A stretch of DNA of 64,000 nt from Mytilus trossulus. Lineage: Eukaryota. Shown here one piece after another: positions 1 to 64,000 of this stretch. Where the stretch lies: NCBI RefSeq assembly GCF_036588685.1, contig NC_086379.1:47678001-47742000 (forward strand). Reading direction: 5' to 3'. The notes below the pieces were generated by a model. That model was not told the origin of the DNA. It saw nothing but the letters and a program-made list of their open reading frames with translations, and searched no databases. The translations under genes were made by a program, and so were the position numbers. Each line of letters opens with the position of its first letter. Positions within the stretch are counted from its first letter, which is position 1.

Positions 1-286
1 GATTAAGGACGCTAGAAATACAAAACAATGTGATAAACATGTCGGCGAATGTTCTCAGAGAGAACTGTTACCAAAAGCACATATTATTCAATGACTTCGA
101 CAGGTTCTCCAAGAAAGAAATGTGTTCGACGTTGAAAGATTTAAAATGTTGACTTTAATGATATCTTGTTATTTAAATTACTCTGATTTCATGCTCGTTT
201 TATTGACTTTTGAAAGTGTTGGTTGTACATGAATGCTCCTTACACATCTATAATACTAAAATTACGAGGTCCAATTTGTCAGCCGT

Positions 287-771
287 CATCACGTAAAAAC
301 GGCGAATCAAAGAATTCAACTGTATATATAACTAATATAGTACAAAGGTGTAGATAAAAAATTACACCACTCCAGGCCCTTTTGTTTTCCACGTAATTAA
401 TATTGCCAATAATTAAGAAGTTCCGGGTCGAGTCCGATACCGATACCAATAGTATATTCATCTGTTACCTATTACCTTATCTGTACGTTCTGCATTTGAC
501 AGGCGCACCACCAAACGGTGTATTCAGGATATGCTATATACACGGGTCATAATCACAGGGTTGACACTACTAAATTGTCAAATTGTTACCTATCGTAGTA
601 TTTTAATCAGTAAGACTTTATAAGATTAGCGGGCATGACGTAAAACAGCGAATCAAAGAATTCAACTTTATTTATAACTAATATAGGACAATGCTGTTGA
701 TTAAAAAAATACTCCACCCCAGGACCTTTTGTTTTCCAAATAATTAATATTACCAATAATTGATAAGTTCC
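287..771 (+). repeat. Internal ~138-bp diverged direct repeat in the Helitron (287-424 and 634-771)
   Basis: catcacgtaaaaacggcgaatcaaagaattcaac...aagttcc recurs as catgacgtaaaacagcgaatcaaagaattcaac...aagttcc 347 bp later. Confidence 0.85.
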
Positions 772-1031
772 AGTTAGACGGGTTCAAACAGAAAGATTTG
801 AAAGCAGAGAAAACTGTGATAACTATCTTATAATCGGCACGACTTTATCAGATGACAATACTAATACAAAAATAAGTCTTGCGCATAGGTATATGCGCAT
901 GTGTGAAATAAAATGTCGACTATTTTTTCGCTCCTCAAATTTTGAATTTGAAAATGGATTATGATGTGTTTATATGTGGTTTTGACAAAAACATTTAATT
1001 CATTCTGGTGGAAAATAAATAGACAGTCTTT

Positions 1032-2324
1032 ATGAATCCAAAGAAAAGTGATAAACCAAAAAGGAAAAGGAATAAATCAAACGGACAGAACACAAGTGGT
1101 GAGAAACCAAATAAAAGGAAATCGAATAGTACTCACACTGATAGTAATAGTGTAACCAAAAGTGTAAACAAAAGTAAGAATCTTAAATCTACTGACAATC
1201 CAATTAAACCTGTGTCAAACATGTCGATACAAAGTACTCCTGTTCACGAATCTCCAATGGTCGAACATAATAGAAATTATCAGCAATTCCATAACATTCA
1301 GAATCCAAACTTCTTGCAAACCTCGCCAACACCATCAACCCTAGGATTTTTTCCTGGTACCCCTCAAAATACTTACATGCAGCCAATGATGCACTCGAAT
1401 ATGAACCCAGCTTTCATAGATAACGGAGGGAAAATTGATCTTTTAACCCAAAAAGTAGACATGATATGTGAGAAAATATCAAACATTGACAAACTTACCG
1501 AAAAACTTAACAAATTTGATAAAACGGTAAACAGTATGGTTAAAGGTATCGAGAGTATCAATAAACGAGTCGACGAGGTTGAAAAAGGTTTGAACTTTAT
1601 CAATGCAGAATTCGAAAATAACAAAAAGGATGTCCGAGAAGTAAAAAAAAACCTGACAGAGATCCGCTCTGAAAACGAAGAAGCAACCAAAACTATTGAT
1701 AAACTACGAACAGATTTCGAAGATCTCAACGAAAGACAACTAGATCTCCAAACTAGGTCGATGAGGGAGAATTTGATTTTTACGGGTATCCCAATGTATG
1801 ACGAGTCTGAACAGTCGGAGGAAACAGAGAAAATTATCGAAAATTTTATGACAGTGGAATTAAAAATGGAATCATTACCGAAATTTCATCGAGCTCATCG
1901 TTTCGGTAAAAAATTCACCGGAAAAAATCCTGACGGTTCTATTAAATTTGTTACTAAACCTATAGTATGTAGATTTGTAAATTTCAAGCAACGAGAACTC
2001 GTACGGAAAGCAGCTAGAGAATTAAAAGACACAAAATACGGCATAAACGAACAGTTTCCGAAGGAGATAAACGACCGTAGGAAGGCACTGTGGCCCCACT
2101 TTCAAGAGGCACGTCGTCAAAGGAAAAAAGCTTTCTTCAAGAGGGACCACTTATTTATTGAAGGGAACGAATTTACACCAAAAGACACCACTAAAGAAAT
2201 GGACACTAACGATAGACAGACACGTTCACGCCACCAATACAACGAACAAGGAGCTCGACCGAGAGAATTCAACCAGTCGAAATTTTCACAACCCCGTAGA
2301 GGACCCCGAAAAGGACAGAACTAG
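1032..2324 (+). CDS. LINE ORF1p, 430 aa (basic N-terminus, coiled coil, L1-type RRM and CTD)
   Basis: Intact ORF; K/R-rich N-terminus; heptad region IDKLTEKLNKFDKTV...LQTRS; motifs SMRENLIFTGIP, FHRAHRFG, PIVCRF and INEQFPKEINDRRKAL typical of L1/Transposase_22-like ORF1. Confidence 0.9.
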   Translation: MNPKKSDKPKRKRNKSNGQNTSGEKPNKRKSNSTHTDSNSVTKSVNKSKNLKSTDNPIKPVSNMSIQSTPVHESPMVEHNRNYQQFHNIQNPNFLQTSPTPSTLGFFPGTPQNTYMQPMMHSNMNPAFIDNGGKIDLLTQKVDMICEKISNIDKLTEKLNKFDKTVNSMVKGIESINKRVDEVEKGLNFINAEFENNKKDVREVKKNLTEIRSENEEATKTIDKLRTDFEDLNERQLDLQTRSMRENLIFTGIPMYDESEQSEETEKIIENFMTVELKMESLPKFHRAHRFGKKFTGKNPDGSIKFVTKPIVCRFVNFKQRELVRKAARELKDTKYGINEQFPKEINDRRKALWPHFQEARRQRKKAFFKRDHLFIEGNEFTPKDTTKEMDTNDRQTRSRHQYNEQGARPREFNQSKFSQPRRGPRKGQN

Positions 2325-5300
2325 GAATACCGTGGAGGATTGAAAAGTACCGTTAGAAATGACCAGTGTAAACAAACTAGCGACCTTCACTCTTGTTCAT
2401 TACCTGTAAATAAAGATACATGTATTGATGTTCACAACAAAACTATTGAAATCCTTTCATTAAATGTATGTGGTATAAAAACAAAACTTTTGTATCCTGA
2501 ATTTAAGTCATTATTAGATAACCATGATATTGTATGTTTAACAGAAACAAAACTAGATGATGTAGACGAAATAGATTGTGATAATTTCATTTTTCATTAT
2601 AAAAACAGAAAGAAGCTAGCAAATCACAAATCTGGTGGTATTGCTTTGGGTTTTAAAAAATACTTAGACAAGTATATTAAATATATTCAGTCAGACTGCC
2701 AATTTGTACTTTGGTTTAGTATAGACAAAAAAGTTTTAGATTTATCAAAAGATGTTATTTTTGGAATTATATATATCCCACCGATAAATACTTCATATAC
2801 ATCAGAAGATGCATTTACTGAAATTGAATTTGAATTACAAAATTTTTGTAGTAAAACAAACTATATTACTATGCTTGGTGATTTTAATAGTCGCACGGGA
2901 AATTTGTCTGATTTTTATAATATTGATAAAGATAGTTCTTTTGAAAATAATTTCACAGATTATAATGAATTAAGTGATGTTGATGTTTTAGATGAACTTG
3001 GTATACCAAGACTGAGAAATAGTATAGATACTGTAGTAAATGGGTATGGAAGAAAATTTATTGATTTTTGTAAAAATAACAGAATGTTTATTCTTAACGG
3101 TAGACTGGAAGAAAACAAAACAGGTAGTCCAACTAGTAGAAATTCTAGCGTTATTGACTATGCTTTGAGTTCTACTCATTTTTTATACTACATTTGTAAA
3201 CTTGAAGTGTTAAATTTTTGTAAACTATTTTCAGATGTACACTCTCCTTTGTCTCTTCAATTGTATACAAATAATGACATACAAGACAAATTGTTAACAG
3301 AACCACTTTGTTGTGGTGACGAAAGAGTAAATAAATGGAAAAATGAAAAATGTAATGAGTATAAGAACAATATAGATAGAAATAAGGTTGATGATATATG
3401 TAATAGATTGTCTGCATATGTAAATGATGTAAATAATGTTACTAAATATGATATGAATAACATTGTTACTGATATTTGTGATACTTTAACCGAATCTGCC
3501 AAGGCAACATTCGGAACTTCGACATTTAATAAAACTATGTTTAAGTGCTCAAAGAACCAGTTTAGTAAAGACTGGTACAATAAAGATTGTAAAAAAGCGC
3601 AACGAGAATTTAGAAAATCTCAGAGGTTATACAAACATTATGGGTCGAACATTTTTAAAGAACGACTTAGACAAAGTGAATTGCATTATAAAAAAGTTAT
3701 GGATGTTAATATCAAGAATCATAATACTGAAATGAGTAAAAAGATGAAGGGATTGAAAACAAAAAATCCCAAAGAATTTTGGAAATTGTTCAATAGAGGT
3801 AGAAAAAGAGAGAAAAGCAATATTTCACTGCAAAATTTATTTGATTTTTTCAAGGACTTAAACAAAAATAAGTTCGAAAATGAGTTTTTGATAGAAAACG
3901 ATGTAAATTCTGATACAGTAAATGAAAATTTGAATTGTCCAATAACCCGGGAGGAAATTTTGAAAGCTGTAAAAAAAGCTAAAAATAATAAATCACCGGG
4001 TGAAGACCAAGTAATTAATGAATATATTGCTTCTTCTCTTGATTGTATGGTTGATATTTATGTATATTTATTTAATATTGTATTTGATACGGGAATTTTG
4101 CCTGAGGCTTGGCTTATTGGAAATGTAATACCTATTTTCAAAAACAAGGGGAGTAAATTAGACGCCAAAAATTATAGACCGATTACACTTTTGTCTTGCC
4201 TTGGGAAAGTTTTCACTTCAATTCTTAACGACAGACTTGGGGATTTTATTGAAAATTATAACATCTTAAACGAAAACCAAGCAGGTTTCCGGCAAGGTTA
4301 TTCCACAACAGATCATGTTTTTTCATTACATGCTTTATTTGAATTATTGCGGGTGAAAAAGAAGAAATTATTTTGTGTATTTGTCGACTTCGAAAAATCT
4401 TTTGATTTTATCCATCGAAACTCATTATTTTTTAAACTGATATTAAACCATGTGAACGGAAAATTTCTAAGAATTATTAAAAATATGTATGATGATGTCA
4501 AATCTAAAATTGTTCATAATTCAGAAGTTTCTGATATTTTTGCTTGTGAAACAGGAGTTAGACAAGGGGAAAACCTTTCTCCTTTGCTTTTCTCCCTGTA
4601 TCTAAATGATTTACAAGAATTTTTTAGAAAACTCTAATATTGAAGGAATACAGTGAGTCTGTAACAAAAGATATTGAAAATGAACTTTTTGTATATTTTA
4701 AATTTTTTCTGTTATTGTATGCTGATGATACAATACTACTTTCTGAATCTAGCCATGATTTACAATGTATGTTGGACAAATTTTCAGAGTATTGCAAACA
4801 ATGGAAATTGAAAATTAATATAAATAAAACGAAAATTATGATATTCTCAAAAGGTAGAATACCTAGAAACTTATTATTTAATATAGATGGAAATGAAATT
4901 GAGATAGTCAGTAGTTATAAATATCTTGGTATTGTATTTTCTAGAAGTGGCTCATTTCTTTCCACCAGAAAATATCTTCGTGACCAGGCGATTAAAGCAA
5001 TGTATGCTGTGATAAAAAAATCCAGATTAAATAACTTGTCGATCGAGTGCCAACTCGATATGTTTGATAAGGCTATTGTTCCTATACTAACTTATGGGTG
5101 TGAGATATGGGGATTCGAAAATTTAGATATTCTTGAGAGAGTTCATTTGCGTTTTTGCAAACATATATTGAGGTTAAAAAATTCGACCCCCAATTTTATG
5201 GTCTATGGGGAATTGGGAAGATGTCCCATTTCTGTTACCGTCAAGTCACGTATGATTAATTTCTGGTGTCGTTTACAAGAAGGAAAAGAGAGCAAACTAT

Positions 5301-5905
5301 CATGTTTATTATATAAGCTGTTATATGTAAATTTTAATAACTATGGTTATGATAGTAAATGGATATTATATATAAAGAAAATTTTTGATGACTGTGGAAT
5401 GTCAAATATATGGCAAAGTCACAACTTATTTGAGAAACGTTGGGTTGTATTGAGTGTTCAGCAAAGATTAAGAGATCAGTTCATTCAAGAATGGTCAACA
5501 GAAATGAACACTTCGCCCAAGGGGCTGTGTTATAGATTGTACAAAAATGTTTTTAAATTTGAACACTATTTATCAGTTTTACCATTTAATTTATTAATAA
5601 CCTTATGTAAATTTAGATGTGGGAATAACCGTTTGCCCATTGAGACGGGAAGGTGGCGCAACATACCAAGATCTGAAAGATTGTGTCACCTTTGTGGCTC
5701 AGCTGACATTGGTGATGAATACCATTATATCATGTCTTGTAATTATTTCAAAGATGAAAGATGCAAATACTTACCTCATTATTGTATTAAAAATATAAAT
5801 GTTATCAAATTCAAACAAGTATGTTCAACCCAAAATATTGTTGAACTTGAGAAACTTTGTAGATTTATTAAATCTATTTCTGTGAAAGTCTATCCTCCTG
5901 GTTAA
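2325..5905 (+). pseudogene. LINE ORF2 (AP endonuclease, reverse transcriptase, C-terminal CCHC-like motif), frameshifted at ~4620-4657
   Basis: EN motifs SLNVCG, CLTET, GDFNSR, IDYAL, SDVHSP; RT motifs NYRPITLLS, QAGFR, FVDFEKSFD, GVRQGENLSP, LLYADDT, YKYLG; C-terminal CHLC-x8-H-x4-C. Split into 2340-4637 and 4640-5905. Confidence 0.92.
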
Positions 5906-6204
5906 TACAACTATATGTTTATTTATCATTTGTGTAAATATTTATCATATTAATTTTGTATTTCACACATGCTATATCTTATATATGTTATATATATTAT
6001 TGTAATATCTTCTCTGTAACTATGTATTTGGTTTATGAGAATAAAGATCATTCATTCATTCATAGTTATATACTTGAATTCAGTCCTAGATCGGACCCGC
6101 GATATCACGGGTGTGTTCTAGTTATTATTAAATATAGTTGTTACTGTCATGTGTTTTATTTCGAAGAAATTGTTAGAACTGACTCGGTATGTATTAGGTA
6201 ATTA

Positions 6205-6380
6205 ATAGTTATTGAATGTAAAACAGTGCAATAGATCAAAATATCTTTCCCTCGGTATGTATATCAGATCATTGTTATATCGCCCGAAGCCAACGGCTGA
6301 GGGCAATAGAACAATGAGCTGATCTTCATACCTCGGGAATATGTTTTGATCTATTGCATAGATACATATTAAATAACTGT
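6205..6380. mobile_element. Fold-back hairpin element 1 (~176-bp imperfect palindrome)
   Basis: tgcaatagatcaaaatat / atgttttgatctattgca arms; cap AGCC-AAC-GGCT at 6288-6298. Confidence 0.8.
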
Positions 6381-6871
6381 ATCATTTTTAACCACGAATA
6401 ATATCTAAATTCTAAATCAAAATGTAACGCAAAATCATAGACACTGGTCGAAGTATAATACCATATGCATGGACAAGTAATACAGGCAAATTTTGCGCAT
6501 CTTAATCTACCGCAAACGAGCATGAACTAGGAAAATTGATTATTGGAAACTTGTCTTAACAATGGGAGGGATGGCAAAAACTGTATTTTATGAAATACTG
6601 CTATGTCTCTTTTTTTTTCTTTAACGTTTAGGTACAAGACTATTTTAATATTGTACTTTTAAATTATTTGCAATCATTGAACATTCTAGTTACATAGCAA
6701 CAATCAAATTATATGGTTTACCACTTAAAATGCTAATTTATCCTTTATATAATATTTTTAAATATAAGTTATCAGTTTTATTTTCTGTTGACATCTTTTT
6801 TTTTCAATGCTGGTGATGATAATGCTTCGATCTTTTATAACATATACATTTTTGAACAATTTACTTTTAAG

Positions 6872-7161
6872 GGCTGACAAGCAATGAATTGGCGATAGAA
6901 CCAAGTGATAAACACCTTGTTAGATTAGGAGGCAAAATTGGAATCAAGTCATTTGAAGAGTTTTTCATTAATTTGGGAATGAATAAAAAAGATTGGGAAA
7001 GTACTGAGTATATGTATGCTGGTCACAGTTCTGATGGCATAATGTCGATGGCACTGAAACAATGGAGAAAGACTAAGTTGTCAAAACTGGAAAAACATAC
7101 CTTGCAAGATCTAACTGATGCCATGAGAGCAGTAAATCTGGGTAGTCATCTTATATGTCAG
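6872..7161 (+). CDS. Death-domain gene, antepenultimate exon (first death domain)
   Basis: Acceptor ttacttttaag|; LTSNELAIEPSDKHLVRLGGKIG...LGMNKKDWE...MALKQWRK...LQDLTDAMRAVNLGSHLICQ fits the death-fold pattern; donor cag|gtacag, phase 0. Confidence 0.8.
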
Positions 7162-7675
7162 GTACAGAACAAGTTTGATAATATCTGTAAAATAGAATTT
7201 CGTTTGAAATAATGCTTGAATATTAAAACATATTGCAATGATTTGAATTTTTTTTTCTATGATTATCATAATGTTTTTATTATAGTTTATCGTAAGTCGA
7301 AAAAATAAAGTCGTCTTCGTTGAGAACCAAAGTGATATGTATTTATTTCTGAAAACAGTTCTTTTCTGAATTTATCTTTATATCACATTCTTCGATTAAT
7401 TTCTGTTATTCCAATACAGTATAGTGCAAAGTGAAATAAAATATCTGCAGATAACTGAAAGTTTGTTGTTAAACTTACATATGTTCAAAAGTCAGGAACT
7501 TTGTCAGTTGGTGCAAATAGTTGTAGCTAGAAACAGCATCTATAGATGCACAAATTTGTATAGAAACAATTTCTGTTTTGTTGAGCATCTTCCTTTTTCA
7601 TTTTTGGAATATTTTGCCTTGTGTGCTGATATATTAAATGTCTTTTCTATATTTTAAACTATTTCGTTGTTTTAG

Positions 7676-7703
7676 GTATTCAGAGAAAACACGACGTTGT
7701 TCG
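7676..7703 (+). CDS. Death-domain gene, 28-bp linker micro-exon (VFRENTTLF)
   Basis: ttgtttttag| ... g|gtaagt; phase 0 in and phase 1 out, which matches both neighbouring exons. Confidence 0.8.
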
Positions 7704-8296
7704 GTAAGTATTACATTTTTGGGAGAAAACATATAATTTGATTAAGACAATAACAATTTTTTTTTTCATATGAGATTAAAGTGCTGATTATAGATTAACA
7801 AGGATAATTCATCAATATTTTCAATATTTAAAATTTGACTACAACCTTGTTTTGTTATTTAATGTTTATGACCCAAAACTTTTTTTTGATATTCTAATAG
7901 TTTAAGATTGTGTATCGTCATTTTCGTTTGTATTATTCTTATAGTTTAACAATTTTACCAAACAAGGATTGGATTGCATGGCGTCATTGAACCAAATGTT
8001 GACGCCTTTGCGACATTTTTTTTTTCAAAATTATTTTGTATTCTTAAACAATGCCTACTAGGACTTAGGTAATAATGTGATTATCCGAATTCATATCGAT
8101 TCATATTTCATTTTTGTTATCATTCAGTAAAGCTTTTTGCTAAAGTTGGATGTCGGCTTGGTTTCTTTTTTTCCCTTGTTTGTGTGTGTATAAATACGCT
8201 TCAAAGTAGAGTCACAATTGAAAATAACACAGTTTATCATAACACTGGAAAATAACTTATTTGTGTAGCTCTTTAAATTTATATTTATTGCACTAG

Positions 8297-8616
8297 AAAT
8301 AGCAGACTTCAATCTCCAAGCCATTCCAAGTGATCACCATTTAAAGGAGTTGTCAAACCAAATAGGAAATTGTCCACTGCAGCTGGGAATAGAACTTGGA
8401 TTAACCTTCACAGAGGTTGAGCAGAGTTTATTTGGTTTTCCGAAAGATTTGCCTGGTTTGGTTGAAGATATTGTGATGAAATGGAAGAGAAAGTCAAAGG
8501 TTAAAACTATCCATAGTTTGATGCTCGCACTTGAACGAGTAAACGCAGGTGGAATCAGATATTTACTTGACTTATCAAAAAAGCTCGCAGATGCTAATCT
8601 TGCTAATATAACATAA
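8297..8616 (+). CDS. Death-domain gene, terminal exon (second death domain)
   Basis: Acceptor tttattgcactag|; EIADFNLQAIPSDHHLKELSNQIG...LGIELGLTFTEVEQ...IVMKWKRK...TIHSLMLALERVN..., stop TAA at 8614-8616. Tandem C-terminal death domains are seen in mollusc ROCO-like immune proteins (inference; upstream exons are outside the window). Confidence 0.82.
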
Positions 8617-9997
8617 ATAACTTTTAAATAGTATTGAACTTTTGTTACTTTATGTCACCTTTGACATTCTGAAGAGTGTTAGTTTTGTAAATTTATTCAA
8701 GTATAATGTAGTATGCTTATTTTGTTGTTATTTTGTCTTGAGCAAGTCATCACAAAAACTGGAATTATTCGCATTTTTTAATAGTAAATTATTACTTATA
8801 TACAATATACATTTTCACTTAAAGTATGTGTAAGAAATAAGCTTTCATCATACCGCTTGTCACAGTGAACATTTTTGTTTATTTCTTGAACATTTGCAAA
8901 TCAGAAGACTAACTTATTTTTATATTAGGTTGATATGTATATCATTTTCCTTATATCTGTTTATAATAACAGACAGTCTGATGGTGTTGGGTAAAATTTG
9001 AAAATAATAGTAAAGTTGTTTAAATAGTTATTTCTGACGTACAATTGTATACAGTCATTTGTTAGTTTGATTTTCAGATCTCAAATTCAATTCAAAGAAT
9101 TGTGTATTGAATGCTTAAGTTGTCCATGTACAACTTAATTGTATTGCCTTAAAATTAACAATGTTTTCTTGGTTTCCTTATATAAGGAATTCAAACGTTT
9201 CTAAACTTTAAACTGATGCATTGCCGATATTTTTTTCATGAATAGATGTTTAAAAGTTTATAAATTAATTAAGTTTCGAATTTTTTTTTAGTGTTTTGCC
9301 TTTGAACGTTAAATGCATTGATATTCTTTCAAATTATTTTACCATTTTATATTTTTTCAACTTTATAACTTTCCATAAAAATGTTATGAATATTTTCAAC
9401 TCCTTTTTTTTGCAGCAATAAAGCGTCCTTTTGCATCAATGATACGTTTGGCCCATTTATAGTTTATAAATATGTACTGATACTTGTAGTTTACGTTTAG
9501 TAGTTGTGAGATTGCAACAATTGTTTATGAAAATAATATTTCTATCAAAATAATATAATACCTTGACATGTTTGTGGGATGAGAACCAACAGTTAAAACT
9601 GCACGCATACAACATCTTCTCGTATCTATAGGATTGAGACAATAATACTGTATATTGTTTATAATAAGCTGTATTTGTTATGCTTTACAACAATAAAAAT
9701 TACATACATATCACTATCAGCTTATGATGGTTTGGTTTTACTGGACAATATTGACTTCTGCCCATGCCAATCAGTTTACAAATAGCAAAGGGAAACAATT
9801 GTAATACTAGTATTATTTTAAATAGAATCAAATCGATAAATTGCAAATCAACTATCCATGCCAGAAGTAATGATAATTTAATAGCTGCATGTCATTTCCA
9901 TATTTTGTTATTGAGTTTAGCAGTTTTTGCATAATCAAAAATATATGTGAAAGGAGATTACAACATTCAAATCATATTTGAAGTGAGGATATTATAA

Positions 9998-10240
9998 AAA
10001 GATGTGGTATGTTTGCCAATATGACATCTCCTTACAAGACACCAAATGACACAGAAATTAACAAGCATAGGTCACCCATCCGCTTTCAACAATTAGCAAA
10101 AAAACACATAGTCAGCTATAAAAGACCCCTAAATGACAAATGTAAAAAAAGCAAATTCAAATGAAAAACAAATAATATATGTAACATAGCAGCAATCGAC
10201 AATCAATGAAACACAGGCTCCTGACTTGGGACAGGTACAT
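9998..10240 (-). repeat. Abundant SINE-like interspersed repeat (other fragments ~13010-13140, 13776-13875, 20430-20495, 28955-29075)
   Basis: The aagatgtggtatg..tgccaat..gaca end and the tgaaggccgtacggtgacc motif recur in the window; contains caggctcctgacttgggacagg, whose reverse complement is shared with the 35273 family. Confidence 0.7.
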
Positions 10241-13200
10241 CTACACGTACATTGAATTACAGATACCAAATATTTCTAGGAAAACTGTCATTTAAATATA
10301 ATAATAAACAATTGTCGTTTTGAACAAAATGTCTAACGCTGAATAGTGCATAAGTTTGCCAATTAATTAAATATTTTATAGAAATAATTATAGATTGATG
10401 GCCTGTTTTAAATAATCTCTAGAACATTTCAACAACATTTTAACCTTGACAGTGCAACACAAACAGTTTTTACCCAAAAATACAATCCGAAATTTGCTTA
10501 TACATGAAGCTAGAGAGAAACCGTTTTACTTCAAGGTTGGGTAATGCTGGGTTTTTTTTCTTTGTACGAAAAAAAATCTCGCAAAAGCGAACACTTTTAT
10601 TTAGTTTTTCAACGATATCAATCAAAATATTTTGTTCAGTATGCCACACTGTATGATATGATATAAACCTTTGATTCATAGATTTTGTGTTTGTCCTCTG
10701 CTTGAACAGATTATTTTTATTATCAATTAGGGAATCAGAACCCCTTTTTCCCCTTTGAATTAAAATGTTCGTTCCCTTGAATAAATTATCACAAAATTAT
10801 GTTGGTTACCTACATGTATATAAATGTGTCCATTAAGTACATATTTACTATAGTCAACACTATAATACAAAAGGTATACGATATCTCGCCATCTTTATGT
10901 TCCGTTGTAGATTATAATCTATCTTTTATCGGTAATTTATCTCAATAATCTGAATGAACGAAGATGTTGGATAAACCTATATGGTATATTAAACATGTTA
11001 AAAGGATTTAAACCTTTATATGGAATCAAATGGGTTTCATTTTATGGTGTGAAAAGGTCAAAGATATCTACTCGAATTAAAAATCCACTGCTTCATAAGG
11101 TCAATCAAAGTTTGTTCCATTGTTAGCTCGATTTAAAGTTTATTATGTTGTAAACATTCATTTTCAATTCTGTCTTAATGTAAATTACACAGAAGATCAC
11201 CGTTTAAATTTCGCGCTTACGATAGTGAAATTATATAAGAACAACGTATCTAAAAGATACTGATAAAAGAAATGTTAACGTTGTATCATACAATTTTCCA
11301 ACAAAAAAAAAAGAGAAAACACCAACACGTTAATAATTTCATGCGTCCGATACGAACGAGACCACTAATTTACAGAAAGTGCGCAGATTAGAAAAAATAC
11401 AAAGCAGAAAAAAATATTCACTCGATATCTAAAAGCGCAACCACTCTAACATTCAGTTTACATGCAATAATAATAAATGTACTACTGAGGACCAATCGTG
11501 TTTTCCTTGCATTATGTTTTTCTTTTTGGGGTTTTTTTTGCGGTCGACTTCTTACTAATTACTCGTATACGTGGTTGTATTCTGTAGAAAAATTATAGTA
11601 ATAATAATATCTGTATTTAGAGAGTAACTCATTTGCATTACACCAATTTTTAATAAGGCTCTGAGTCTCCTAATACAATAATAATTACATTAAAAAATTT
11701 AACAACACATAGTCATTAATTATGATTTATGAAGATGCAATACAATTTAAATACAATCAACAATTAATATAAATTTAAGCATTACAGTACTATTGTTAAA
11801 AGTACATACTATTAGGTTTGTAGTGATGTTGCTTCTTTTACTTGGGCTGTCTTTATGCATGTGACTAATTCTAGAAACTTCAAACATGTCAAATTCCTTT
11901 CTGGTTATATATTCAATTATCGCAAATAATTAAAACAGAATTGTGCCTATAATTGAAATTTTGAATTAAAACATTCTTTTTTAAACGAGAGTTTTACGTC
12001 TTGATCAATTTCATTCTATTAGAGAATTTTAATAAGCTTTTGCCGTCTGCATTTGATGCGAATTCATTGGTAGCCATGTTTGAGGTTCACTTTTGATTTT
12101 AGTTTGAAATTTTACGGATTTCTAAATGCTAGTTACCGCTCCCTTGAATCATATCGGTTTATTAGCCCAACATAAACAAAGGACACGAAGAGGATGTGAA
12201 TCAAGCATCCCAGACAAATAAAAGGACTTTGTATCCCATATTGTCGAATTTGATTTCATGTGAAAAATATGTTTAACAATTACGGGGTGTAATTTCTCCT
12301 TAAAGCTAAATTTTAAACAGTGAAAACGCATTACTATTAAAGATATACATCAGAAGATATGGTATGAGTCAATATGATAACTCTAGCTTCAAGTCACGAT
12401 GTTTTAAAGTAAACAATTTTAACTCAAAGTACGGCTTTCAACATGGAGCTTTCAATTTAGACTCATATTGATTACTTGTAGTATGATTTACAGAACGAGG
12501 CAAACGATACCGAAAGGACAATCAAAAACCATTTTTGAGAATGATTATTCAACGGTGTTAGTGGTATGTGTCCCGATTATCAGGTTGTCTTCATATTGAT
12601 ATCGTAAAATACAAGTTGCTAGTCACAATAAGAAGTTTTTTGTCAAGTGAGCTCAGCAGAGTTATACATTTATAGATAGTGGAACGACTAAAAAGTATAT
12701 GTACTAAAAATGAGTACTTATATTGTCTACGTTAAAACTTTCCTTACATTTGAGATGGCTTACTTTTAAAGGTATGCATTATTGATATGATAAAATTTCA
12801 CATAAAAAGAATACCGTGCAGGTATTTAAAAGTGTATGAGAGTTATACGTATGCGTAATAAAATACATGTACAATGTAGCTTGTACTTAATATTCATTCA
12901 TGCGCTGTATGGGTATTGCACAGCAACAAATGGAAGTTTTTAACTACCTTGACTGGCTATGCAGCCCTTGAACAGTATTACAGTACATTGTTGTCATATG
13001 GTTTTCACGTCGATGCCTTTTATAGCCAACTATATGGTTTGCGATTTTCTCGTTGTTGAAGGCCGAACGGTTGTTTATAGGTCTGTACAATATTTGCATT
13101 CATCCCCATCCTTTGAACTCTTGTAAAGAGTTGTCTTATTTTCGTTCTTCATTATCGGCGCATTTTTGCTATCGTGATCCGTTTTTCTATAGTTTTATTC

Positions 13201-13578
13201 TTTATATTTTCGTGATCATGAAAATTTGTTTTCTGTGAATCGTGATTTACAAAAAAAAAATCAACTCGTGAAGTAAATCGTCACAAGACTACCCCCCCCC
13301 CCCCCCCCCTTAATCAGGCCCCGCATTGTTGAAATATAATGGAATTTTATGCGACTATCATACAAGTACAATGTAGTTCATTTGGCTCAAGTCAACTTGA
13401 TCAATACAGGTTTCATTCACGGAGTGTATTCAAATATCGTATTTTCATTTAATGTCGACACACTCCGATGACTTACTTCAAAATAAATTTTTGCTTTAAT
13501 ACACACAATACTATATTTACAAATTTAAAGATTACTTTAAACTACTCCATAAAAGACATTGTATATAAAAGTTATAAA

Positions 13579-13608
13579 ATGGAGAATGAAACTGATCAGA
13601 AGAAAAAG
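13579..13608 (+). CDS. Candidate first coding exon of the SEA-domain membrane protein (MENETDQKKK)
   Basis: aaaATGG start context, 10 codons, strong donor AAG|GTATGT in phase 0, compatible with the phase-0 acceptor at 50207. Confidence 0.45.
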
Positions 13609-16324
13609 GTATGTATCTTTTTATTTATTTATTCATTTACCTCAGAATTTATATTTCGTGTATCAGTATGTTGTAAACATTACAACAAGGCTCCGTATTC
13701 ACTGTCACTCATATCACATATTTTTATATTTATGTTTTACTTTTGCTATTTAGGGGCATTAAATTTATATCCGACTATGAAGGCCGTACGGTGACCTTTA
13801 CTTTTGATTTTTTTCTGTCATTTGGTCACTGGTGGAGAATTGTCTCAGTGGCAATCATACCACATCTTCTAATTTTTAAAATTGCAAAATCGTTATCGGA
13901 AATTTTTCCTTTGCTTTTACACTTGACTTGCCCTAGTGAGACTAAACGCGTGACTTTTCAGCAATTGGCGGTTACACGATCTCATACATGTATCATTTAG
14001 GGAAGGAAACACTATAAAAGTTCCTTTGAATTATGAAAACATATAAAATCGTACGTTTGCAAGAAAATTTATAAAAAAAAAAATAACGATAGATACAAGC
14101 CATGTACATAAAAGTTTTAAAATGTAATAATAGTATTATAAAAGAGTAAGCAAATCCATATACAATTCGATTTCGCATTCTGACTGTCAATTGAAATGGC
14201 CTTAAACACCCTTTTACATATATGTATCAGAACAGTACACCCCATTGCCCCTTCATTAACCTCTTATAAAAATCAATTGAAACTTCCTCAGAATCCTAAT
14301 CGTTCTAGGTATTTTTTTCCATTTTGATTCTCTTAATTTTGTTTTGGATTCCCAAAGCAAATCTCAGAAATTGCTATGCCGGAATATGGGGTTGGGCAGT
14401 TTTGTCAGTTTGCGAGCTTCGCTACTTTTAGGATGTGATGTTATTCTCACTGAGTAACGAATGTGGAAGTTTAAGCAAATTTGGCGAAGGAAACCCTGTT
14501 TAACTGATGTTTAAATTTTTACAATATTTTGTATTTAAAACATACAAACAATAACACTCAAGGCATAATAAATCACTAAAATCCAGATTGTTAGTGCAAA
14601 TCCAGGTAAGTTTCAAGCTAGACTAAGTGCCTATAATCATAACTTTAGCATTTCAAAACATTTCAAAAAGTGTTATTTTAGATTTAATATATATGCGTTC
14701 GCTAATGTTATTTAAACTCATTCACTCCAAGTTATGTTTTTGCAAAATTTTATGATATGGAAAATGTATCCGTAATTTTATGGTAATTGTTTTGAAAATG
14801 CCATTAAGTTTTAACATTGAACATGCAAACTGTAATTTTGTTGAAACGAACACAAAGGTGACTGGGAGTTTACAATTGCATTGTATACCTTTTGTTTTCA
14901 CGTTTGGCAGAGAGATCTATGCCGAGTAGGTAGAATCCAATTGTCTGTGCTGGATCATGTAGAACATCCGATATAAACTCAAATTCTAAATTAGATACCC
15001 CTTTTGAGGGCCATAGCTAATTTGACTTTTTATTTTAAAATAATTTTTGCAGCAACTTTTGAAGGGATTCGTTGATGGAATGTCGCAAGGCTAAAAATCT
15101 TACCTTGTATCTTCGATTATATATTTCCAAAATTTCGGCATTTTTTACACAAAAAAACTGGTAAGACTTTTGTACGATTACGACTTCTAAACAAAATAAA
15201 TTGTTACCAATATAACATGAGATATAATTAAACTACGACTATCTCTAATCTCATATAATATGTTATCTAATTAAAATGCGAAACTAACGACAACTATTGT
15301 TTGGTTTGACCGGGAACACTAACTGTTATACGAAGCAAATGAATTCAAATTCGGGTTACAAAAACAATCACGCAAGCAAGCAACCAAAAGATCGCTGTCG
15401 TTTCGTCAAAATTGATTTCATTTCGATTACATCATTCCTAGCTCAAATGCATTGCCACTTATAATTATCTGCAGTTTTTTCTTCAGTTCAATTTATTTTT
15501 ACAAGAAATACAAATATGCATGATTTATATTATCAGTAGAAAATCGCATATTTGTAAGATCAGATATATACTTTAAAAGTTAAAAACAAAGAAACACCTT
15601 CCCTTAAGGGTATTTCAAAATAAAATCATAGTGCAGTATTACGTGTTATTGTATGTACACACTGAGGTTTTAGCTTCATTCTATATCCTAAAATTATGTT
15701 GAAAGACTATTATCTGATAGTAAAATTGGTTATCCATAGTTTAAAAGGAACGATAACGGGGAAGAACTGAATTATTCTGGTTAAAAAATTGGTAAATTTT
15801 CAATGCATATATCTTCATTTGTTTTATATTTTAAAAGCGTTATAGAGGGGTCGATTTGATGTTGTTTGTGTATAACTATAAAACATATCTGACAATATAA
15901 ATTTATGTAACCTTAATCTGATTAAACATGAGACGAGTTTATCTATATGATACTGACAATTTCAAAACTCTTATCTGACAGCGCTCCGTTTCACTTCTTG
16001 TTTTGACGACTATGTGATCCTTAAGTTTTGTGATCATATTGCAATAATCCTTGTTCGCAAAGCGCGGATGTCAAACGAACCATTCAGGTACCAAACGCAG
16101 GCGTTTGTGTTTTTTTTCAAATAAAATATAAACACACAAATACCAAAAAATGGGGGATCCACTCCACAAACAAAGGCCTGTGGAACCAATCTCGATAATC
16201 GGGTATCTTATAACATTATTATAGAATATAGACTTCCAATTGTATTTTTAAAAGCACTGTTAACTGTAAATGCAATATGTCTATGCGTATAGGTATATGT
16301 ATATGAGCAGTAGTTTCTGCAGTT

Positions 16325-16600
16325 TGTGCCTGTCCCAAGTCAGGAGTCTTTGGCCTTTGTTAGTCTTGTATGATTTTTTATTTTTAATTTTAGTTTCTTG
16401 TGTATAATTCGGAGTTTAGTATGACGTCCATTATCTCTGTACTAGTATACATATTTTTAAGGGGCAAGGTGCAGCACGCATAAGGGTGCTGGAGTTTCTC
16501 GCTACATGGAAGACCCATTGGTGGCCTTCGGCTCTTGTCTGCTCTATGGTAGGGTTGTTGTCGCTTTGACACATTCACCATTTTCTTTCTCAACTTAATC
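16325..16600 (+). repeat. Partial copy of the 35273-35746 SINE-like repeat
   Basis: gcctgtcccaagtcaggag...ttgacacattc.ccatt is colinear with 35481-35746. Confidence 0.8.
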
Positions 16601-19518
16601 AATCAAAAGAGTTGTTCCAGCTGTCACTTGCTAGATCAAGTCTATATTCTCGTCCTTTGTTGTTATGTAAAGGAAGGTCATTTCAAGTATTCAAGCATTT
16701 AATTTAGTCAGTTCGATGACGTCTTTGTCAATATCGTTTATCAAAGATATCTCAGTGATTTGAAACATTCGGTTCTACTGGTATTATAAAAAGAAAAAAA
16801 ATAGATATAGTATGATTGCCATTTAGTATGGATGTTGTAGTTTTTATAACCAGAAATTGTTTAAAGAAGGTTAAACATTGGTTTTTTTTCTTTTCGTGCA
16901 ACGTGTTTTGCTGCTTTAATGTCACGTGCAGACGTGAAAGAGGTTCGTTATTCACCGTGTTTCGTGAAATCGGTAAAAAATCAACGTGCAAGACATTCAT
17001 TTTCAATTGTTCGTTCATCCTTAAATGGAAATTTTATTTCGCGTTCTTACGTACCCCCAACCCCCTTTACACGACTCTCTTTATAGTTACTTGTGGACAG
17101 AAAAATGTTTTTCGACTTCCATCCTTCTTTCAAAAATTCGTTATTTTTTTTCTTCTTTTTTAATTGAATTTACGTGTTTATGTATGCAATGGACTTACAT
17201 ATACAAATGTACTAGAAATAACTGGTATTCGCTATTTATTACTATATCAATTACAAGTATACTATCCATAGCAGTCACTAATATACTATAGAGATATCGG
17301 TGACTGCTGTGCATAGTAAACTTGAATTTTATAGTCGATATCAAATGCAAGTTATTTTTAGCTATTTATGTTCGTAAAATGCAGATTCTGAAACAATGGA
17401 GAGCACTCACATAAAATTTTCATGTCACAAAGTACGTCCTCTGAAATTGTTGGGAAATACTACGGTAACCATGAATACCGCTCAAATGTTTAATGTTGCT
17501 ACGGGCCGTCTTTAACTTTTCTGTGGGAGGGAGACTTCATTAATTAATTGACAGAGTCAGTAAAGCAAATGTATGAATATGAATCTGGAAGCTAGAGATG
17601 TGCATACCAACTATTCAAATATAATGTAGCACTATGAAGTTAATTTAGTAGAACATGAAACAAACAATCTTCAAGAACACGAAGAACAGAATTGTCTCTC
17701 ATCGATAATGTTTTGCGTTGACTGAGGTGACTTATAAGTTTGTGTTTAACAACAAATATATGTGTTCTTAAGTATAAATATAAAAGATTGCCTGTTATAA
17801 TTTTCTTCACTGTCCAAGCGCCAATGGAGTATTCCTGTGAAAAAAGGTCTCTAAATTGCCAGGAACATACTCATAATTAAATTAAAAAAAATATTACATA
17901 AACTATTACAATATATACAAATGACTTATTATACATCATCGTGGTCTTCCATATTGAAAAGTAAGTGGTCCCTGCTACAGAAGATGAAACAAATAGTCAG
18001 TCAAAAAACGGAAGCTAGCGGTTTAATGTATACGCATTCTAGATTTCTATCTTTCTTTCTTGCAATAATCACTATCAAATTATAGCAATTTTACAAGTAG
18101 GACATTTACAAATACAAAAATCATTTATTAATTAGGTCAGTAAAGTGCGTTGAACTTGTTTTCACAATACTATTGAAAACAAAATATTTCAAAAGTTAAA
18201 CATGTCTTTGCTCTAATTGCCCAATCAGGTGAAAGAAAATTGAGAAAATGAAATATTATGTGTCACAAGCACGTTTGTCGTAGACAAATCACTATTATTA
18301 AATCAACTTTAGAAGGAAACTTTATTTTATGGAAAGCACTCAGAGATTTTATCATTTACGGAACCGTCGCAAGTGAGTAACTTAGCATGTTCCAATTTCC
18401 GGTAATTGCAGACGACCTTGAGGAATGATGTATTTACCGCGTGCTACTTTGTAGTGCGTTTTGCTTAAAATTGGTAAAAACTTATTATTCATTTCCCGTT
18501 TGGCTATGATAGTCTAAAAGCATCAAGACAAATATTCTCTTACGAAAGAAAAAGATATTTGTTTGAACTTCCGATTATATTTGACTGGCAAAAGTAATTC
18601 ATATAAATGTACTTATATGCAATGTAATGTAACTAATGTGTTTTTCTGTATATACCTTCGTCTAACTTAGGTGATACCAGAATAAAATGATATATATAAG
18701 AGTAATATTTAGGGGGAAAGGTTACTAGGTCTTATTGAACGTAAATTTATACAAATGTAATTAATACAGTGCAGATATTGAACGATAATATAACACATCA
18801 TATACACGCTAGAATTTAAAAAGATTGAAACAAAGCCAAAGAAAGTCTGAGTTAGTCCGAAATCGAAACTAGCACAAGATCTGGCCGGCTTGTCTATTCT
18901 CGTACATGTATGACATTTACTACATGTACCTGTTAAATTTTGATAACAGCATGCCATATTTTTTAAATATTTACTTATTTTGTTTGCAGTGTTAGTTTCA
19001 AATTTGTGTCCGATTAATTAAGATATATTTTCAATTCCCGCGCGACAATAATTGCAAATTTTCAATAACAGCTTCGAGGAAACTTTAAATACTAGTTTTA
19101 TGCGCGAAAAAGGAAACAAGACATTAAATCAAATTAGTTGAGCTACATTTAACCTCTATAGTCGTATTGTGTTAATTCATACATCGAACTCCCAATGTAG
19201 TAATGACGTTGTTGTTCTTGCTATTCAACCTGACAATCATTCATTTTGCGCATGCTCTGCTTCTCTCTCTGGAGTACAGTGCATACAGTTCATCTTAAAT
19301 TCGATTTGTTTCGTATTCTCGGTCTGTTTATTGTTATTAATGATATTTTCTAGTATGAAACGATCTTTTATTTTCACAAAATAGAGTCCTTTAGAATAAC
19401 TGCTAACTAAGATTGAATACTCATAATTATATAAACAAATTTACTCGATAATTTAAAGAAGACGTTGCATAAACTATTAAAAAAGGACAATTGGGTTATG
19501 ATAATAGACAGTATATAT

Positions 19519-19685
19519 ATAGATTCTTACATTGATACCAGTGGATTATCGGATTTATCCAATCGAGATAGTTAAATTATCAATTTTTAAGTTCGAGCCG
19601 CCTCGGCGAGTACTTTAAAATTTATAATTTAACTATCGAGATTGGATAAATCCGATAATCCACGAGTAACTATGTAAGAATCTGT
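19519..19685. mobile_element. Fold-back hairpin element 2 (~167 bp)
   Basis: gtggattatcggatttatccaatc / gattggataaatccgataatccac arms; cap GCCG-CCT-CGGC at 19597-19607. Confidence 0.85.
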
Positions 19686-22600
19686 TTCTCTAATGATTAA
19701 AAAGACATTTTCTTTTTTGTTTACCGAAAATCCCCTTCGAGTGCCTTTCACATTGCACGAAGTTGTCAATTTCATTAACACCTGTTATCATATTTTGGTT
19801 CATCCAGTTAGCTAAAAAGGTCATGACCCTTAAAATCATCCAATGATCTTCTGAGATCACCAGCAACCCCACGTTGATTAAATTTTTTTATACAATGGGT
19901 TCGAAAAGGGATAAATTTCAATAGAATTAGAGAAATATATATATCTGAACACAGGGATTAAAAATAAGCATTGTAGTCAGTAACTGTTCTTTCTCATATT
20001 ATGTAATTTCTAAAGATAAATGCATTATAATAAATTATAGGTTGATATGATTTGAACCATTTTGTTCGAAAATGCCATAAGTTCACGTGTTATCAATATG
20101 ATGTCATATGTACATGTTATAAAATAAGCATGCCTCCGAATTGAGCATAAACGGTAAGAAAGTTCGATGTATCTCTTTAACCACTTAGACACTGAAAAAA
20201 ATTCAAGCGGCGAATAAAATTTTCAGATTTCCTTTCCATTTAGATTTTTTGTCAATCATCATGAAGACCAGACGATTTTCCGTAATTTTGTACCGTGAAT
20301 TCCATATGTCTTTCCGTATCACAACTTATAAATCATCTGGTAGGTAACGAATTATCTCATGGAAAACACTAGCTAGGTAGCACCTAACTCAGTAATATAC
20401 ATCAGTATCTGACCATAATGTTTTACGTTTATAAATTTTTATTTGGATGGAGAGTTGTCTCACTGGCACTCACTACACATTTTCCGATATCTATATAACG
20501 TTGCCTAGTATAGGTAGGCCTTTACACGAACGGATAAGTCATCAACATGACAGTAACATCTTTGTATCAGAATACAATTTGGGTGTATAATATGGCTTTA
20601 AAGTAAAACGTTCATATCAAAATATTAAAGACATCATCTGTCAGCGGGTCCCCCTTACAAAAAGTTATGGATCAGCCATTGTTAAGACTTCTCCTCTGAA
20701 ACTACGTGGTCAACTTTAACCAAACTTGGCCATAATCATTATCGGGGTATCTAGTTGAATAAATGTGTTCGACGGCCCCGCCTACTTACCAACATTCCCG
20801 CTATTAGGTCACAAGCACTATGTAACGAATTTAAAAGTATCTTACCGACTATCTTAATTAACATGTGGTATCTAGTCTAGTGTCCTACAAAAGTTATCAA
20901 GTCTTCAAAACTGTTACTATTATGAACCAACTTCCATTGGTCTATTTATTCAAAAACCAATGCCAACAATAACAACTTGTTAGCTTTAAATTAGTTGTAT
21001 GGAATTAATTTCTATCTTTCATTATTCATTTAATCGTCTGTTGAAACATTTAAGATTTGTTTCCCACCCCCATGTTGTTTGTAGAAACAAGGAACACAAC
21101 TCCACTACTAACCCAATATGGAAACTTACTAACCTGATATGGCACCTTACTAACCTAATATGGAATATACACGAGGTTGCTCTTAACTAACTATTCTTCG
21201 AAATGTATAGGAGGTAAGATAATATTATAGATAGAGAAACTAAGTTCAGCAAAGTAAGATCTACAAAAAGTCAAGTGCCCAAAATTGTCAATTGACCCCT
21301 TAAGGATCTTAGGCCCTTTATAGTCATTTTTCTTCAAATTTTGTAATTTCCTCCTCTATAACCTCACAGCCAAATTCAATCAAACTTAAATTGGCCACAA
21401 TCATAGTAAGAGCATCTAGACTTATATAAATGACTCCGCCTACGAACCTGCCAACATGGCTGCCATAGCTAAAAATATAACATACATGTAGGGGGATGCA
21501 AGTTTGGCCTATTTCTCTGAAACTACAGCAAAAGTATAATGTGTTTTTGTTTTTTTTGCATCAATTGTAACCAAATATAACAGATAAGCGACATATGCTC
21601 ATTGGAGCCTCTATGTTTATATTATTAGATAAATGTAAGTTAATAATTCATTATGCATTGATGCGAACGTTCGAAATGTTATTAAATGATTAAAACGAAA
21701 TTTAGTCTTACATAATTATTGTTTTTTGTGCATTCATATTTCCATATTCGCAAGTTAGCGGAAAGTAAACAATAAAAAATCTAATATTCTATGAATACAA
21801 TTTTTATACAACATACGGATTCACAATATTGATAATTCTTTTTCATATTTTTTGAAAAGTTTTATGTCGTTGTGTTTATCTTAAAAACAAGTTTCCTCGG
21901 TAGTTTGAACAAAACTTTTACATTATAATTGGGCAAAGATTAGAAAGTAATGATTTAATCTAAATGTAAATCTAGAAATTCCAGTTGGCTCAAGTTATTC
22001 TTTTCCATTTATATAATAATTTGTTTTATATTTTCCATTTCTAATTGAATATTGGCTGTAGAAGAGATTTTCTGACTAGTTTCTTTTAAATCTTATTATT
22101 ATAGCATCGTGAAATATAAGGTGTCAAACATGTAGGTCTTTAAAACGATTTAACCTCGATGTCAAGGTCTAGTGATCATTGTTATGTTGTTGGTTTTTAT
22201 CAAAATTAGCGGTAAAAAAAAGAAGAATATTAAGGCTATTTAATGTTTATAATGGTAAATGTGATCTCAAAATGTAACTTCTCTCAAGAACACATGTAAA
22301 AAAAGGTGAATTACAGAGGAAAATCATTAACCATGATAAACCGACAAAACAAATTTTAAAGCAAAAATAAAAAGCTAAATGACAAATACGATTCTGCAAA
22401 ATACAGTTAATTGGTACCGTTATAACGTTTTTATAAGATATGTAAATCCTGTTCGCTTCCAGTGCGGGACGTCTTTTGTTCACACTTATATATGTACTTA
22501 TAAACAGTAACAGATAGCGAATATTATCGTTATTCAATTATACATGTAACAATATAGCGGAGCATGATACACACATGTTTTCTTACGTTTTTAAGATATA

Positions 22601-22994
22601 ATCTAGTTTTACTGTTCATTGATCTTGATTTTTCGCTTTAAATTTAAGATTTTTGTACTATGTAAAATTTATATGAATGTACTGTATTTGTCCGCTTTTA
22701 ATTCCACTTCAAAATATACTTTGACAGAAGATGTGCATATTAAAATTATGTATTTGTGTGATCTCGATTGTATAGCTTAGTTTTAGACGATATGGTTTGG
22801 ACAAAGGGAATTTCGTTGATCTGTAATTTAGTGAATGTGTTAGTTCAGTAGCAAATAGTACAGTGCTGACGTAATTAGTTTACAACATGCTAATGTGATA
22901 TGAATAGTTTGTGTTATTCTGTATCAAAAAGCTTCAAATGTAGACTCATGTCCTCAAACTTATAACATGCAACCTATTAAAAAACATAATTCTT

Positions 22995-23670
22995 ATATCC
23001 AGCCCTCCCTCACAGCACACTCACCGCTACAAAATGTATCTAAAATAAATTTAGTTCGTTGTGAGGTCGCGGTATGAGTGGCATAACAGTGTACATTTTC
23101 GTTGTTTACACGATGCTTCTACGTCTTCATCCCGTTTCTACAACAATTCCGCTACGATATACAACGTTCTCACCACTTTTTTCTACGACACTACGATAAT
23201 CACGATCGTACTACGCTCACCACGTTCTCATTACGACCGTACCACGATTATGCGATTTCATAACGATCTTACCAAGCTTCTACAGAAATTGTAGTACGCT
23301 TACCACGTGCATACTGCGATCTACGTGATGGTTGTTGTGAGACCATAGTTACGTTGATGTGATATAACAGCGAAGTCCAACTAGAATTGTGATATCGCTG
23401 TACGCTCTTGCTACGCTCTTGCTTCGATGATAAAAGTACCTTACTATCTCACTACGCATCTACTACGACCCGATTTCGCCACAATTACAAGACAATTGTA
23501 CATGTTTGAACTTGTTCAATGTTGGTCCAAGCTCATCACGATCACGAAGACCCCACCACGACCGTACCACGACGTTACTGAGATCAACACGATCGCACTA
23601 CGATCGTCAATATCCGCAAATTTTTTTCAGAGTTCGTAGAGTGATCGTTAACTAGTATGACTGGGGTATA
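22995..23670. mobile_element. Degenerate MITE-like element with cryptic (C/T)ACG-rich internal repeats
   Basis: Dense ctacga/ccacga/tcacga motifs at 23100-23640; the right end gtatgactggggtata resembles a Harbinger-type TIR, but the left TIR is poorly conserved. Confidence 0.5.
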
Positions 23671-25176
23671 TATCAACAGACACCTTTTAGCTTTTTATAT
23701 AGCCGATCAGGCGATGCCGGATGTATTAACTTTGTTGATGTATTTATATAATAGAAGATTTAAACATTTGCTGCGATTAATATAATCGCGTTATTTCCAG
23801 CTAGATTTGCTTTTTAAAGCTTGGTGTCTGGATGGACAGACGTTATACCCGATGTCTGTCCATCCGTCGTTGCTAACTTTTTTAAATCCTCTGACACTAA
23901 GTTGTGTTGTGCTAAGCAAGTTAAATGATTTATAAATAATAAACGTTATTTCGAAAATCGGAAAGAGACTTATACATAGTTGTGCATCAGATCTGACGTA
24001 ACAGTTTGCATTTTTGATCTTGTTTCAATTGGTAAATGGTCGTAACATTCCGTAATAATAAGTGAACCTCCATGATTCCAGACGATTAGTGCATCCTAAG
24101 AATAAGTATTTTGGTTAATTATATTTATGTCTTATTATTAGTTGATTGGCATGTAGAGAAGCTGTACCAATTGTTGTATTCTGGTTTTCTGTTTGACTAA
24201 AATCAACAAACAAGAAATATTTATGGATAGCTTTTTCATTGTAATATACAAGATTGTTTTTTTATTGTATAATAGCATCTCGTGCTGTGTAAAATAATTG
24301 TACGATTTGTCAATTACAAATAACAGCGCGACACGACCTAAAGAAATTGACTTTCTTTCCGAAGTTAAACATGCTATAACCCATTTGTTTTTCACATCAG
24401 TCTTCCAGATCAAAGCATATTATTACAGTCATTTCCAGGAGACGCATTCTATTAAACCGCTATGAAATATTCAATCTCTAATTGTCTTTGTTGTCAAACA
24501 CTAATTAAGGGTTCTACAAAACGTTTTGCTGTCGTAGATTTTCTTTTTGTCATGGAAAACGCTGCAAAGATAAAGAACGTCATCCGGGAGAATACAAATT
24601 ATTATATTGGTTTGCCAACATTTGATATAATTTGAAATAATCTATTTTTCTTCTAATACGAGTGATTTAAGCCATTGCAGACGACAGTTAATCGCGCGTG
24701 CTAGGGCTTCGAATATTTTCATCGAATGTCTAATTTTCTTTTATAAAGAAAGATTGATGTTTAAATAGTGGTCACAACACATTTAAAAAGTGCTTTAAAA
24801 CTATTTAAGCTGAAAGGAAAAGTTCACTGTTTGCTCTGAAAATCGTATAGAAGGACCCAATAGAAATCCAGCCATTTTTGTTTATCTTGTGTCTATGAAC
24901 GTGTTAATGTTCATCGGTCAGTAATACCGCGAGGACATGATAATTGGTTAATTAACAGACTACTAATTACATGTAATGTTGTGGGAGTTATATCTATGTT
25001 GAACACCTCAGAACTATGTGGAACCGTAACAATTACTTATTCTATTAAGTATAAAACTTTGAGTACAAACGGGTGCTTTCAGCGTTAATTTTGACGTTTT
25101 ATGTGACTTGTGATGTTTTTATAGTGAATACAATGGTTGAATTTATATTTTTACGAGAGTGACCATATTTGAACTC

Positions 25177-25236
25177 ATGCCACACATACGTAAAGAACGA
25201 GACAGAAGGGAACTTTTGTATGGATTATGTTTTGAC
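25177..25236 (+). CDS. Second candidate alternative first exon (MPHIRKERDRRELLYGLCFD)
   Basis: ATG plus 20 codons ending exactly at a consensus GTAAGT donor in phase 0. Confidence 0.35.
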
Positions 25237-25457
25237 GTAAGTATCGTATAATCAAATTGAGTCTTTTTTTAAAGATCGGAAGAATCTAAATGACAAAATT
25301 AAACACATAAAATATAGATTCGTTAAGCAGGTCGGACATTTATAATGGTGTTAAAACACAAAATGTTATTGGAAAAAAAGTGTCTACATAGTTAAATTCA
25401 CTGTATCTTGTTTACTTTTATTTTTTACATAATTACACCTTATGTAAGAATCCTGGG

Positions 25458-26047
25458 TTTTGATCGGATAACGTCACTTATTTACATGGCATCAATTAGG
25501 AGATAACTGTATTGTATTTTAAGCTCCGACGGCATCAATTGGGAATTTGATGGTCGCAAATTAAGTTTACTGGCGACGCGTTAGCGGAGACGGTAAACGG
25601 GTATTTGCGACCATCAAATCCCCAATTGATGCCGTCGGAGCTTAAAATACAATATTGTTATCTCCATTCTAATGAAACTGACAGAAAACAACTTTAAAAC
25701 ATGCATTTAAAATCTGTCATATGCCGTCTACGCACGCGCGTACGTCCCATAGCATCAATTGTCAATTGATGCCATGTAAATAAGTGACGTTATCCAATCA
25801 AAATGAACGTTACAAACGTTGTTGCATTAGAATTGACAATTGATGCTATGGTACGTACGCGCAAGCGCAGATGGTATATGACAGGTTCTAAATTCATGTT
25901 TTAATGTTTGTTTCTGTCAGTTTCATTGGAATTGAGATAACAATGTTGTATTTTAGGCTAATGCGTCGCCAGTAATCTTAATTTGCGATCATCAAATCCC
26001 CAATTGATTCCGTCGGAGCTTAAAATACAATACAGTTTTCTCCTAAT
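25458..26047. mobile_element. Hairpin element 3 (25498-25830) nested in an inverted older copy of the same family (25458-25497 + 25831-26047)
   Basis: Palindrome 25499-25665 with cap CGC-GTTA-GCG. 25458-25497 is the reverse complement of 25764-25803. 25831-26047 is the reverse complement of the body plus a partly deleted hairpin. AATT occurs at both junctions. Confidence 0.85.
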
Positions 26048-26180
26048 CGTTCATTTTTCAACGCCGTTATTTGCTAAAAGGATATAATGCCTTTTTTACC
26101 CCCTCTGCCGTGGTACTCTATCCGACTGAACGCTTGTGATGTCACGATCATCAATGCGTTTTTGAAAGTAAACATTCAGA

Positions 26181-26313
26181 TATAGCATGTTTTTGAGGAG
26201 TATTTGCGAAAAATACCAATCTTGAGAATGAATTTCACTCGCCTTACGGCTCGCTAAATTTAGCATTCTCTCGACAGGTACTTTTCGCAAACACCCCTCC
26301 TAAACATGATATA
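26181..26313. mobile_element. Fold-back hairpin element 4 (~133 bp, diverged)
   Basis: tttgcgaaaa.tacc / ggtacttttcgcaaa and gagaatg / cattctc arms; cap GCC-TTAC-GGC at 26241-26250. Confidence 0.75.
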
Positions 26314-29224
26314 CATTTTCGGCTAAGGTACAATAGGTGTCTTCGCAATCTTTACTAAGCGCCATTACACTCTTTTTGAGACTCAGATAATTTATGCGAA
26401 AAAAGATTGTGACTTTACATGTTGCACTGTCTTCATATTTGTTTGTAAGCTGGTTCTCGGCTGACTTATACACTTTGTTCATAGTTTTAAGTGAAGCGAA
26501 TACTAGCGGATACCAGTTTAAGTTGTTTGGTAAATTTCGTCAAGTACAAATCCAATTTCGGGATTGTTTTGACCCAAGTGTATTTTTTGTCAAAAGGTAT
26601 AGTCAAATATACCAGTTGGGCATGATTCTGATATCTACGTTTTCCGCAATTGATCACTTCTATCAAACAATAGTATGAAAGATTGGATCCAATTGAGACT
26701 TATACGCAGCTACATGAACTACTGGCTTCATTTAAGTCTATTAATAGGATGCATTTTTTTAATAGTCCTAGCGGTTTTAAGTTGTTGGTTTTTTTTATAT
26801 TTAATTTCGTTGAGAACAAAATATTGGACTAAACGTAAATCAAAAAACATATAATTCTTCTTCATTATCAATAAAAAAACATACATTATATAAATGTTTC
26901 ATGTTTCACTGAAACAGAGTCTGTGCTAGAAGCAGAGCAGCGTCATTTAACTTTTATTAATCACATATATTTAAATGTTTTATTTTCTCGTTAAAAAAAG
27001 TTAATTAGTTCAGAAGATATGTGTACGAATTGTTTGTTTGCATTGAAACGACTGTAAAATACTAATTGACTTTACATTCAGATTGAAAAAATATAATCTT
27101 GTTTTTGTAACTTTTAGAAAATTATATTTGAACCAAATCGAGAGAAAAAAATTGTGAACATGTCAAATGCAATGTGGTCATAGACCCTGCTTTATAATAG
27201 ACCGACACCCTGAGTCTATTTTTTGGGATCGGGCTATTTCACGATATAAAAGTCGACAGAAAGACATGTAACCGTACCAGAACACATTATTCTTACGCCA
27301 AGCGGACAAGTCTAAAAAGTTTGTTTGCCTTTACTCTTTATATGCCGCGCACAAAGAACCAGCACACACTTTAATGTCTTTGTTTAAGTAACCCCATCAC
27401 CCGAGTGGAACATGCTACCACAAGACCACTAAGATGACTTACTTATTAAGGAAGCCGGCTTGTCATGTTTTAGAATTTTTGTCAGATTTTCGGAATCCTC
27501 TGGTTTTATCCATTGGAATGCCTTGAAAAAAATTGCCCGGTGACCCCCATTTTTCTTTTCGTAAATCTTTTACATGTATAATGATTAGCAATCTGTAAAA
27601 GTCTTATAAGATTTTAATTACTTTTTACTTGTTTTTGAGAACTTCAACTTGTCAATGATAAAGTTATGAAAAGTCAAGAGAGAATATTTTCCCGCCAAAA
27701 TTTCAATGGCTAATATCTCGAAAACAAGCACGGTGACCTATATATTTTATTGGCTCCTTGGATTCCTTTATTAATCCCCTATCTGTATAAACTAGTGTTT
27801 TGAAAAGTTAATTACTTTAAAACTGAGAAGAGCACAGTAAGATGCATATGTTGTAAGGTTTTTTAAACTAGTTTACATATCTCGATCCCTCCCTATCTCA
27901 ATCTCAATCCCTTTCACCTCAATATCAATATCAAAAGAGCAGATATCAGTTATGAAAAATCACTTCAAATGCTCCATCATAAATAAAAGAAAAACTAAAT
28001 ATTATTAACCAAAGGAAACACTGACAAAGATACTGATTTAATATGTCAAAAATATTTAGATAGAACATTAGAAGTACTGAAGAGGTTCATGACCTGATAT
28101 GACACGAAACATGTAGATAAAACAACCACTGACAGTATTCCTGACCCGATATGACAAAACATATGTATATAACACACAGACAACTCCTGACGAGTTTACT
28201 GAAATAGCATATCAAAACACACGTGCACAATGCTGGAAAATACGACAGCCTAGTAGGTTATTTCAATTATGTGAATAATTCGCCGTTTTTAAAAGTGATT
28301 ATTTAATTTCCAGACCAAATATTTCATGATAATTTGGAATTTTTTGTTATCTAGGACTGTTTATTTGGTTAATTTGAATTTTACTTTGTTTATAAAAATT
28401 TAAATGATAATGGGAGATTGCACAGGCAAAATAAAAAAAATTGTCAATATGAGATAACTAAGAAACCCCAATAATGGTCCTCTATAATGATTTAAATATA
28501 TATTGTGTATGACAAAACATATATAAGATGAATTGATTGGTTAACGTCCAGTGGCGAATATTTCAAACAATGTTCAGAACTAGAAACATATAAACTAGTA
28601 AGGCATGATCATTTGTAATGCCGGAAAATATAAACTTGTGTCACATGTACGTTTTAAGAAACATTGTTATTAAAAAGCGATAAAGTGCATTATTTTTTTA
28701 TCCTTTAATTCGAGTGCAAATAAATTAAAACAAATAGTTTAATGTATATGGTTACCTTTTTCTGAAACAAAAATATATTTGGTGATTACAGGATAAAACA
28801 AAAAACAAAAACAACCGCTGGCTTTATACATGCATGTGTACTATGTATATCATTTTGTTTCATCTTTTTGTTTATTTCATATAAAAGAAGGCACTGAAAC
28901 TTCTTTATATAATTATATTTATTGACCGATTTTTACTCGCTGTCATATATATAATTCGCTCATTGTTGAAGGCCGTACGGTGACCTTTTATAATTAGTTG
29001 TTATTTTCTGTATCATTCTGGTCTTTTGGGGAGAGTTGTCTCATATGCAATTATACCACATCTTCTTTTTTTATAATTACAAACTGGGATGCGACTTAAA
29101 ATTCAGATAACTGTTCCGGCATGAGATTTGTGATAGTTTTTTTTAATATTTTAATGTAGCTCATGATTTGAATATTTTTACAATAGTAGTTATTTTTACG
29201 CAAACGTTCTAAGTATTATTTTCT

Positions 29225-29510
29225 CAAAGGGCGAAAGATATCAGAGGGACAGTCAAACTCATAGATCGGAAATAAACTGTCAACGCCATAGCCACAAAAC
29301 TAAAAGACAAAGAGACAAATAATAGCACAAAAATCATAACATGTCTAATCAAAAGACTAAGGAACACGAACCCGACTTACAACTGGTGGCGATCTCATGT
29401 GTGCTAGAAGGGTACGCAGATCATGTTCCACATGTGGCACCCGTCGTGTTAACTTGTTCATGTTATTACAAACCTGGTAAATAGTCTTATTCGGTAAGTC
29501 ACATTCGTGG
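29225..29510. repeat. Interspersed repeat, probably retroelement-derived (unclassified)
   Basis: GC-richer block ...gatctcatgtgtgctagaagggtacgcagatcatgttccacatgtggcacccgtcgtgtt; its start (gatatcagagggacagtcaaa) is echoed at ~12505. No coding capacity seen. Confidence 0.45.
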
Positions 29511-32500
29511 GGAAATTACTTTTTGGTCGGAGGTGTGATTGGTAATATTACATACAAAAATATGAATTTAAATCGAAACAAATTAGGTGTTTCATTTTTG
29601 TTTTCCCACATTAGCACGTACTGATATGTATCGTTGTAGTTTTCTTTTATAATTTATCATAACTAAAATGGCGAGTGAAACATTTACGATATCTTTTTGT
29701 GATAAGATAATATGTTAATGTTTTGGAAATTTGAAACTCTTCCAAATAATTTGTTGTAGGCGATCGCGACAATTCATTAATCTGTTACGATACTTCTGTG
29801 CGGGAGGTTAATTTTGCTTTGTTTATTTGCAAGTTTATGATTAAAAGAACTGGAACGAAAACTAGTTTGCACCAAATTTCTAGTACATACTGCACTAGTA
29901 TGACCCCTAACAAGTTTATGATATCTTTATTTAGCAGAAGATAGCGGACCTATTGATGTATACTTTTATACTTAAAATATTTTTCATAAATGTTTCTATC
30001 AGAAAACCATTTTTGTGTTACACAGTAGGTATAGAAAAAAAATTACATCTTAGAAAATTTCTTTTTTTGGGAAACGTCTTCACCTTTTTCCTTAATATAA
30101 GGACATTGCTAAAATAGAATAAAAGCTATCGGATCCCTATTACGGCAATAACTGCCAAATCGAAGTACTTGTGAGAGAATAATTGCACACATTTAACATG
30201 ATGGACTCAACAAATAATCCGTGCACTGTTTTCTGAAGTCATAAAAACAAACTACTGTTAACAGTGTTTCACTTTCTCTCAATAGGTTTTAATGACAAAC
30301 ATATATTAGGTAAGGTTATCTCCGGGTACTCTGACTTCCTAAGTCCAATAAAAACTTATTGCAATGGCATTGCCTAGTGTGTCAAAAGTTTATCATGATT
30401 TTTTTAAATTGTCATTTGTATGGATAATTTGCAAAACCGTGACCTGCTCACTTTGCAGATTCTGTGAAATAGATGAAATAATCACGTGAAATAATGGACA
30501 TCATTTAAAATGTTCAATTGTTTTGAAAATAACAAGAACTTTTAATTATACATGAACATAGGTTGATGATATAGCAGTTGGTTTTGTCTGGAATGATCAC
30601 TGGGACCAAACGACATACACATGTAGCCATGCAATAACTACCACTGACAAACCTTCTAAAAATTCTGTTAACGTCAAGTCATTGGCTTCACCGCAGTTGA
30701 TACCTTTTAAGACAACCAGTTCACCCCCAGCATTGGAATTGACCTAGTTGTAGAAATAAAAAAACAATTATAAATACGATAGGGATCAGTAGTACATTTT
30801 TTATCTGCACTTTTAATATGTTTTCAACAAGTTCACTTCCGCGGCCGACATGTTTTCTTCTGTGATAATAATCAAAACAAAATTATAGCCTATGTCACTT
30901 TGACAAATTATTTATCGATAGAATCATTATTTTCTTCTTATACAAGACGCACAAAAGTCAGTCTTTAATTTGGCATGAAATTATGGAACAATAAACACTT
31001 TAACCTTGATCAATAGTTCACAGACACTACAATAACCTCGAAATCAATTACCGTTAATGATATGCGGTCTGTGTTGTGAAATGTTCATTTCAATTTCCTA
31101 TTTGTCAACTATCGCAAAATGGTAATTGAAGTCACGCATCACAGCAACAAAATAAAAGGTTGGAATTTGCCTTGGTGGTATTTGTGATAGGACAGGTCAA
31201 TATTGACACATTTTTTTTTTATGTCAAAATACAAATAATGAGGTAATATACGTGTTAATTTATCCTTTAAATGTTTCCTCGTTGGAAAATACAAAAGTTT
31301 ACTTCACGTATATCAAGAATTTACAATTGATACAATAAATTGATAGAGCATATTAAGTTAATGAACAAAATAAGCAAAAAATATTGTTCATAGATTAACG
31401 AGCTCCATTCCGAGATATTTGAGTTTTAAAAAAAAGGCGGGAAAAGGCTGACTCGGACTTGTACCATATAGTTGCATTGGTATTACTTGTGTCTCAAATC
31501 TAAAGAAAATAAATCTAGACTAAATTTTTGGTAAATGACCTTTTATGAGCTATTGAGCTATAACATAAAAAGAAAAAGTGGGTGTTACGGGGCAAACTAA
31601 TTTACCTTGTATCGTAGGAATAAAACTGAGAAGTCCGAACACCTGATACAAATTCCAAAACCTCACCTAAGTAAATCCTGAAAAAAAACAATTTGTCTGC
31701 CGTTTCATAATATGTATAAAAGACAATATAAGCAAAAATGTAGAATTTATTAATGCCTCCTCGTTGGTTGAGTTCACAGACGTTGGTATACACTTTTAAA
31801 ATGTGACGCAAAATGTTGTAGTCCCCAAAAAAGCAAGTTGAACTTAATAACAGTTAAGAGTTAGAATCTTAATGTCGTGCACTTCTAACGAGAACTTGGT
31901 ACCGTAGTTCATTGTGTTATATTGCATAATATTACTAAGTGTTTAATTTACTTTTTTAATGTAAGTTGTAATGTTCCCGTATAGTTATTGCAAAATTAAC
32001 TAATTGGTGTAAATATGGGAATACCTACCCGAACTCACAATGACGCATTTGCTATTGTTCTTATTCGTCTCTGTTTTCAAAATAAAAAAACAAAGCCAGC
32101 TGCAAATTCCGTATCAGATTTAAAAAAGATTCGTGCAAACAGATTGGAACTCGCACGTCGATGAGTCAACGACAAAGAGACAATTATGATCTACTAAAGT
32201 TCAAAGGCAGTGGATGTAAGCAATCTGTTATTAAATCAATTCTCTTATAACAACTTATTTGTACTTAAAGCTAGGGTGTTTTGGCTTCACACATACATGT
32301 AGTAAATAAACACTTGTCAATTGTGAAAACCCAATGTTGTAATTGCCATTTTAATCATTGTTTGTGTCTCTAAGATTCGTTCCTATTTATTTATATCTAG
32401 CATACTTAATATCTTTTTTTTAAAATTCATAGCAATAGCAATACAGGAAAACACCAATAAACAACAACAAAAAAAGACAACACAATGTCTGAGTATGTGC

Positions 32501-33698
32501 TTCTAATTAGCAACCCTTTGTATAATTTAAGAAAGGGAAACCACATCTAGGTAGAGCAAAATGTATCCCTGCCTATTCAAAATCAGGGAGACATGTATGG
32601 TTGTAAACAAGAGATTTGATAATTATATTTTCCTATTGTAAAGTCTATTGAGCCACGGAGACTTATGTGAAAGACAATTGCAAGCTTGTTAACAACATTA
32701 CTCTAATACTGGAATCGAATGCAATTTTTTTAGATTTCTGCACGTGGAGGCATACATACATGTATATCTCCATATGGTCAGGAAACGAACATCGACATCA
32801 AGAAAAGAAAATTAACGATCATAGGAAACTGACTCTGTTTATCATAAATTTAGGCGTGGTTATTTCCCTTTAATTACCATGCATAAATGCGTAAAAAAAA
32901 GGATAAATCGGAAACTACATTTTTATTAATGTTTGATAACCCAATTTCTGAACTTCGATCCTGCATTCATATTTTTTAATGAACAACTTTGCCACGATAC
33001 AGATGATAGAACAATCTTAATTAGCTATTTACGAATTCATTTATCATTTTTCTAAAGATAGAAGGTGAAAATAAAGAAAAATGTATAGGTCGTTTGACTT
33101 TATTTGTTTATAAGATGTTAACTTTATTGTTAAATTAGTTTGTTTGTTTATTTAAAGGGTTTTCTATCTTTCTTTTGTAACATTTCATTTGTTTTACAGC
33201 ATTTAGCACATTGCTTGTTTGGCTATAATAATATTTGTTTATTTAACACATTTGATTATTTAAATGTTTTTATGACAATATTATTAGTTGTTGACTGTCA
33301 TAGTTCATGACAAAATCAGAAAATAGAAATACTTATTTGCGTGTTTTATTTAAAGACCTTTACTTATGATTTTTAATTGAAGAATCATTGATTTTATATA
33401 TATATATATATATTTATCATTGTGATAACGAAAAACAAATCTAAGACTTCTGCAATGTACATGAACATCGTCACATTTATGTAATATACATTGTCGTCAT
33501 TCGGATATTAACACGTTTGTGGTATCAACATCTTAAATGAATATAAAGGAGGTAGAATGTACTATGTCACTCCACAAATATTTACAAAACGTTAATTAGC
33601 TGATTTACGGTATCAGATATTGTTTATACTAAATTACTATCGCAAAGTTCTTCATACTTTATTCATTAAGACGATAGTGCAAACACAACACGGATACA

Positions 33699-33901
33699 AC
33701 TTTGGACATTATATTAAGACACTTGCTACTTTTTGCTGCTGTACAGAGACATTGTACATTATATTCAGACAATTGTTACATTTTGCTGCTGTTTACATAG
33801 ACATTGGACATTATATTTAGACAGTTGCTACTTTTTACTGCTGTACAGAGACATTGGACATTATATTCAGACAGTTGCTACTTTTTGCTGCTGTACAGAG
33901 A
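33699..33901 (+). repeat. Minisatellite, ~50-bp unit x4
   Basis: acattggacattatattcagacagttgctactttttgctgctgtacagag repeated four times. Confidence 0.9.
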
Positions 33902-35272
33902 TATGACGATGTTTTGTAAAACTAGTTCTTATGGATAATATGGACGTTAAGGAAGAACCAATCAATCAATTAATCTTATGGATACTTTGCAGCCTGCCAG
34001 AATTCGTTCAATATCTACTAGTAGGGAAGTTTTGGTCGTAAATGTAAGTTTTCGTTCATTTCTCTTCTATTTTCATGCACCTTAAAAAATCAAAACCCAT
34101 TTACAATTTTTCTTCAATTTTGTTCGTTGAAAATTAATTTTATTCAGTCGTATATTACATTTATTTATATGTATTTTTGTTTATCTAATGAAAACTATTA
34201 ATAATCTGTAAAGAATTACATTTGTAAATAACTATATGTTCTTAGCTGAAAATGATCTTAACAAAACATTTTGATAACCTTTAACCCATCACTATAAAAG
34301 TTTTTCAAACAAACATCAAGGGCTGTATACGGTATTACATAATAGTTGTTTACTTTAATACCATTTCATGTCTGATGAAGAGTGGTCTCATCAGCATACA
34401 CATCACTTCTTCTTTTTATTTTAATGGATTAATTTGCGGTTTGATGCTAGAGTCCATTGTTTTTTTTTCATACAGAAAACGGAAATTAAACCAGTTAAAC
34501 AGCACGTAAAACCTCTCGCATGTTTATTATACACTTTTTCAAACACGGGACAGTTTTTCGACCACGCTGTATGAAATACAATAGCTACATTGTACATGTA
34601 CATGCATGAATATAAAAAAAAGTTAAAAAATAGCAATCAGTTGAATTGGAAATGTTGTTGCCTTAAGAACTATTTTATTCTTTAATTCGTTTTATAATAT
34701 TTTACCTCCCGAACTTTGATCTAAAGTTTCCCTTTATAGGTTATAATGATTAATTGAGTAACATGGATGGTATCTGTTTATGAATATGGTAAAATTGTAT
34801 TTATAATAAAGAGTCATCTATACGATGTTTTCTATTATAAGACACTTCGAACACTTTTTTTTTTATACCAAAGGCAAAATAATATGTTCAAGACAGGCAA
34901 GAAGAATGGTAAATTGTGTTTAGAAAAGCAACAGGAATCTTTTTTTTTTGAGGAAAAAAAACTGTCTTATTAATTCATGTTTTTGAAATCACATGTTGCA
35001 TTTGGTAATGACGATTGAGATGTATTGATTTTTCGTACTAATTTTTCCATGTCGTGTTAATAATTATTTCCACATTTACACCAGTTCTGTTTTGAGTTAT
35101 GCCGCTTTGATCAACAACCTGTTTTCTAAATCAAAAGGAGAAAATACCAAACTGCTCATGATTTAAAAAATAAACGTCGCCTACTAATTAGCTTAACATA
35201 CATTGTATCAATATGTGTACAAACTGTTTCATTCTATATGGTATACAAATACGAGTGTCAATAAGAGGCACA

Positions 35273-35746
35273 CAGTTAACTGCTAGTAGTCTGTTGTTAA
35301 TTATGTATTATTGTCATTTTGTTTATTTTCTTTGGTTACATCTTCTGACATCAGACTCGGACTTCTCTTGAACTGAATTTTAATGTGCGTATTGTTATGC
35401 TTTTACTTTTCTACACTGGTTAGAGGTATAGGGGGAGGGTTGAGATCTCACAAACATGTTTAACCCCGCCGCATTTTTGCGCCTGTCCCAAGTCAGGAGC
35501 CTCTGGCCTTTGTTAGTCTTGTATTATTTAAATTTTAGTTTCTTGTGTACAATTTGGAAATTAGTATGGCGTTCATTATCACTGAACTAGTATATATTTG
35601 TTTAGGGGCCAGCTGAAGGACGCCTCTGGGTGCGGGAATTTCTCGCTACATTGAAGACCTGTTGGTGACCTTCTGCTGTTGTGTTTTTTTATTTTGGTCG
35701 GGTTGTTGTCTCTTTGACACATTCCCCATTTCCATTCTCAATTTTA
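35273..35746 (+). repeat. Well-preserved SINE-like interspersed repeat (possible Nin/Deu-type central domain)
   Basis: Three copies in the window (also 16325-16600 and an inverted copy at 43650-43776 + 46451-46590). The central tttaacccc...cctgtcccaagtcaggagcc motif also occurs in the 46780-47020 family. The domain name is tentative. Confidence 0.75.
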
Positions 35747-35830
35747 CATACTATTTAAAGCAGTACATACATTTATGTATAACTATAATAAACTGAATGT
35801 GCGGTTGTGATCAGTACCAACCTACACATT

Positions 35831-36190
35831 TAATGAATGGCTATTATTTATTTTGATTTTATTGAACCATAAAACTAATTTTTGACTCTTAACATTGAAT
35901 AATCCGCGAAGCGGATTATGTAAAATGTGAAGAGTCAAAAATTAGTTTTATGGTTCAATAAAATCAAAATAAATCATTGCCATTCATTATAAATAAATTT
36001 CTATCAAAAATAAGGCTCAAAGAACTTTTTATATTTTTTATATTAACAATAACAAGCGTACACACATGTTGGCGTATGAATACTCAACGTCAGAGTGGGC
36101 GTGTCGCCATCAAAATTGACAACATTGAAAATAAAAATAATAATATTAACCAATCAGTAGACAGTAATAACACCAAATTTATTTATTAAT
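35831..36190. mobile_element. Fold-back hairpin element 5 (hairpin 35831-35989 plus body ending near CCAATCAG at 36150)
   Basis: Near-perfect arms ttttgattttattgaaccataaaactaatttttgactctt; cap CCGC-GAA-GCGG at 35904-35914. Confidence 0.85.
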
Positions 36191-37740
36191 GAATATAGTA
36201 TTTCTAAAACAGTCAGTTGAATCTGTTATACAATGCTCTATACTGTCAGAATCTGATAGAATAATTGTCAAAAACTGTTCAATTATAGAAATGTGCACAG
36301 CTGTTCGAGGATAATACAGCATTCTATAACAGCTTATATGGATCTCGTTATAAATATGTCCGGAGAACTGTAATACAAATAATTGTGGACAATTTACAGA
36401 GAATATTCTTAAGGTGCCAGGAAAACTGTATACATTTGTTCTTCCTTGTATCCATGGATATCTGTATCGAAGGTCATCATCTTGAAATTAAGTACAAATA
36501 ATTTTGACAAAAAATTTATAATTGGTTTCATGACGTCAGATGAATAGCAAGTTTCCAGGTGTTATCGATAAATAAACAACTAATAAGAAACCTCAAATTA
36601 AAAAAAAATCTGCATATGTTTTTATAACTATAAAATGAATAGTTTACATTATACAACTTATGTACTTTTTTTCTGAGGAAAATTCTTTAATTTGTCCACA
36701 TTTAGAAGAAGTTTACTTATTTTAATTGCTTGCTTCCAGGAGTGTAACCCTCCTCTTAAAATCCGGTGATCGCAATACGCATGGATATGTCATTAAAATA
36801 AACAGTTATATGATTGTACATGTTAAACACGTGCTCAATACCCATGCTTTCTGTTATTTGTTTACTATAAGGTGACAATCGGTAAACTTCTGCTTCAAAA
36901 CACGGTATTTTATTAGCAGCCTTTTTTCTTAAATCATAACAGACCATGACAGACAGAGAGAAATAAAATTGACGATTAGACGATATATTTGCGTAAAAAA
37001 AATGAGATAATCGTGCACATAGGACCAAGTTTATGATAATTATTATATACATGCATTGGTTCAAGAATTGGACAAACATGTTTTTTCACCATTCACTCGT
37101 TTCATATGACTTTAACGAACACAAAAACTAAACTGATCTGAGCAGACTAGCATGTACTGGAATCTAGTTCAAAGTCAATTACAAATATTGACAATCAAAC
37201 CGGTCAGATTGAGTATGTTAAATCCGATGTCTTGTGTGCATCGAATATCCCGCTTTCTGAACGTTACGAATACTCACAATATCTCTTTAATGGTCCCATA
37301 AGTGATCTGTTGCAAGGCAAACTGTATGTTCTTATCCAATGTATCCCTATTTTAGAGTGGCAGATCAAATTTCCCCGACTTTCATTACGGAAGTCTTGTA
37401 TTACAGGACCGACAAATCTATAATATCGTTAATTTATTCTCATACTGAACATTGGTATCTGATTGTTAAGCAACCAGCAATCATCCAATTAACAAGATCG
37501 TTTGCTTGTATGTAAATGAATACTTTCTTTCTTAGTAAAAAAAAAAAAAGCAAAATAAGTAACCTGCCTCATCCAACCCCTGAGTATTCCAACATCCTAC
37601 TTTAACCGACATATTTTTATGGTCCCAAAATAAGCCTATCCTTGCAGGAAAAACTTTTTCTGGTCCCCCATTGTGTCGGATAAAACAGGTTACACTGTAT
37701 ATGCTTTGACAATCATCTTGAATTTCGTTTTTCATGAATT

Positions 37741-39101
37741 CACTACAAACCATTAAAGTCTGAAATGGCCTATACCTGTACTCGACTGTACTGATTTTAA
37801 CTCGACCGGTCGTTATTGATCTGACTTTAACTTGACATTTCTCGACCCCAGTCTGAACCATACTCGACTGTACTGAATCGTACTTGACCATAATCGTTGC
37901 CGTTAAAAATAGTCTGAACTATTACTCGACCAGTGTGAAACAAGTCTTAACATATTCTCGACATGTACTCGACCTACTTTCCCAGACTAAACTATACATA
38001 ACCAAAGTTCTGAACAATACTAGTCTTGACCAGTCTGAACCATACTATACCAAATAACCTCATCTTTTTTAACTGTTAAACAATAAATTTCTTTTTAACT
38101 GACATATATAACAACAGCCAACCTTATATTAAAAATATATCTATTATTATATTTAGGATAAAAAATATTATATTATATAATTTATATAAAAAAGGGATAC
38201 AATTGATAAAATAAATAAAATTGTTTTTCTGATTAGTGGTGAAATATAAAGTATAACCTCTGCTTGGGGCAAACTCATAACTAAGATCACACATGGTCAG
38301 AGTTTTTAAATTCTAAATAACATTTATTCAAAATTGCGACATCCTGTTTAACTTAAATAACAAGGCCTTCCGAATATGCTAGACAAGTAATACACAAATT
38401 TAAGAAAATAGGGCTTTCTTTTTACCTGTAAAACACACATGTACTGAGGTAGTTAGACCATATTAAAGTGTTGTAAGTATGCAATGTATTTAATTTGACA
38501 AAATATAATACTTAAATCAATTGAAATAAATTTTTACTGTTACTTTAGAACACATTTCCCTTTTTTGAAAATGTTATCAAGGATTACTTTGGAAATTCTA
38601 TTATCATGATTATATTAAATCCTTGGTTTAACAATTAAGGTCTCATTTTTAAAAAAAATATTAATTTGTTTTATATATTATTTTATATATATATATATAT
38701 ATTAATATAAAAAAATACATTCCCTGCATTATTAACTAAACCCATGGCAACTAAATTTCAAGTTGTTGTTCAAATTACATTTTTATTAAAAAATATTTCC
38801 TAAATTGATAAAATTCAGTTGATAAATACAAAGAATAGGTCTAGGTTGGTTAAAACTTGGTCGAGTATGGTTCAGACTAGGTCGAGTACGGTTCAGACTA
38901 TGTTGAGTATGGTTAAGACTAGGTCGAGTACGGTTCAGACTCGTATAAAATGGTTAAAGTTAAGTTCAGACTGTTCAATATGGTTCAGACTACAGATGAG
39001 TATTATCAAGTAATTCTCAGACCAATTCAGACTGGTAGAGTACAAATCATTACAGTCGAGTACAAATATAGGCCATTTCAGACTTTTGCTAATTTGTAGT
39101 G
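37741..39101. mobile_element. Non-autonomous CACTA/EnSpm-type DNA transposon (1361 bp)
   Basis: Ends CACTACAAA / TTTGTAGTG; 3-bp TSD ATT (37738-40, 39102-04); extended TIR aagtctgaaatggcctata; inverted arrays of ~21-bp subterminal repeats (gtctgaaccatactcgac); no transposase ORF. Confidence 0.9.
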
Positions 39102-39346
39102 ATTTGAAGTGCAATCAAGTTGAACTTAGCACACATGTTTCCTATGATATGATCTTTCTAATGATAATTTAACAGGCTTCGGAACATAGAAAAAGATCAT
39201 ACGAGTGTGGCATTTGTGTACTATGGACACATTCTTGTTTGACTTGTCGATGTTATAGGAGTGTAAAATGGGTAAATTTTCTCACAAAATGGGACTTTAA
39301 TATGTAAAGGTTCAAGTCAGCAACCGTATTTACACATCAATAGCTT

Positions 39347-39565
39347 ATATAACATGTTTATTAGATCCTTATAATTCTGAACACAAACATTACAACAAAT
39401 GGTTCTTAAAAATTTCATGGGTTGCTGGAACCTGTTTGTCTTTCATATAGCACATCATATAACATGTTTATTAAATCCTTATAATTCTGAACACAAATAT
39501 TACAACAAATGGTTCTTAAAAATTTCATTGGTTGCTGGAACCTGTTTGTCTTTCATATAGCACAT
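39347..39565 (+). repeat. Tandem duplication, 110-bp unit x2
   Basis: atataacatgtttatta...tttcatatagcacat starts at 39347 and 39457, with about 3 differences. Confidence 0.92.
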
Positions 39566-40662
39566 GAATATATCGCAGTGATGTTGACACTGTTGGAACA
39601 AATTATAATAATGAATCAATCACATTCAAGTATTGACCGTAGATGTGAGAATCCTTTTAAATAAGAATAAAAAGGTATGATACAACGTTTTTGATCTTTA
39701 CAAATAGCCAGGATTAATATTACTGACTTTTAAGATGTATGTAATATATGGTCAGTATAAGTGCAGTCATGCATCGATGATTAATTCAGGAAACAAATTG
39801 TATGTATTACTAAAGCAATTATGTTTTTGATCTACGAGCACCTTCATGTCGCATGTTGGCAATCGTCACATCTCGGCCGATTCCGTACCGAACAAGGAGA
39901 GAAGCGGAGTCACCCGAGGATTGCCGATTGGCATGTTGGTTTTTTGATGATTTAAATCCATTTATTGAACCAAGGCGTGTAACTCTAACTAACCGTTGAA
40001 TGTTAAATGTTTCTAATCATAGTGTCTGTAGTGTTTGAATTTCAAAATTTAAAGCAAACTTAAAAAAAACATAAATGTATAATAAACAGTATAATGTACT
40101 ATTCAAACGTATCTAGACTTGATATGTTGGCTAACGAGTGTGCCAAAGGGATATTTTTCTCTTACAATGGGAAAACTAGAGAAAACAGGAATTATCAATA
40201 AAATTGGAAAGAAATGTGAGCATATAAGTTTTACAAATTTAAAGTCAAATATCATACATTGTAGCTGAAGGTCTATTAAAAAAATACGGCTTTATAATCA
40301 CGAGTTATTCTCTACAAATTAAGCCTTGTTTAAACAACAAACCTGTTGATACAAATGTAATAACGTAGAAGAGAATATATAGAAGCGTTTGAGATAACAA
40401 GTAACGTTCTTTGTATAACTGATTAATCTCTTAAGTGGTGGAATTGGTCACTACAAATAACTCAAACATTTGGTCTGGAGGTTTAATTGTACACGTAGAA
40501 AACTAATTAGAAATAAGATGCCACATCGTATATTTTACGGTGATGTTATTTATTGGGATCGAAGATTAAGAAACGATCATGAATTCTTCTTTAAAGGTTA
40601 TCAATTATCTTAGTACCAAGGTGTCTGAATGCTGTCTTTATCGGTAGTGACCTATTATTTAC

Positions 40663-41598
40663 ATTTATCATATATTTAGTACAAAATACAGCTATTTTGT
40701 ATATCTAATAAAGGTTCTTTTTTCCAGTCTGTATCACCTACCCTGTATCGCATACCCCGTATCGCATGGCTAAACCCGTATCGCATACCCCGTATCGCAT
40801 GGTAAAACCCGTATCGCATACCTTTTTTTTTTTTTTTTTTTTTTTAAACTTAAGTCAGTTTTTTTTGGGTTTTNNNNNNNNNNNNNNNNNNNNNNNNNNN
40901 NNNNNNNNNNNNNNNNNNNNNNNNNNNNNNNNNNNNNNNNNNNNNNNNNNNNNNNNNNNNNNNNNNNNNNNNNNNNNNNNNNNNNNNNNNNNNNNNNNNN
41001 NNNNNNNNNNNNNTCATTGTTTGGTATGTAACGTCACGAACATCAAGTTTTTACAACAATTTTTTTGGCACCCTAAATGCAACTATAAAAAATACAAAAC
41101 ACTCAATAATACAATAATAAACAAAATATTTTCAAAACAACAGATTGTAAGGTAACCTGGGTGTTTTGTATAAATAATTGAGCAGTTATTTTAAAGCTTT
41201 GAAACAAGACAAAAGCAGAACTGAAGGTAACCCAGTGCTATGGATCAGAAAACAGTTCATATAATATAAAACTCTTCTGTTGAAATATATGATAAAGCGT
41301 ATAATACATGGCAAAATCCGTATCACATGCCGTATCACCCTCGACCAATATCATCCCTCGGGCCTAAGGGCCCTCGGGCTGATATTGATGTCTCGGGATG
41401 ATACGACATATGATACGGATTTTGCCATGTATTATTCTCTATTTATCATATATTTAGTACAAAATACAGCTATTTTGTATATCTAATAAAGGTTCTTTTT
41501 TCCAGTCTGTATCACCTACCCTGTATCGCATACCCCGTATCGCATGGCTAAACCCGTATCGCATACCCCGTATCGCATGGTAAAACCCGTATCGCATA

Positions 41599-41629
<31 letters not shown>

Positions 41630-42180
41630 CTAAAGTCAGTTTTTTAGGGGTTTTTTTTGCTTCAGAATTTTTTTTCTAAAAATAGGTAATTTTTTGGAAT
41701 GACGTCATTGTTTGGTATGTAACGTCACGTACATCAAGTTTTCATATTGTATGTGACGTCACGAACATCAAGTTTTTACAACATATTTTTTGGCACACTC
41801 AATGCAACTATAAAAAATACAAAACACTTAAATATATACAATAATAAACAAATATTTTCAAAACAACAGATTGTAAGGTAACCTAGGTGCTTCGTATATA
41901 TAATTGAGCAGTTATTTTAAAGCTTTGAAACAAGACAAAAGCAGAACTGAAGGTAACCCAGTGCTATGGATCAGAAAACAGTTCATATACTATAATACTC
42001 TTCTGTTGAAATATATGATAAAGCGTATAATACATGGCAAAATCCGTATCACATACCGTATCACCCTCGACCAATATCATCCCTCGGGCCTAAAGGCCCT
42101 CGAGCTGATATTGATGTCTCGGGATGATACGACATATGATACGGATTTTGCCATGTATTATTCTCTATTGATCATATTTT
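40663..42180. mobile_element. Head-to-tail dimer of a ~726-bp hairpin element (hairpins 41283-41455 and 42009-42180)
   Basis: Body-hairpin-body-hairpin; the body has cccgtatcgcat repeats and a poly-T run; caps GGGCC-TAAG/TAAA-GGCCC. Confidence 0.85.
40874..41013. other. Assembly gap (140 N)
   Basis: Run of N inside the first unit of the dimer. Confidence 1.
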
Positions 42181-42612
42181 CTATAATTAAATAAATAACC
42201 AAGGATGAATTGTATCTGTACTTATTCATTAAAACATGTGCATGTATGGTCCTGCAAGTACATCCTACCAATATGTTTTTGTTTTTCCATCGCCCAAGCT
42301 TACGCTTTTTTAAGACAGACTATTGTCAGGTTTCTTTTCAAATGTCGTTCCAGCTTCATTCACCAATAAAAACTGACAGCCACGAAGCATCAATCTGAAA
42401 CTATCATGTCATCAACTACTTTAAAATTCATTGGAGATTGACAGATTTATATCTTAATCTTCAGTTAGATACCATGATGCATTGCTTATAACAAAGTTTC
42501 CACTTCTGTTAGGTGGGACAAATATATGTGACAGCACACACGTTTTTAGTATGGTTGTCTCACTTGCAAAAACATCCATGTCCTTTTTAAGTTTATATAT
42601 ACAGTACAATTA

Positions 42613-42757
42613 GGCAGCAACCATTTGATTTTCTGGGGGGGGGGGGGGGGGGTATGGTTTTTTCTACACAAAGTGTTTTTTTCGCCTGTTTTTTTTCTTT
42701 CAATTCTTTCCAAAAAAAACAATAGCCCCCCCCCCCGAAAATCAAATGGTTGCTGCC
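42613..42757. mobile_element. MITE with 21-bp TIR and TTA TSD (Zator/PIF-Harbinger-like)
   Basis: tta|ggcagcaaccatttgattttc...gaaaatcaaatggttgctgcc|tta; internal poly-G and poly-C tracts. Confidence 0.88.
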
Positions 42758-43776
42758 TTACATTCTATTTGAAATGAAGTTAAATGATGGGGGATAGCTG
42801 TCGGATTGACATTTACCCGCAGCTGTTTCCTCTGTGCGAAATAAAAATCAAATTTCATTGCCTAATAAAGTTGTTTAAATACATCTAAAGTTTAACTACA
42901 AATTACTTGTAGTAATAAGAAAAAAAAAATAAAAAAAAAACAAAAAACATTGTTTTTCGTTGCTTATTAATTCTGCATTTTATTTAATCTCTTACTGTAA
43001 ATAAATCACTTAAAAGAGAAATAACAAATGGAATATAACATTTCCTTTTTTGATATTTCCCACGTTCCCTGAATAAAAATATTGAATAGTTCGTTGTATT
43101 CACATAAACAGTAGCAATGACTTTTCCTTTTGATATAATTTCACTAGAAGCCAATAATTCTAATGGATTTCTAATTAATTAAAAAGCGATTTTTGTACAA
43201 ATCCTTTATAAATTTCTCCAAGCAGAACACTAGTTGCTAATTCAACCCTCCAAGGTTGTATATGGTAAATTTAATAGTTATGAAAATCAATAAATTCTAT
43301 GTTTTACGTACTCAAAAATCTGTTCTTCAGACAATACAACTTTGTTATTAGCCTTGAAGAGTCAATTGACGATCATTAAATAGTAATTTCTCTAGCTAAA
43401 ACTAATATTTGCTAATAACCAGTTATAAGATCATAAGAGTGTATTTCTAGTGCTTATACAATTGGATTACTGTCAATCACAATGGCTACTATACCAATAA
43501 AAAAATCATCAAATACAATTATTTCTAACGATAATATATACACATTACGATCTTAGTTTTAGACTTTTATCGAACAAGAATCTGAATCGATTATCGGCAT
43601 TTATTTTTAGAGTACAGTAATATATGTATAATTTATGCAAATCATAATATTGAGAATGGAAATTTGGAATATGTCAAAGAGACAACAGCCCGACCAAAGA
43701 GCAGACAACAGCCGAATGTCATCAATGGGTCTTAAATACAGCGAGAATATTCCGCTACCGAAGGTGACCTTCAGTT

Positions 43777-46449
43777 TACTAGTGGTAAGCGGATGGTCGT
43801 AACTAAATTTAGACCATTCGGAGATGGGAGACAACTCTTGGAATAAGCTTTTCTTTTCCGATTTTCGTGCACTAAAAGGTTCATTTGAGCCAAAGCGCTT
43901 GTCTCATATACGCGTGTCGTGAGTGCATTGATATTAAAACCATTCCAATTTTCGAAAATAGTAATTCAAAAATTCGAGCATGATGGTCGTAACTTTAAAT
44001 GTGTGATGGTCGTAAATTCAACTATAGTATTTTGGTTGATGGTCGTAACCAATACAAGATGGTCGTAACTTTGAAAGATGACCTAAATTCGAGTATCTAG
44101 ACCTTTTATTAATGTATTTTAAAAGTAAAAGTAATAAACTCAGATGTCATATTTGATTTGCTACAAACAATTATATTATTTGTGACTCTGATAAAGGTTT
44201 GCAGAAATTAGGCTGGAAGTTATTCAACATACACAGGTCTGATGTATTCCAAACGCTCATCATTTATGAGCAACAGTGAAAACTATAGTCAACTCGCATT
44301 AAGCCAAAAAGTATGTTAGGATTGAGCATAAATATATTTTTTACTGTACGTTAAGGCATAAAATTACTAAATTTTAATGCACGTGTATTCCCTCATTTTT
44401 GTTGTTGTTTTTGTTTTTGTTTTTTACGACTCTTTTTAAATGTGCAATCATGTCAGCAGATGAAATTATTAAACGTACAATTCTGTACAATCATCTTTAA
44501 CTTTTAATCAGCTATATTGCAGTTTTTATAAACTATTGGCCTTCAAATATTCGGCTTTTGGTCGTTAATGAGGAAATTAAATCCACAAATGCACTTCGGA
44601 GTCCTGGGTTGAGTTCAATATCGTAGCAGCTACGTAATGCAATGTAGATTTTGACTATTGAACGTGTAGCTATAGACTAGTTGCTACATATGTATTGATA
44701 GCAGCCGGCTACGTACATTTTTATTTACATGTAGCTGCTACGATATTGAACTCAGCCCAGATTTTTTAACGTGTTGTCTTTATTTTTTTATCGATTACAT
44801 ATATAAAAATTATTGTGGTATATCATTGATATAAGTTCAAAGTACTGGTACGAAATGAAAACTGCATCCATGGTGTCGCAATGAACATTGTATTAACCTC
44901 GCAAGTAGGAATATTGTTGATATATATATTACACTGCTTCACGCGTTGAATTTAAGAGTAAAATAAAATACTAGTTTGTAGCCAATCTTAATAATATTAC
45001 AAGGACTCAAGTAGAACTAAATGTACTGCGGCAACTATTACTATTACATACAAACCCCGGTATGCATGTCTGAAAATTATGTGTAAGTTATATGTTTATA
45101 TTGTATGAGTGGCTCCAAGCTACTCATGGACGTCGTCATTGGACATAACTCTACACCGTATTATCAGCTTAATTTAACCAAACAACAATATGACTTCTAA
45201 ACATCCAGGCTAAACATATTTAACGTATATTCTTCAACTGCGAATTAGCGGGAATGGTCTAGTCTCGATAACGACCTTCATAACCCATCAATATATTTAG
45301 CTTATTTGGACTCCTTTGTAATTATTTTTCGACTTTATGTATCAATCCTACATTGTAGATTTATAAAACATTCAACTGTTCAAATGTAGGTACATCCTGA
45401 AAAAAATTAAAAAAGTTTATCTATTCAATAGATGCAAAATCTAAAGAAAAAAACCCCAGGATACTGTTATTTCATGTGATGTCCAATTCATTAAAAATGC
45501 CTTTCCTTAAAATCATTTATTTTTTAATTAAAAAATGATTTGATACATTTCGTGCTTTTTACTTCTTCTGTAACTAATAATTATCATAACCAGAGCTGTG
45601 TTTCTTGTTTTAAAATGAATTCTACACTTTTGAGAAATTTGCCTTTTTAATGAATTTAACCGCTTCCATTAATTTTATACATTAAATTTTCAGTATGTAT
45701 ATTACTGTTCATTTTATTTTGTATGGTTTTATTCGATTCGTTCTAATTTTCTTCCGTTTTGCACTTTACAGGTACCCCTCTCTTTACCCCTTTTAGTTTT
45801 TAATATTTTAAAACAACTTCACAAACATAAAATATAACATATTCATATAACAAAAGACAAGCTTAAAACTCTTGACTTGCCTTGCTCGGTCCAAAACATT
45901 TAAAAAAATGTGGAATTTAAAATCAAACTTTAATCTAAATTCCCCCCAAACTAATATTTGAAAACTGTTTTTTAAATTATGAATTGATACATGTAAGTGT
46001 TACAAGGATTGAAATTGCTTTATTTTACATTGTATGTAAAAATTTCAAAAAATCTTCAGAAATACATCATATAACTTAGGCCTATGATATATATGCATTT
46101 AATAAAAGACACGTTTAAAGCTCTAGACTTGCCTTATTTGGTCTTATTTAAAAGAAGACTTACGACCATCACAAATTTACGTTACGACCATCCTCAACAT
46201 TTTTTTTGTCACGACCTTCATGCTCGAATTTTTGAATGACTATTTAACGAAAATTGAAATGTTTTAATGCATTAAATTTGGTTTCAATATGTCCGGACTG
46301 TCGAATAGTATGTATGAGACAAGTGATTTGGCTCAAATGAACCTTTTAGTGCACAAAAATCGGAAACGAAAAACTTATCCCTAGAGGTATCTGCCATCTC
46401 CGGATGGTCGCAACTTTAAAAAGTTACGACCATCCGCTTACCACCAGTG
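43777..46449. mobile_element. Non-autonomous long-TIR DNA transposon (Transib/Chapaev-like CAC end), 2.7 kb
   Basis: tactagtggtaagcggatggtcgtaact / agttacgaccatccgcttaccaccagtg; ~250-300 bp imperfect TIRs with repeated gatggtcgtaac motifs; cagtt duplicated (43772-76, 46451-55); it splits a SINE-like repeat. Confidence 0.85.
44604..44760. mobile_element. 157-bp MITE with 30-bp TIRs nested in the long-TIR element
   Basis: ctgggttgagttcaatatcgtagcagctac / gtagctgctacgatattgaactcagcccag (1 mismatch); no TSD evident. Confidence 0.85.
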
Positions 46450-46779
46450 CCAGTTGGCCCTTACACAATCTGTACTTGTAGTTCAGTGAAAATGGACGTA
46501 ATACATACTTCAAAATATTTAAATGAACTAAAATTTAAAAACATACAAGACTTACAAAGGCCGGATGCTCGTGACTTGAGACTTGCGGATGAATTGACTA
46601 ATACATATCTATGTATCAGACAATCCTAAAGATACTATTCTTTTGTTGACGGCAATCGGTAAATGGCTCTCACAAATAAAAAAAAAACTCATATTTAATA
46701 TAAAAAACACAAACATGCAGTGGTGTAAATTCAGTAAAAGCTGTTTCTTTTATATCGCAACCCTCCCCTTTACCGCTAC

Positions 46780-47020
46780 CTTATTGTAAATATAACGAAA
46801 TTTGATGAGACTGTCATCAAAGTGAGACAGTTAACGCTATAAAACCAGGTTTAATCCACCATTTTCTACATTAGAAAATGCCTGTGACAAGTCAGGAATA
46901 TGATAGTTCTTGACCATTCGTTTTTTATGTGTTTTGTTATTTGATTTTGTCATGTGATTATGAACTTTCCGAATTGATTTTCCTCTGAGTTCAGTATTTT
47001 TTGTGATTTTACTTTTTAGA
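46780..47020 (+). repeat. SINE-like interspersed repeat (another fragment ~13325-13420)
   Basis: ttgt.aaatataa.g.aattt.atg.gact.tcat.caagt start is shared; contains tttaatccacc...cctgtgacaagtcagga. Confidence 0.6.
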
Positions 47021-47971
47021 CCTAAAGTCTCAGTCTGATTTAATCAACATCAGTTCGGCGAAATATTAAATCTGGGACCGATTCAAAAGAAGAAATAGCA
47101 TTTCCCAAATAATATAATTACATTACATACTTGGTACTACATTATAATTATAAGTTTTTGTGATTGGCTGAGAACAATCTCGCACCATTCGCAAATTTAC
47201 CTCCACTTCAGAATGAAATGTACAATTTTTTGTGTCACTAGCTTCCACAATAATATGCGCAGGTAAATAAAAAAATATATCGTGTTTTCAAGATCCTATT
47301 AAACAAAATCATTTTTTAGAATCTAATGGTTCTTTTAGTAATTCTTTATGGTTGTAAAAGCGTTGACCGTGTACATATTTTTAGAATGAGGCGATTTCTC
47401 ATACAGCGGTGTATAACGGTTTACAGCTTAATATTAAATACAGACTCGTGAATTGAATTCGATCTGTAAAAAATATCATATAAATGTATCAAAAAAGATA
47501 TACTGTCTAGATAGATATATATATATTCATTTGTTTGCCTTTAAGCAACGTCAGCTTTTTATGGTGATTAATAACTTTGTATCTAGTATTTACTAACAGA
47601 AGAAAAACCAGACTCTTCTGGCGATTGAATTGGTGACTTCTACGATAAATTGTCCTTCATTAGTCGATATTGATGTCGTTTATAAAGCAGAAACAAGTTG
47701 ATTTATTGAATAATTAATAAATAAAAAGTTTACACAGCCTGACTTTTGACTTTCTGCAGCCGTATCAAATCATGAAACTAAATGTCTTTTAGATTTCAAC
47801 CTTCTTTTGACCGCAAACATCGATCAGATAACAATTATTCCGTATTAGTTAGACATATAAAAGAATCTGCACGTCTTCAAGTAAATTCTCATGAGAGTGG
47901 TTTTACTGTATATTATTCGAGTTTCTGCATAGATCGGAGAGGGTGGGTTGCTATTTGTAATACAATATGTC

Positions 47972-48328
47972 ATATGAATGTAATGTGCGGTAGCCAATAT
48001 GAATGTACGGCTGCCGATATGAATGTATGGTTGCCGATATAAATGAACGGTAGACAATATGAATGTACGGCTGCCGATATGAATGTATGGCTGCCGATAT
48101 GAATGTATGGTTGCCGATATAAATGAACGGTAGACGATATGAATGTATATTAACGGTTGCCAAAATGAAGGCACGGTTTCCAATATGAATGTACGGTTGT
48201 TGATATGAATGTACATGTACATTGTACGTTTGCCGATATGAATGAATGGTAGACGATATGAATGAACGGTAGACAATATGAATGAACGGTAGACGATATG
48301 AATGTATACGGTTGCCGATATGAATGTG
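47972..48328 (+). repeat. Minisatellite, 20-bp unit, ~17-18 copies, two variants
   Basis: atgaatgtaYggYtgccgat interleaved with atRaatgaacggtagacRat. Confidence 0.92.
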
Positions 48329-50207
48329 CCGTGTCGAAACTTTAACCCTCTTGTTTTATATTTTTTGTTTACATTTTTCGAATCCTTTGCCGTGGGTTTA
48401 TTTCAAATAATAAAGTCATATTTATTTTTGATGACGAAGTTTCGAAGATGAACTGAAATTAGGTTGTCATGTTTGTCAACAAATATGATTGATGGCCTTC
48501 CAAATTTATGTATCTATTGAACGATTATTTTACATCTTTTATTAAGAAAATGCTAATTTTGTGATTAATGGGACGTTAGATGCAGATAAGATTTTTTACT
48601 ATTCAAGAATAAAAAAGGGTGTTGAAAAAGAGTAGATAAACTAATGAATAATTAAACTTTATGCAGTAAAGTTGTTTAAACAGTTATGATGAAACAGTGT
48701 GTCGTTTTGATTTTATTTTTGTTGTTTATAAAATAAAATTGGTTTTCAATTTTGTAAATTAAATCGATGTCTATTTCCATGTGCGTGAAATTGACATTTG
48801 ACAAAAGCAGTTGCGACTTCTTTGTAAAGAAGTGTTATTAACTGATAGGAAATATTTACTGTACACCTTTGACACGATATAAAAGCTTCAAAAACAATTT
48901 TTAAATGTTAAAATGAATTAAGTGCAAATGCATTTAACGGGCATCTGAACGTATTTTTCGTCAAGTTCATATAGTAAGCTTTTTAAATGAATGTGTGAAG
49001 GGCTGTGTGGGATTTGGATGAAAAAAAAGGGTGAAGGGGGGGGGGGGGTCAAATTATAATGAATTATTAAGGAAATTATACTTCAAAATCAATATTTATT
49101 TAAGATAGTAAAATCGTATTTTTATACAGGAAAACGCAAAAATAAACCTCGACTAATGTTAAGTCGAAAAGGGGGGAGGGGATTAAAAGAATTACAGCGT
49201 TGCATGGAGCAGAGTGAGTTTCTTAAGAAAAGATATCCAATGCAATTCGACTTCAGTTATTTTATTGACCATTGTAATTGAAATCTAATAATTGTACTCG
49301 TCTGTACCTAACAAAAATAGATTGCAATTATTTTCTTTAAGTCTTGGTGATAAGAACAGAGTAAAAACAATAAGTCAATTTCGAAAACCAATAACCACCA
49401 CTTATAAAATAAGACCCAATATCTATGTATATGTATATTTCAATATCATCATACGTTAAAGTTTCTGGTCGTAGAGCGGAACCGCACTGCAAGACCAGAC
49501 ACCTTGATTGTATTCCCAGGTGACTTTCGTGTTTCATCGGTGACAACTAGAGTGTCCCGAATGAATAGGATAACAGACAAACGTCTTGGATCCGTCGTTT
49601 CAATTTTAACACTAATTTCTTCTTTTATTGATGTTTATTGTAATCAGGAAAATAAGTGATAAAATTTAATTATATTATTACAAATAGAGATTCAAAGAAA
49701 TTTTATTAACACGAACTTGTAATGATAAAAGTATAAATTACAAAGAAATACAAATTGTGAACTTAGGAAATGATTTTCCGATGAAATGTGCACAGTTGGA
49801 AGTCAGTTTGTAAACCAATGGACATAAAGGCTGATTTGGCCAATCGAGTTTGAACATATAGTTCCCATGAATTTACAATAAGAGGAGGGGATATGAATGG
49901 CAACATTACAAGAAAAGACTTTCACCCCAATATATTTGGTATTAGTTCTAGGAAGATAGCTTTAGAAAGTTTTGATTTATTTAGCTGTAATGGGAATCTG
50001 TTTTTCAATATAATGATGATACAGTTAATTATGGTCGGAATATAAAATACTTTATTTACCGAATGAATCGATGTTGGTTTAAAAGAGTATTTCTCCTGGA
50101 GTTGCAATATGAGTGGACGACTAATGAAAAAAATACCACTGAAGATTTTAAACAATCCGAATCGTTATTATAAGGCCAACGATGATCATAATACTATTCT
50201 TCTTCAG

Positions 50208-50448
50208 GCTTGCTTTGATAATCCGATCTTTCAAGAGGATGGAAATAAGTTTCAAAATGATGATCATGTGATAGCAAACGACAAGTATCCCGGAAATGAC
50301 TACAGTTACGCTTCAGGACCAGGACGACCAACCGAAGTGCACTTCCGGAAGACAAATCAAAGACACAAATATATGCGTATTGTTGCAACTGTAGTGATAG
50401 CCATTATTCTTATTGCCTTGATCATAGCTCTTTTAGTAGTGTTTGCAG
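50208..50448 (+). CDS. Type II membrane protein: cytoplasmic tail plus TM exon
   Basis: Acceptor ttcttcttcag|; ACFDNPIF...RHKYMR-IVATVVIAIILIALIIALLVVFAG (basic residues then a hydrophobic signal-anchor); donor cag|gtaagt, phase 1. Confidence 0.82.
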
Positions 50449-51469
50449 GTAAGTGATTTAAATTTATTACAATAACTAGTATTCGAAGAGCTTTCATGAC
50501 CCTTTCGTTTACTATTTTTTATAATATCATTATATCGTATTAAAGAGGTACAAACTGTCAAATTCAGGTACACCAATTTGACTAAAATTCTCATATTTTA
50601 TTTATAACAGTGGAAAAACTTTATCCTAATTATTAAAGTCTTAAATAAACAATTTACATGGCATTGGCTCAATTATATGTAGCTTCGTTTCGTGTGTATT
50701 TTTGTCCAGATGCCTTCCATTTCACTATTGAGTTGACATACGAAGACCTCAGATAGTCATATAAGCTATATGAATTAAAAACATAAGATAAAGATGTAAA
50801 TAGATAGCGAACTCGTGCAATTGGATTTTCTAGGTCGTTTTAATTTCATATTATAGAGTGACGTATATGTTAATCATCGTGTTTTCCTGTATAACAATGA
50901 TTTTTTTGTGGATAAAATTAGTCAATCAAATGATTTACCCTGTTTCACTTTCAATGAGGACATTATTTTACTTATTATGATAACCGAACATGCATAATTA
51001 ATGCGTTATCCATCTCTAGCTGAGAGGTTAAATTGAAGTTCACACGAATAAAGATTCAATGAGATCGTAGTATGCACTTGCTAGTGAATAATTAATTATA
51101 AATATTTCTTAGCTTATTTTGAAGAAATTGAACCATACTGGCTGCTAAAGTCGAATTATTATTTCACTATTTCATTTTCATTAATTTATGATTGAACAAA
51201 CAAACAAATCATATTTTAGATGTTTGTTATGTTTCTCGGATGTAGCTAGTGACCCTTTAAGAGAGAAGAATTATTTTCAGTTGATCTTAACAAAAAACAT
51301 ACTGTTAATGAAGTGTGATGTGCGAAAACGATCCAATAGAAAATGTAGCCCCGTTTATTAAAAATATAAGATAAACAAAGGTCAAACGCATTAGTTGATG
51401 TTGGTTCTCCTGGCATGGTTGGTGCCCGTATGGTGGGATAATTTGAAGGCCTCAAGGGATGGTGAAAGC

Positions 51470-51828
51470 ACAACTGATTCTGACAGAGTGTTTCAGACCG
51501 TAACTGTTTTGGGGAAAAAAATGAGTGTTGATAGATGTAATTCTGCAGTAGTATGACACGAATAACAAACTGTGGCTGATTCTTGTTCTTATTACAGTAG
51601 CTGGTATTGGAATGTAGAATACAGGTATATGTATTAGTTGGTGGACTACCTTGTACATGAGTGTGACATCTGTCATTGTTCTTCTTTGTTCAAGTGTGTT
51701 CCAGTTAGGTTTTTGAAAATTGATGTAACACTGATTGGCTTCTCTGGATTGTATGTTTGGTTTGTTATAAATCTTGCAGCATTCCGCTGTACCTTTTTCA
51801 ACCGTTTAATCTGAGTTTTCTGTTGTTG
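51470..51828 (-). pseudogene. 5'-truncated degenerate LINE (CR1/L2-type ORF2 C-terminus)
   Basis: The minus strand reads RLKKVQRNAARF...SVTS / WNTLEQRR...LMYKVVHQL...FFP with frameshifts. Confidence 0.8.
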
Positions 51829-52703
51829 ATTACTTATACGATCAGTGTTGCGTATCTGTTTGTTTTTTCTGATGATCTAATAGTTTTCTGTTTTGTGAAC
51901 GTTATCATTGCATTTGATGTTTTTATGGTGTTTTGTTTACTTGCTGGGTTTTTGTTTTCGTTTTTCATATGTGTTCTTTGGTTGTCTTTCCATCTTGTGG
52001 TTTTTGATTCTCCCCTTAAAGTATATAATGCTCCTCTTTTTTAGTCAATCCTTTAAGTTGGGTCCTTTGATGTTACCGCACACCATCCCTTATACATGTC
52101 TTCAGCATTTTGTAAAAATCAAAAAATCCCAAGGGGTTTCGGTTATTTAAAAGAAATCATAAAACAGTTATTTGCTACGTCCTTTTATATAATCATAAAT
52201 CTTAAATGTAAAAATTTTTCTTTACGATAAAATGATTTACTTCTGTATATGTATAGTTAAAGCTAAGTAATCAATTAATCTTTTCTATTCTACATCTTAA
52301 GTATTGTTAACCCGAACCTCATTTCCATATTCATTCAGTAAAATTATGGCACATGTTTATTATATGAAAAATCACTTAGTAAAGTGATAAACATTGTACA
52401 CAAGTTGTCCCTCAAGAAATTGTATGGTTGTCATCTGATATGTTGATAAAGTCTTAACGATATTGGATTTGTCTCACAATGACACAAGAAGCCCGAAGCA
52501 TCTCGAATCTATCAAAGTTTATCTTAACCTGACTAGATTGTAAGGGTTATATTTCGGCACTCTATTCCTTCTATATTTTATGAATTATTGGTCTAGATCC
52601 TCAAGATTAACATTAGGAACTAAAACGTTATCACCATGTTTCCTTTCGACCAGTAGTACATTTTTTGTCAAAATTCGGCGAATATTTGACTGTATGTAAT
52701 ATT

Positions 52704-53230
52704 GGCGTCACACATCAGCATATAGCTTCGACGTACACCGGGCGTGTTGAAAACTCATGTACGCTGCCAATGCGCTAGTAATTTTGGATGCACTCAACCA
52801 GTCAATCATATCTGTAACGTGTGCACAACGAGCTTTAACCGTGTATTTGGCGTACGAAAAGCGTATCTAAGCGTTTATCGGACGTTTAAAAAACGTATGT
52901 TGGCGTATGCCTGGCGTTTGTGTAACGTAGATGGAATGCATGTTACGAAGGAAAAAAGTTTTTTGAACGTATTTTAGACGCGTTCCGGTCTTGTCTTGGA
53001 CGTTCTATTATCAGGTGTTTGTTACAAACGCACCCGCATACGTTTTAGTTCAAGTCGAACGATCTTGAAGCGTATACAATGTGCCACAAACGTGTTCCAA
53101 ACTTATATGTAGCTCGTTAAATGCGATTGTAGCGTATGTATAACGTGCATGAAGCGTACAGGTATACGCTAGACACATGCTTGAGCCGGATGAATTTTTT
53201 ATGCTGGTCTATTCGTCAATGTGTGACGCC
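52704..53230. mobile_element. MITE with GGCGTCACACAT TIRs and CGT-rich interior (Harbinger-like)
   Basis: ggcgtcacacat (52704-15) / atgtgtgacgcc (53219-30); dense gcgta/aacgt motifs inside. Confidence 0.7.
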
Positions 53231-53820
53231 GGCATTATCCATAAATTGACAGCAGGGCCAGTTATATTGCCGATTTTAAATCCGACGCCTTTTGAATAGA
53301 TAATGCGACGCGATATGCACGTAAAAGAATAAGCAACAAATGTTGAGGGCTCCATAAGAGGTTCATGTATATTGCATGATTTCTGTCCCAATCAAAAATA
53401 GGATTATTTTCAAATGGTAGTTCAAATTGCTCGCCCATAAATTCTGACGTCATGTATTGCAAATCCTATCTGTATTGTATTCATACATTGGTATTTACAG
53501 TTTCTCGCCCTGAATGTACATGTCATAACTATATAATCTACATTTGTCGATTAGCAAGCAACAGTTAATAAATCAATCAATCGCTGTAATAATTATAGTA
53601 GTTTTATTATTACCCCAAAATATTCCGAAACGACGAACAATCATTGAAAGTTTTTATGTATTACGAAGTAAACGTAAATTGGACACTGGTAAATGCTTCA
53701 TTCATATTCATAGAAAGAAGAGGCAGTAAATCAAATAAATAGGTTCTGCAAAGTGACTTAACTCGGCTAAATGGCTGAAAATAAACTCATCATAGATACC
53801 AGGATTTCAATTTTATATAT

Positions 53821-53864
53821 GCACTAGACGCGCGTTTCGTCTACAAAAGACTCATCAGTGACGC
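53821..53864 (-). ncRNA. Minimal type I hammerhead ribozyme within a retrozyme-like repeat (53783-53975)
   Basis: Minus strand GCGUCA-CUGAUGA-GUCU(UUUGU)AGAC-GAAA-CGCGCG-UC-UAGUGC: intact CUGAUGA and GAAA cores, stem II, palindromic stem III, GUC cleavage triplet; stem I imperfect. Confidence 0.8.
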
Positions 53865-54194
53865 TCGAATGTAAAAAAGGTGAAAAATGCCAAACAAAGA
53901 ACGAAGTTGAAGAGCATTAAGGACCAAAAGTTCCTAAAAGTTTTCCCAAATTCTGCTAAGGTAATCTATTCCGAGGTAATCTACATTGTATTTCTGAGGG
54001 AAACTTCGACAGTAAATAAGCATCTGATTTAACGACCTTAGTACAAAAGCGGACGCCCCTTTTCACATAGTTTTTCCAGTCAGTCGGTGGAATTTCTGGG
54101 TGACTCCAAATTTAAAAGAGTGTTATGTATAAAACATTTTCCATCAATTTAATTCATAAACAAAATATATATCATAAGGTTATAATTGATTTTT

Positions 54195-54523
54195 AAAGGT
54201 ACCAGGCTTATAATTTTATACGCCGACGCGCGTATCGTCTGCATAAGACCCATCAGTGCTCAGATAAAAAAAGTTTGAAAAACGAAACCAGGACAACGTT
54301 GAAGAGCGTTGAAAACCAAATATTCCAAAAATGTTGTGTCAAATACGGCTTGAGCAACTTTTGTTTTGGATAAGAAAATCATTAAGTATTTCGAATAATT
54401 CATACTTTTGCAAACAGTAAATTTATAAAAATGACCACATACTTGATATTCATGTCAACACCGAAGTGCTGACTACAAGGTTTGTGATACCCTCGGGATG
54501 AAACGTTCACTAGCAGTGGCATT
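54195..54523 (-). mobile_element. Second retrozyme-like repeat copy with mutated hammerhead core
   Basis: Same layout, but the cores read CUGAUGG and GAUA (~54220-54260). Confidence 0.7.
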
Positions 54524-55512
54524 ATAAAAAATATAATGTCAATAACGCAATGTAAAAAAATGTTCTCTATTTTTTCTACTACACATTTTTCAATTTCCCC
54601 AATAAGTTTGTATAAAGCAATTTGCTCTATGAAGATTTAAAAAAAGTTATTTACAAGCTTCAAATTATTCTAGTCTTCATTAATTGTTATTGAAAACTAA
54701 CTTGATAAAAATCAGTCGTCGAGTAACTTTGATAGTTATCAAATGTACCAGGATTATTATGATGAAATGGATGCACGAGATTAGCATTAAAATATTAGCA
54801 AATCTGTTCGTAGCTTTATAAATACAAACAATCAAATGCGTTCATGTTTATTTAAAAATTTGCTCCATTGCCTCTCAAAAAAATGAAGTTGCATAGACAA
54901 AAATATTTTTATACAATGCTTCCGTGCCTATCAAACATCACCTTTCATCCTGAAGGCTACAGGAACTAGACATTAATATCTGGTGTAGATGTTTCTCAAT
55001 GTGTATTGTTATTGGTTTTCCCCTCTGGAAACCGTCAATGTCAACACTTTATAACTCAGATGGTTAATTAGTGGAGAGATTTTACGATCCAATGCCCATT
55101 TTACTAACTATGTCCTGTAAGTGCTTATAAAGGAAGTGTGTTTAAAACGGACGATTAAACGCTCCTGGTTAGCTGTCAAAGCGTCTGTTAAATTGCCTTC
55201 AAGGATACTTCTCATTCGACAATTACCATCTTTATCTGTTAGCAGTTTCTACATTTCTCGCTAAATCCCTCTTTCTATTTGTTGAACGTTAGGAATCATT
55301 GTTAGTAGAAAAGTATAACAAAAATACCGAACCCTACAGCAAATGTAAAATGGAAAAGTCCATAACAACAGACGAGATCGAAATTTTTCAATCAAAAGTA
55401 CAAAACGAGCAATTGAATTAATTTTTTAGTTTTATTAAATAACAAAATCTCATACTTCCATGAGGTAGCTGAACATCCAGTAGCATGTATGCCATTCTTT
55501 ATTTTGAACTAA

Positions 55513-57291
55513 TAAGGCCGTGTACAAACGTGTTTACAATTAGTTTAATGTAAAGGACACTGGTTTCACATTAAATTTGTTCACATCTATACACCTTGTT
55601 TAATTACCTGTACATCAGATTTGTTCACACTTGTAAACTATATGTCATTTAAATGTTCATTACGTAGAACCGAATTCAAAGTTTTCGGACAAATTTTCTA
55701 GCAGCAAGGGAACGACCATTTGACTTCAAAAAGGGGGGATGGAAATATTCAGATCCCAAATTTGATTAAAAACAAATCTGGTCGTATAGATGATAAAAAA
55801 ATATTCTGAATCAAGAATTTCCCCATATGGGCTATAGATTTTTTTCAGCACAAATTTTGGTGACAAGTCGAAATCAATTTAAGCATTATATAAAGAGGCA
55901 GCTGAGGGTGAAACAAACGCATTTTTTTTCAGGGCCAAAAACTGGAAACATTTTTTTTTCAGGGCCATAACTGGAAACAATTTTTTTTTAAAGCAAAATC
56001 CATAGCCTACCACCCCACCTCCTGCCTTTATGTTTTATACTCAACTATAATACCCCCTCCATCGAAAATCAATTGGTTGCTGCCTTATAGGTACGGAAGT
56101 GATGCTGTTTTGAGTCTTGATCAGGTGTTAATAAAGTACACGTTAATTTTTTTAAACAAAAAAAAAAGTCAAATTTAGACAACAATTTCTGTAAAGAACT
56201 ATACTAATAATTATCATAAATATCAGTTTTACTCAAAAAAGTTTCCTCCTTAAATATATACACGGTAAAACTAATGTCCTAAATGCCTAGTTTTGTGTAC
56301 ACTTAACCTACACAAGGCCTATATTGACTATCGACTGTGTGTAGAATTAAACATGATTTAAACTACATGTAAACATGGAGTTTTATCAATGGGAACGCAA
56401 TTTTGTTTAGTTTATGTGTAAGGCCGTGTTCACACCAAACGCCGTGTAGAGTAAACATGTTTACAATTAGTTTAGTGTAGTGTACACTGATTTTACATTA
56501 CATTTGTTCACATCTATACACCTTGTTAAGCTATCTGTACATAAGATTTGTTCCCACTTGTAAACTATATGTCATTTAAATGTTCATTACGTAGAACTGA
56601 ATTCAAAATTTTTAGAAATTTTTTCTAGCGGTAAGGGAACAACTTTTTGACTTCAAAAGGGGGGTGGGGGATGGGAATGGAAATATTCCGATCCCCAATT
56701 TGATAAAAAAAAAATGGTCATACAGATGATAAATTTTTTTATTCTGAATCAAGAGTTTCCCCATACATTATAGTGTTAAATATTGAAAAAAAGGTATTTG
56801 ATCACCAGCATTAAAAAAAAACCAATAAAAACGTACGCGCGAAAAAAATCTGACTCAGATAAAAAAAAATAAACCTCCCCCTTTTTTGAAGTTAAGTGGT
56901 TGCTACTTTATGAAAGCCATTTTTATAATTTGCAGTAGTTTGAATTTACTAGAGATGGCTCGATAATGCATTAGAAAACGTTAGCTGCAACAGCGTGCTT
57001 ACAGCTGAAAAAAAAAGGATTGAGATATTAGGGATCACTACATTTTTATCTTTTCTGTTCGTTTCAAATGGTATTTCTTCTCCAAGGAGTATTTGGTAAA
57101 GGAATAAGGTAACGTTTTTTTTTAATTTATTTTACGTGTTATTTAACGGATCTGAGATACTAAACTAACATATCATTTACCTCACACTTTTTTTAGTCAT
57201 GCATTTATGCGTGAATCGTTTTTTGAGTAAAGACCAGTGGCCATTTCTATTTATCAGTTTTATCAATGGGAACGCAATTGTGTTTAGTTTA
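55513..57291 (+). repeat. ~900-bp local tandem duplication, each unit carrying a MITE (55708-56084, 56635-56906)
   Basis: taaggccgtgt...tcccccata at 55513-55826 and 56419-56765; agttttatcaatgggaacgcaatt at ~56379 and ~57256. Confidence 0.8.
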
Positions 57292-58048
57292 AGTATGAGT
57301 TACACTAACACAACACCGAATTTAGGTCAATGTGAATATCAATTAGAATTAGTAAAAATACAATGTAGTATACCATAAGGCTATAAGACGGAGTGTTTGA
57401 TACACACACAGAGGCTGATAAAGTATGTCAAATATTTACCAAAATGCAGAATTAAACTTCTCTAACTTATGGATGTATTACCTCAGTACATAAGCTGTTT
57501 TTGCAAAACGTTTCAGAATATTTGTTCCTCAAAGGTATTACACTTCGTATTTTATAATTTATCAATTTGATTTGAGCGTCACTTGTGTTACTTTTCAAAA
57601 GGTAACACAATTCTGATGTACAAAATTGTAAGCCCTTTTAAATGTTTAAGATCTATGATGATATTATCTAGCAACACATTTTGAGAATTGTATTTAGTAA
57701 ATAGCGCTATTTTGTTCTTATTAATAAACTGCAAACCAAACCTTCAATAAATAAATACATAAAGATGATGTGAGAATAAAATTCCAATATAATTCTTCCC
57801 CCCACAAGTTTACAAACAACAAGTAAAATTAAATTAGGGTTCACCAAATGTATTGATGGCTGCATTAAAACACACACATCCCCAATACTGTTTTTACGAT
57901 TCTTGCCCTATTTTTGATGTTGACGTTACTCTCACATTTTGTCACTACTTTTTTTGCTTTGTTTTACTCTCAATTGTTTGCTTTGTGGATGTATACCTTG
58001 CCAGATAAGAGAATATAGTTATCAAAGGTACCAATATTATAATTTAGT

Positions 58049-58086
58049 ACGCTAGACGCGCGTTTCGTCTACATAAGACTCATCAG
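58049..58086 (-). ncRNA. Truncated hammerhead motif (cores intact, 5' strand of stem I missing)
   Basis: Minus strand CUGAUGA-GUCU(UAUGU)AGAC-GAAA-CGCGCG-UC-UAGCGU; homology stops immediately upstream of CUGAUGA. Confidence 0.7.
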
Positions 58087-58532
58087 AGAAGTTATACATA
58101 AAATTCATCAACATAAACGAATAATATGATTTAGAATATATTGTCACTTACAATAAAGACAAATATATTTGATGACCATAACTTGATGAACCGTAATACA
58201 TTAGCTTGACATATGGTATTTACTAATGGACCTTATGAATTGTTATTTTCAGATTTAATTTATTTCTCTTGAAAATTAGCAAAGATAAACATCTTACAAA
58301 CTAATTGTAATAATCTTTTAATTCCTATTTCTGTTTGAATAGTGAAAGTAGTCCAAAATACAAACATTGAAATAACACAGAATCAACAGATAACTATAAA
58401 AATTGATATAGTAGTTTGAAAATAACTTTTAATCTATATAATGGTTTCAAAGTAAATAAACAATATAATTGACCTTTCGACCAGAAGAGTTTACGTGTAT
58501 TACGCTGCACATAAAGATAGTCCAGATTTTAG

Positions 58533-59032
58533 ATGTTTTCATGCCGTTGATTGTATCAGACCCTGTTTTTAAATGTATTGGAATTGGATTAAAATTGAGA
58601 GTTCACGTCACGTTAATGACAAGTCTAAAAAGAGAGATGTGTTGAATACGTCAATGAAACAGTATTCCATTGAAAATCAAAACTAAAAAAAAAAGACACG
58701 TAAATATTAGACATGTGCAGTGGCCTTAATTGTAGTTTGTTTGATTGGTGAATTAGAAAACACAATTGCTGCAGTCATTTGGTCTTTGATGAAATCTTTT
58801 GGTGATCATCTGTCTTATTTTGATATCATAGATAATATGAGACTATTAATATCATATTTGTTTTTATTGTAGGTAAATCGGATGAAGAAAAACCAGTAGG
58901 TTAGTATGTTTGATCATTACGAGAATAAATCAAAATTCATCTTGAAAATATTTTGGCACCGGTTTAACATGTTTTCAATGCCGTTGATTGTACCAGACCC
59001 TGTTTTTAAATGTATTGGAATTGGATTAAAAT
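58533..59032 (+). repeat. ~63-bp direct repeat flanking the micro-exon (58533-58595, 58969-59032)
   Basis: atgttttc(a)atgccgttgattgtaYcagaccctgtttttaaatgtattggaattggattaaaat occurs twice. Confidence 0.9.
58873..58899 (+). CDS. 27-bp symmetric micro-exon of the membrane protein (G-KSDEEKPV)
   Basis: tttttattgtag| ... g|gttagt; phase 1-1; in frame with both neighbours. Confidence 0.7.
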   Translation, partial: VNRMKKNQ

Positions 59033-59529
59033 GAATAGTTTAAACTAAGATGGGGTTAGAAAAGTTAGGATCTTATGACGAATCTTTCAACTTTTTGATC
59101 TTCCATCGACAACTCCTATTATAGAGCACACGTACAGTCATGTTTAACACAATGAACCTACACGTGCTTTAACAATTAGGATACATTTCATGTCACTGAT
59201 CTTAATTAATTTTACCAAAGCCTCTAATTACATTACAGGACAAGAACCGTCATATTTCGTCTGGATAATGTGGTACTAATTAATTAGCCATGTTAATCGA
59301 TCAAAAACAATAGAAAAGAACTACATTTATATTAAGCGTAGACGAGGAGTACGCCGAATTTATCACTTAACCAATCGTTTTACTTGAAAATATACAAATG
59401 TGCAAAAACATAGTGCAACATGCGTATTCTATACAATTAAAGACTCTATAATGGTCTTGTACTTTTGTTACATGCATAGCAGTATCTAGAATACTCTACA
59501 TTACAAGCGAATTTTAACTCAAAGGCGTT

Positions 59530-59645
59530 TAAGTTATAGTTATACACCGAGGGAAAGGTATGTCTGGATAAGAAACCCCGTCGGCCGGAGGCCGTAGGGG
59601 TTTCTTATCCAGACATGCCGTATCCCGAGGTGTATAACTAACTTA
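59530..59645. mobile_element. Fold-back hairpin element 7 (~116 bp)
   Basis: atgtctggataagaaacccc / ggggtttcttatccagacat arms; cap CGGCC-GGA-GGCCG. Confidence 0.88.
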
Positions 59646-60650
59646 CACCCTATTCTAAACTCTATATTGTTAACATTGATTATCTAATGAAAAAAAAAGA
59701 TAGCATATGTTTTATTGACAATATCAAACCATGATTTATAAGATTTTGTTGTTATTACATGAAAACCCACTAGTAACCTTTTTGGTTGTCTTCGTTCACA
59801 CTTTGACAAGTGAGTATGTTTTACCAATGTCAAGGTTGTTTTGCATATTCCAAATAAATCCTTGGGTTGATATGGATCAGCAGGTCAAGGTTTACCGTAT
59901 CGTGTATTCATATTAAAAACAAAAAAACACGTCATGCTCCTTGTATACAGTTGTCAATATGGAAAGGTATGAGACGGACGACATTAATTAGCAAGCGTTG
60001 GATTTGGTAGATGAGACTTATTTAAAAGATAAAGGCAATATTATAACCCAAAGTACTTACCTGTATCAGTTTAATAAAGGTAATCATAACTATATTTTCT
60101 ATCTTACGGTGTTATGGGGGGAAAAAGCCCCCCCTCTTCTCGAGAATGAATACACATTCATATTCGGACCTACAAAGGGATAAGTGTGTCTGCAATAGAA
60201 ACCCGACTTCCAGGCACGCTCAGCATACAAAGATACAGATTAAATATTTCGTAACTCCCTCTTTTGCGGAAGAGGGGCTGATCCAGCTGGGGTTCCCAAC
60301 TAAAAGAAAGGGGTCGGGGTTCCAATAAGTCAAATAAATTGATCTTTTAAATCTGGTCCGACCCCGCGCGGAACCCCTACCCCGGATCGGCCACTGGATA
60401 ACGGGGGGGGGGGGGGGGGGGTCGAGAGTTAAAATCACCCTTTTTATAATAGAAATATATGAATGGGATAAAAATAAATATTACTTTCAGCAAAGGAGTA
60501 ATTGAAGGATATTTTTTATTTAAAATAAATGCTTAATTTTTTTTCCTTATTGGAATTTCCTTAAATATTTTTTTTTAATATCTTAAAAGAATTTGTAATG
60601 AACACTGTAAGTAATTTCTTCTGTTCATAATATTTAAAGAATAATCAATT

Positions 60651-60764
60651 TCTATTGTTACGAATAACAATAGACTTTGTTTGCGGGATGTAGAAGCAGG
60701 GGTTTCCAGAAACCCCGCTTGTCACAGCCTGTGGTCAAAATCCATTGTTATTCGTAACAATAGA
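60651..60764. mobile_element. Fold-back hairpin element 8 (~114 bp)
   Basis: Perfect 21-bp outer arms tctattgttacgaataacaat / attgttattcgtaacaataga; cap ggggtttc-ca-gaaacccc. Confidence 0.8.
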
Positions 60765-61322
60765 TCTATTCAATTTACACGTGTTTCAAAAATAGAAACT
60801 GTGAAGTATAACAATAGAGCTGGGGTGTAACCTATTGTTGTCGTGGAAGTATTGCATCGTCAATATAATACTTTTATTATTTACGTCATAGATCAAGTTG
60901 GTGTTTTCTTTGGTGTCTGTGTGTGAATGAAATAACACTTTACGAATTTGATGCGTCTGGATCGGTTTTCTGGATATTCTATCTGTAGCTACGCTCAATC
61001 CCTTAGATTAAACATGAAACCCAAAGAGATGTACTCTAATGTACTTCAGAAGAAAATCCAACTTTGCTTTAATAGTTTGAATCGTGTGTAATTATTATCA
61101 AACTATTTGAACATAGGGAGACCTGAATGTGCTCCTCGATGACGTGATATTGATGTACATCGCGATTTGTCCAATATTTGCAACATATTCTGTGCTCCGT
61201 ATGCAGCTAATGCAAAAGAAGTTTCTTCCTAAAAAGAATAATTCTGTTGATCATAATAATAAGCGAGTTTCTCTTCTGAAAATGAAATTTAACCCTTGTT
61301 TAGAAGAATACATGCTATTTGG

Positions 61323-61360
61323 GGTTCTATACGTATATATATATATATACGTATAGAACC
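61323..61360. repeat. Perfect 38-bp palindrome centred on (TA)n
   Basis: ggttctatacgtatatata|tatatatacgtatagaacc. Confidence 0.95.
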
Positions 61361-62386
61361 TATTATTTTGAAATTCGGTATTGTACATATTTTTAGAATT
61401 GCCAATAATTTATTAAATTCCAGAACAGAGATCTGTGGACACATGGTTCTAATTAGTCCAAAAGCACCTAGAGTTATAAAAATTATTTTCAATAACGAAA
61501 TCATTATTATTCGATTTTCCAATTATACATCTTAGATATTAGAGTAATCACTACACATTCTCATTAAAGAGGACATCTTACTTTCGATTTACAACATTGC
61601 TTCTCATGTTAGTAACGCTTCGCTAACACAGATCAGACACCACTAACTTTCGTCGGATAAATATTAGATCAACCAATATCAAGGTCTTCAAATGAAGGTC
61701 GAATTGAGCTTTGTAGGATTATGGTACAGATCTGAAAGTGCAGAGGGGACACACATTTTGTATTCAAAAGTTAATGAGTATACTTATTCAGTGTTGCTGG
61801 TTATGTTTAAGTTTCACAAACTGAGGTCAACAATATTTTGAACTACAGCTGCAAAATAATCATATTGATAACAATCATCTTTTACTCTTTTTTTTATAAA
61901 TTAAGAAGGAAAACAAATCTTTGTTCAAGTCAGTGAGCCCTTCATAATGAATAAATTTCACAATGGAAGCAAATTGTATATTCATACACTTAAGTATTAA
62001 GCTATAAAGGTTGAACAAAAATACCGAACCCAAAGGTAAACTCAAAGAATGAGATATTATAATTTAAAAGCTCGAAAACAGCTGTCATATTTCATACTTC
62101 TGCATAAAACAGTTCTTCACAAATGCTACTATTATTGTTTTAGTTCAACACAATACTCTTTCATTTGAAGTCTTTGTTTTGCCATGACGTTCCTCACAAT
62201 TTTATTTCATTCACATCTATGCCATTCAAAAGTTTATGTTTGAAAGTTCCTGATGTTAAATATGCAAAAGCGACTAGGACGCACGTCATTTATCATTTCC
62301 TTATTATAGTTGACATCTTTAGCTTTACATGTATCAGTACCTTTCTATCAGTGCACCACTTTTATTTATAATCTTTTATGTTTCAG

Positions 62387-62517
62387 TGCTTTTTAAAACA
62401 AGTAGGATATCGGGCAGTATAAAGATCATCCAGGGACCATTTTCTGTATATACATCATCATTAAAAGACTCCAAATCGGAGGCGTATCGTTATTTTTCAA
62501 ATAGTTTCGTTTATAAA
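62387..62517 (+). CDS. SEA-domain N-terminal exon of the type II membrane protein
   Basis: Acceptor ttttatgtttcag| phase 1; VLFKTSRISGSIKIIQGPFSVYTSSLKDSKSEAYRYFSNSFVYK fits the SEA start pattern (G.hxI...Y...L.D..S..Y/F...F); donor |gtaagt, phase 0. The gene continues beyond the window. Confidence 0.8.
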
Positions 62518-64000
62518 GTAAGTAATTGTATTATCTAGTTCATATACATCGTTTTTAATAGGATTGTGTATACATTTCACAAAGAAAGCAATGGTTATAT
62601 CAAATAGTTTCTCTTATATTTGCATTTTTTCACATTTCCTAACAAATGGTAAAAACACAAATTACTCCTCAATAGGGAAATAATTTGCATTTATTCGTGG
62701 ATTGCCTATACCGACAAATTTACCCCAAAGTTGAATCCAACGAAAATGAATCCACGGTACCTTAAAACATAAGTTCAAACGTTATTTATAACATTTCAAC
62801 TATAGAGTGAAGTTTTGGAAACAAGGGCTTAAGTTATACACCAAAATCTTGAAAAACATTTGTAGTGCTTCTTGTTAATGATCGCTGTTATATACATCCA
62901 AAATGACAAGACATTTTTGTAAATAATAATAAGTTTTATGACGAGATTAGTATATGACATTGTTTACCAATGTACGTTAACTTTGTTATTTGCATTCTTC
63001 ATCTATAGAAGCCTATACCATATTGATTCTCAGAAATTGGTCTCTTATCTGACTGATGAAACTTTGCTTATTTAGCAATAATAAGCATCTGAAAGACAGT
63101 GTTACCCACTCATGGTTATTTACATGCAAAATAAAAACGGATACGGAGTCAATTGCTTCTAGATTCCGAATGGATTGTTCAGTAAACACTACTGTCGGAT
63201 TCATCTCGCGTTTTGGCATCAGATGGTTTATTAGTAGTGGGTGGATGGGTAATTGTTTTTATTAAAGTAGACTGTAAATTTAATTTGTATCTGTTACAAT
63301 TCTCTTCAAATAACAATATAAAGTAAGATGATGTCAATTGCGTCCAAACACGGAAATAAAACATTGAAATATACATGAATGTCTATTTGATTTACGACAT
63401 TATTTGACGTATTGTGATTGGAGTATTAGAAAATAGATGTATGTAATGCAAATAAAGAATAATTGATGAACTATGTCGTAAGGGTTTTTGTTTCACGATA
63501 TCGTATGTATGACGTCATTAAATTCATTGAAAAGATTAAGGTAGCAATGATTCATAGATAATATTTTGACACGGGTCAAATTGTGCAATTTCAATTAAAT
63601 TATTCTTTTATATCATAAGATATTGTGATAAAAAAAACCAATCAATCAGTACATTAAACTTGACTTGTATTCATAGACTTTCTATTTACGGCCACGTGTC
63701 GATATCAACTCTTTTATTTTGAATTATTTATCCTACTGTGAAATTTTCGCACAATGATATGCAATAATGATTATCTATATATATATTCACGAATGACATT
63801 TCTATTTTTAATGTTCGGTCGTTAGCTATTGCCATTTAAAAGCAAAATGTAGATTTGAAAGTTACAATCCTTTATAGCTCTCTATTTCATATAAAAGCTA
63901 TTATCAATTTATCACTGAGTTAAAATATATATATATCTGAAACATGTGAAACAGTTGAGATGATTATATGAATTATGTATTCAAAGAATCACAGATTTAA

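Follow-up and report, generated by a model that had tools for sequence, protein, structure and literature searches.

How LINEs translate the second of their open reading frames (ORF2) is a long-standing question, for which LINE reviews, in the portions available, name only reinitiation-type routes (PMC2881922, PMC5972666, PMC5009743). An element in a 64,000-nucleotide stretch of the Mytilus trossulus genome (NC_086379.1, positions 47,678,001 to 47,742,000; hereafter, the window) poses it sharply: ORF1 and ORF2 share one frame across a single UAG, and ORF2 has no AUG at its head. The element lies on the forward strand and opens with a 5′ UTR (893–1031), its 5′ end being common to three other copies from about 893–895. 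An L1-type ORF1 (coiled coil, RRM, and CTD; 1032–2324) runs from the ATG at 1032 to the TAG at 2322–2324. ORF2 (2325–5905) comprises an APE-type endonuclease (EN; 2445–3194), a reverse transcriptase (RT), and a C-terminal CCHC; the window copy carries a private frameshift near 4620–4660, and another copy of the same family (L176) has 1,192 codons open beyond the TAG. The 3′ UTR (5906–6063) contains AATAAA (6040–6045) and a (TCAT)n tail, and a possible target-site duplication at 6061–6071 agrees by eye with 884–894 at 10 of 11 bases. For ORF1, profile A1 matched LINE-1 ORF1p (2yko, E 9e-6); for EN, a PDB profile search was significant, and single-sequence PDB searches returned no significant match. 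By eye, the RT resembles RTEX-10_CGi along its whole length (YRPITL.SCLGK, GVRQGENLSP) and is unlike the CR1-Zenon and Proto2 rows. The two-ORF layout with an APE-RT ORF2, the lack of LTRs, and the short-repeat tail agree with membership of RTE-X. The element is thus likely a two-ORF LINE of the RTE-X (RTEX) clade, an assignment made from RT motifs by eye, the RT trees comprising M. trossulus genome families.

The original prediction was that the two ORFs are joined by readthrough of the UAG, and the features that it reported at the junction hold. The frame is open from 2325 through EN and RT, and the first in-frame ATG of ORF2 is reached at 2871, where it encodes residue 183 past the stop. 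This ATG lies inside EN: the invariant N (2463), E (2544), and Y (2772) precede it, and the GDFN aspartate (2880) follows three codons later. An in-frame linker (2325–2444) free of both ATG and stop codons leads from the stop to EN strand 1. Upon alignment of the family, TAG-G (2322–2325), the candidate readthrough site, was found to end ORF1 in all 17 full-junction copies, 16 of which are open to EN and one of which has a private TAA. The TAG is therefore not private, and its presence in 17 of 17 copies and across the 40 families described below rules out a nonsense mutation in a single-ORF element. Also ruled out is TTG 2340 as a mutated ATG, given that the sister subfamily has TTA at this position and L005 has TTT, and ATG never occurs. 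The ORF1/ORF2 frame is constant among intact relatives. A search with the junction pattern gave 27 matches versus 1 for the control, every match falling in a copy already in the set.

Beyond this family, one in-frame stop was found in 81 of 100 loci having both domains (some places counted twice) and in 31 of 36 further such loci; loci without an EN start (10 of 110 and 4 of 40) had been excluded before counting. These loci represent 40 divergent families with RT identities of 33–86%, of which 39 use TAG and one TAA. In this grouping, clusters F02, F10, and F14 were merged into F01, F09, and F13, and groups without an intact junction copy were excluded: F11 (decayed), F31 (an in-frame TAG, yet every copy broken elsewhere), F33 (whose sole copy is shifted out of frame by 1 nt), and L216. 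UAG occupies 39 of 40 ORF1 junctions versus 6 of 37 ORF2 stops (Fisher p = 4e-14), although, the families being related, p-values computed as if they were independent exaggerate the contrast. F04 and F22 were omitted from the ORF2-stop count and given wider 3′ zones because of private frameshifts near the ORF2 end, and F15 had no usable 3′ end. Linkers range from 11 to 97 codons in 25 distinct lengths, all multiples of 3. Their 1,203 in-frame codons hold no stop and three ATGs, all in the one family (F17) with an in-frame ATG ahead of EN; of the other two frames, one has 90 stops and 48 ATGs, and the other 198 and 25. The codon right after the stop takes 13 forms (GAT, GAC, GAA, GGA, AAA, TAC, and CTT among them), and no CTG, GTG, TTG, or ACG position is common to the linkers of the 40 families. 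The stop context is biased toward +1 G (34/40; absent in six families), +6 C/T (27/40), and +7 C (21/40). A further scan (A2) matched one contig, L220, in which an ORF1 tail and EN are in frame over one stop with a frameshift upstream. The same scan of prokaryote genomes gave no match, and a metagenome scan with the EN protein found no relative.

A deeper group of elements, whose RT motifs match RTEX-1_LG by eye, shares this arrangement. A stop-free EN-motif pattern retrieved 36 places, and TAG sits three codons ahead of GFWN in each of the 30 examined, so that EN strand 1 starts at the first post-stop codon; none of the 30 loci has an ATG before EN. In an alignment with exonuclease chain 5cfe, Met1 of that chain falls opposite the codon that follows the TAG. 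Among other bivalves, the RTE-X consensus records S.grandis_24, S.grandis_37, S.grandis_10, S.constricta_60, and P.maximus_101 show, by eye, an in-frame TAG-G ahead of EN motif I, and P.maximus_101 also has an ATG within EN strand 1 (supplement of PMC10294476). This evidence comprises five consensus records from four bivalve species over the 5′ 400 bases of each, which cover the junction and not the 3′ arms. Taken with the resemblance of the RT motifs, the junction shared with RTE-X records suggests that the in-frame UAG is a feature of a large bivalve LINE group, likely RTE-X. By title and abstract opening, the literature yielded no earlier description of the junction or of the helix described below for RTE-X; Repbase Reports or Dfam notes may mention the stop.

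A local stem downstream of the stop, similar to that of murine leukemia virus, had been proposed as the stimulator, with GUGGAGG (2332–2338) pairing with CCUUCAC (2384–2390). These arms do pair in the single-sequence minimum free energy fold, but the fold is no better than shuffled sequence (z of −0.51 to +0.26 in four windows). Eight related families retain 45 of 56 pairs, only 30 of them Watson–Crick, and the one two-sided change is in F04, at the first A–C of the arm (G–U versus G–C), the register being uncertain. Given the shuffle scores and the lack of convincing compensatory changes, the local stem was rejected as the signal. Comparison thus lends strong support to the readthrough idea of the original prediction and none to its local stem. 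A better account of the two arms makes each the 5′ arm of its own helix with the 3′ end of ORF2. In predicted helix 1, the 5′ arm at 2330–2340 (CCG, a bulged U, and GGAGGAU; core at +10 to +16 from the stop) pairs with AUCCUCC UGG at 5892–5901, within the final ORF2 codons and 3.56 kb away. Predicted helix 2 joins GACCUUCAC (2382–2390), an arm present in the eight nearest families, to GUGAAAGUC (5882–5890). Compensatory changes are present in both: helix 1 has 67 of 80 cells paired (60 Watson–Crick) and helix 2 has 67 of 72 (63 Watson–Crick).

Across the M. trossulus families, the best partner of positions +4 to +21 was sought in the entire downstream element, using 26 training and 13 held-out families. 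In 32 of 39 families, the best predicted partner of +10 to +16 lies at the ORF2 end or in the 3′ UTR, ~3.5 kb downstream. By a criterion fixed in advance, this 3′ zone held the best partner in 10 of 13 held-out families versus 0.68 expected; the training families gave 22 of 26. Six control windows scored 0–2 of 39; with shuffled queries, the count was 8 of 117. Cognate duplexes averaged −15.1 kcal/mol and non-cognate duplexes −10.6 kcal/mol, and none of 100,000 permutations reached the cognate mean. A better partner outside the 3′ zone was found in seven of 39 families (F01, F17, F25, F30, H06, H09, and H08), H08 missing the zone by 5 nt. The predicted core begins at +10 and often reaches +6 with covariation, and its columns +10 to +14 alternate among G–C, A–U, U–A, and C–G from family to family. 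When the partner is taken as the best 3′-zone duplex, +10 to +12 are paired in 46 of 46 families, whose linkers span 0 to 97 codons. In the deep group, two of nine families lacked a usable 3′ end; in the other seven, the duplex begins at −51 to −55 and so formally missed the preset zone (inside −45) in seven of seven, although it occupies the same place in all of them and is the best site in six.

The common frame, the UAG, the missing ORF2 AUG, and the covarying complementarity of about +6 to +16 with the ORF2 end or 3′ UTR are observed properties of these families. From them, we consider it probable that programmed UAG readthrough yields an ORF1–ORF2 fusion, stimulated by a tombusvirus-like long-range helix between the post-stop bases and the RNA 3′ end. 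Most ribosomes would terminate at the UAG and release ORF1p. On a folded, 3′-complete RNA, the helix would sit at the mRNA entry channel while the UAG occupies the A site, which would favor a near-cognate tRNA over eRF1. Enzyme might then be made from full-length RNAs only, and a ribosome that reads through would melt the helix, possibly limiting ORF2p output.

The geometry of the junction, as analyzed here, matches known readthrough signals. According to the parts of the sources available, these consist of UAG-G, a structure 8–9 nt downstream, and, in tombusviruses, a 3.5-kb interaction (PMC3159437, PMC5893793, PMC13517186). Like type III signals, the LINE junction has a conserved UAG-G (TAG in 39/40 families and 30/30 deep-group loci; +1 G in 34/40) and a predicted helix starting ~8–9 nt past the stop. 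Its spacer bias (+1 G, +6 C/T, +7 C) resembles the G1, U6, and C7 that PMC13517186, in the part available, describes as functionally important. The gag-pol junction of MoMLV, a type III gammaretroviral signal, likewise combines UAG-G with structure from ~9 nt downstream. There the structure is a compact local pseudoknot, whereas in the LINE a compact H-type pseudoknot found no support from folds against shuffles, stem covariation, or the local folds of the deep group, which vary from family to family; the LINE also lacks a protease to cleave the fusion. In tombusvirus p33/p92 (CIRV, TBSV), an in-frame UAG-G separates an auxiliary protein from the polymerase, as it separates ORF1 from the enzyme ORF here, and a stop-proximal element (PRTE) pairs over ~3.5 kb with one at the 3′ end (DRTE). 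In tombusviruses, a local stem-loop presents the proximal element in its bulge, whereas the LINE families have no conserved stem-loop of this kind; the distal strand, often in the last codons of ORF2, would itself form the helix ~9 nt after the stop, pairing directly from +6 or +10. Tombusviruses are plant RNA viruses in which the function has been tested, whereas the LINE is an animal non-LTR retrotransposon whose readthrough is predicted from sequence.

Readthrough may occur while the helix serves another purpose, such as bringing the poly(A) end near the ORF1 stop against nonsense-mediated decay, ~3.7 kb of RNA lying downstream of that stop, or acting in packaging or target-primed reverse transcription. 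The 3′ arm adjoins the 3′ UTR, the starting point of reverse transcription, and the tombusvirus distal element is described, in the source portions available, as also acting as a replication switch. We regard such a role on its own as unlikely, since the offset of the 5′ arm is fixed despite the differing linkers and falls where, in the partial sources, readthrough stimulators are placed. Separate ORF1p and ORF2p could instead arise if ribosomes terminated and then resumed without an AUG at the next codon or reinitiated as in L1 and SART1, the helix retaining the ribosome. These are likewise bicistronic LINE RNAs with an L1-type ORF1 and an EN-RT ORF2; for L1, ORF2 initiation without need of an AUG has been described, and SART1 too requires a structure 3′ of the ORF1 stop, which can serve reinitiation. 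The post-stop codon is GTG in a few families, and a deep-group protein begun right after the TAG would have a whole EN domain, as that codon aligns with Met1 of 5cfe. In L1 and SART1, however, an ORF2 AUG lies near the ORF1 stop, whereas the bivalve LINEs have no such AUG and keep both frame and UAG fixed. Reinitiation would need neither the near-invariant UAG nor linkers that stay in frame and free of stops for as many as 97 codons, and the varied post-stop codons offer no common start, so we think it distinctly unlikely.

Two explanations would act on the RNA itself. In hepatitis delta virus, A-to-I editing turns a UAG into a Trp codon, and UAG is the preferred triplet of ADAR; the long-range duplex, which adjoins the UAG, could be an ADAR substrate that permits such editing in part of the RNA. 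Yet only 23 of 46 families pair the A of the stop to the distal strand, near the level of the upstream flank (14–24 of 46 at −12 to −1) and against 46 of 46 at +10 to +12, one family has TAA, and contigs of X1, X5, and X16 cross the stop (X11 does not span it) without A>G, weak evidence in that contigs drop minor variants and their RNA status is guessed. We accordingly assign editing a slim chance. Splicing is highly improbable: TAG|G fits a YAG|G 3′ splice site, from which ORF2 would be read on spliced RNA, but the upstream bases lean toward purines with no pyrimidine tract, splicing would exert no hold on the common frame, and no joint at 2324 appeared in four sequencing runs (again weak, being contigs of guessed RNA status). 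A search for natural ORF1–ORF2 fusion proteins gave one match among 191 candidates, the Mytilus edulis gene model P0001, which fuses ORF1 to EN over the stop, apparently via a predicted intron; its acceptor differs from the window-type TAG because the model also drops post-stop codons.

With programmed readthrough as the favored reading, ORF2 starts in RTE-X and some bivalve gene models, such as P0001, would be mis-annotated at the junction. The junction and its covarying 5′–3′ helix present an exact, mutable target, with two short arms and natural compensatory pairs in ~45 families. The mechanism would mean that animal retrotransposons, as well as plant viruses, stimulate readthrough over long distances. 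With less assurance, we lean toward the broader view that, throughout the RTE-X clade of animal LINEs, an ORF1–ORF2 readthrough fusion is the sole form in which reverse transcriptase is made, switched by a 3.5-kb RNA loop between the ORF1 stop and the 3′ end. LINEs would then have a third way of reaching ORF2, and the loop would be a portable long-range readthrough element functional in animal cells. Such a mechanism would make ORF2 synthesis depend on the 3′ end being intact, which might underlie cis preference, and the loop would both check that the RNA is full-length and gate ORF2p synthesis in cis in a self-limiting way, convergent with tombusviruses.

A near full-length LINE occupies about 893-6063 of the window. 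Its ORF1 (1032-2324, forward strand) encodes an L1-type RRM-CTD and ends at TAG 2322-24; an ORF1 profile of 27 families matched LINE-1 ORF1p at E 9e-6. ORF2, containing EN and RT domains, continues in ORF1's frame beyond this TAG, as the original prediction stated, and the first in-frame ATG (2871) lies downstream of N, E, and Y, residues that are invariant in EN. A frameshift near 4620-4660 is private to the window copy; another copy (L176) is open for 1192 codons past the TAG. The element is likely RTE-X because its RT, inspected by eye in the alignment supplement of PMC10294476, tracks RTEX-10_CGi rather than the CR1-Zenon or Proto2 rows. Only one longer homologue was found, in a gene model of Mytilus edulis. 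The 3' UTR contains a conserved element (5970-6045). This element, TCTCTGTAAC...TTTATGAGAATAAA in the near clade and AGTCTCTCATAA...GGTGAGACT in a deep group of more distant families, is likely a terminal stem-loop read by the RT. Upstream of the LINE, 250-460 and 600-780 are two diverged copies of one repeat, and the L126 insertion is followed by sequence similar to it. Two short ORFs (6871-7212 and 8269-8616) have, by eye, the appearance of death-domain exons of a host gene. Elsewhere, an ORF1 fragment is tandemly arrayed, repeating about every 1464 bp (G000:C2:76644385-76653375 and 76717080-76718759).

Judged from the copies compared, the in-frame stop is real and clade-wide. TAG-G closes ORF1 in all 17 full-junction copies of the window family, which comprises two subfamilies (ORF1 about 84% identical), and 16 are open to EN. 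Locus searches used ORF1 proteins as queries and were hence independent of the junction; they gave 100 (first search) and 36 (second) loci with both domains, and exactly one in-frame stop was present in 81 and 31 of these, respectively (the first set includes certain places two times). The one-stop loci group into 40 families, and the 38 RTs compared share 33-86% identity (median 45%). ORF1 stops comprise 39 TAG and 1 TAA, versus ORF2 ends of 23 UAA, 8 UGA, and 6 UAG (Fisher p 4e-14, inflated, like all p-values here, by the relatedness of the families). The +1 base is G in 34/40 families, and linkers of 33-291 nt occur in 25 lengths, each divisible by three. Across 1203 codons, the in-frame linker holds 0 stops, partly reflecting selection of representatives with an intact junction, and 3 ATGs, all in one family (F17); in the other two frames, stops number 90 and 198, and ATGs 48 and 25.

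Every family having an undamaged copy fits the in-frame pattern; four groups (F11, F31, F33, and L216) have no such copy. Single-copy exceptions are TAG to TAT in L082 and L183 and TAG to TAA in L181. The TAT copies (G000:C2:43037013, L082/L167; G000:C13:58700025, L183) form natural ORF1-EN open frames; they look private, and both carry further changes. F01 (L165) is the sole family with TAA at the junction, seen in three copies and a related metagenome contig, and retains both long-range helices described below. F17 (L129, L130, L148, and L217), the sole family with in-frame linker ATGs, has a linker of 95 codons, and another site outranks its distal helix; a shift toward reinitiation may be under way.

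The deep group was retrieved with the EN motif pattern GFWN[VI]NG, itself stop-free, which matched 36 places with 1 control match. At 30/30 loci examined (about nine families), TAG lies three codons upstream of GFWN, preceded by in-frame ORFs of up to 410 codons. The first codon past the stop (GTT, GTG, GTA, GCA, TAC, CTT, or TTA) aligns with residue 8 of L1 EN and Met1 of chain 5cfe, and scanning to a start codon has no room here. In other species, TAG-G precedes EN motif I in frame in RTE-X records S.grandis_24, _37, and _10, S.constricta_60, and P.maximus_101, read by eye from the first 400 bases per consensus in supplement 25 of PMC10294476 rather than as a census of its 84 RTE-X records. 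By eye in the same supplement, the M.edulis_68 record starts AG-G at the junction position, and one Proto2 record has ATG there instead. Metagenome contig L220 is consistent with an in-frame-stop junction. The consensus 5' ends of two further RTE-X records, S.grandis_54 and _13, seem by eye to encode a 2A/StopGo-like motif, GDVE.NPGP (PMC10294476, supplement 25). The window ORF1 start has no such motif.

Past the ORF1 stop, positions +10 to +14 form a purine box, the chief conserved feature there. The window sequence GGAGGAU (2334-40) is exactly complementary to AUCCUCC (5892-98), within the last ORF2 codons (helix 1). When the whole downstream element was scanned, the best partner of +4 to +21 fell at -45 to +60 of the ORF2 stop in 17/24 families; five control windows in this first scan, at a coarser step, gave 0/24. 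Cognate duplexes averaged -15.1 kcal/mol versus -10.6 for non-cognate ones, and the cognate mean was attained in 0 of 100000 permutations. The partner zone was later widened to the poly(A) signal, with the test fixed before new families were fetched. Held-out families then scored 10/13 against 0.68 expected (nominal p 4e-11), one of the misses being 5 nt outside the zone; the training set scored 22/26, with 0-2 of 39 in each of six control windows and 8/117 for composition-matched shuffles. The position of the distal partner varies, from within ORF2 out to +316, but the partner follows the 5' arm sequence; core columns mix G-C, A-U, U-A, and C-G pairs, and the complementarity covaries. In one subclade (L137, L139, L146, L194, and L195), the distal arm lies at +98 to +316, close to the poly(A) signal, and the 5' box is moved by 3-6 nt in some members. 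The duplex begins between -51 and -55 in each of seven deep-group families and is the best site in six; this start is 6-10 nt outside the pre-stated -45 edge and formally a miss of that test, though the position recurs. These families show an A-U/G-C swap at +12, in which a silent EN change is matched by an Ile/Thr replacement at the end of ORF2.

A nested helix 2 (2382-90 with 5882-90) occurs in the eight nearest families, with 67/72 cells paired (63 Watson-Crick) and compensatory changes in F07 and F09. The original prediction had assigned the readthrough signal to a local stem (2332-38 with 2384-90). That assignment did not hold up: the stem is present in the MFE structure with z of only -0.51 to +0.26, keeps 45/56 cells (30 Watson-Crick), and is built from the 5' arms of helices 1 and 2. 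Because helix 2 has a C-A mismatch in the window family while the local stem is perfect, an alternative fold is possible there.

The frame, the UAG, the absence of an AUG, and the covarying complementarity are established. That these together constitute programmed readthrough with a long-range helix, giving an ORF1-ORF2 fusion, is on sequence grounds fairly probable. Excerpts of PMC3159437 and PMC13517186 place readthrough stimulators after an 8-9 nt spacer, where the LINE helix also starts, and the tombusvirus PRTE-DRTE interaction, essential for UAG readthrough in the portion of PMC5893793 consulted, spans an equal distance. In the simplest model, folded, 3'-complete RNA would favor near-cognate decoding of UAG and yield a minor fusion product; a ribosome reading through would have to unwind the 5' arm and often the 3' arm as well, limiting output. 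Alternatively, the helix could serve another role, such as NMD protection or reverse transcription, or synthesis could resume one codon on, with no peptide bond formed across the stop. RNA editing could also remove the stop, but its A is paired, inconsistently, in only 23/46 families, and contigs of three runs contained no A>G there; splicing could do so as well, but the same contigs contained no joint at the stop. Both contig tests are weak.

Reviews of LINE translation (PMC5972666, PMC5009743, and PMC2881922) assign L1 and SART1 to reinitiation, HeT-A to frameshifting, and other elements to StopGo; in the portions consulted, readthrough is unnamed as a LINE route. The consulted portions of RTE-X papers PMC3905857, PMC11203168, and PMC10294476 are silent on the in-frame stop. 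Curators may have noticed the stop earlier; that the helix is on record is less likely. Within the literature searched, a scope that excludes Repbase, Dfam, and subscription journals, we found no prior description of the junction. In an element class where no description was found, this is a probable recoding signal of a known kind.

Follow-up and report, generated by a model that had tools for sequence, protein, structure and literature searches.

Palindromes and their host elements

The window, by which we mean the whole 64-kb stretch of Mytilus trossulus DNA that was analysed, contains nine palindromes, all of them where a preliminary description of the sequence had placed them. That description took them for fold-back elements in their own right; they are not autonomous fold-back or MITE units, and each of the nine is the end of a longer repeat. 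The host units are high-copy, non-autonomous repeats of 270 bp to 1.3 kb, and the palindrome makes up between a fifth and a half of the element. Eight families had been counted; the window holds seven elements, since the hairpins at 59530 (H) and 60651 (I) belong to a single 1.3-kb element.

The family A copy (6122..6385, + strand) is 5′-truncated and carries a 3′ palindrome at 6207-6378 with a TC/TC mismatch at 6252/6333 and an inverted tip at about 6283-6302. Truncation at the 5′ end, seen in A copies, is also known in Helitron2 elements (PMC3627910). A non-LTR retrotransposon 3′ tail was considered for family A and rejected: the adjacent LINE ends at about 6060-6070, A starts at 6122, and A has neither a tail nor a TSD. 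The family B element of about 425 bp (19511..19935, − strand) has its palindrome at 19521-19683. Two CGAG blocks are present, at 19565/19638 and 19595/19608, and a third, degenerate one (CCAG/CGAG) at 19540/19663. The ATIR of this element (19684-19694) is complementary to its far terminus (19926-19935), and the hairpin-side end has a (TA)n tract. The family C element (340 bp, 25494..25833, − strand) contains a palindrome at 25499-25665 with GA/GA at 25575/25587 and a GTTA loop; the ATIR at 25666-25674 pairs with the terminus at 25825-25833. Family D is represented by an element of about 270 bp (26046..26313, + strand) ending in a 3′ palindrome (26181-26313). Its stem contains TC/TC at 26239/26251 and, further from the loop, a degenerate CTTG/CTCG; the ATIR of this family is weak (a 6-mer only).

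The family E element (35831..36198, − strand) has a palindrome at 35831-35989 whose stem is without GA/GA. Its far end is provisional, being based on one other copy, and its ATIR (35989-36000) pairs with 36175-36186. Two tandem units of family F, about 730 bp each, occupy 40664..42175 (+ strand); their 3′ palindromes (41283-41455 and 42009-42179) have two CTCG/CTCG blocks apiece, and the sequence of the 5′ terminus (40664-40677) recurs in reverse complement at 41283-41296. An assembly gap (40874-41013) lies inside the first unit with colinear flanks (unit positions 1-213 before it and 308-739 after it), and it has no effect on the finding because the nearest hairpin is 270 bp away. The H-I element (59527..60831, − strand) carries the long terminal palindrome H at 59530-59650, whose loop is GGA and whose stem holds a CGAG block at 59549/59627, and the second hairpin I (114 nt, 60651-60764), which lies 66 bp from the other end and lacks GA/GA. 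The ATIR at 59643-59650 pairs with the terminus at 60823-60830. The 5′-terminal TTACAC also has a complement, GTGTAA, some 45 nt downstream, with which it could form a 5′ hairpin of the kind known from HINEs.

The stems are AT-rich, 50-90 bp long and interrupted almost solely by tandem mismatches of one kind. The cap is a GC clamp of 3-5 bp closing a loop of 3-4 nt; this had been described for all nine hairpins and is found in eight, the hairpin at 60651 having a 2-nt loop and a mixed clamp. The suggested GNA-type loops hold as a tendency, with GAA, GGA, GTTA and GTAA in some families and AAC, CCT and CTTA in others. The exact heptamer of the d(GCGAAGC) mini-hairpin forms the stem apex in family E (35906-35912) and in L036_2171 (GGCGAAGCC). 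Such a cap is no general feature, because the remaining families carry other loops.

Termini and class of the elements

The hairpin was found at one end only of the longer repeat in families A, B, C, D, E, F and H-I and in the L005 family. The mobile units reach 135-1200 bp past the palindrome on one side only, and their two ends are not TIRs. By plan, the element opens with an ATIR of 8-14 nt at its 5′ terminus, followed by the body, by a subterminal copy of the ATIR in reverse complement and, directly after this, by the palindrome of 110-180 nt, which in all families ends 0-10 nt before the 3′ end. Perfect ATIR pairs lie exactly at the BLAST-defined termini in B (10 nt), C (9 nt), F (14 nt) and H-I (8 nt), and that of family E (12 nt) lies within 12 nt of its provisional end; five families thus have a 5′ ATIR complementary to the subterminal 3′ ATIR next to the hairpin. 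Whole units occur head to tail in F, B, D and A, where the unit junction falls inside the extended stem. Insertion into TT or T-rich sites is a trait of Helitron2/Helentron elements, and here the picture is mixed. The 5′ ends begin with T in F, B and H-I, as do some 3′ flanks of F; the flanks of H-I are G and C, and many B copies sit in (TA)n. By eye, no TSD was seen in four B copies with non-(TA)n flanks, in the F array of the window or in one F insertion. The latter had entered a 60-bp host tandem repeat and left the host repeat unit intact. No empty insertion site was recovered from other individuals.

On the surface the palindromes, being high-copy, imperfect and 110-180 bp long, could pass for ordinary DDE MITEs or fold-back elements with randomly decayed arms. 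We rejected a DDE-type MITE and regard this explanation as extremely improbable, given that the hairpin occupies just one end of a longer unit, that the two ends are not inverted repeats of one another and that no TSD was visible in the copies listed above. The Helitron2/HINE terminal plan, on the other hand, matches the elements described here (PMC3627910, PMC4067079, PMC7492417). The palindromes are thus probably, if by no means certainly, the 3′-terminal hairpins of at least seven sequence-unrelated, non-autonomous rolling-circle families of Helitron2/Helentron type (HINE-like). Family D, which lacks a clear ATIR, counts against this reading, as do the unusual length of the palindromes and the G and C flanks of H-I, which do not show a TT target.

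The genome offers candidate partners, with at least 115 Helitron_like_N matches, of which many fall within open frames 2000-3100 aa long; one such frame carries Rep, PIF1 and APE endonuclease. An autonomous Helentron with these termini was not found; one 3′ flank was readable (L091) and showed no long palindrome within 6 kb. An HUH nuclease or a Crypton had been suggested as the mobilising enzyme. The Helitron2/Helentron terminal plan and the uninterrupted Rep-helicase-endonuclease frames favour the former over a Crypton tyrosine recombinase, and a Helentron presumably moves these families. Nothing points to a Crypton recombinase, nor to the attC-like sites that had also been invoked.

The tandem mismatch

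All GA/GA and TC/TC coordinate pairs listed in the preliminary description are exact. Its argument that random decay should not converge on one mismatch was borne out in a larger sample, comprising the window and 90 fetched loci (~290 kb), the loci having been picked for holding three of the families. GA/GA-type loops (TC/TC on the opposite strand) account for 14 of the 27 isolated 2×2 loops in this sample (52%) and occur in nine of the 14 families possessing such a loop. Simulated neutral decay gives a GA/GA share of 1.5% (P ~ 4e-19 for 14/27). Three more unrelated families with the motif (L005_2510, L036_2171 and L057_323) were met by chance in the flanks of the loci.

CGAG is present on both arms at 9 of the 14 GA/GA-type sites, giving exactly C:G, G.A, A.G, G:C. 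At seven of the nine window sites the two arms carry the same tetramer (CGAG/CGAG or CTCG/CTCG); of the remaining two, 6286/6299 has CGAA/TGAG and 25575/25587 has CGAC/GGAG. With the sole exception of family C (CGAC/GGAG), 5′-Y-GA-R-3′ faces 5′-Y-GA-R-3′ between Watson-Crick pairs (13 of 14 sites). Judged from this context, the Y-GA-R sites would be expected to adopt sheared G.A geometry.

The mismatches are not copy-specific decay, because they are present in the family consensuses. The consensus of family A has an 85-bp stem whose sole 2×2 loops are two TC/TC, and all four CTCG of family F are intact in 31 of 41 copies, the changes being mostly CpG decay. Presence in consensuses and the GA/GA share of 52% against the 1.5% expected also argue against decayed DDE MITEs. 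The mismatches are variably spaced, some beside the cap and others 17-38 bp away down the stem.

In seven families (A, B, C, D, F, L036b and L057b) the loop and the inner mismatch are 3-5 bp apart, which yields a similar module of 20-25 nt. This raises the question of inheritance in place of convergence: the 3′ apical module (TC, GC clamp, loop, GC clamp, TC) would come from related Helentron ends and be an ordinary conserved terminal motif, comparable to the CTRR of Helitron1, and non-autonomous families do usually copy the ends of their partner. We consider this explanation unlikely, as the clamp and loop sequences are different in each family and the outer CGAG blocks, another 17-38 bp down the stem, are embedded in sequence that clustering shows to be dissimilar between families. 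It also leaves unexplained that the motif is a mismatch. We note separately that, should the apical module descend from related Helentron ends, the independent events would be fewer.

Strand polarity and a possible mechanism

The mismatches are strand-consistent within the family in all five families with two sites. When the hairpin is set 3′, TC/TC falls on that strand in 7/7 families. The GA strand is computed to be more stable than the TC strand by 1.2-6.6 kcal/mol in 9/9 families, and in all five families having both features the G...A-closed loops are found on that same GA strand. A mixture of GA/GA and TC/TC on one strand had been reported at 6205; it is real in this copy and absent from the family consensus, where both sites are TC/TC on one strand. 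GA/GA is visible at 6286/6299 because the tip of this copy is inverted relative to 14 other family A copies. A GA mismatch feature that is always on the same strand and common to unrelated families looks selected.

Tip orientation (flip:flop) is 41:1 in F, 34:0 in B and 14:1 in A. These counts bear on whether another ssDNA-specific enzyme is involved, namely an IS200/IS605-like Y1 transposase, a Crypton tyrosine recombinase or a parvovirus-like rolling-hairpin replicase. In favour, one A copy and one F copy have flipped tips, and the unlike hairpins at the two ends (H, I), without TIRs or TSDs, resemble IS200/IS605. A rolling-hairpin telomere is expected to give comparable numbers of flip and flop, so the imbalance disfavours rolling-hairpin replication. 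Since the ATIR plan is moreover specific to Helitron2/Helentron, we think it quite unlikely that an enzyme of this kind is responsible.

A more credible alternative, though still an improbable one in our view, accepts the same Helentron-like elements and supposes that no enzyme reads the mismatches. They would be kept since perfect long palindromes are unstable (cruciform extrusion, hairpin nucleases, replication slippage), and a tandem G.A would break a perfect palindrome at least cost to the single-strand hairpin. The palindromes are apparently unstable: numerous deletions in the contigs of B copies have the palindrome tip at their centre, although this may be an assembler artefact. The positions beside the cap and down the stem, with their variable spacing, also fit, as does the stability retained by the GA strand while the TC strand loses 1-7 kcal/mol. 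Instability alone, however, predicts neither the 7/7 polarity nor G...A loops on the same strand. Perfect stems are also tolerated, as the same genome contains a perfect 76-bp palindrome (L035_2106).

A role at the RNA level is very unlikely. Transcript hairpins could use tandem G.A pairs, which are stable in RNA too, to shape or block small-RNA processing, and small RNAs often come from TE hairpins. On the other side, no Rfam family matched, and among the sequencing runs listed none is recorded as RNA, six minor holders being merely guessed to be so. The ATIR and the terminal position would remain unexplained.

Returning to Helentron-type termini, a Rep-helicase would unwind the element end and the two strands would fold into unequal hairpins. 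The GA strand would retain near-full stability, aided by G...A-closed loops such as GAA, and the TC strand would bear open 2×2 loops. The unequal hairpins could confer a fixed polarity on an otherwise symmetric palindrome, and the strand-specific fold would provide a structure readable on ssDNA for termination or cleavage by an HUH enzyme. The tandem mismatches would also make cruciform extrusion of the long palindrome in duplex DNA costly. The earlier proposal of structure-defined, strand-asymmetric ssDNA sites agrees with the mismatch type, its presence in consensuses and the strand rules (5/5 and 7/7); that the mobilising enzyme recognises the hairpin we infer. We infer, too, which strand the enzyme reads. 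Stable GA pairs on the transposed strand do not fit without a further assumption, because the strand displaced in the Helraiser model is that with the 3′ hairpin, and in the present elements this strand has the destabilising TC/TC. The GA mismatches may reveal the strand that folds when the elements move.

Comparison with known systems

The closest likeness is to the HINEs (DINE-1, HINE-Mo and Cg_HINE of the Pacific oyster). They share the 5′ ATIR complementary to a subterminal 3′ ATIR directly upstream of the 3′ palindrome, the lack of a TSD, 5′ ends starting with T, tandem repeats and tandem whole units, 5′-truncated copies, and a very high copy number in a bivalve-type genome with Rep-helicase-endonuclease genes. 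The published 3′ palindromes of HINE/Helitron2 elements, however, have stems of 5-20 bp situated 8-35 bp from the end, and those found here are about ten times longer. The tandem GA/TC mismatch and its polarity are unmentioned in the descriptions (PMC3627910, PMC4067079, PMC7492417).

The 3′ hairpin of Helraiser (Helitron1) acts as a terminator; cleavage is confined to ssDNA, and the loop is sequence-sensitive while the stem is exchangeable (PMC4778049). An ssDNA 3′ hairpin as terminator, structure and loop outweighing stem sequence, and circular head-to-tail intermediates are the points of likeness (PMC4778049). Helraiser differs in its 19-bp perfect palindrome, CTAG-3′ end and A/T target, and has neither an ATIR nor the mismatch motif. 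The CGAG block forms stable sheared pairs in DNA hairpins and is known as consecutive blocks, in repeats of human promoter and centromeric DNA (PMC10085684). In the transposon ends described here, where it is known from sequence alone, it occurs as single blocks spaced along long Watson-Crick stems.

The subterminal imperfect palindromes of IS200/IS605 and integron attC sites are likewise strand-specific folded ssDNA substrates that take their polarity from non-paired bases. These systems are bacterial, use Y1 or tyrosine-recombinase enzymes and have short hairpins with extrahelical bases rather than tandem G.A, and they have no homology or gene link to the elements here. The left-end hairpin of the parvovirus MVM contains a GA/GAA bubble, a purine mismatch that makes the arms unequal in an HUH-dependent replicon. 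Parvoviral ends flip and flop, whereas the orientation is fixed in the mussel elements (41:1, 34:0 and 14:1).

Results

All nine long palindromes named in the preliminary description fold as stated there, and the GA/GA or TC/TC dinucleotides cited within them are found at each position. In the window, G000:C7:47678001–47742000, they begin at positions 6205 (family A), 19519 (B), 25499 (C), 26181 (D), 35831 (E), 41283 and 42009 (two copies of F), 59530 (H) and 60651 (I). A 2×2 mismatch in which GA faces GA (TC facing TC on the other strand) is termed GA/GA-type, and CGAG facing CGAG is termed the CGAG block. At seven of the nine mismatch sites in the window the two arms carry an identical tetramer, giving CGAG/CGAG (CTCG/CTCG when read from the opposite strand); the remaining two sites read CGAA/TGAG (6286/6299) and CGAC/GGAG (25575/25587). 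Two further loops, CCAG/CGAG in B and CTTG/CTCG in D, are one change short of the block. Internal loops were listed both from an energy-free alignment of arm against arm and from the MFE parse. The set was extended with unrelated palindromes met by chance in the flanks of 90 loci fetched from the same genome, where the motif is also found in three unrelated families: there are two TC/TC in L005_2510, two GA/GA in L036_2171 and one site in L057_323 (the last number being the position in the locus). With window and fetched loci combined, GA/GA-type mismatches account for 14/27 isolated 2×2 loops and come from nine of the 14 families having any such loop. Shared descent of an apical module was weighed as an explanation of this recurrence. 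Simulated random decay of perfect palindromes made from real arms, with transitions set at twice each transversion, gives 1.5% GA/GA-type (P ~ 4 × 10⁻¹⁹ for the observed fraction), which bears out the earlier argument that random decay should not converge on one mismatch. The mismatch observation is real and highly non-random. CpG decay, tetramer inversion, template switching and mismatch-repair survivorship were each rejected as mutational sources of CGAG/CGAG, as none gives the paired T-to-G and C-to-A changes fast enough.

GC clamps of 3–5 bp cap about 12 of the 17 long palindromes, in an assembly of 1.3 Gb and about 14 large contigs with a G+C content of ~31%. A perfect 76-bp palindrome at L035:2106–2280 (another fetched locus) has an AT-rich centre with neither GC clamp nor GA block; long perfect palindromes therefore also persist in this genome. 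The 129-nt inverted repeat at 25639–25959 (63-nt spacer) is formed by the tails of two oppositely oriented family C units. Both of its 2×2 mismatches are non-GA/GA and it serves as an internal control.

The mismatches are a property of the families and not of single copies. Families B, C, E and F each have 1,000 to 2,700 candidate copies at 97–100% identity; D has about 600–940 and the H–I element about 380, both at 78–93%, and family A is old (72–88%). It had been allowed that consensus arms might prove perfectly complementary, and they do not: the consensus of family A (15 copies) has an 85-bp stem whose sole 2×2 loops are two TC/TC, and 31 of 41 copies of F keep all four CTCG, the commonest change being CpG decay to CTTG. 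Contigs from several sequencing runs show that the B copy in the window carries private changes and that the majority form of B has a fully paired stem beside its inner CGAG block. Runs with small portions of the queried stretch in common bear the labels of mollusc or gill metagenomes, and the depth of the B family is very high under three organism labels. Many B-copy contigs (runs X1, X2, X3 and X6) skip 43–113 nt centred on the palindrome tip within 19533–19683; this reflects either true centre deletions in a subset of copies or artefacts of assembly at palindromes. The family A hairpin has at its tip (6283–6302) the reverse complement of the sequence seen in 14 other copies, with the flanks in normal orientation; recombination between the arms has probably flipped the palindrome centre. 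Flipped tips are rare (41:1 in F, with the marker outside the palindrome, and 34:0 in B), which argues against parvovirus-like hairpin transfer.

None of the nine palindromes is a free-standing fold-back element; each lies within a longer repeat. A 730-bp unit has the F hairpin as its right end, and two such units stand in tandem at 40664–42175; single F units begin TTTATCATATATTT and end within the right arm. An assembly gap at 40874–41013 falls inside the first F unit beside a long T run, 270 bp from the nearest hairpin. Its sides are colinear (F unit positions 1–213 before, 308–739 after), and ~94 unit positions are missing against an estimated 140 N. Just past the array, at 42612–42758, there is a 33-nt inverted repeat with arms 81 nt apart that ends in runs of 10–12 G and C. 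The hairpin is at the left end of a 425-bp unit in B and of a 340-bp unit in C, and at the right end of a 270-bp unit in D. One other copy of E indicates at least 206 bp beyond the hairpin on the right; at 35400–35750 a repeat of very high abundance (3,915 candidates, 99–100% identity) comes to its end, stopping at about 35747–35760, 70 bp ahead of E. H and I are the two hairpins of a single 1.3-kb element (59527–60831). In A a repeat of up to ~690 bp ends on the right in the hairpin; its other side is variably truncated among copies. Adjacent to A, a non-LTR retrotransposon occupies 1032–6070 on the forward strand, with a coiled-coil ORF1 of 430 aa and an ORF2 (APE and RT) split over two frames (2340–4637 and 4640–5905). 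Its candidate copies number at least 1,500; many are 97–100% identical in the 3′ part and all end at 6058–6071, and judged by these sequences the family looks recently active. Family A as the 3′ tail of this LINE is ruled out, since the other LINE copies stop before A starts.

In B, C, E, F and H–I the far terminus is matched exactly, in reverse complement, by the 8–14 nt adjoining the hairpin. F, B, D and A also have whole units arranged head to tail, the stem being extended by the junction. A terminal 5′ ATIR (a short element terminus complementary to a subterminal copy adjoining the hairpin), a subterminal 3′ ATIR just upstream of a 3′ hairpin, absence of TSDs and a 5′ T make up the plan of Helitron2 and of Helentrons and their non-autonomous HINEs; 5′-truncated copies are known for Helitron2 elements, and tandem arrays and internal tandem repeats for Helitrons and HINEs (PMC3627910, PMC4067079, PMC7492417). 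The objects are Helentron-type non-autonomous elements and not fold-back MITEs. The alternative that they are ordinary DDE MITEs with TSDs is at odds with units that extend beyond the hairpin, and no TSD was seen at four B copies, the F array of the window or one F insertion, where a 60-bp repeat unit of the host is undisturbed. Random decay of MITEs is likewise excluded by the one-ended hairpins on longer units, the mismatches in the consensuses and the observed excess over simulation. No empty B site was found, in that no contig joint skips the B element (18600–20900; four runs, three organism labels); contigs break at the repeat borders and so lend no independent support to the boundaries or to the lack of TSDs.

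With elements oriented by the Helitron2 convention, hairpin placed 3′, TC/TC lies on the hairpin-bearing strand in seven of seven families (A as consensus, B, C, D, F, H and the L005 family). Both sites are on one strand in all five two-site families; the apparent exception is the A copy of the window, with its inverted tip. Using DNA parameters, the hairpin of the GA strand exceeds that of the complementary strand in stability by 1.2–6.6 kcal/mol (9/9 families). Selection for stability only was weighed as a rival explanation of the mismatches. Loops with first G and last A (GAA, GGA, GTTA, GTAA) share the strand of GA/GA in all five families having both. E has no stem mismatch; judged by element polarity, its GCGAAGC cap is on the same strand as GA/GA in the other families. 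A function at the RNA level was also considered; a Rfam scan of the window matched zero families, thus no ribozyme or known RNA accounts for the hairpins.

At least 115 Helitron_like_N matches are present in the genome, many within uninterrupted frames of 2000–3100 aa. One such frame (locus L091, G000:C7:50110000–50119999, on the contig of the window) has the domain make-up of the Helentron protein, with Rep and PIF1 helicase plus an APE-type endonuclease at the C terminus; frames of this type are uninterrupted at 2,939 aa. Copies 99% identical to L091 downstream of the ORF occur in three places; 22.9 kb separates two of these, which lie ~2.4 Mb from the window. From their sequences, L091 and the like copies look like intact Helentrons. 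In the 10 kb examined beside one Helentron ORF (L091), the 3′ flank has no long palindrome within 6 kb, and the homology of the copies ends 4.4 kb past the ORF, where no palindrome is seen. Coordinates compared by eye placed no hairpin match within tens of kb of any Rep match; neither this comparison nor the single L091 flank linked a Rep-helicase frame to these hairpin ends.

Discussion

In bivalves and insects, Helentrons and the non-autonomous elements derived from them rank with the most abundant repeats and act as seeds of satellite DNA. To our knowledge no Helentron has been reconstituted so far, and what their terminal hairpins do is judged by analogy with a single Helitron from a bat. 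A mismatch that unrelated families have in common, on a fixed strand relative to the element, makes a direct, cheap and concrete test possible. The motif is also a sequence signature by which such elements can be found and oriented in genomes, and the families offer a natural case of long palindromes held stable at high copy number.

In DNA hairpins CGAG facing CGAG forms C:G, sheared G·A, A·G and G:C pairs (PMC10085684). The HUH domain of Helraiser cleaves single-stranded DNA only; its 3′ hairpin is a terminator in which the loop matters and the stem sequence is exchangeable, and transposition yields circles with joined ends (PMC4778049). The long palindromes may accordingly be pictured as terminator and recognition hairpins of Helentron-mobilised families; another single-strand enzyme was also weighed in this role. 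The GA/TC blocks would make the hairpins on the two strands unequal, giving polarity to a near-symmetric palindrome, and would impose a penalty on cruciform extrusion. One observation does not fit this picture in its simple form: in the Helraiser model the displaced strand is the one with the 3′ hairpin, and here that strand bears the destabilising TC/TC, leaving the stable GA hairpin to the complement. Either the enzyme would read open pyrimidine loops or the hairpin of the complement would have a role. That CGAG blocks and G…A-closed loops are a strand-marking code of Helentron-type ends, the stably folding strand being the complement of the one by convention regarded as transposed, is a reading we put forward tentatively and consider rather doubtful. 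Were it true, the hairpin of the other strand would be used, for example to signal a pause or cleavage or to prime second-strand synthesis, a step absent from the Helraiser model; this could also explain the persistence of palindromes of more than 100 bp at thousands of copies.

The families described here share the hairpin plan of HINEs and Helitron2, with the ATIR pair present in B, C, E, F and H–I and no TSD seen. They differ in the palindromes themselves, since published ones have stems of 5–20 bp whereas the 3′ palindromes here are very long, and a strand-fixed CGAG-block motif in such palindromes finds no mention in PMC3627910, PMC4067079 or PMC7492417.
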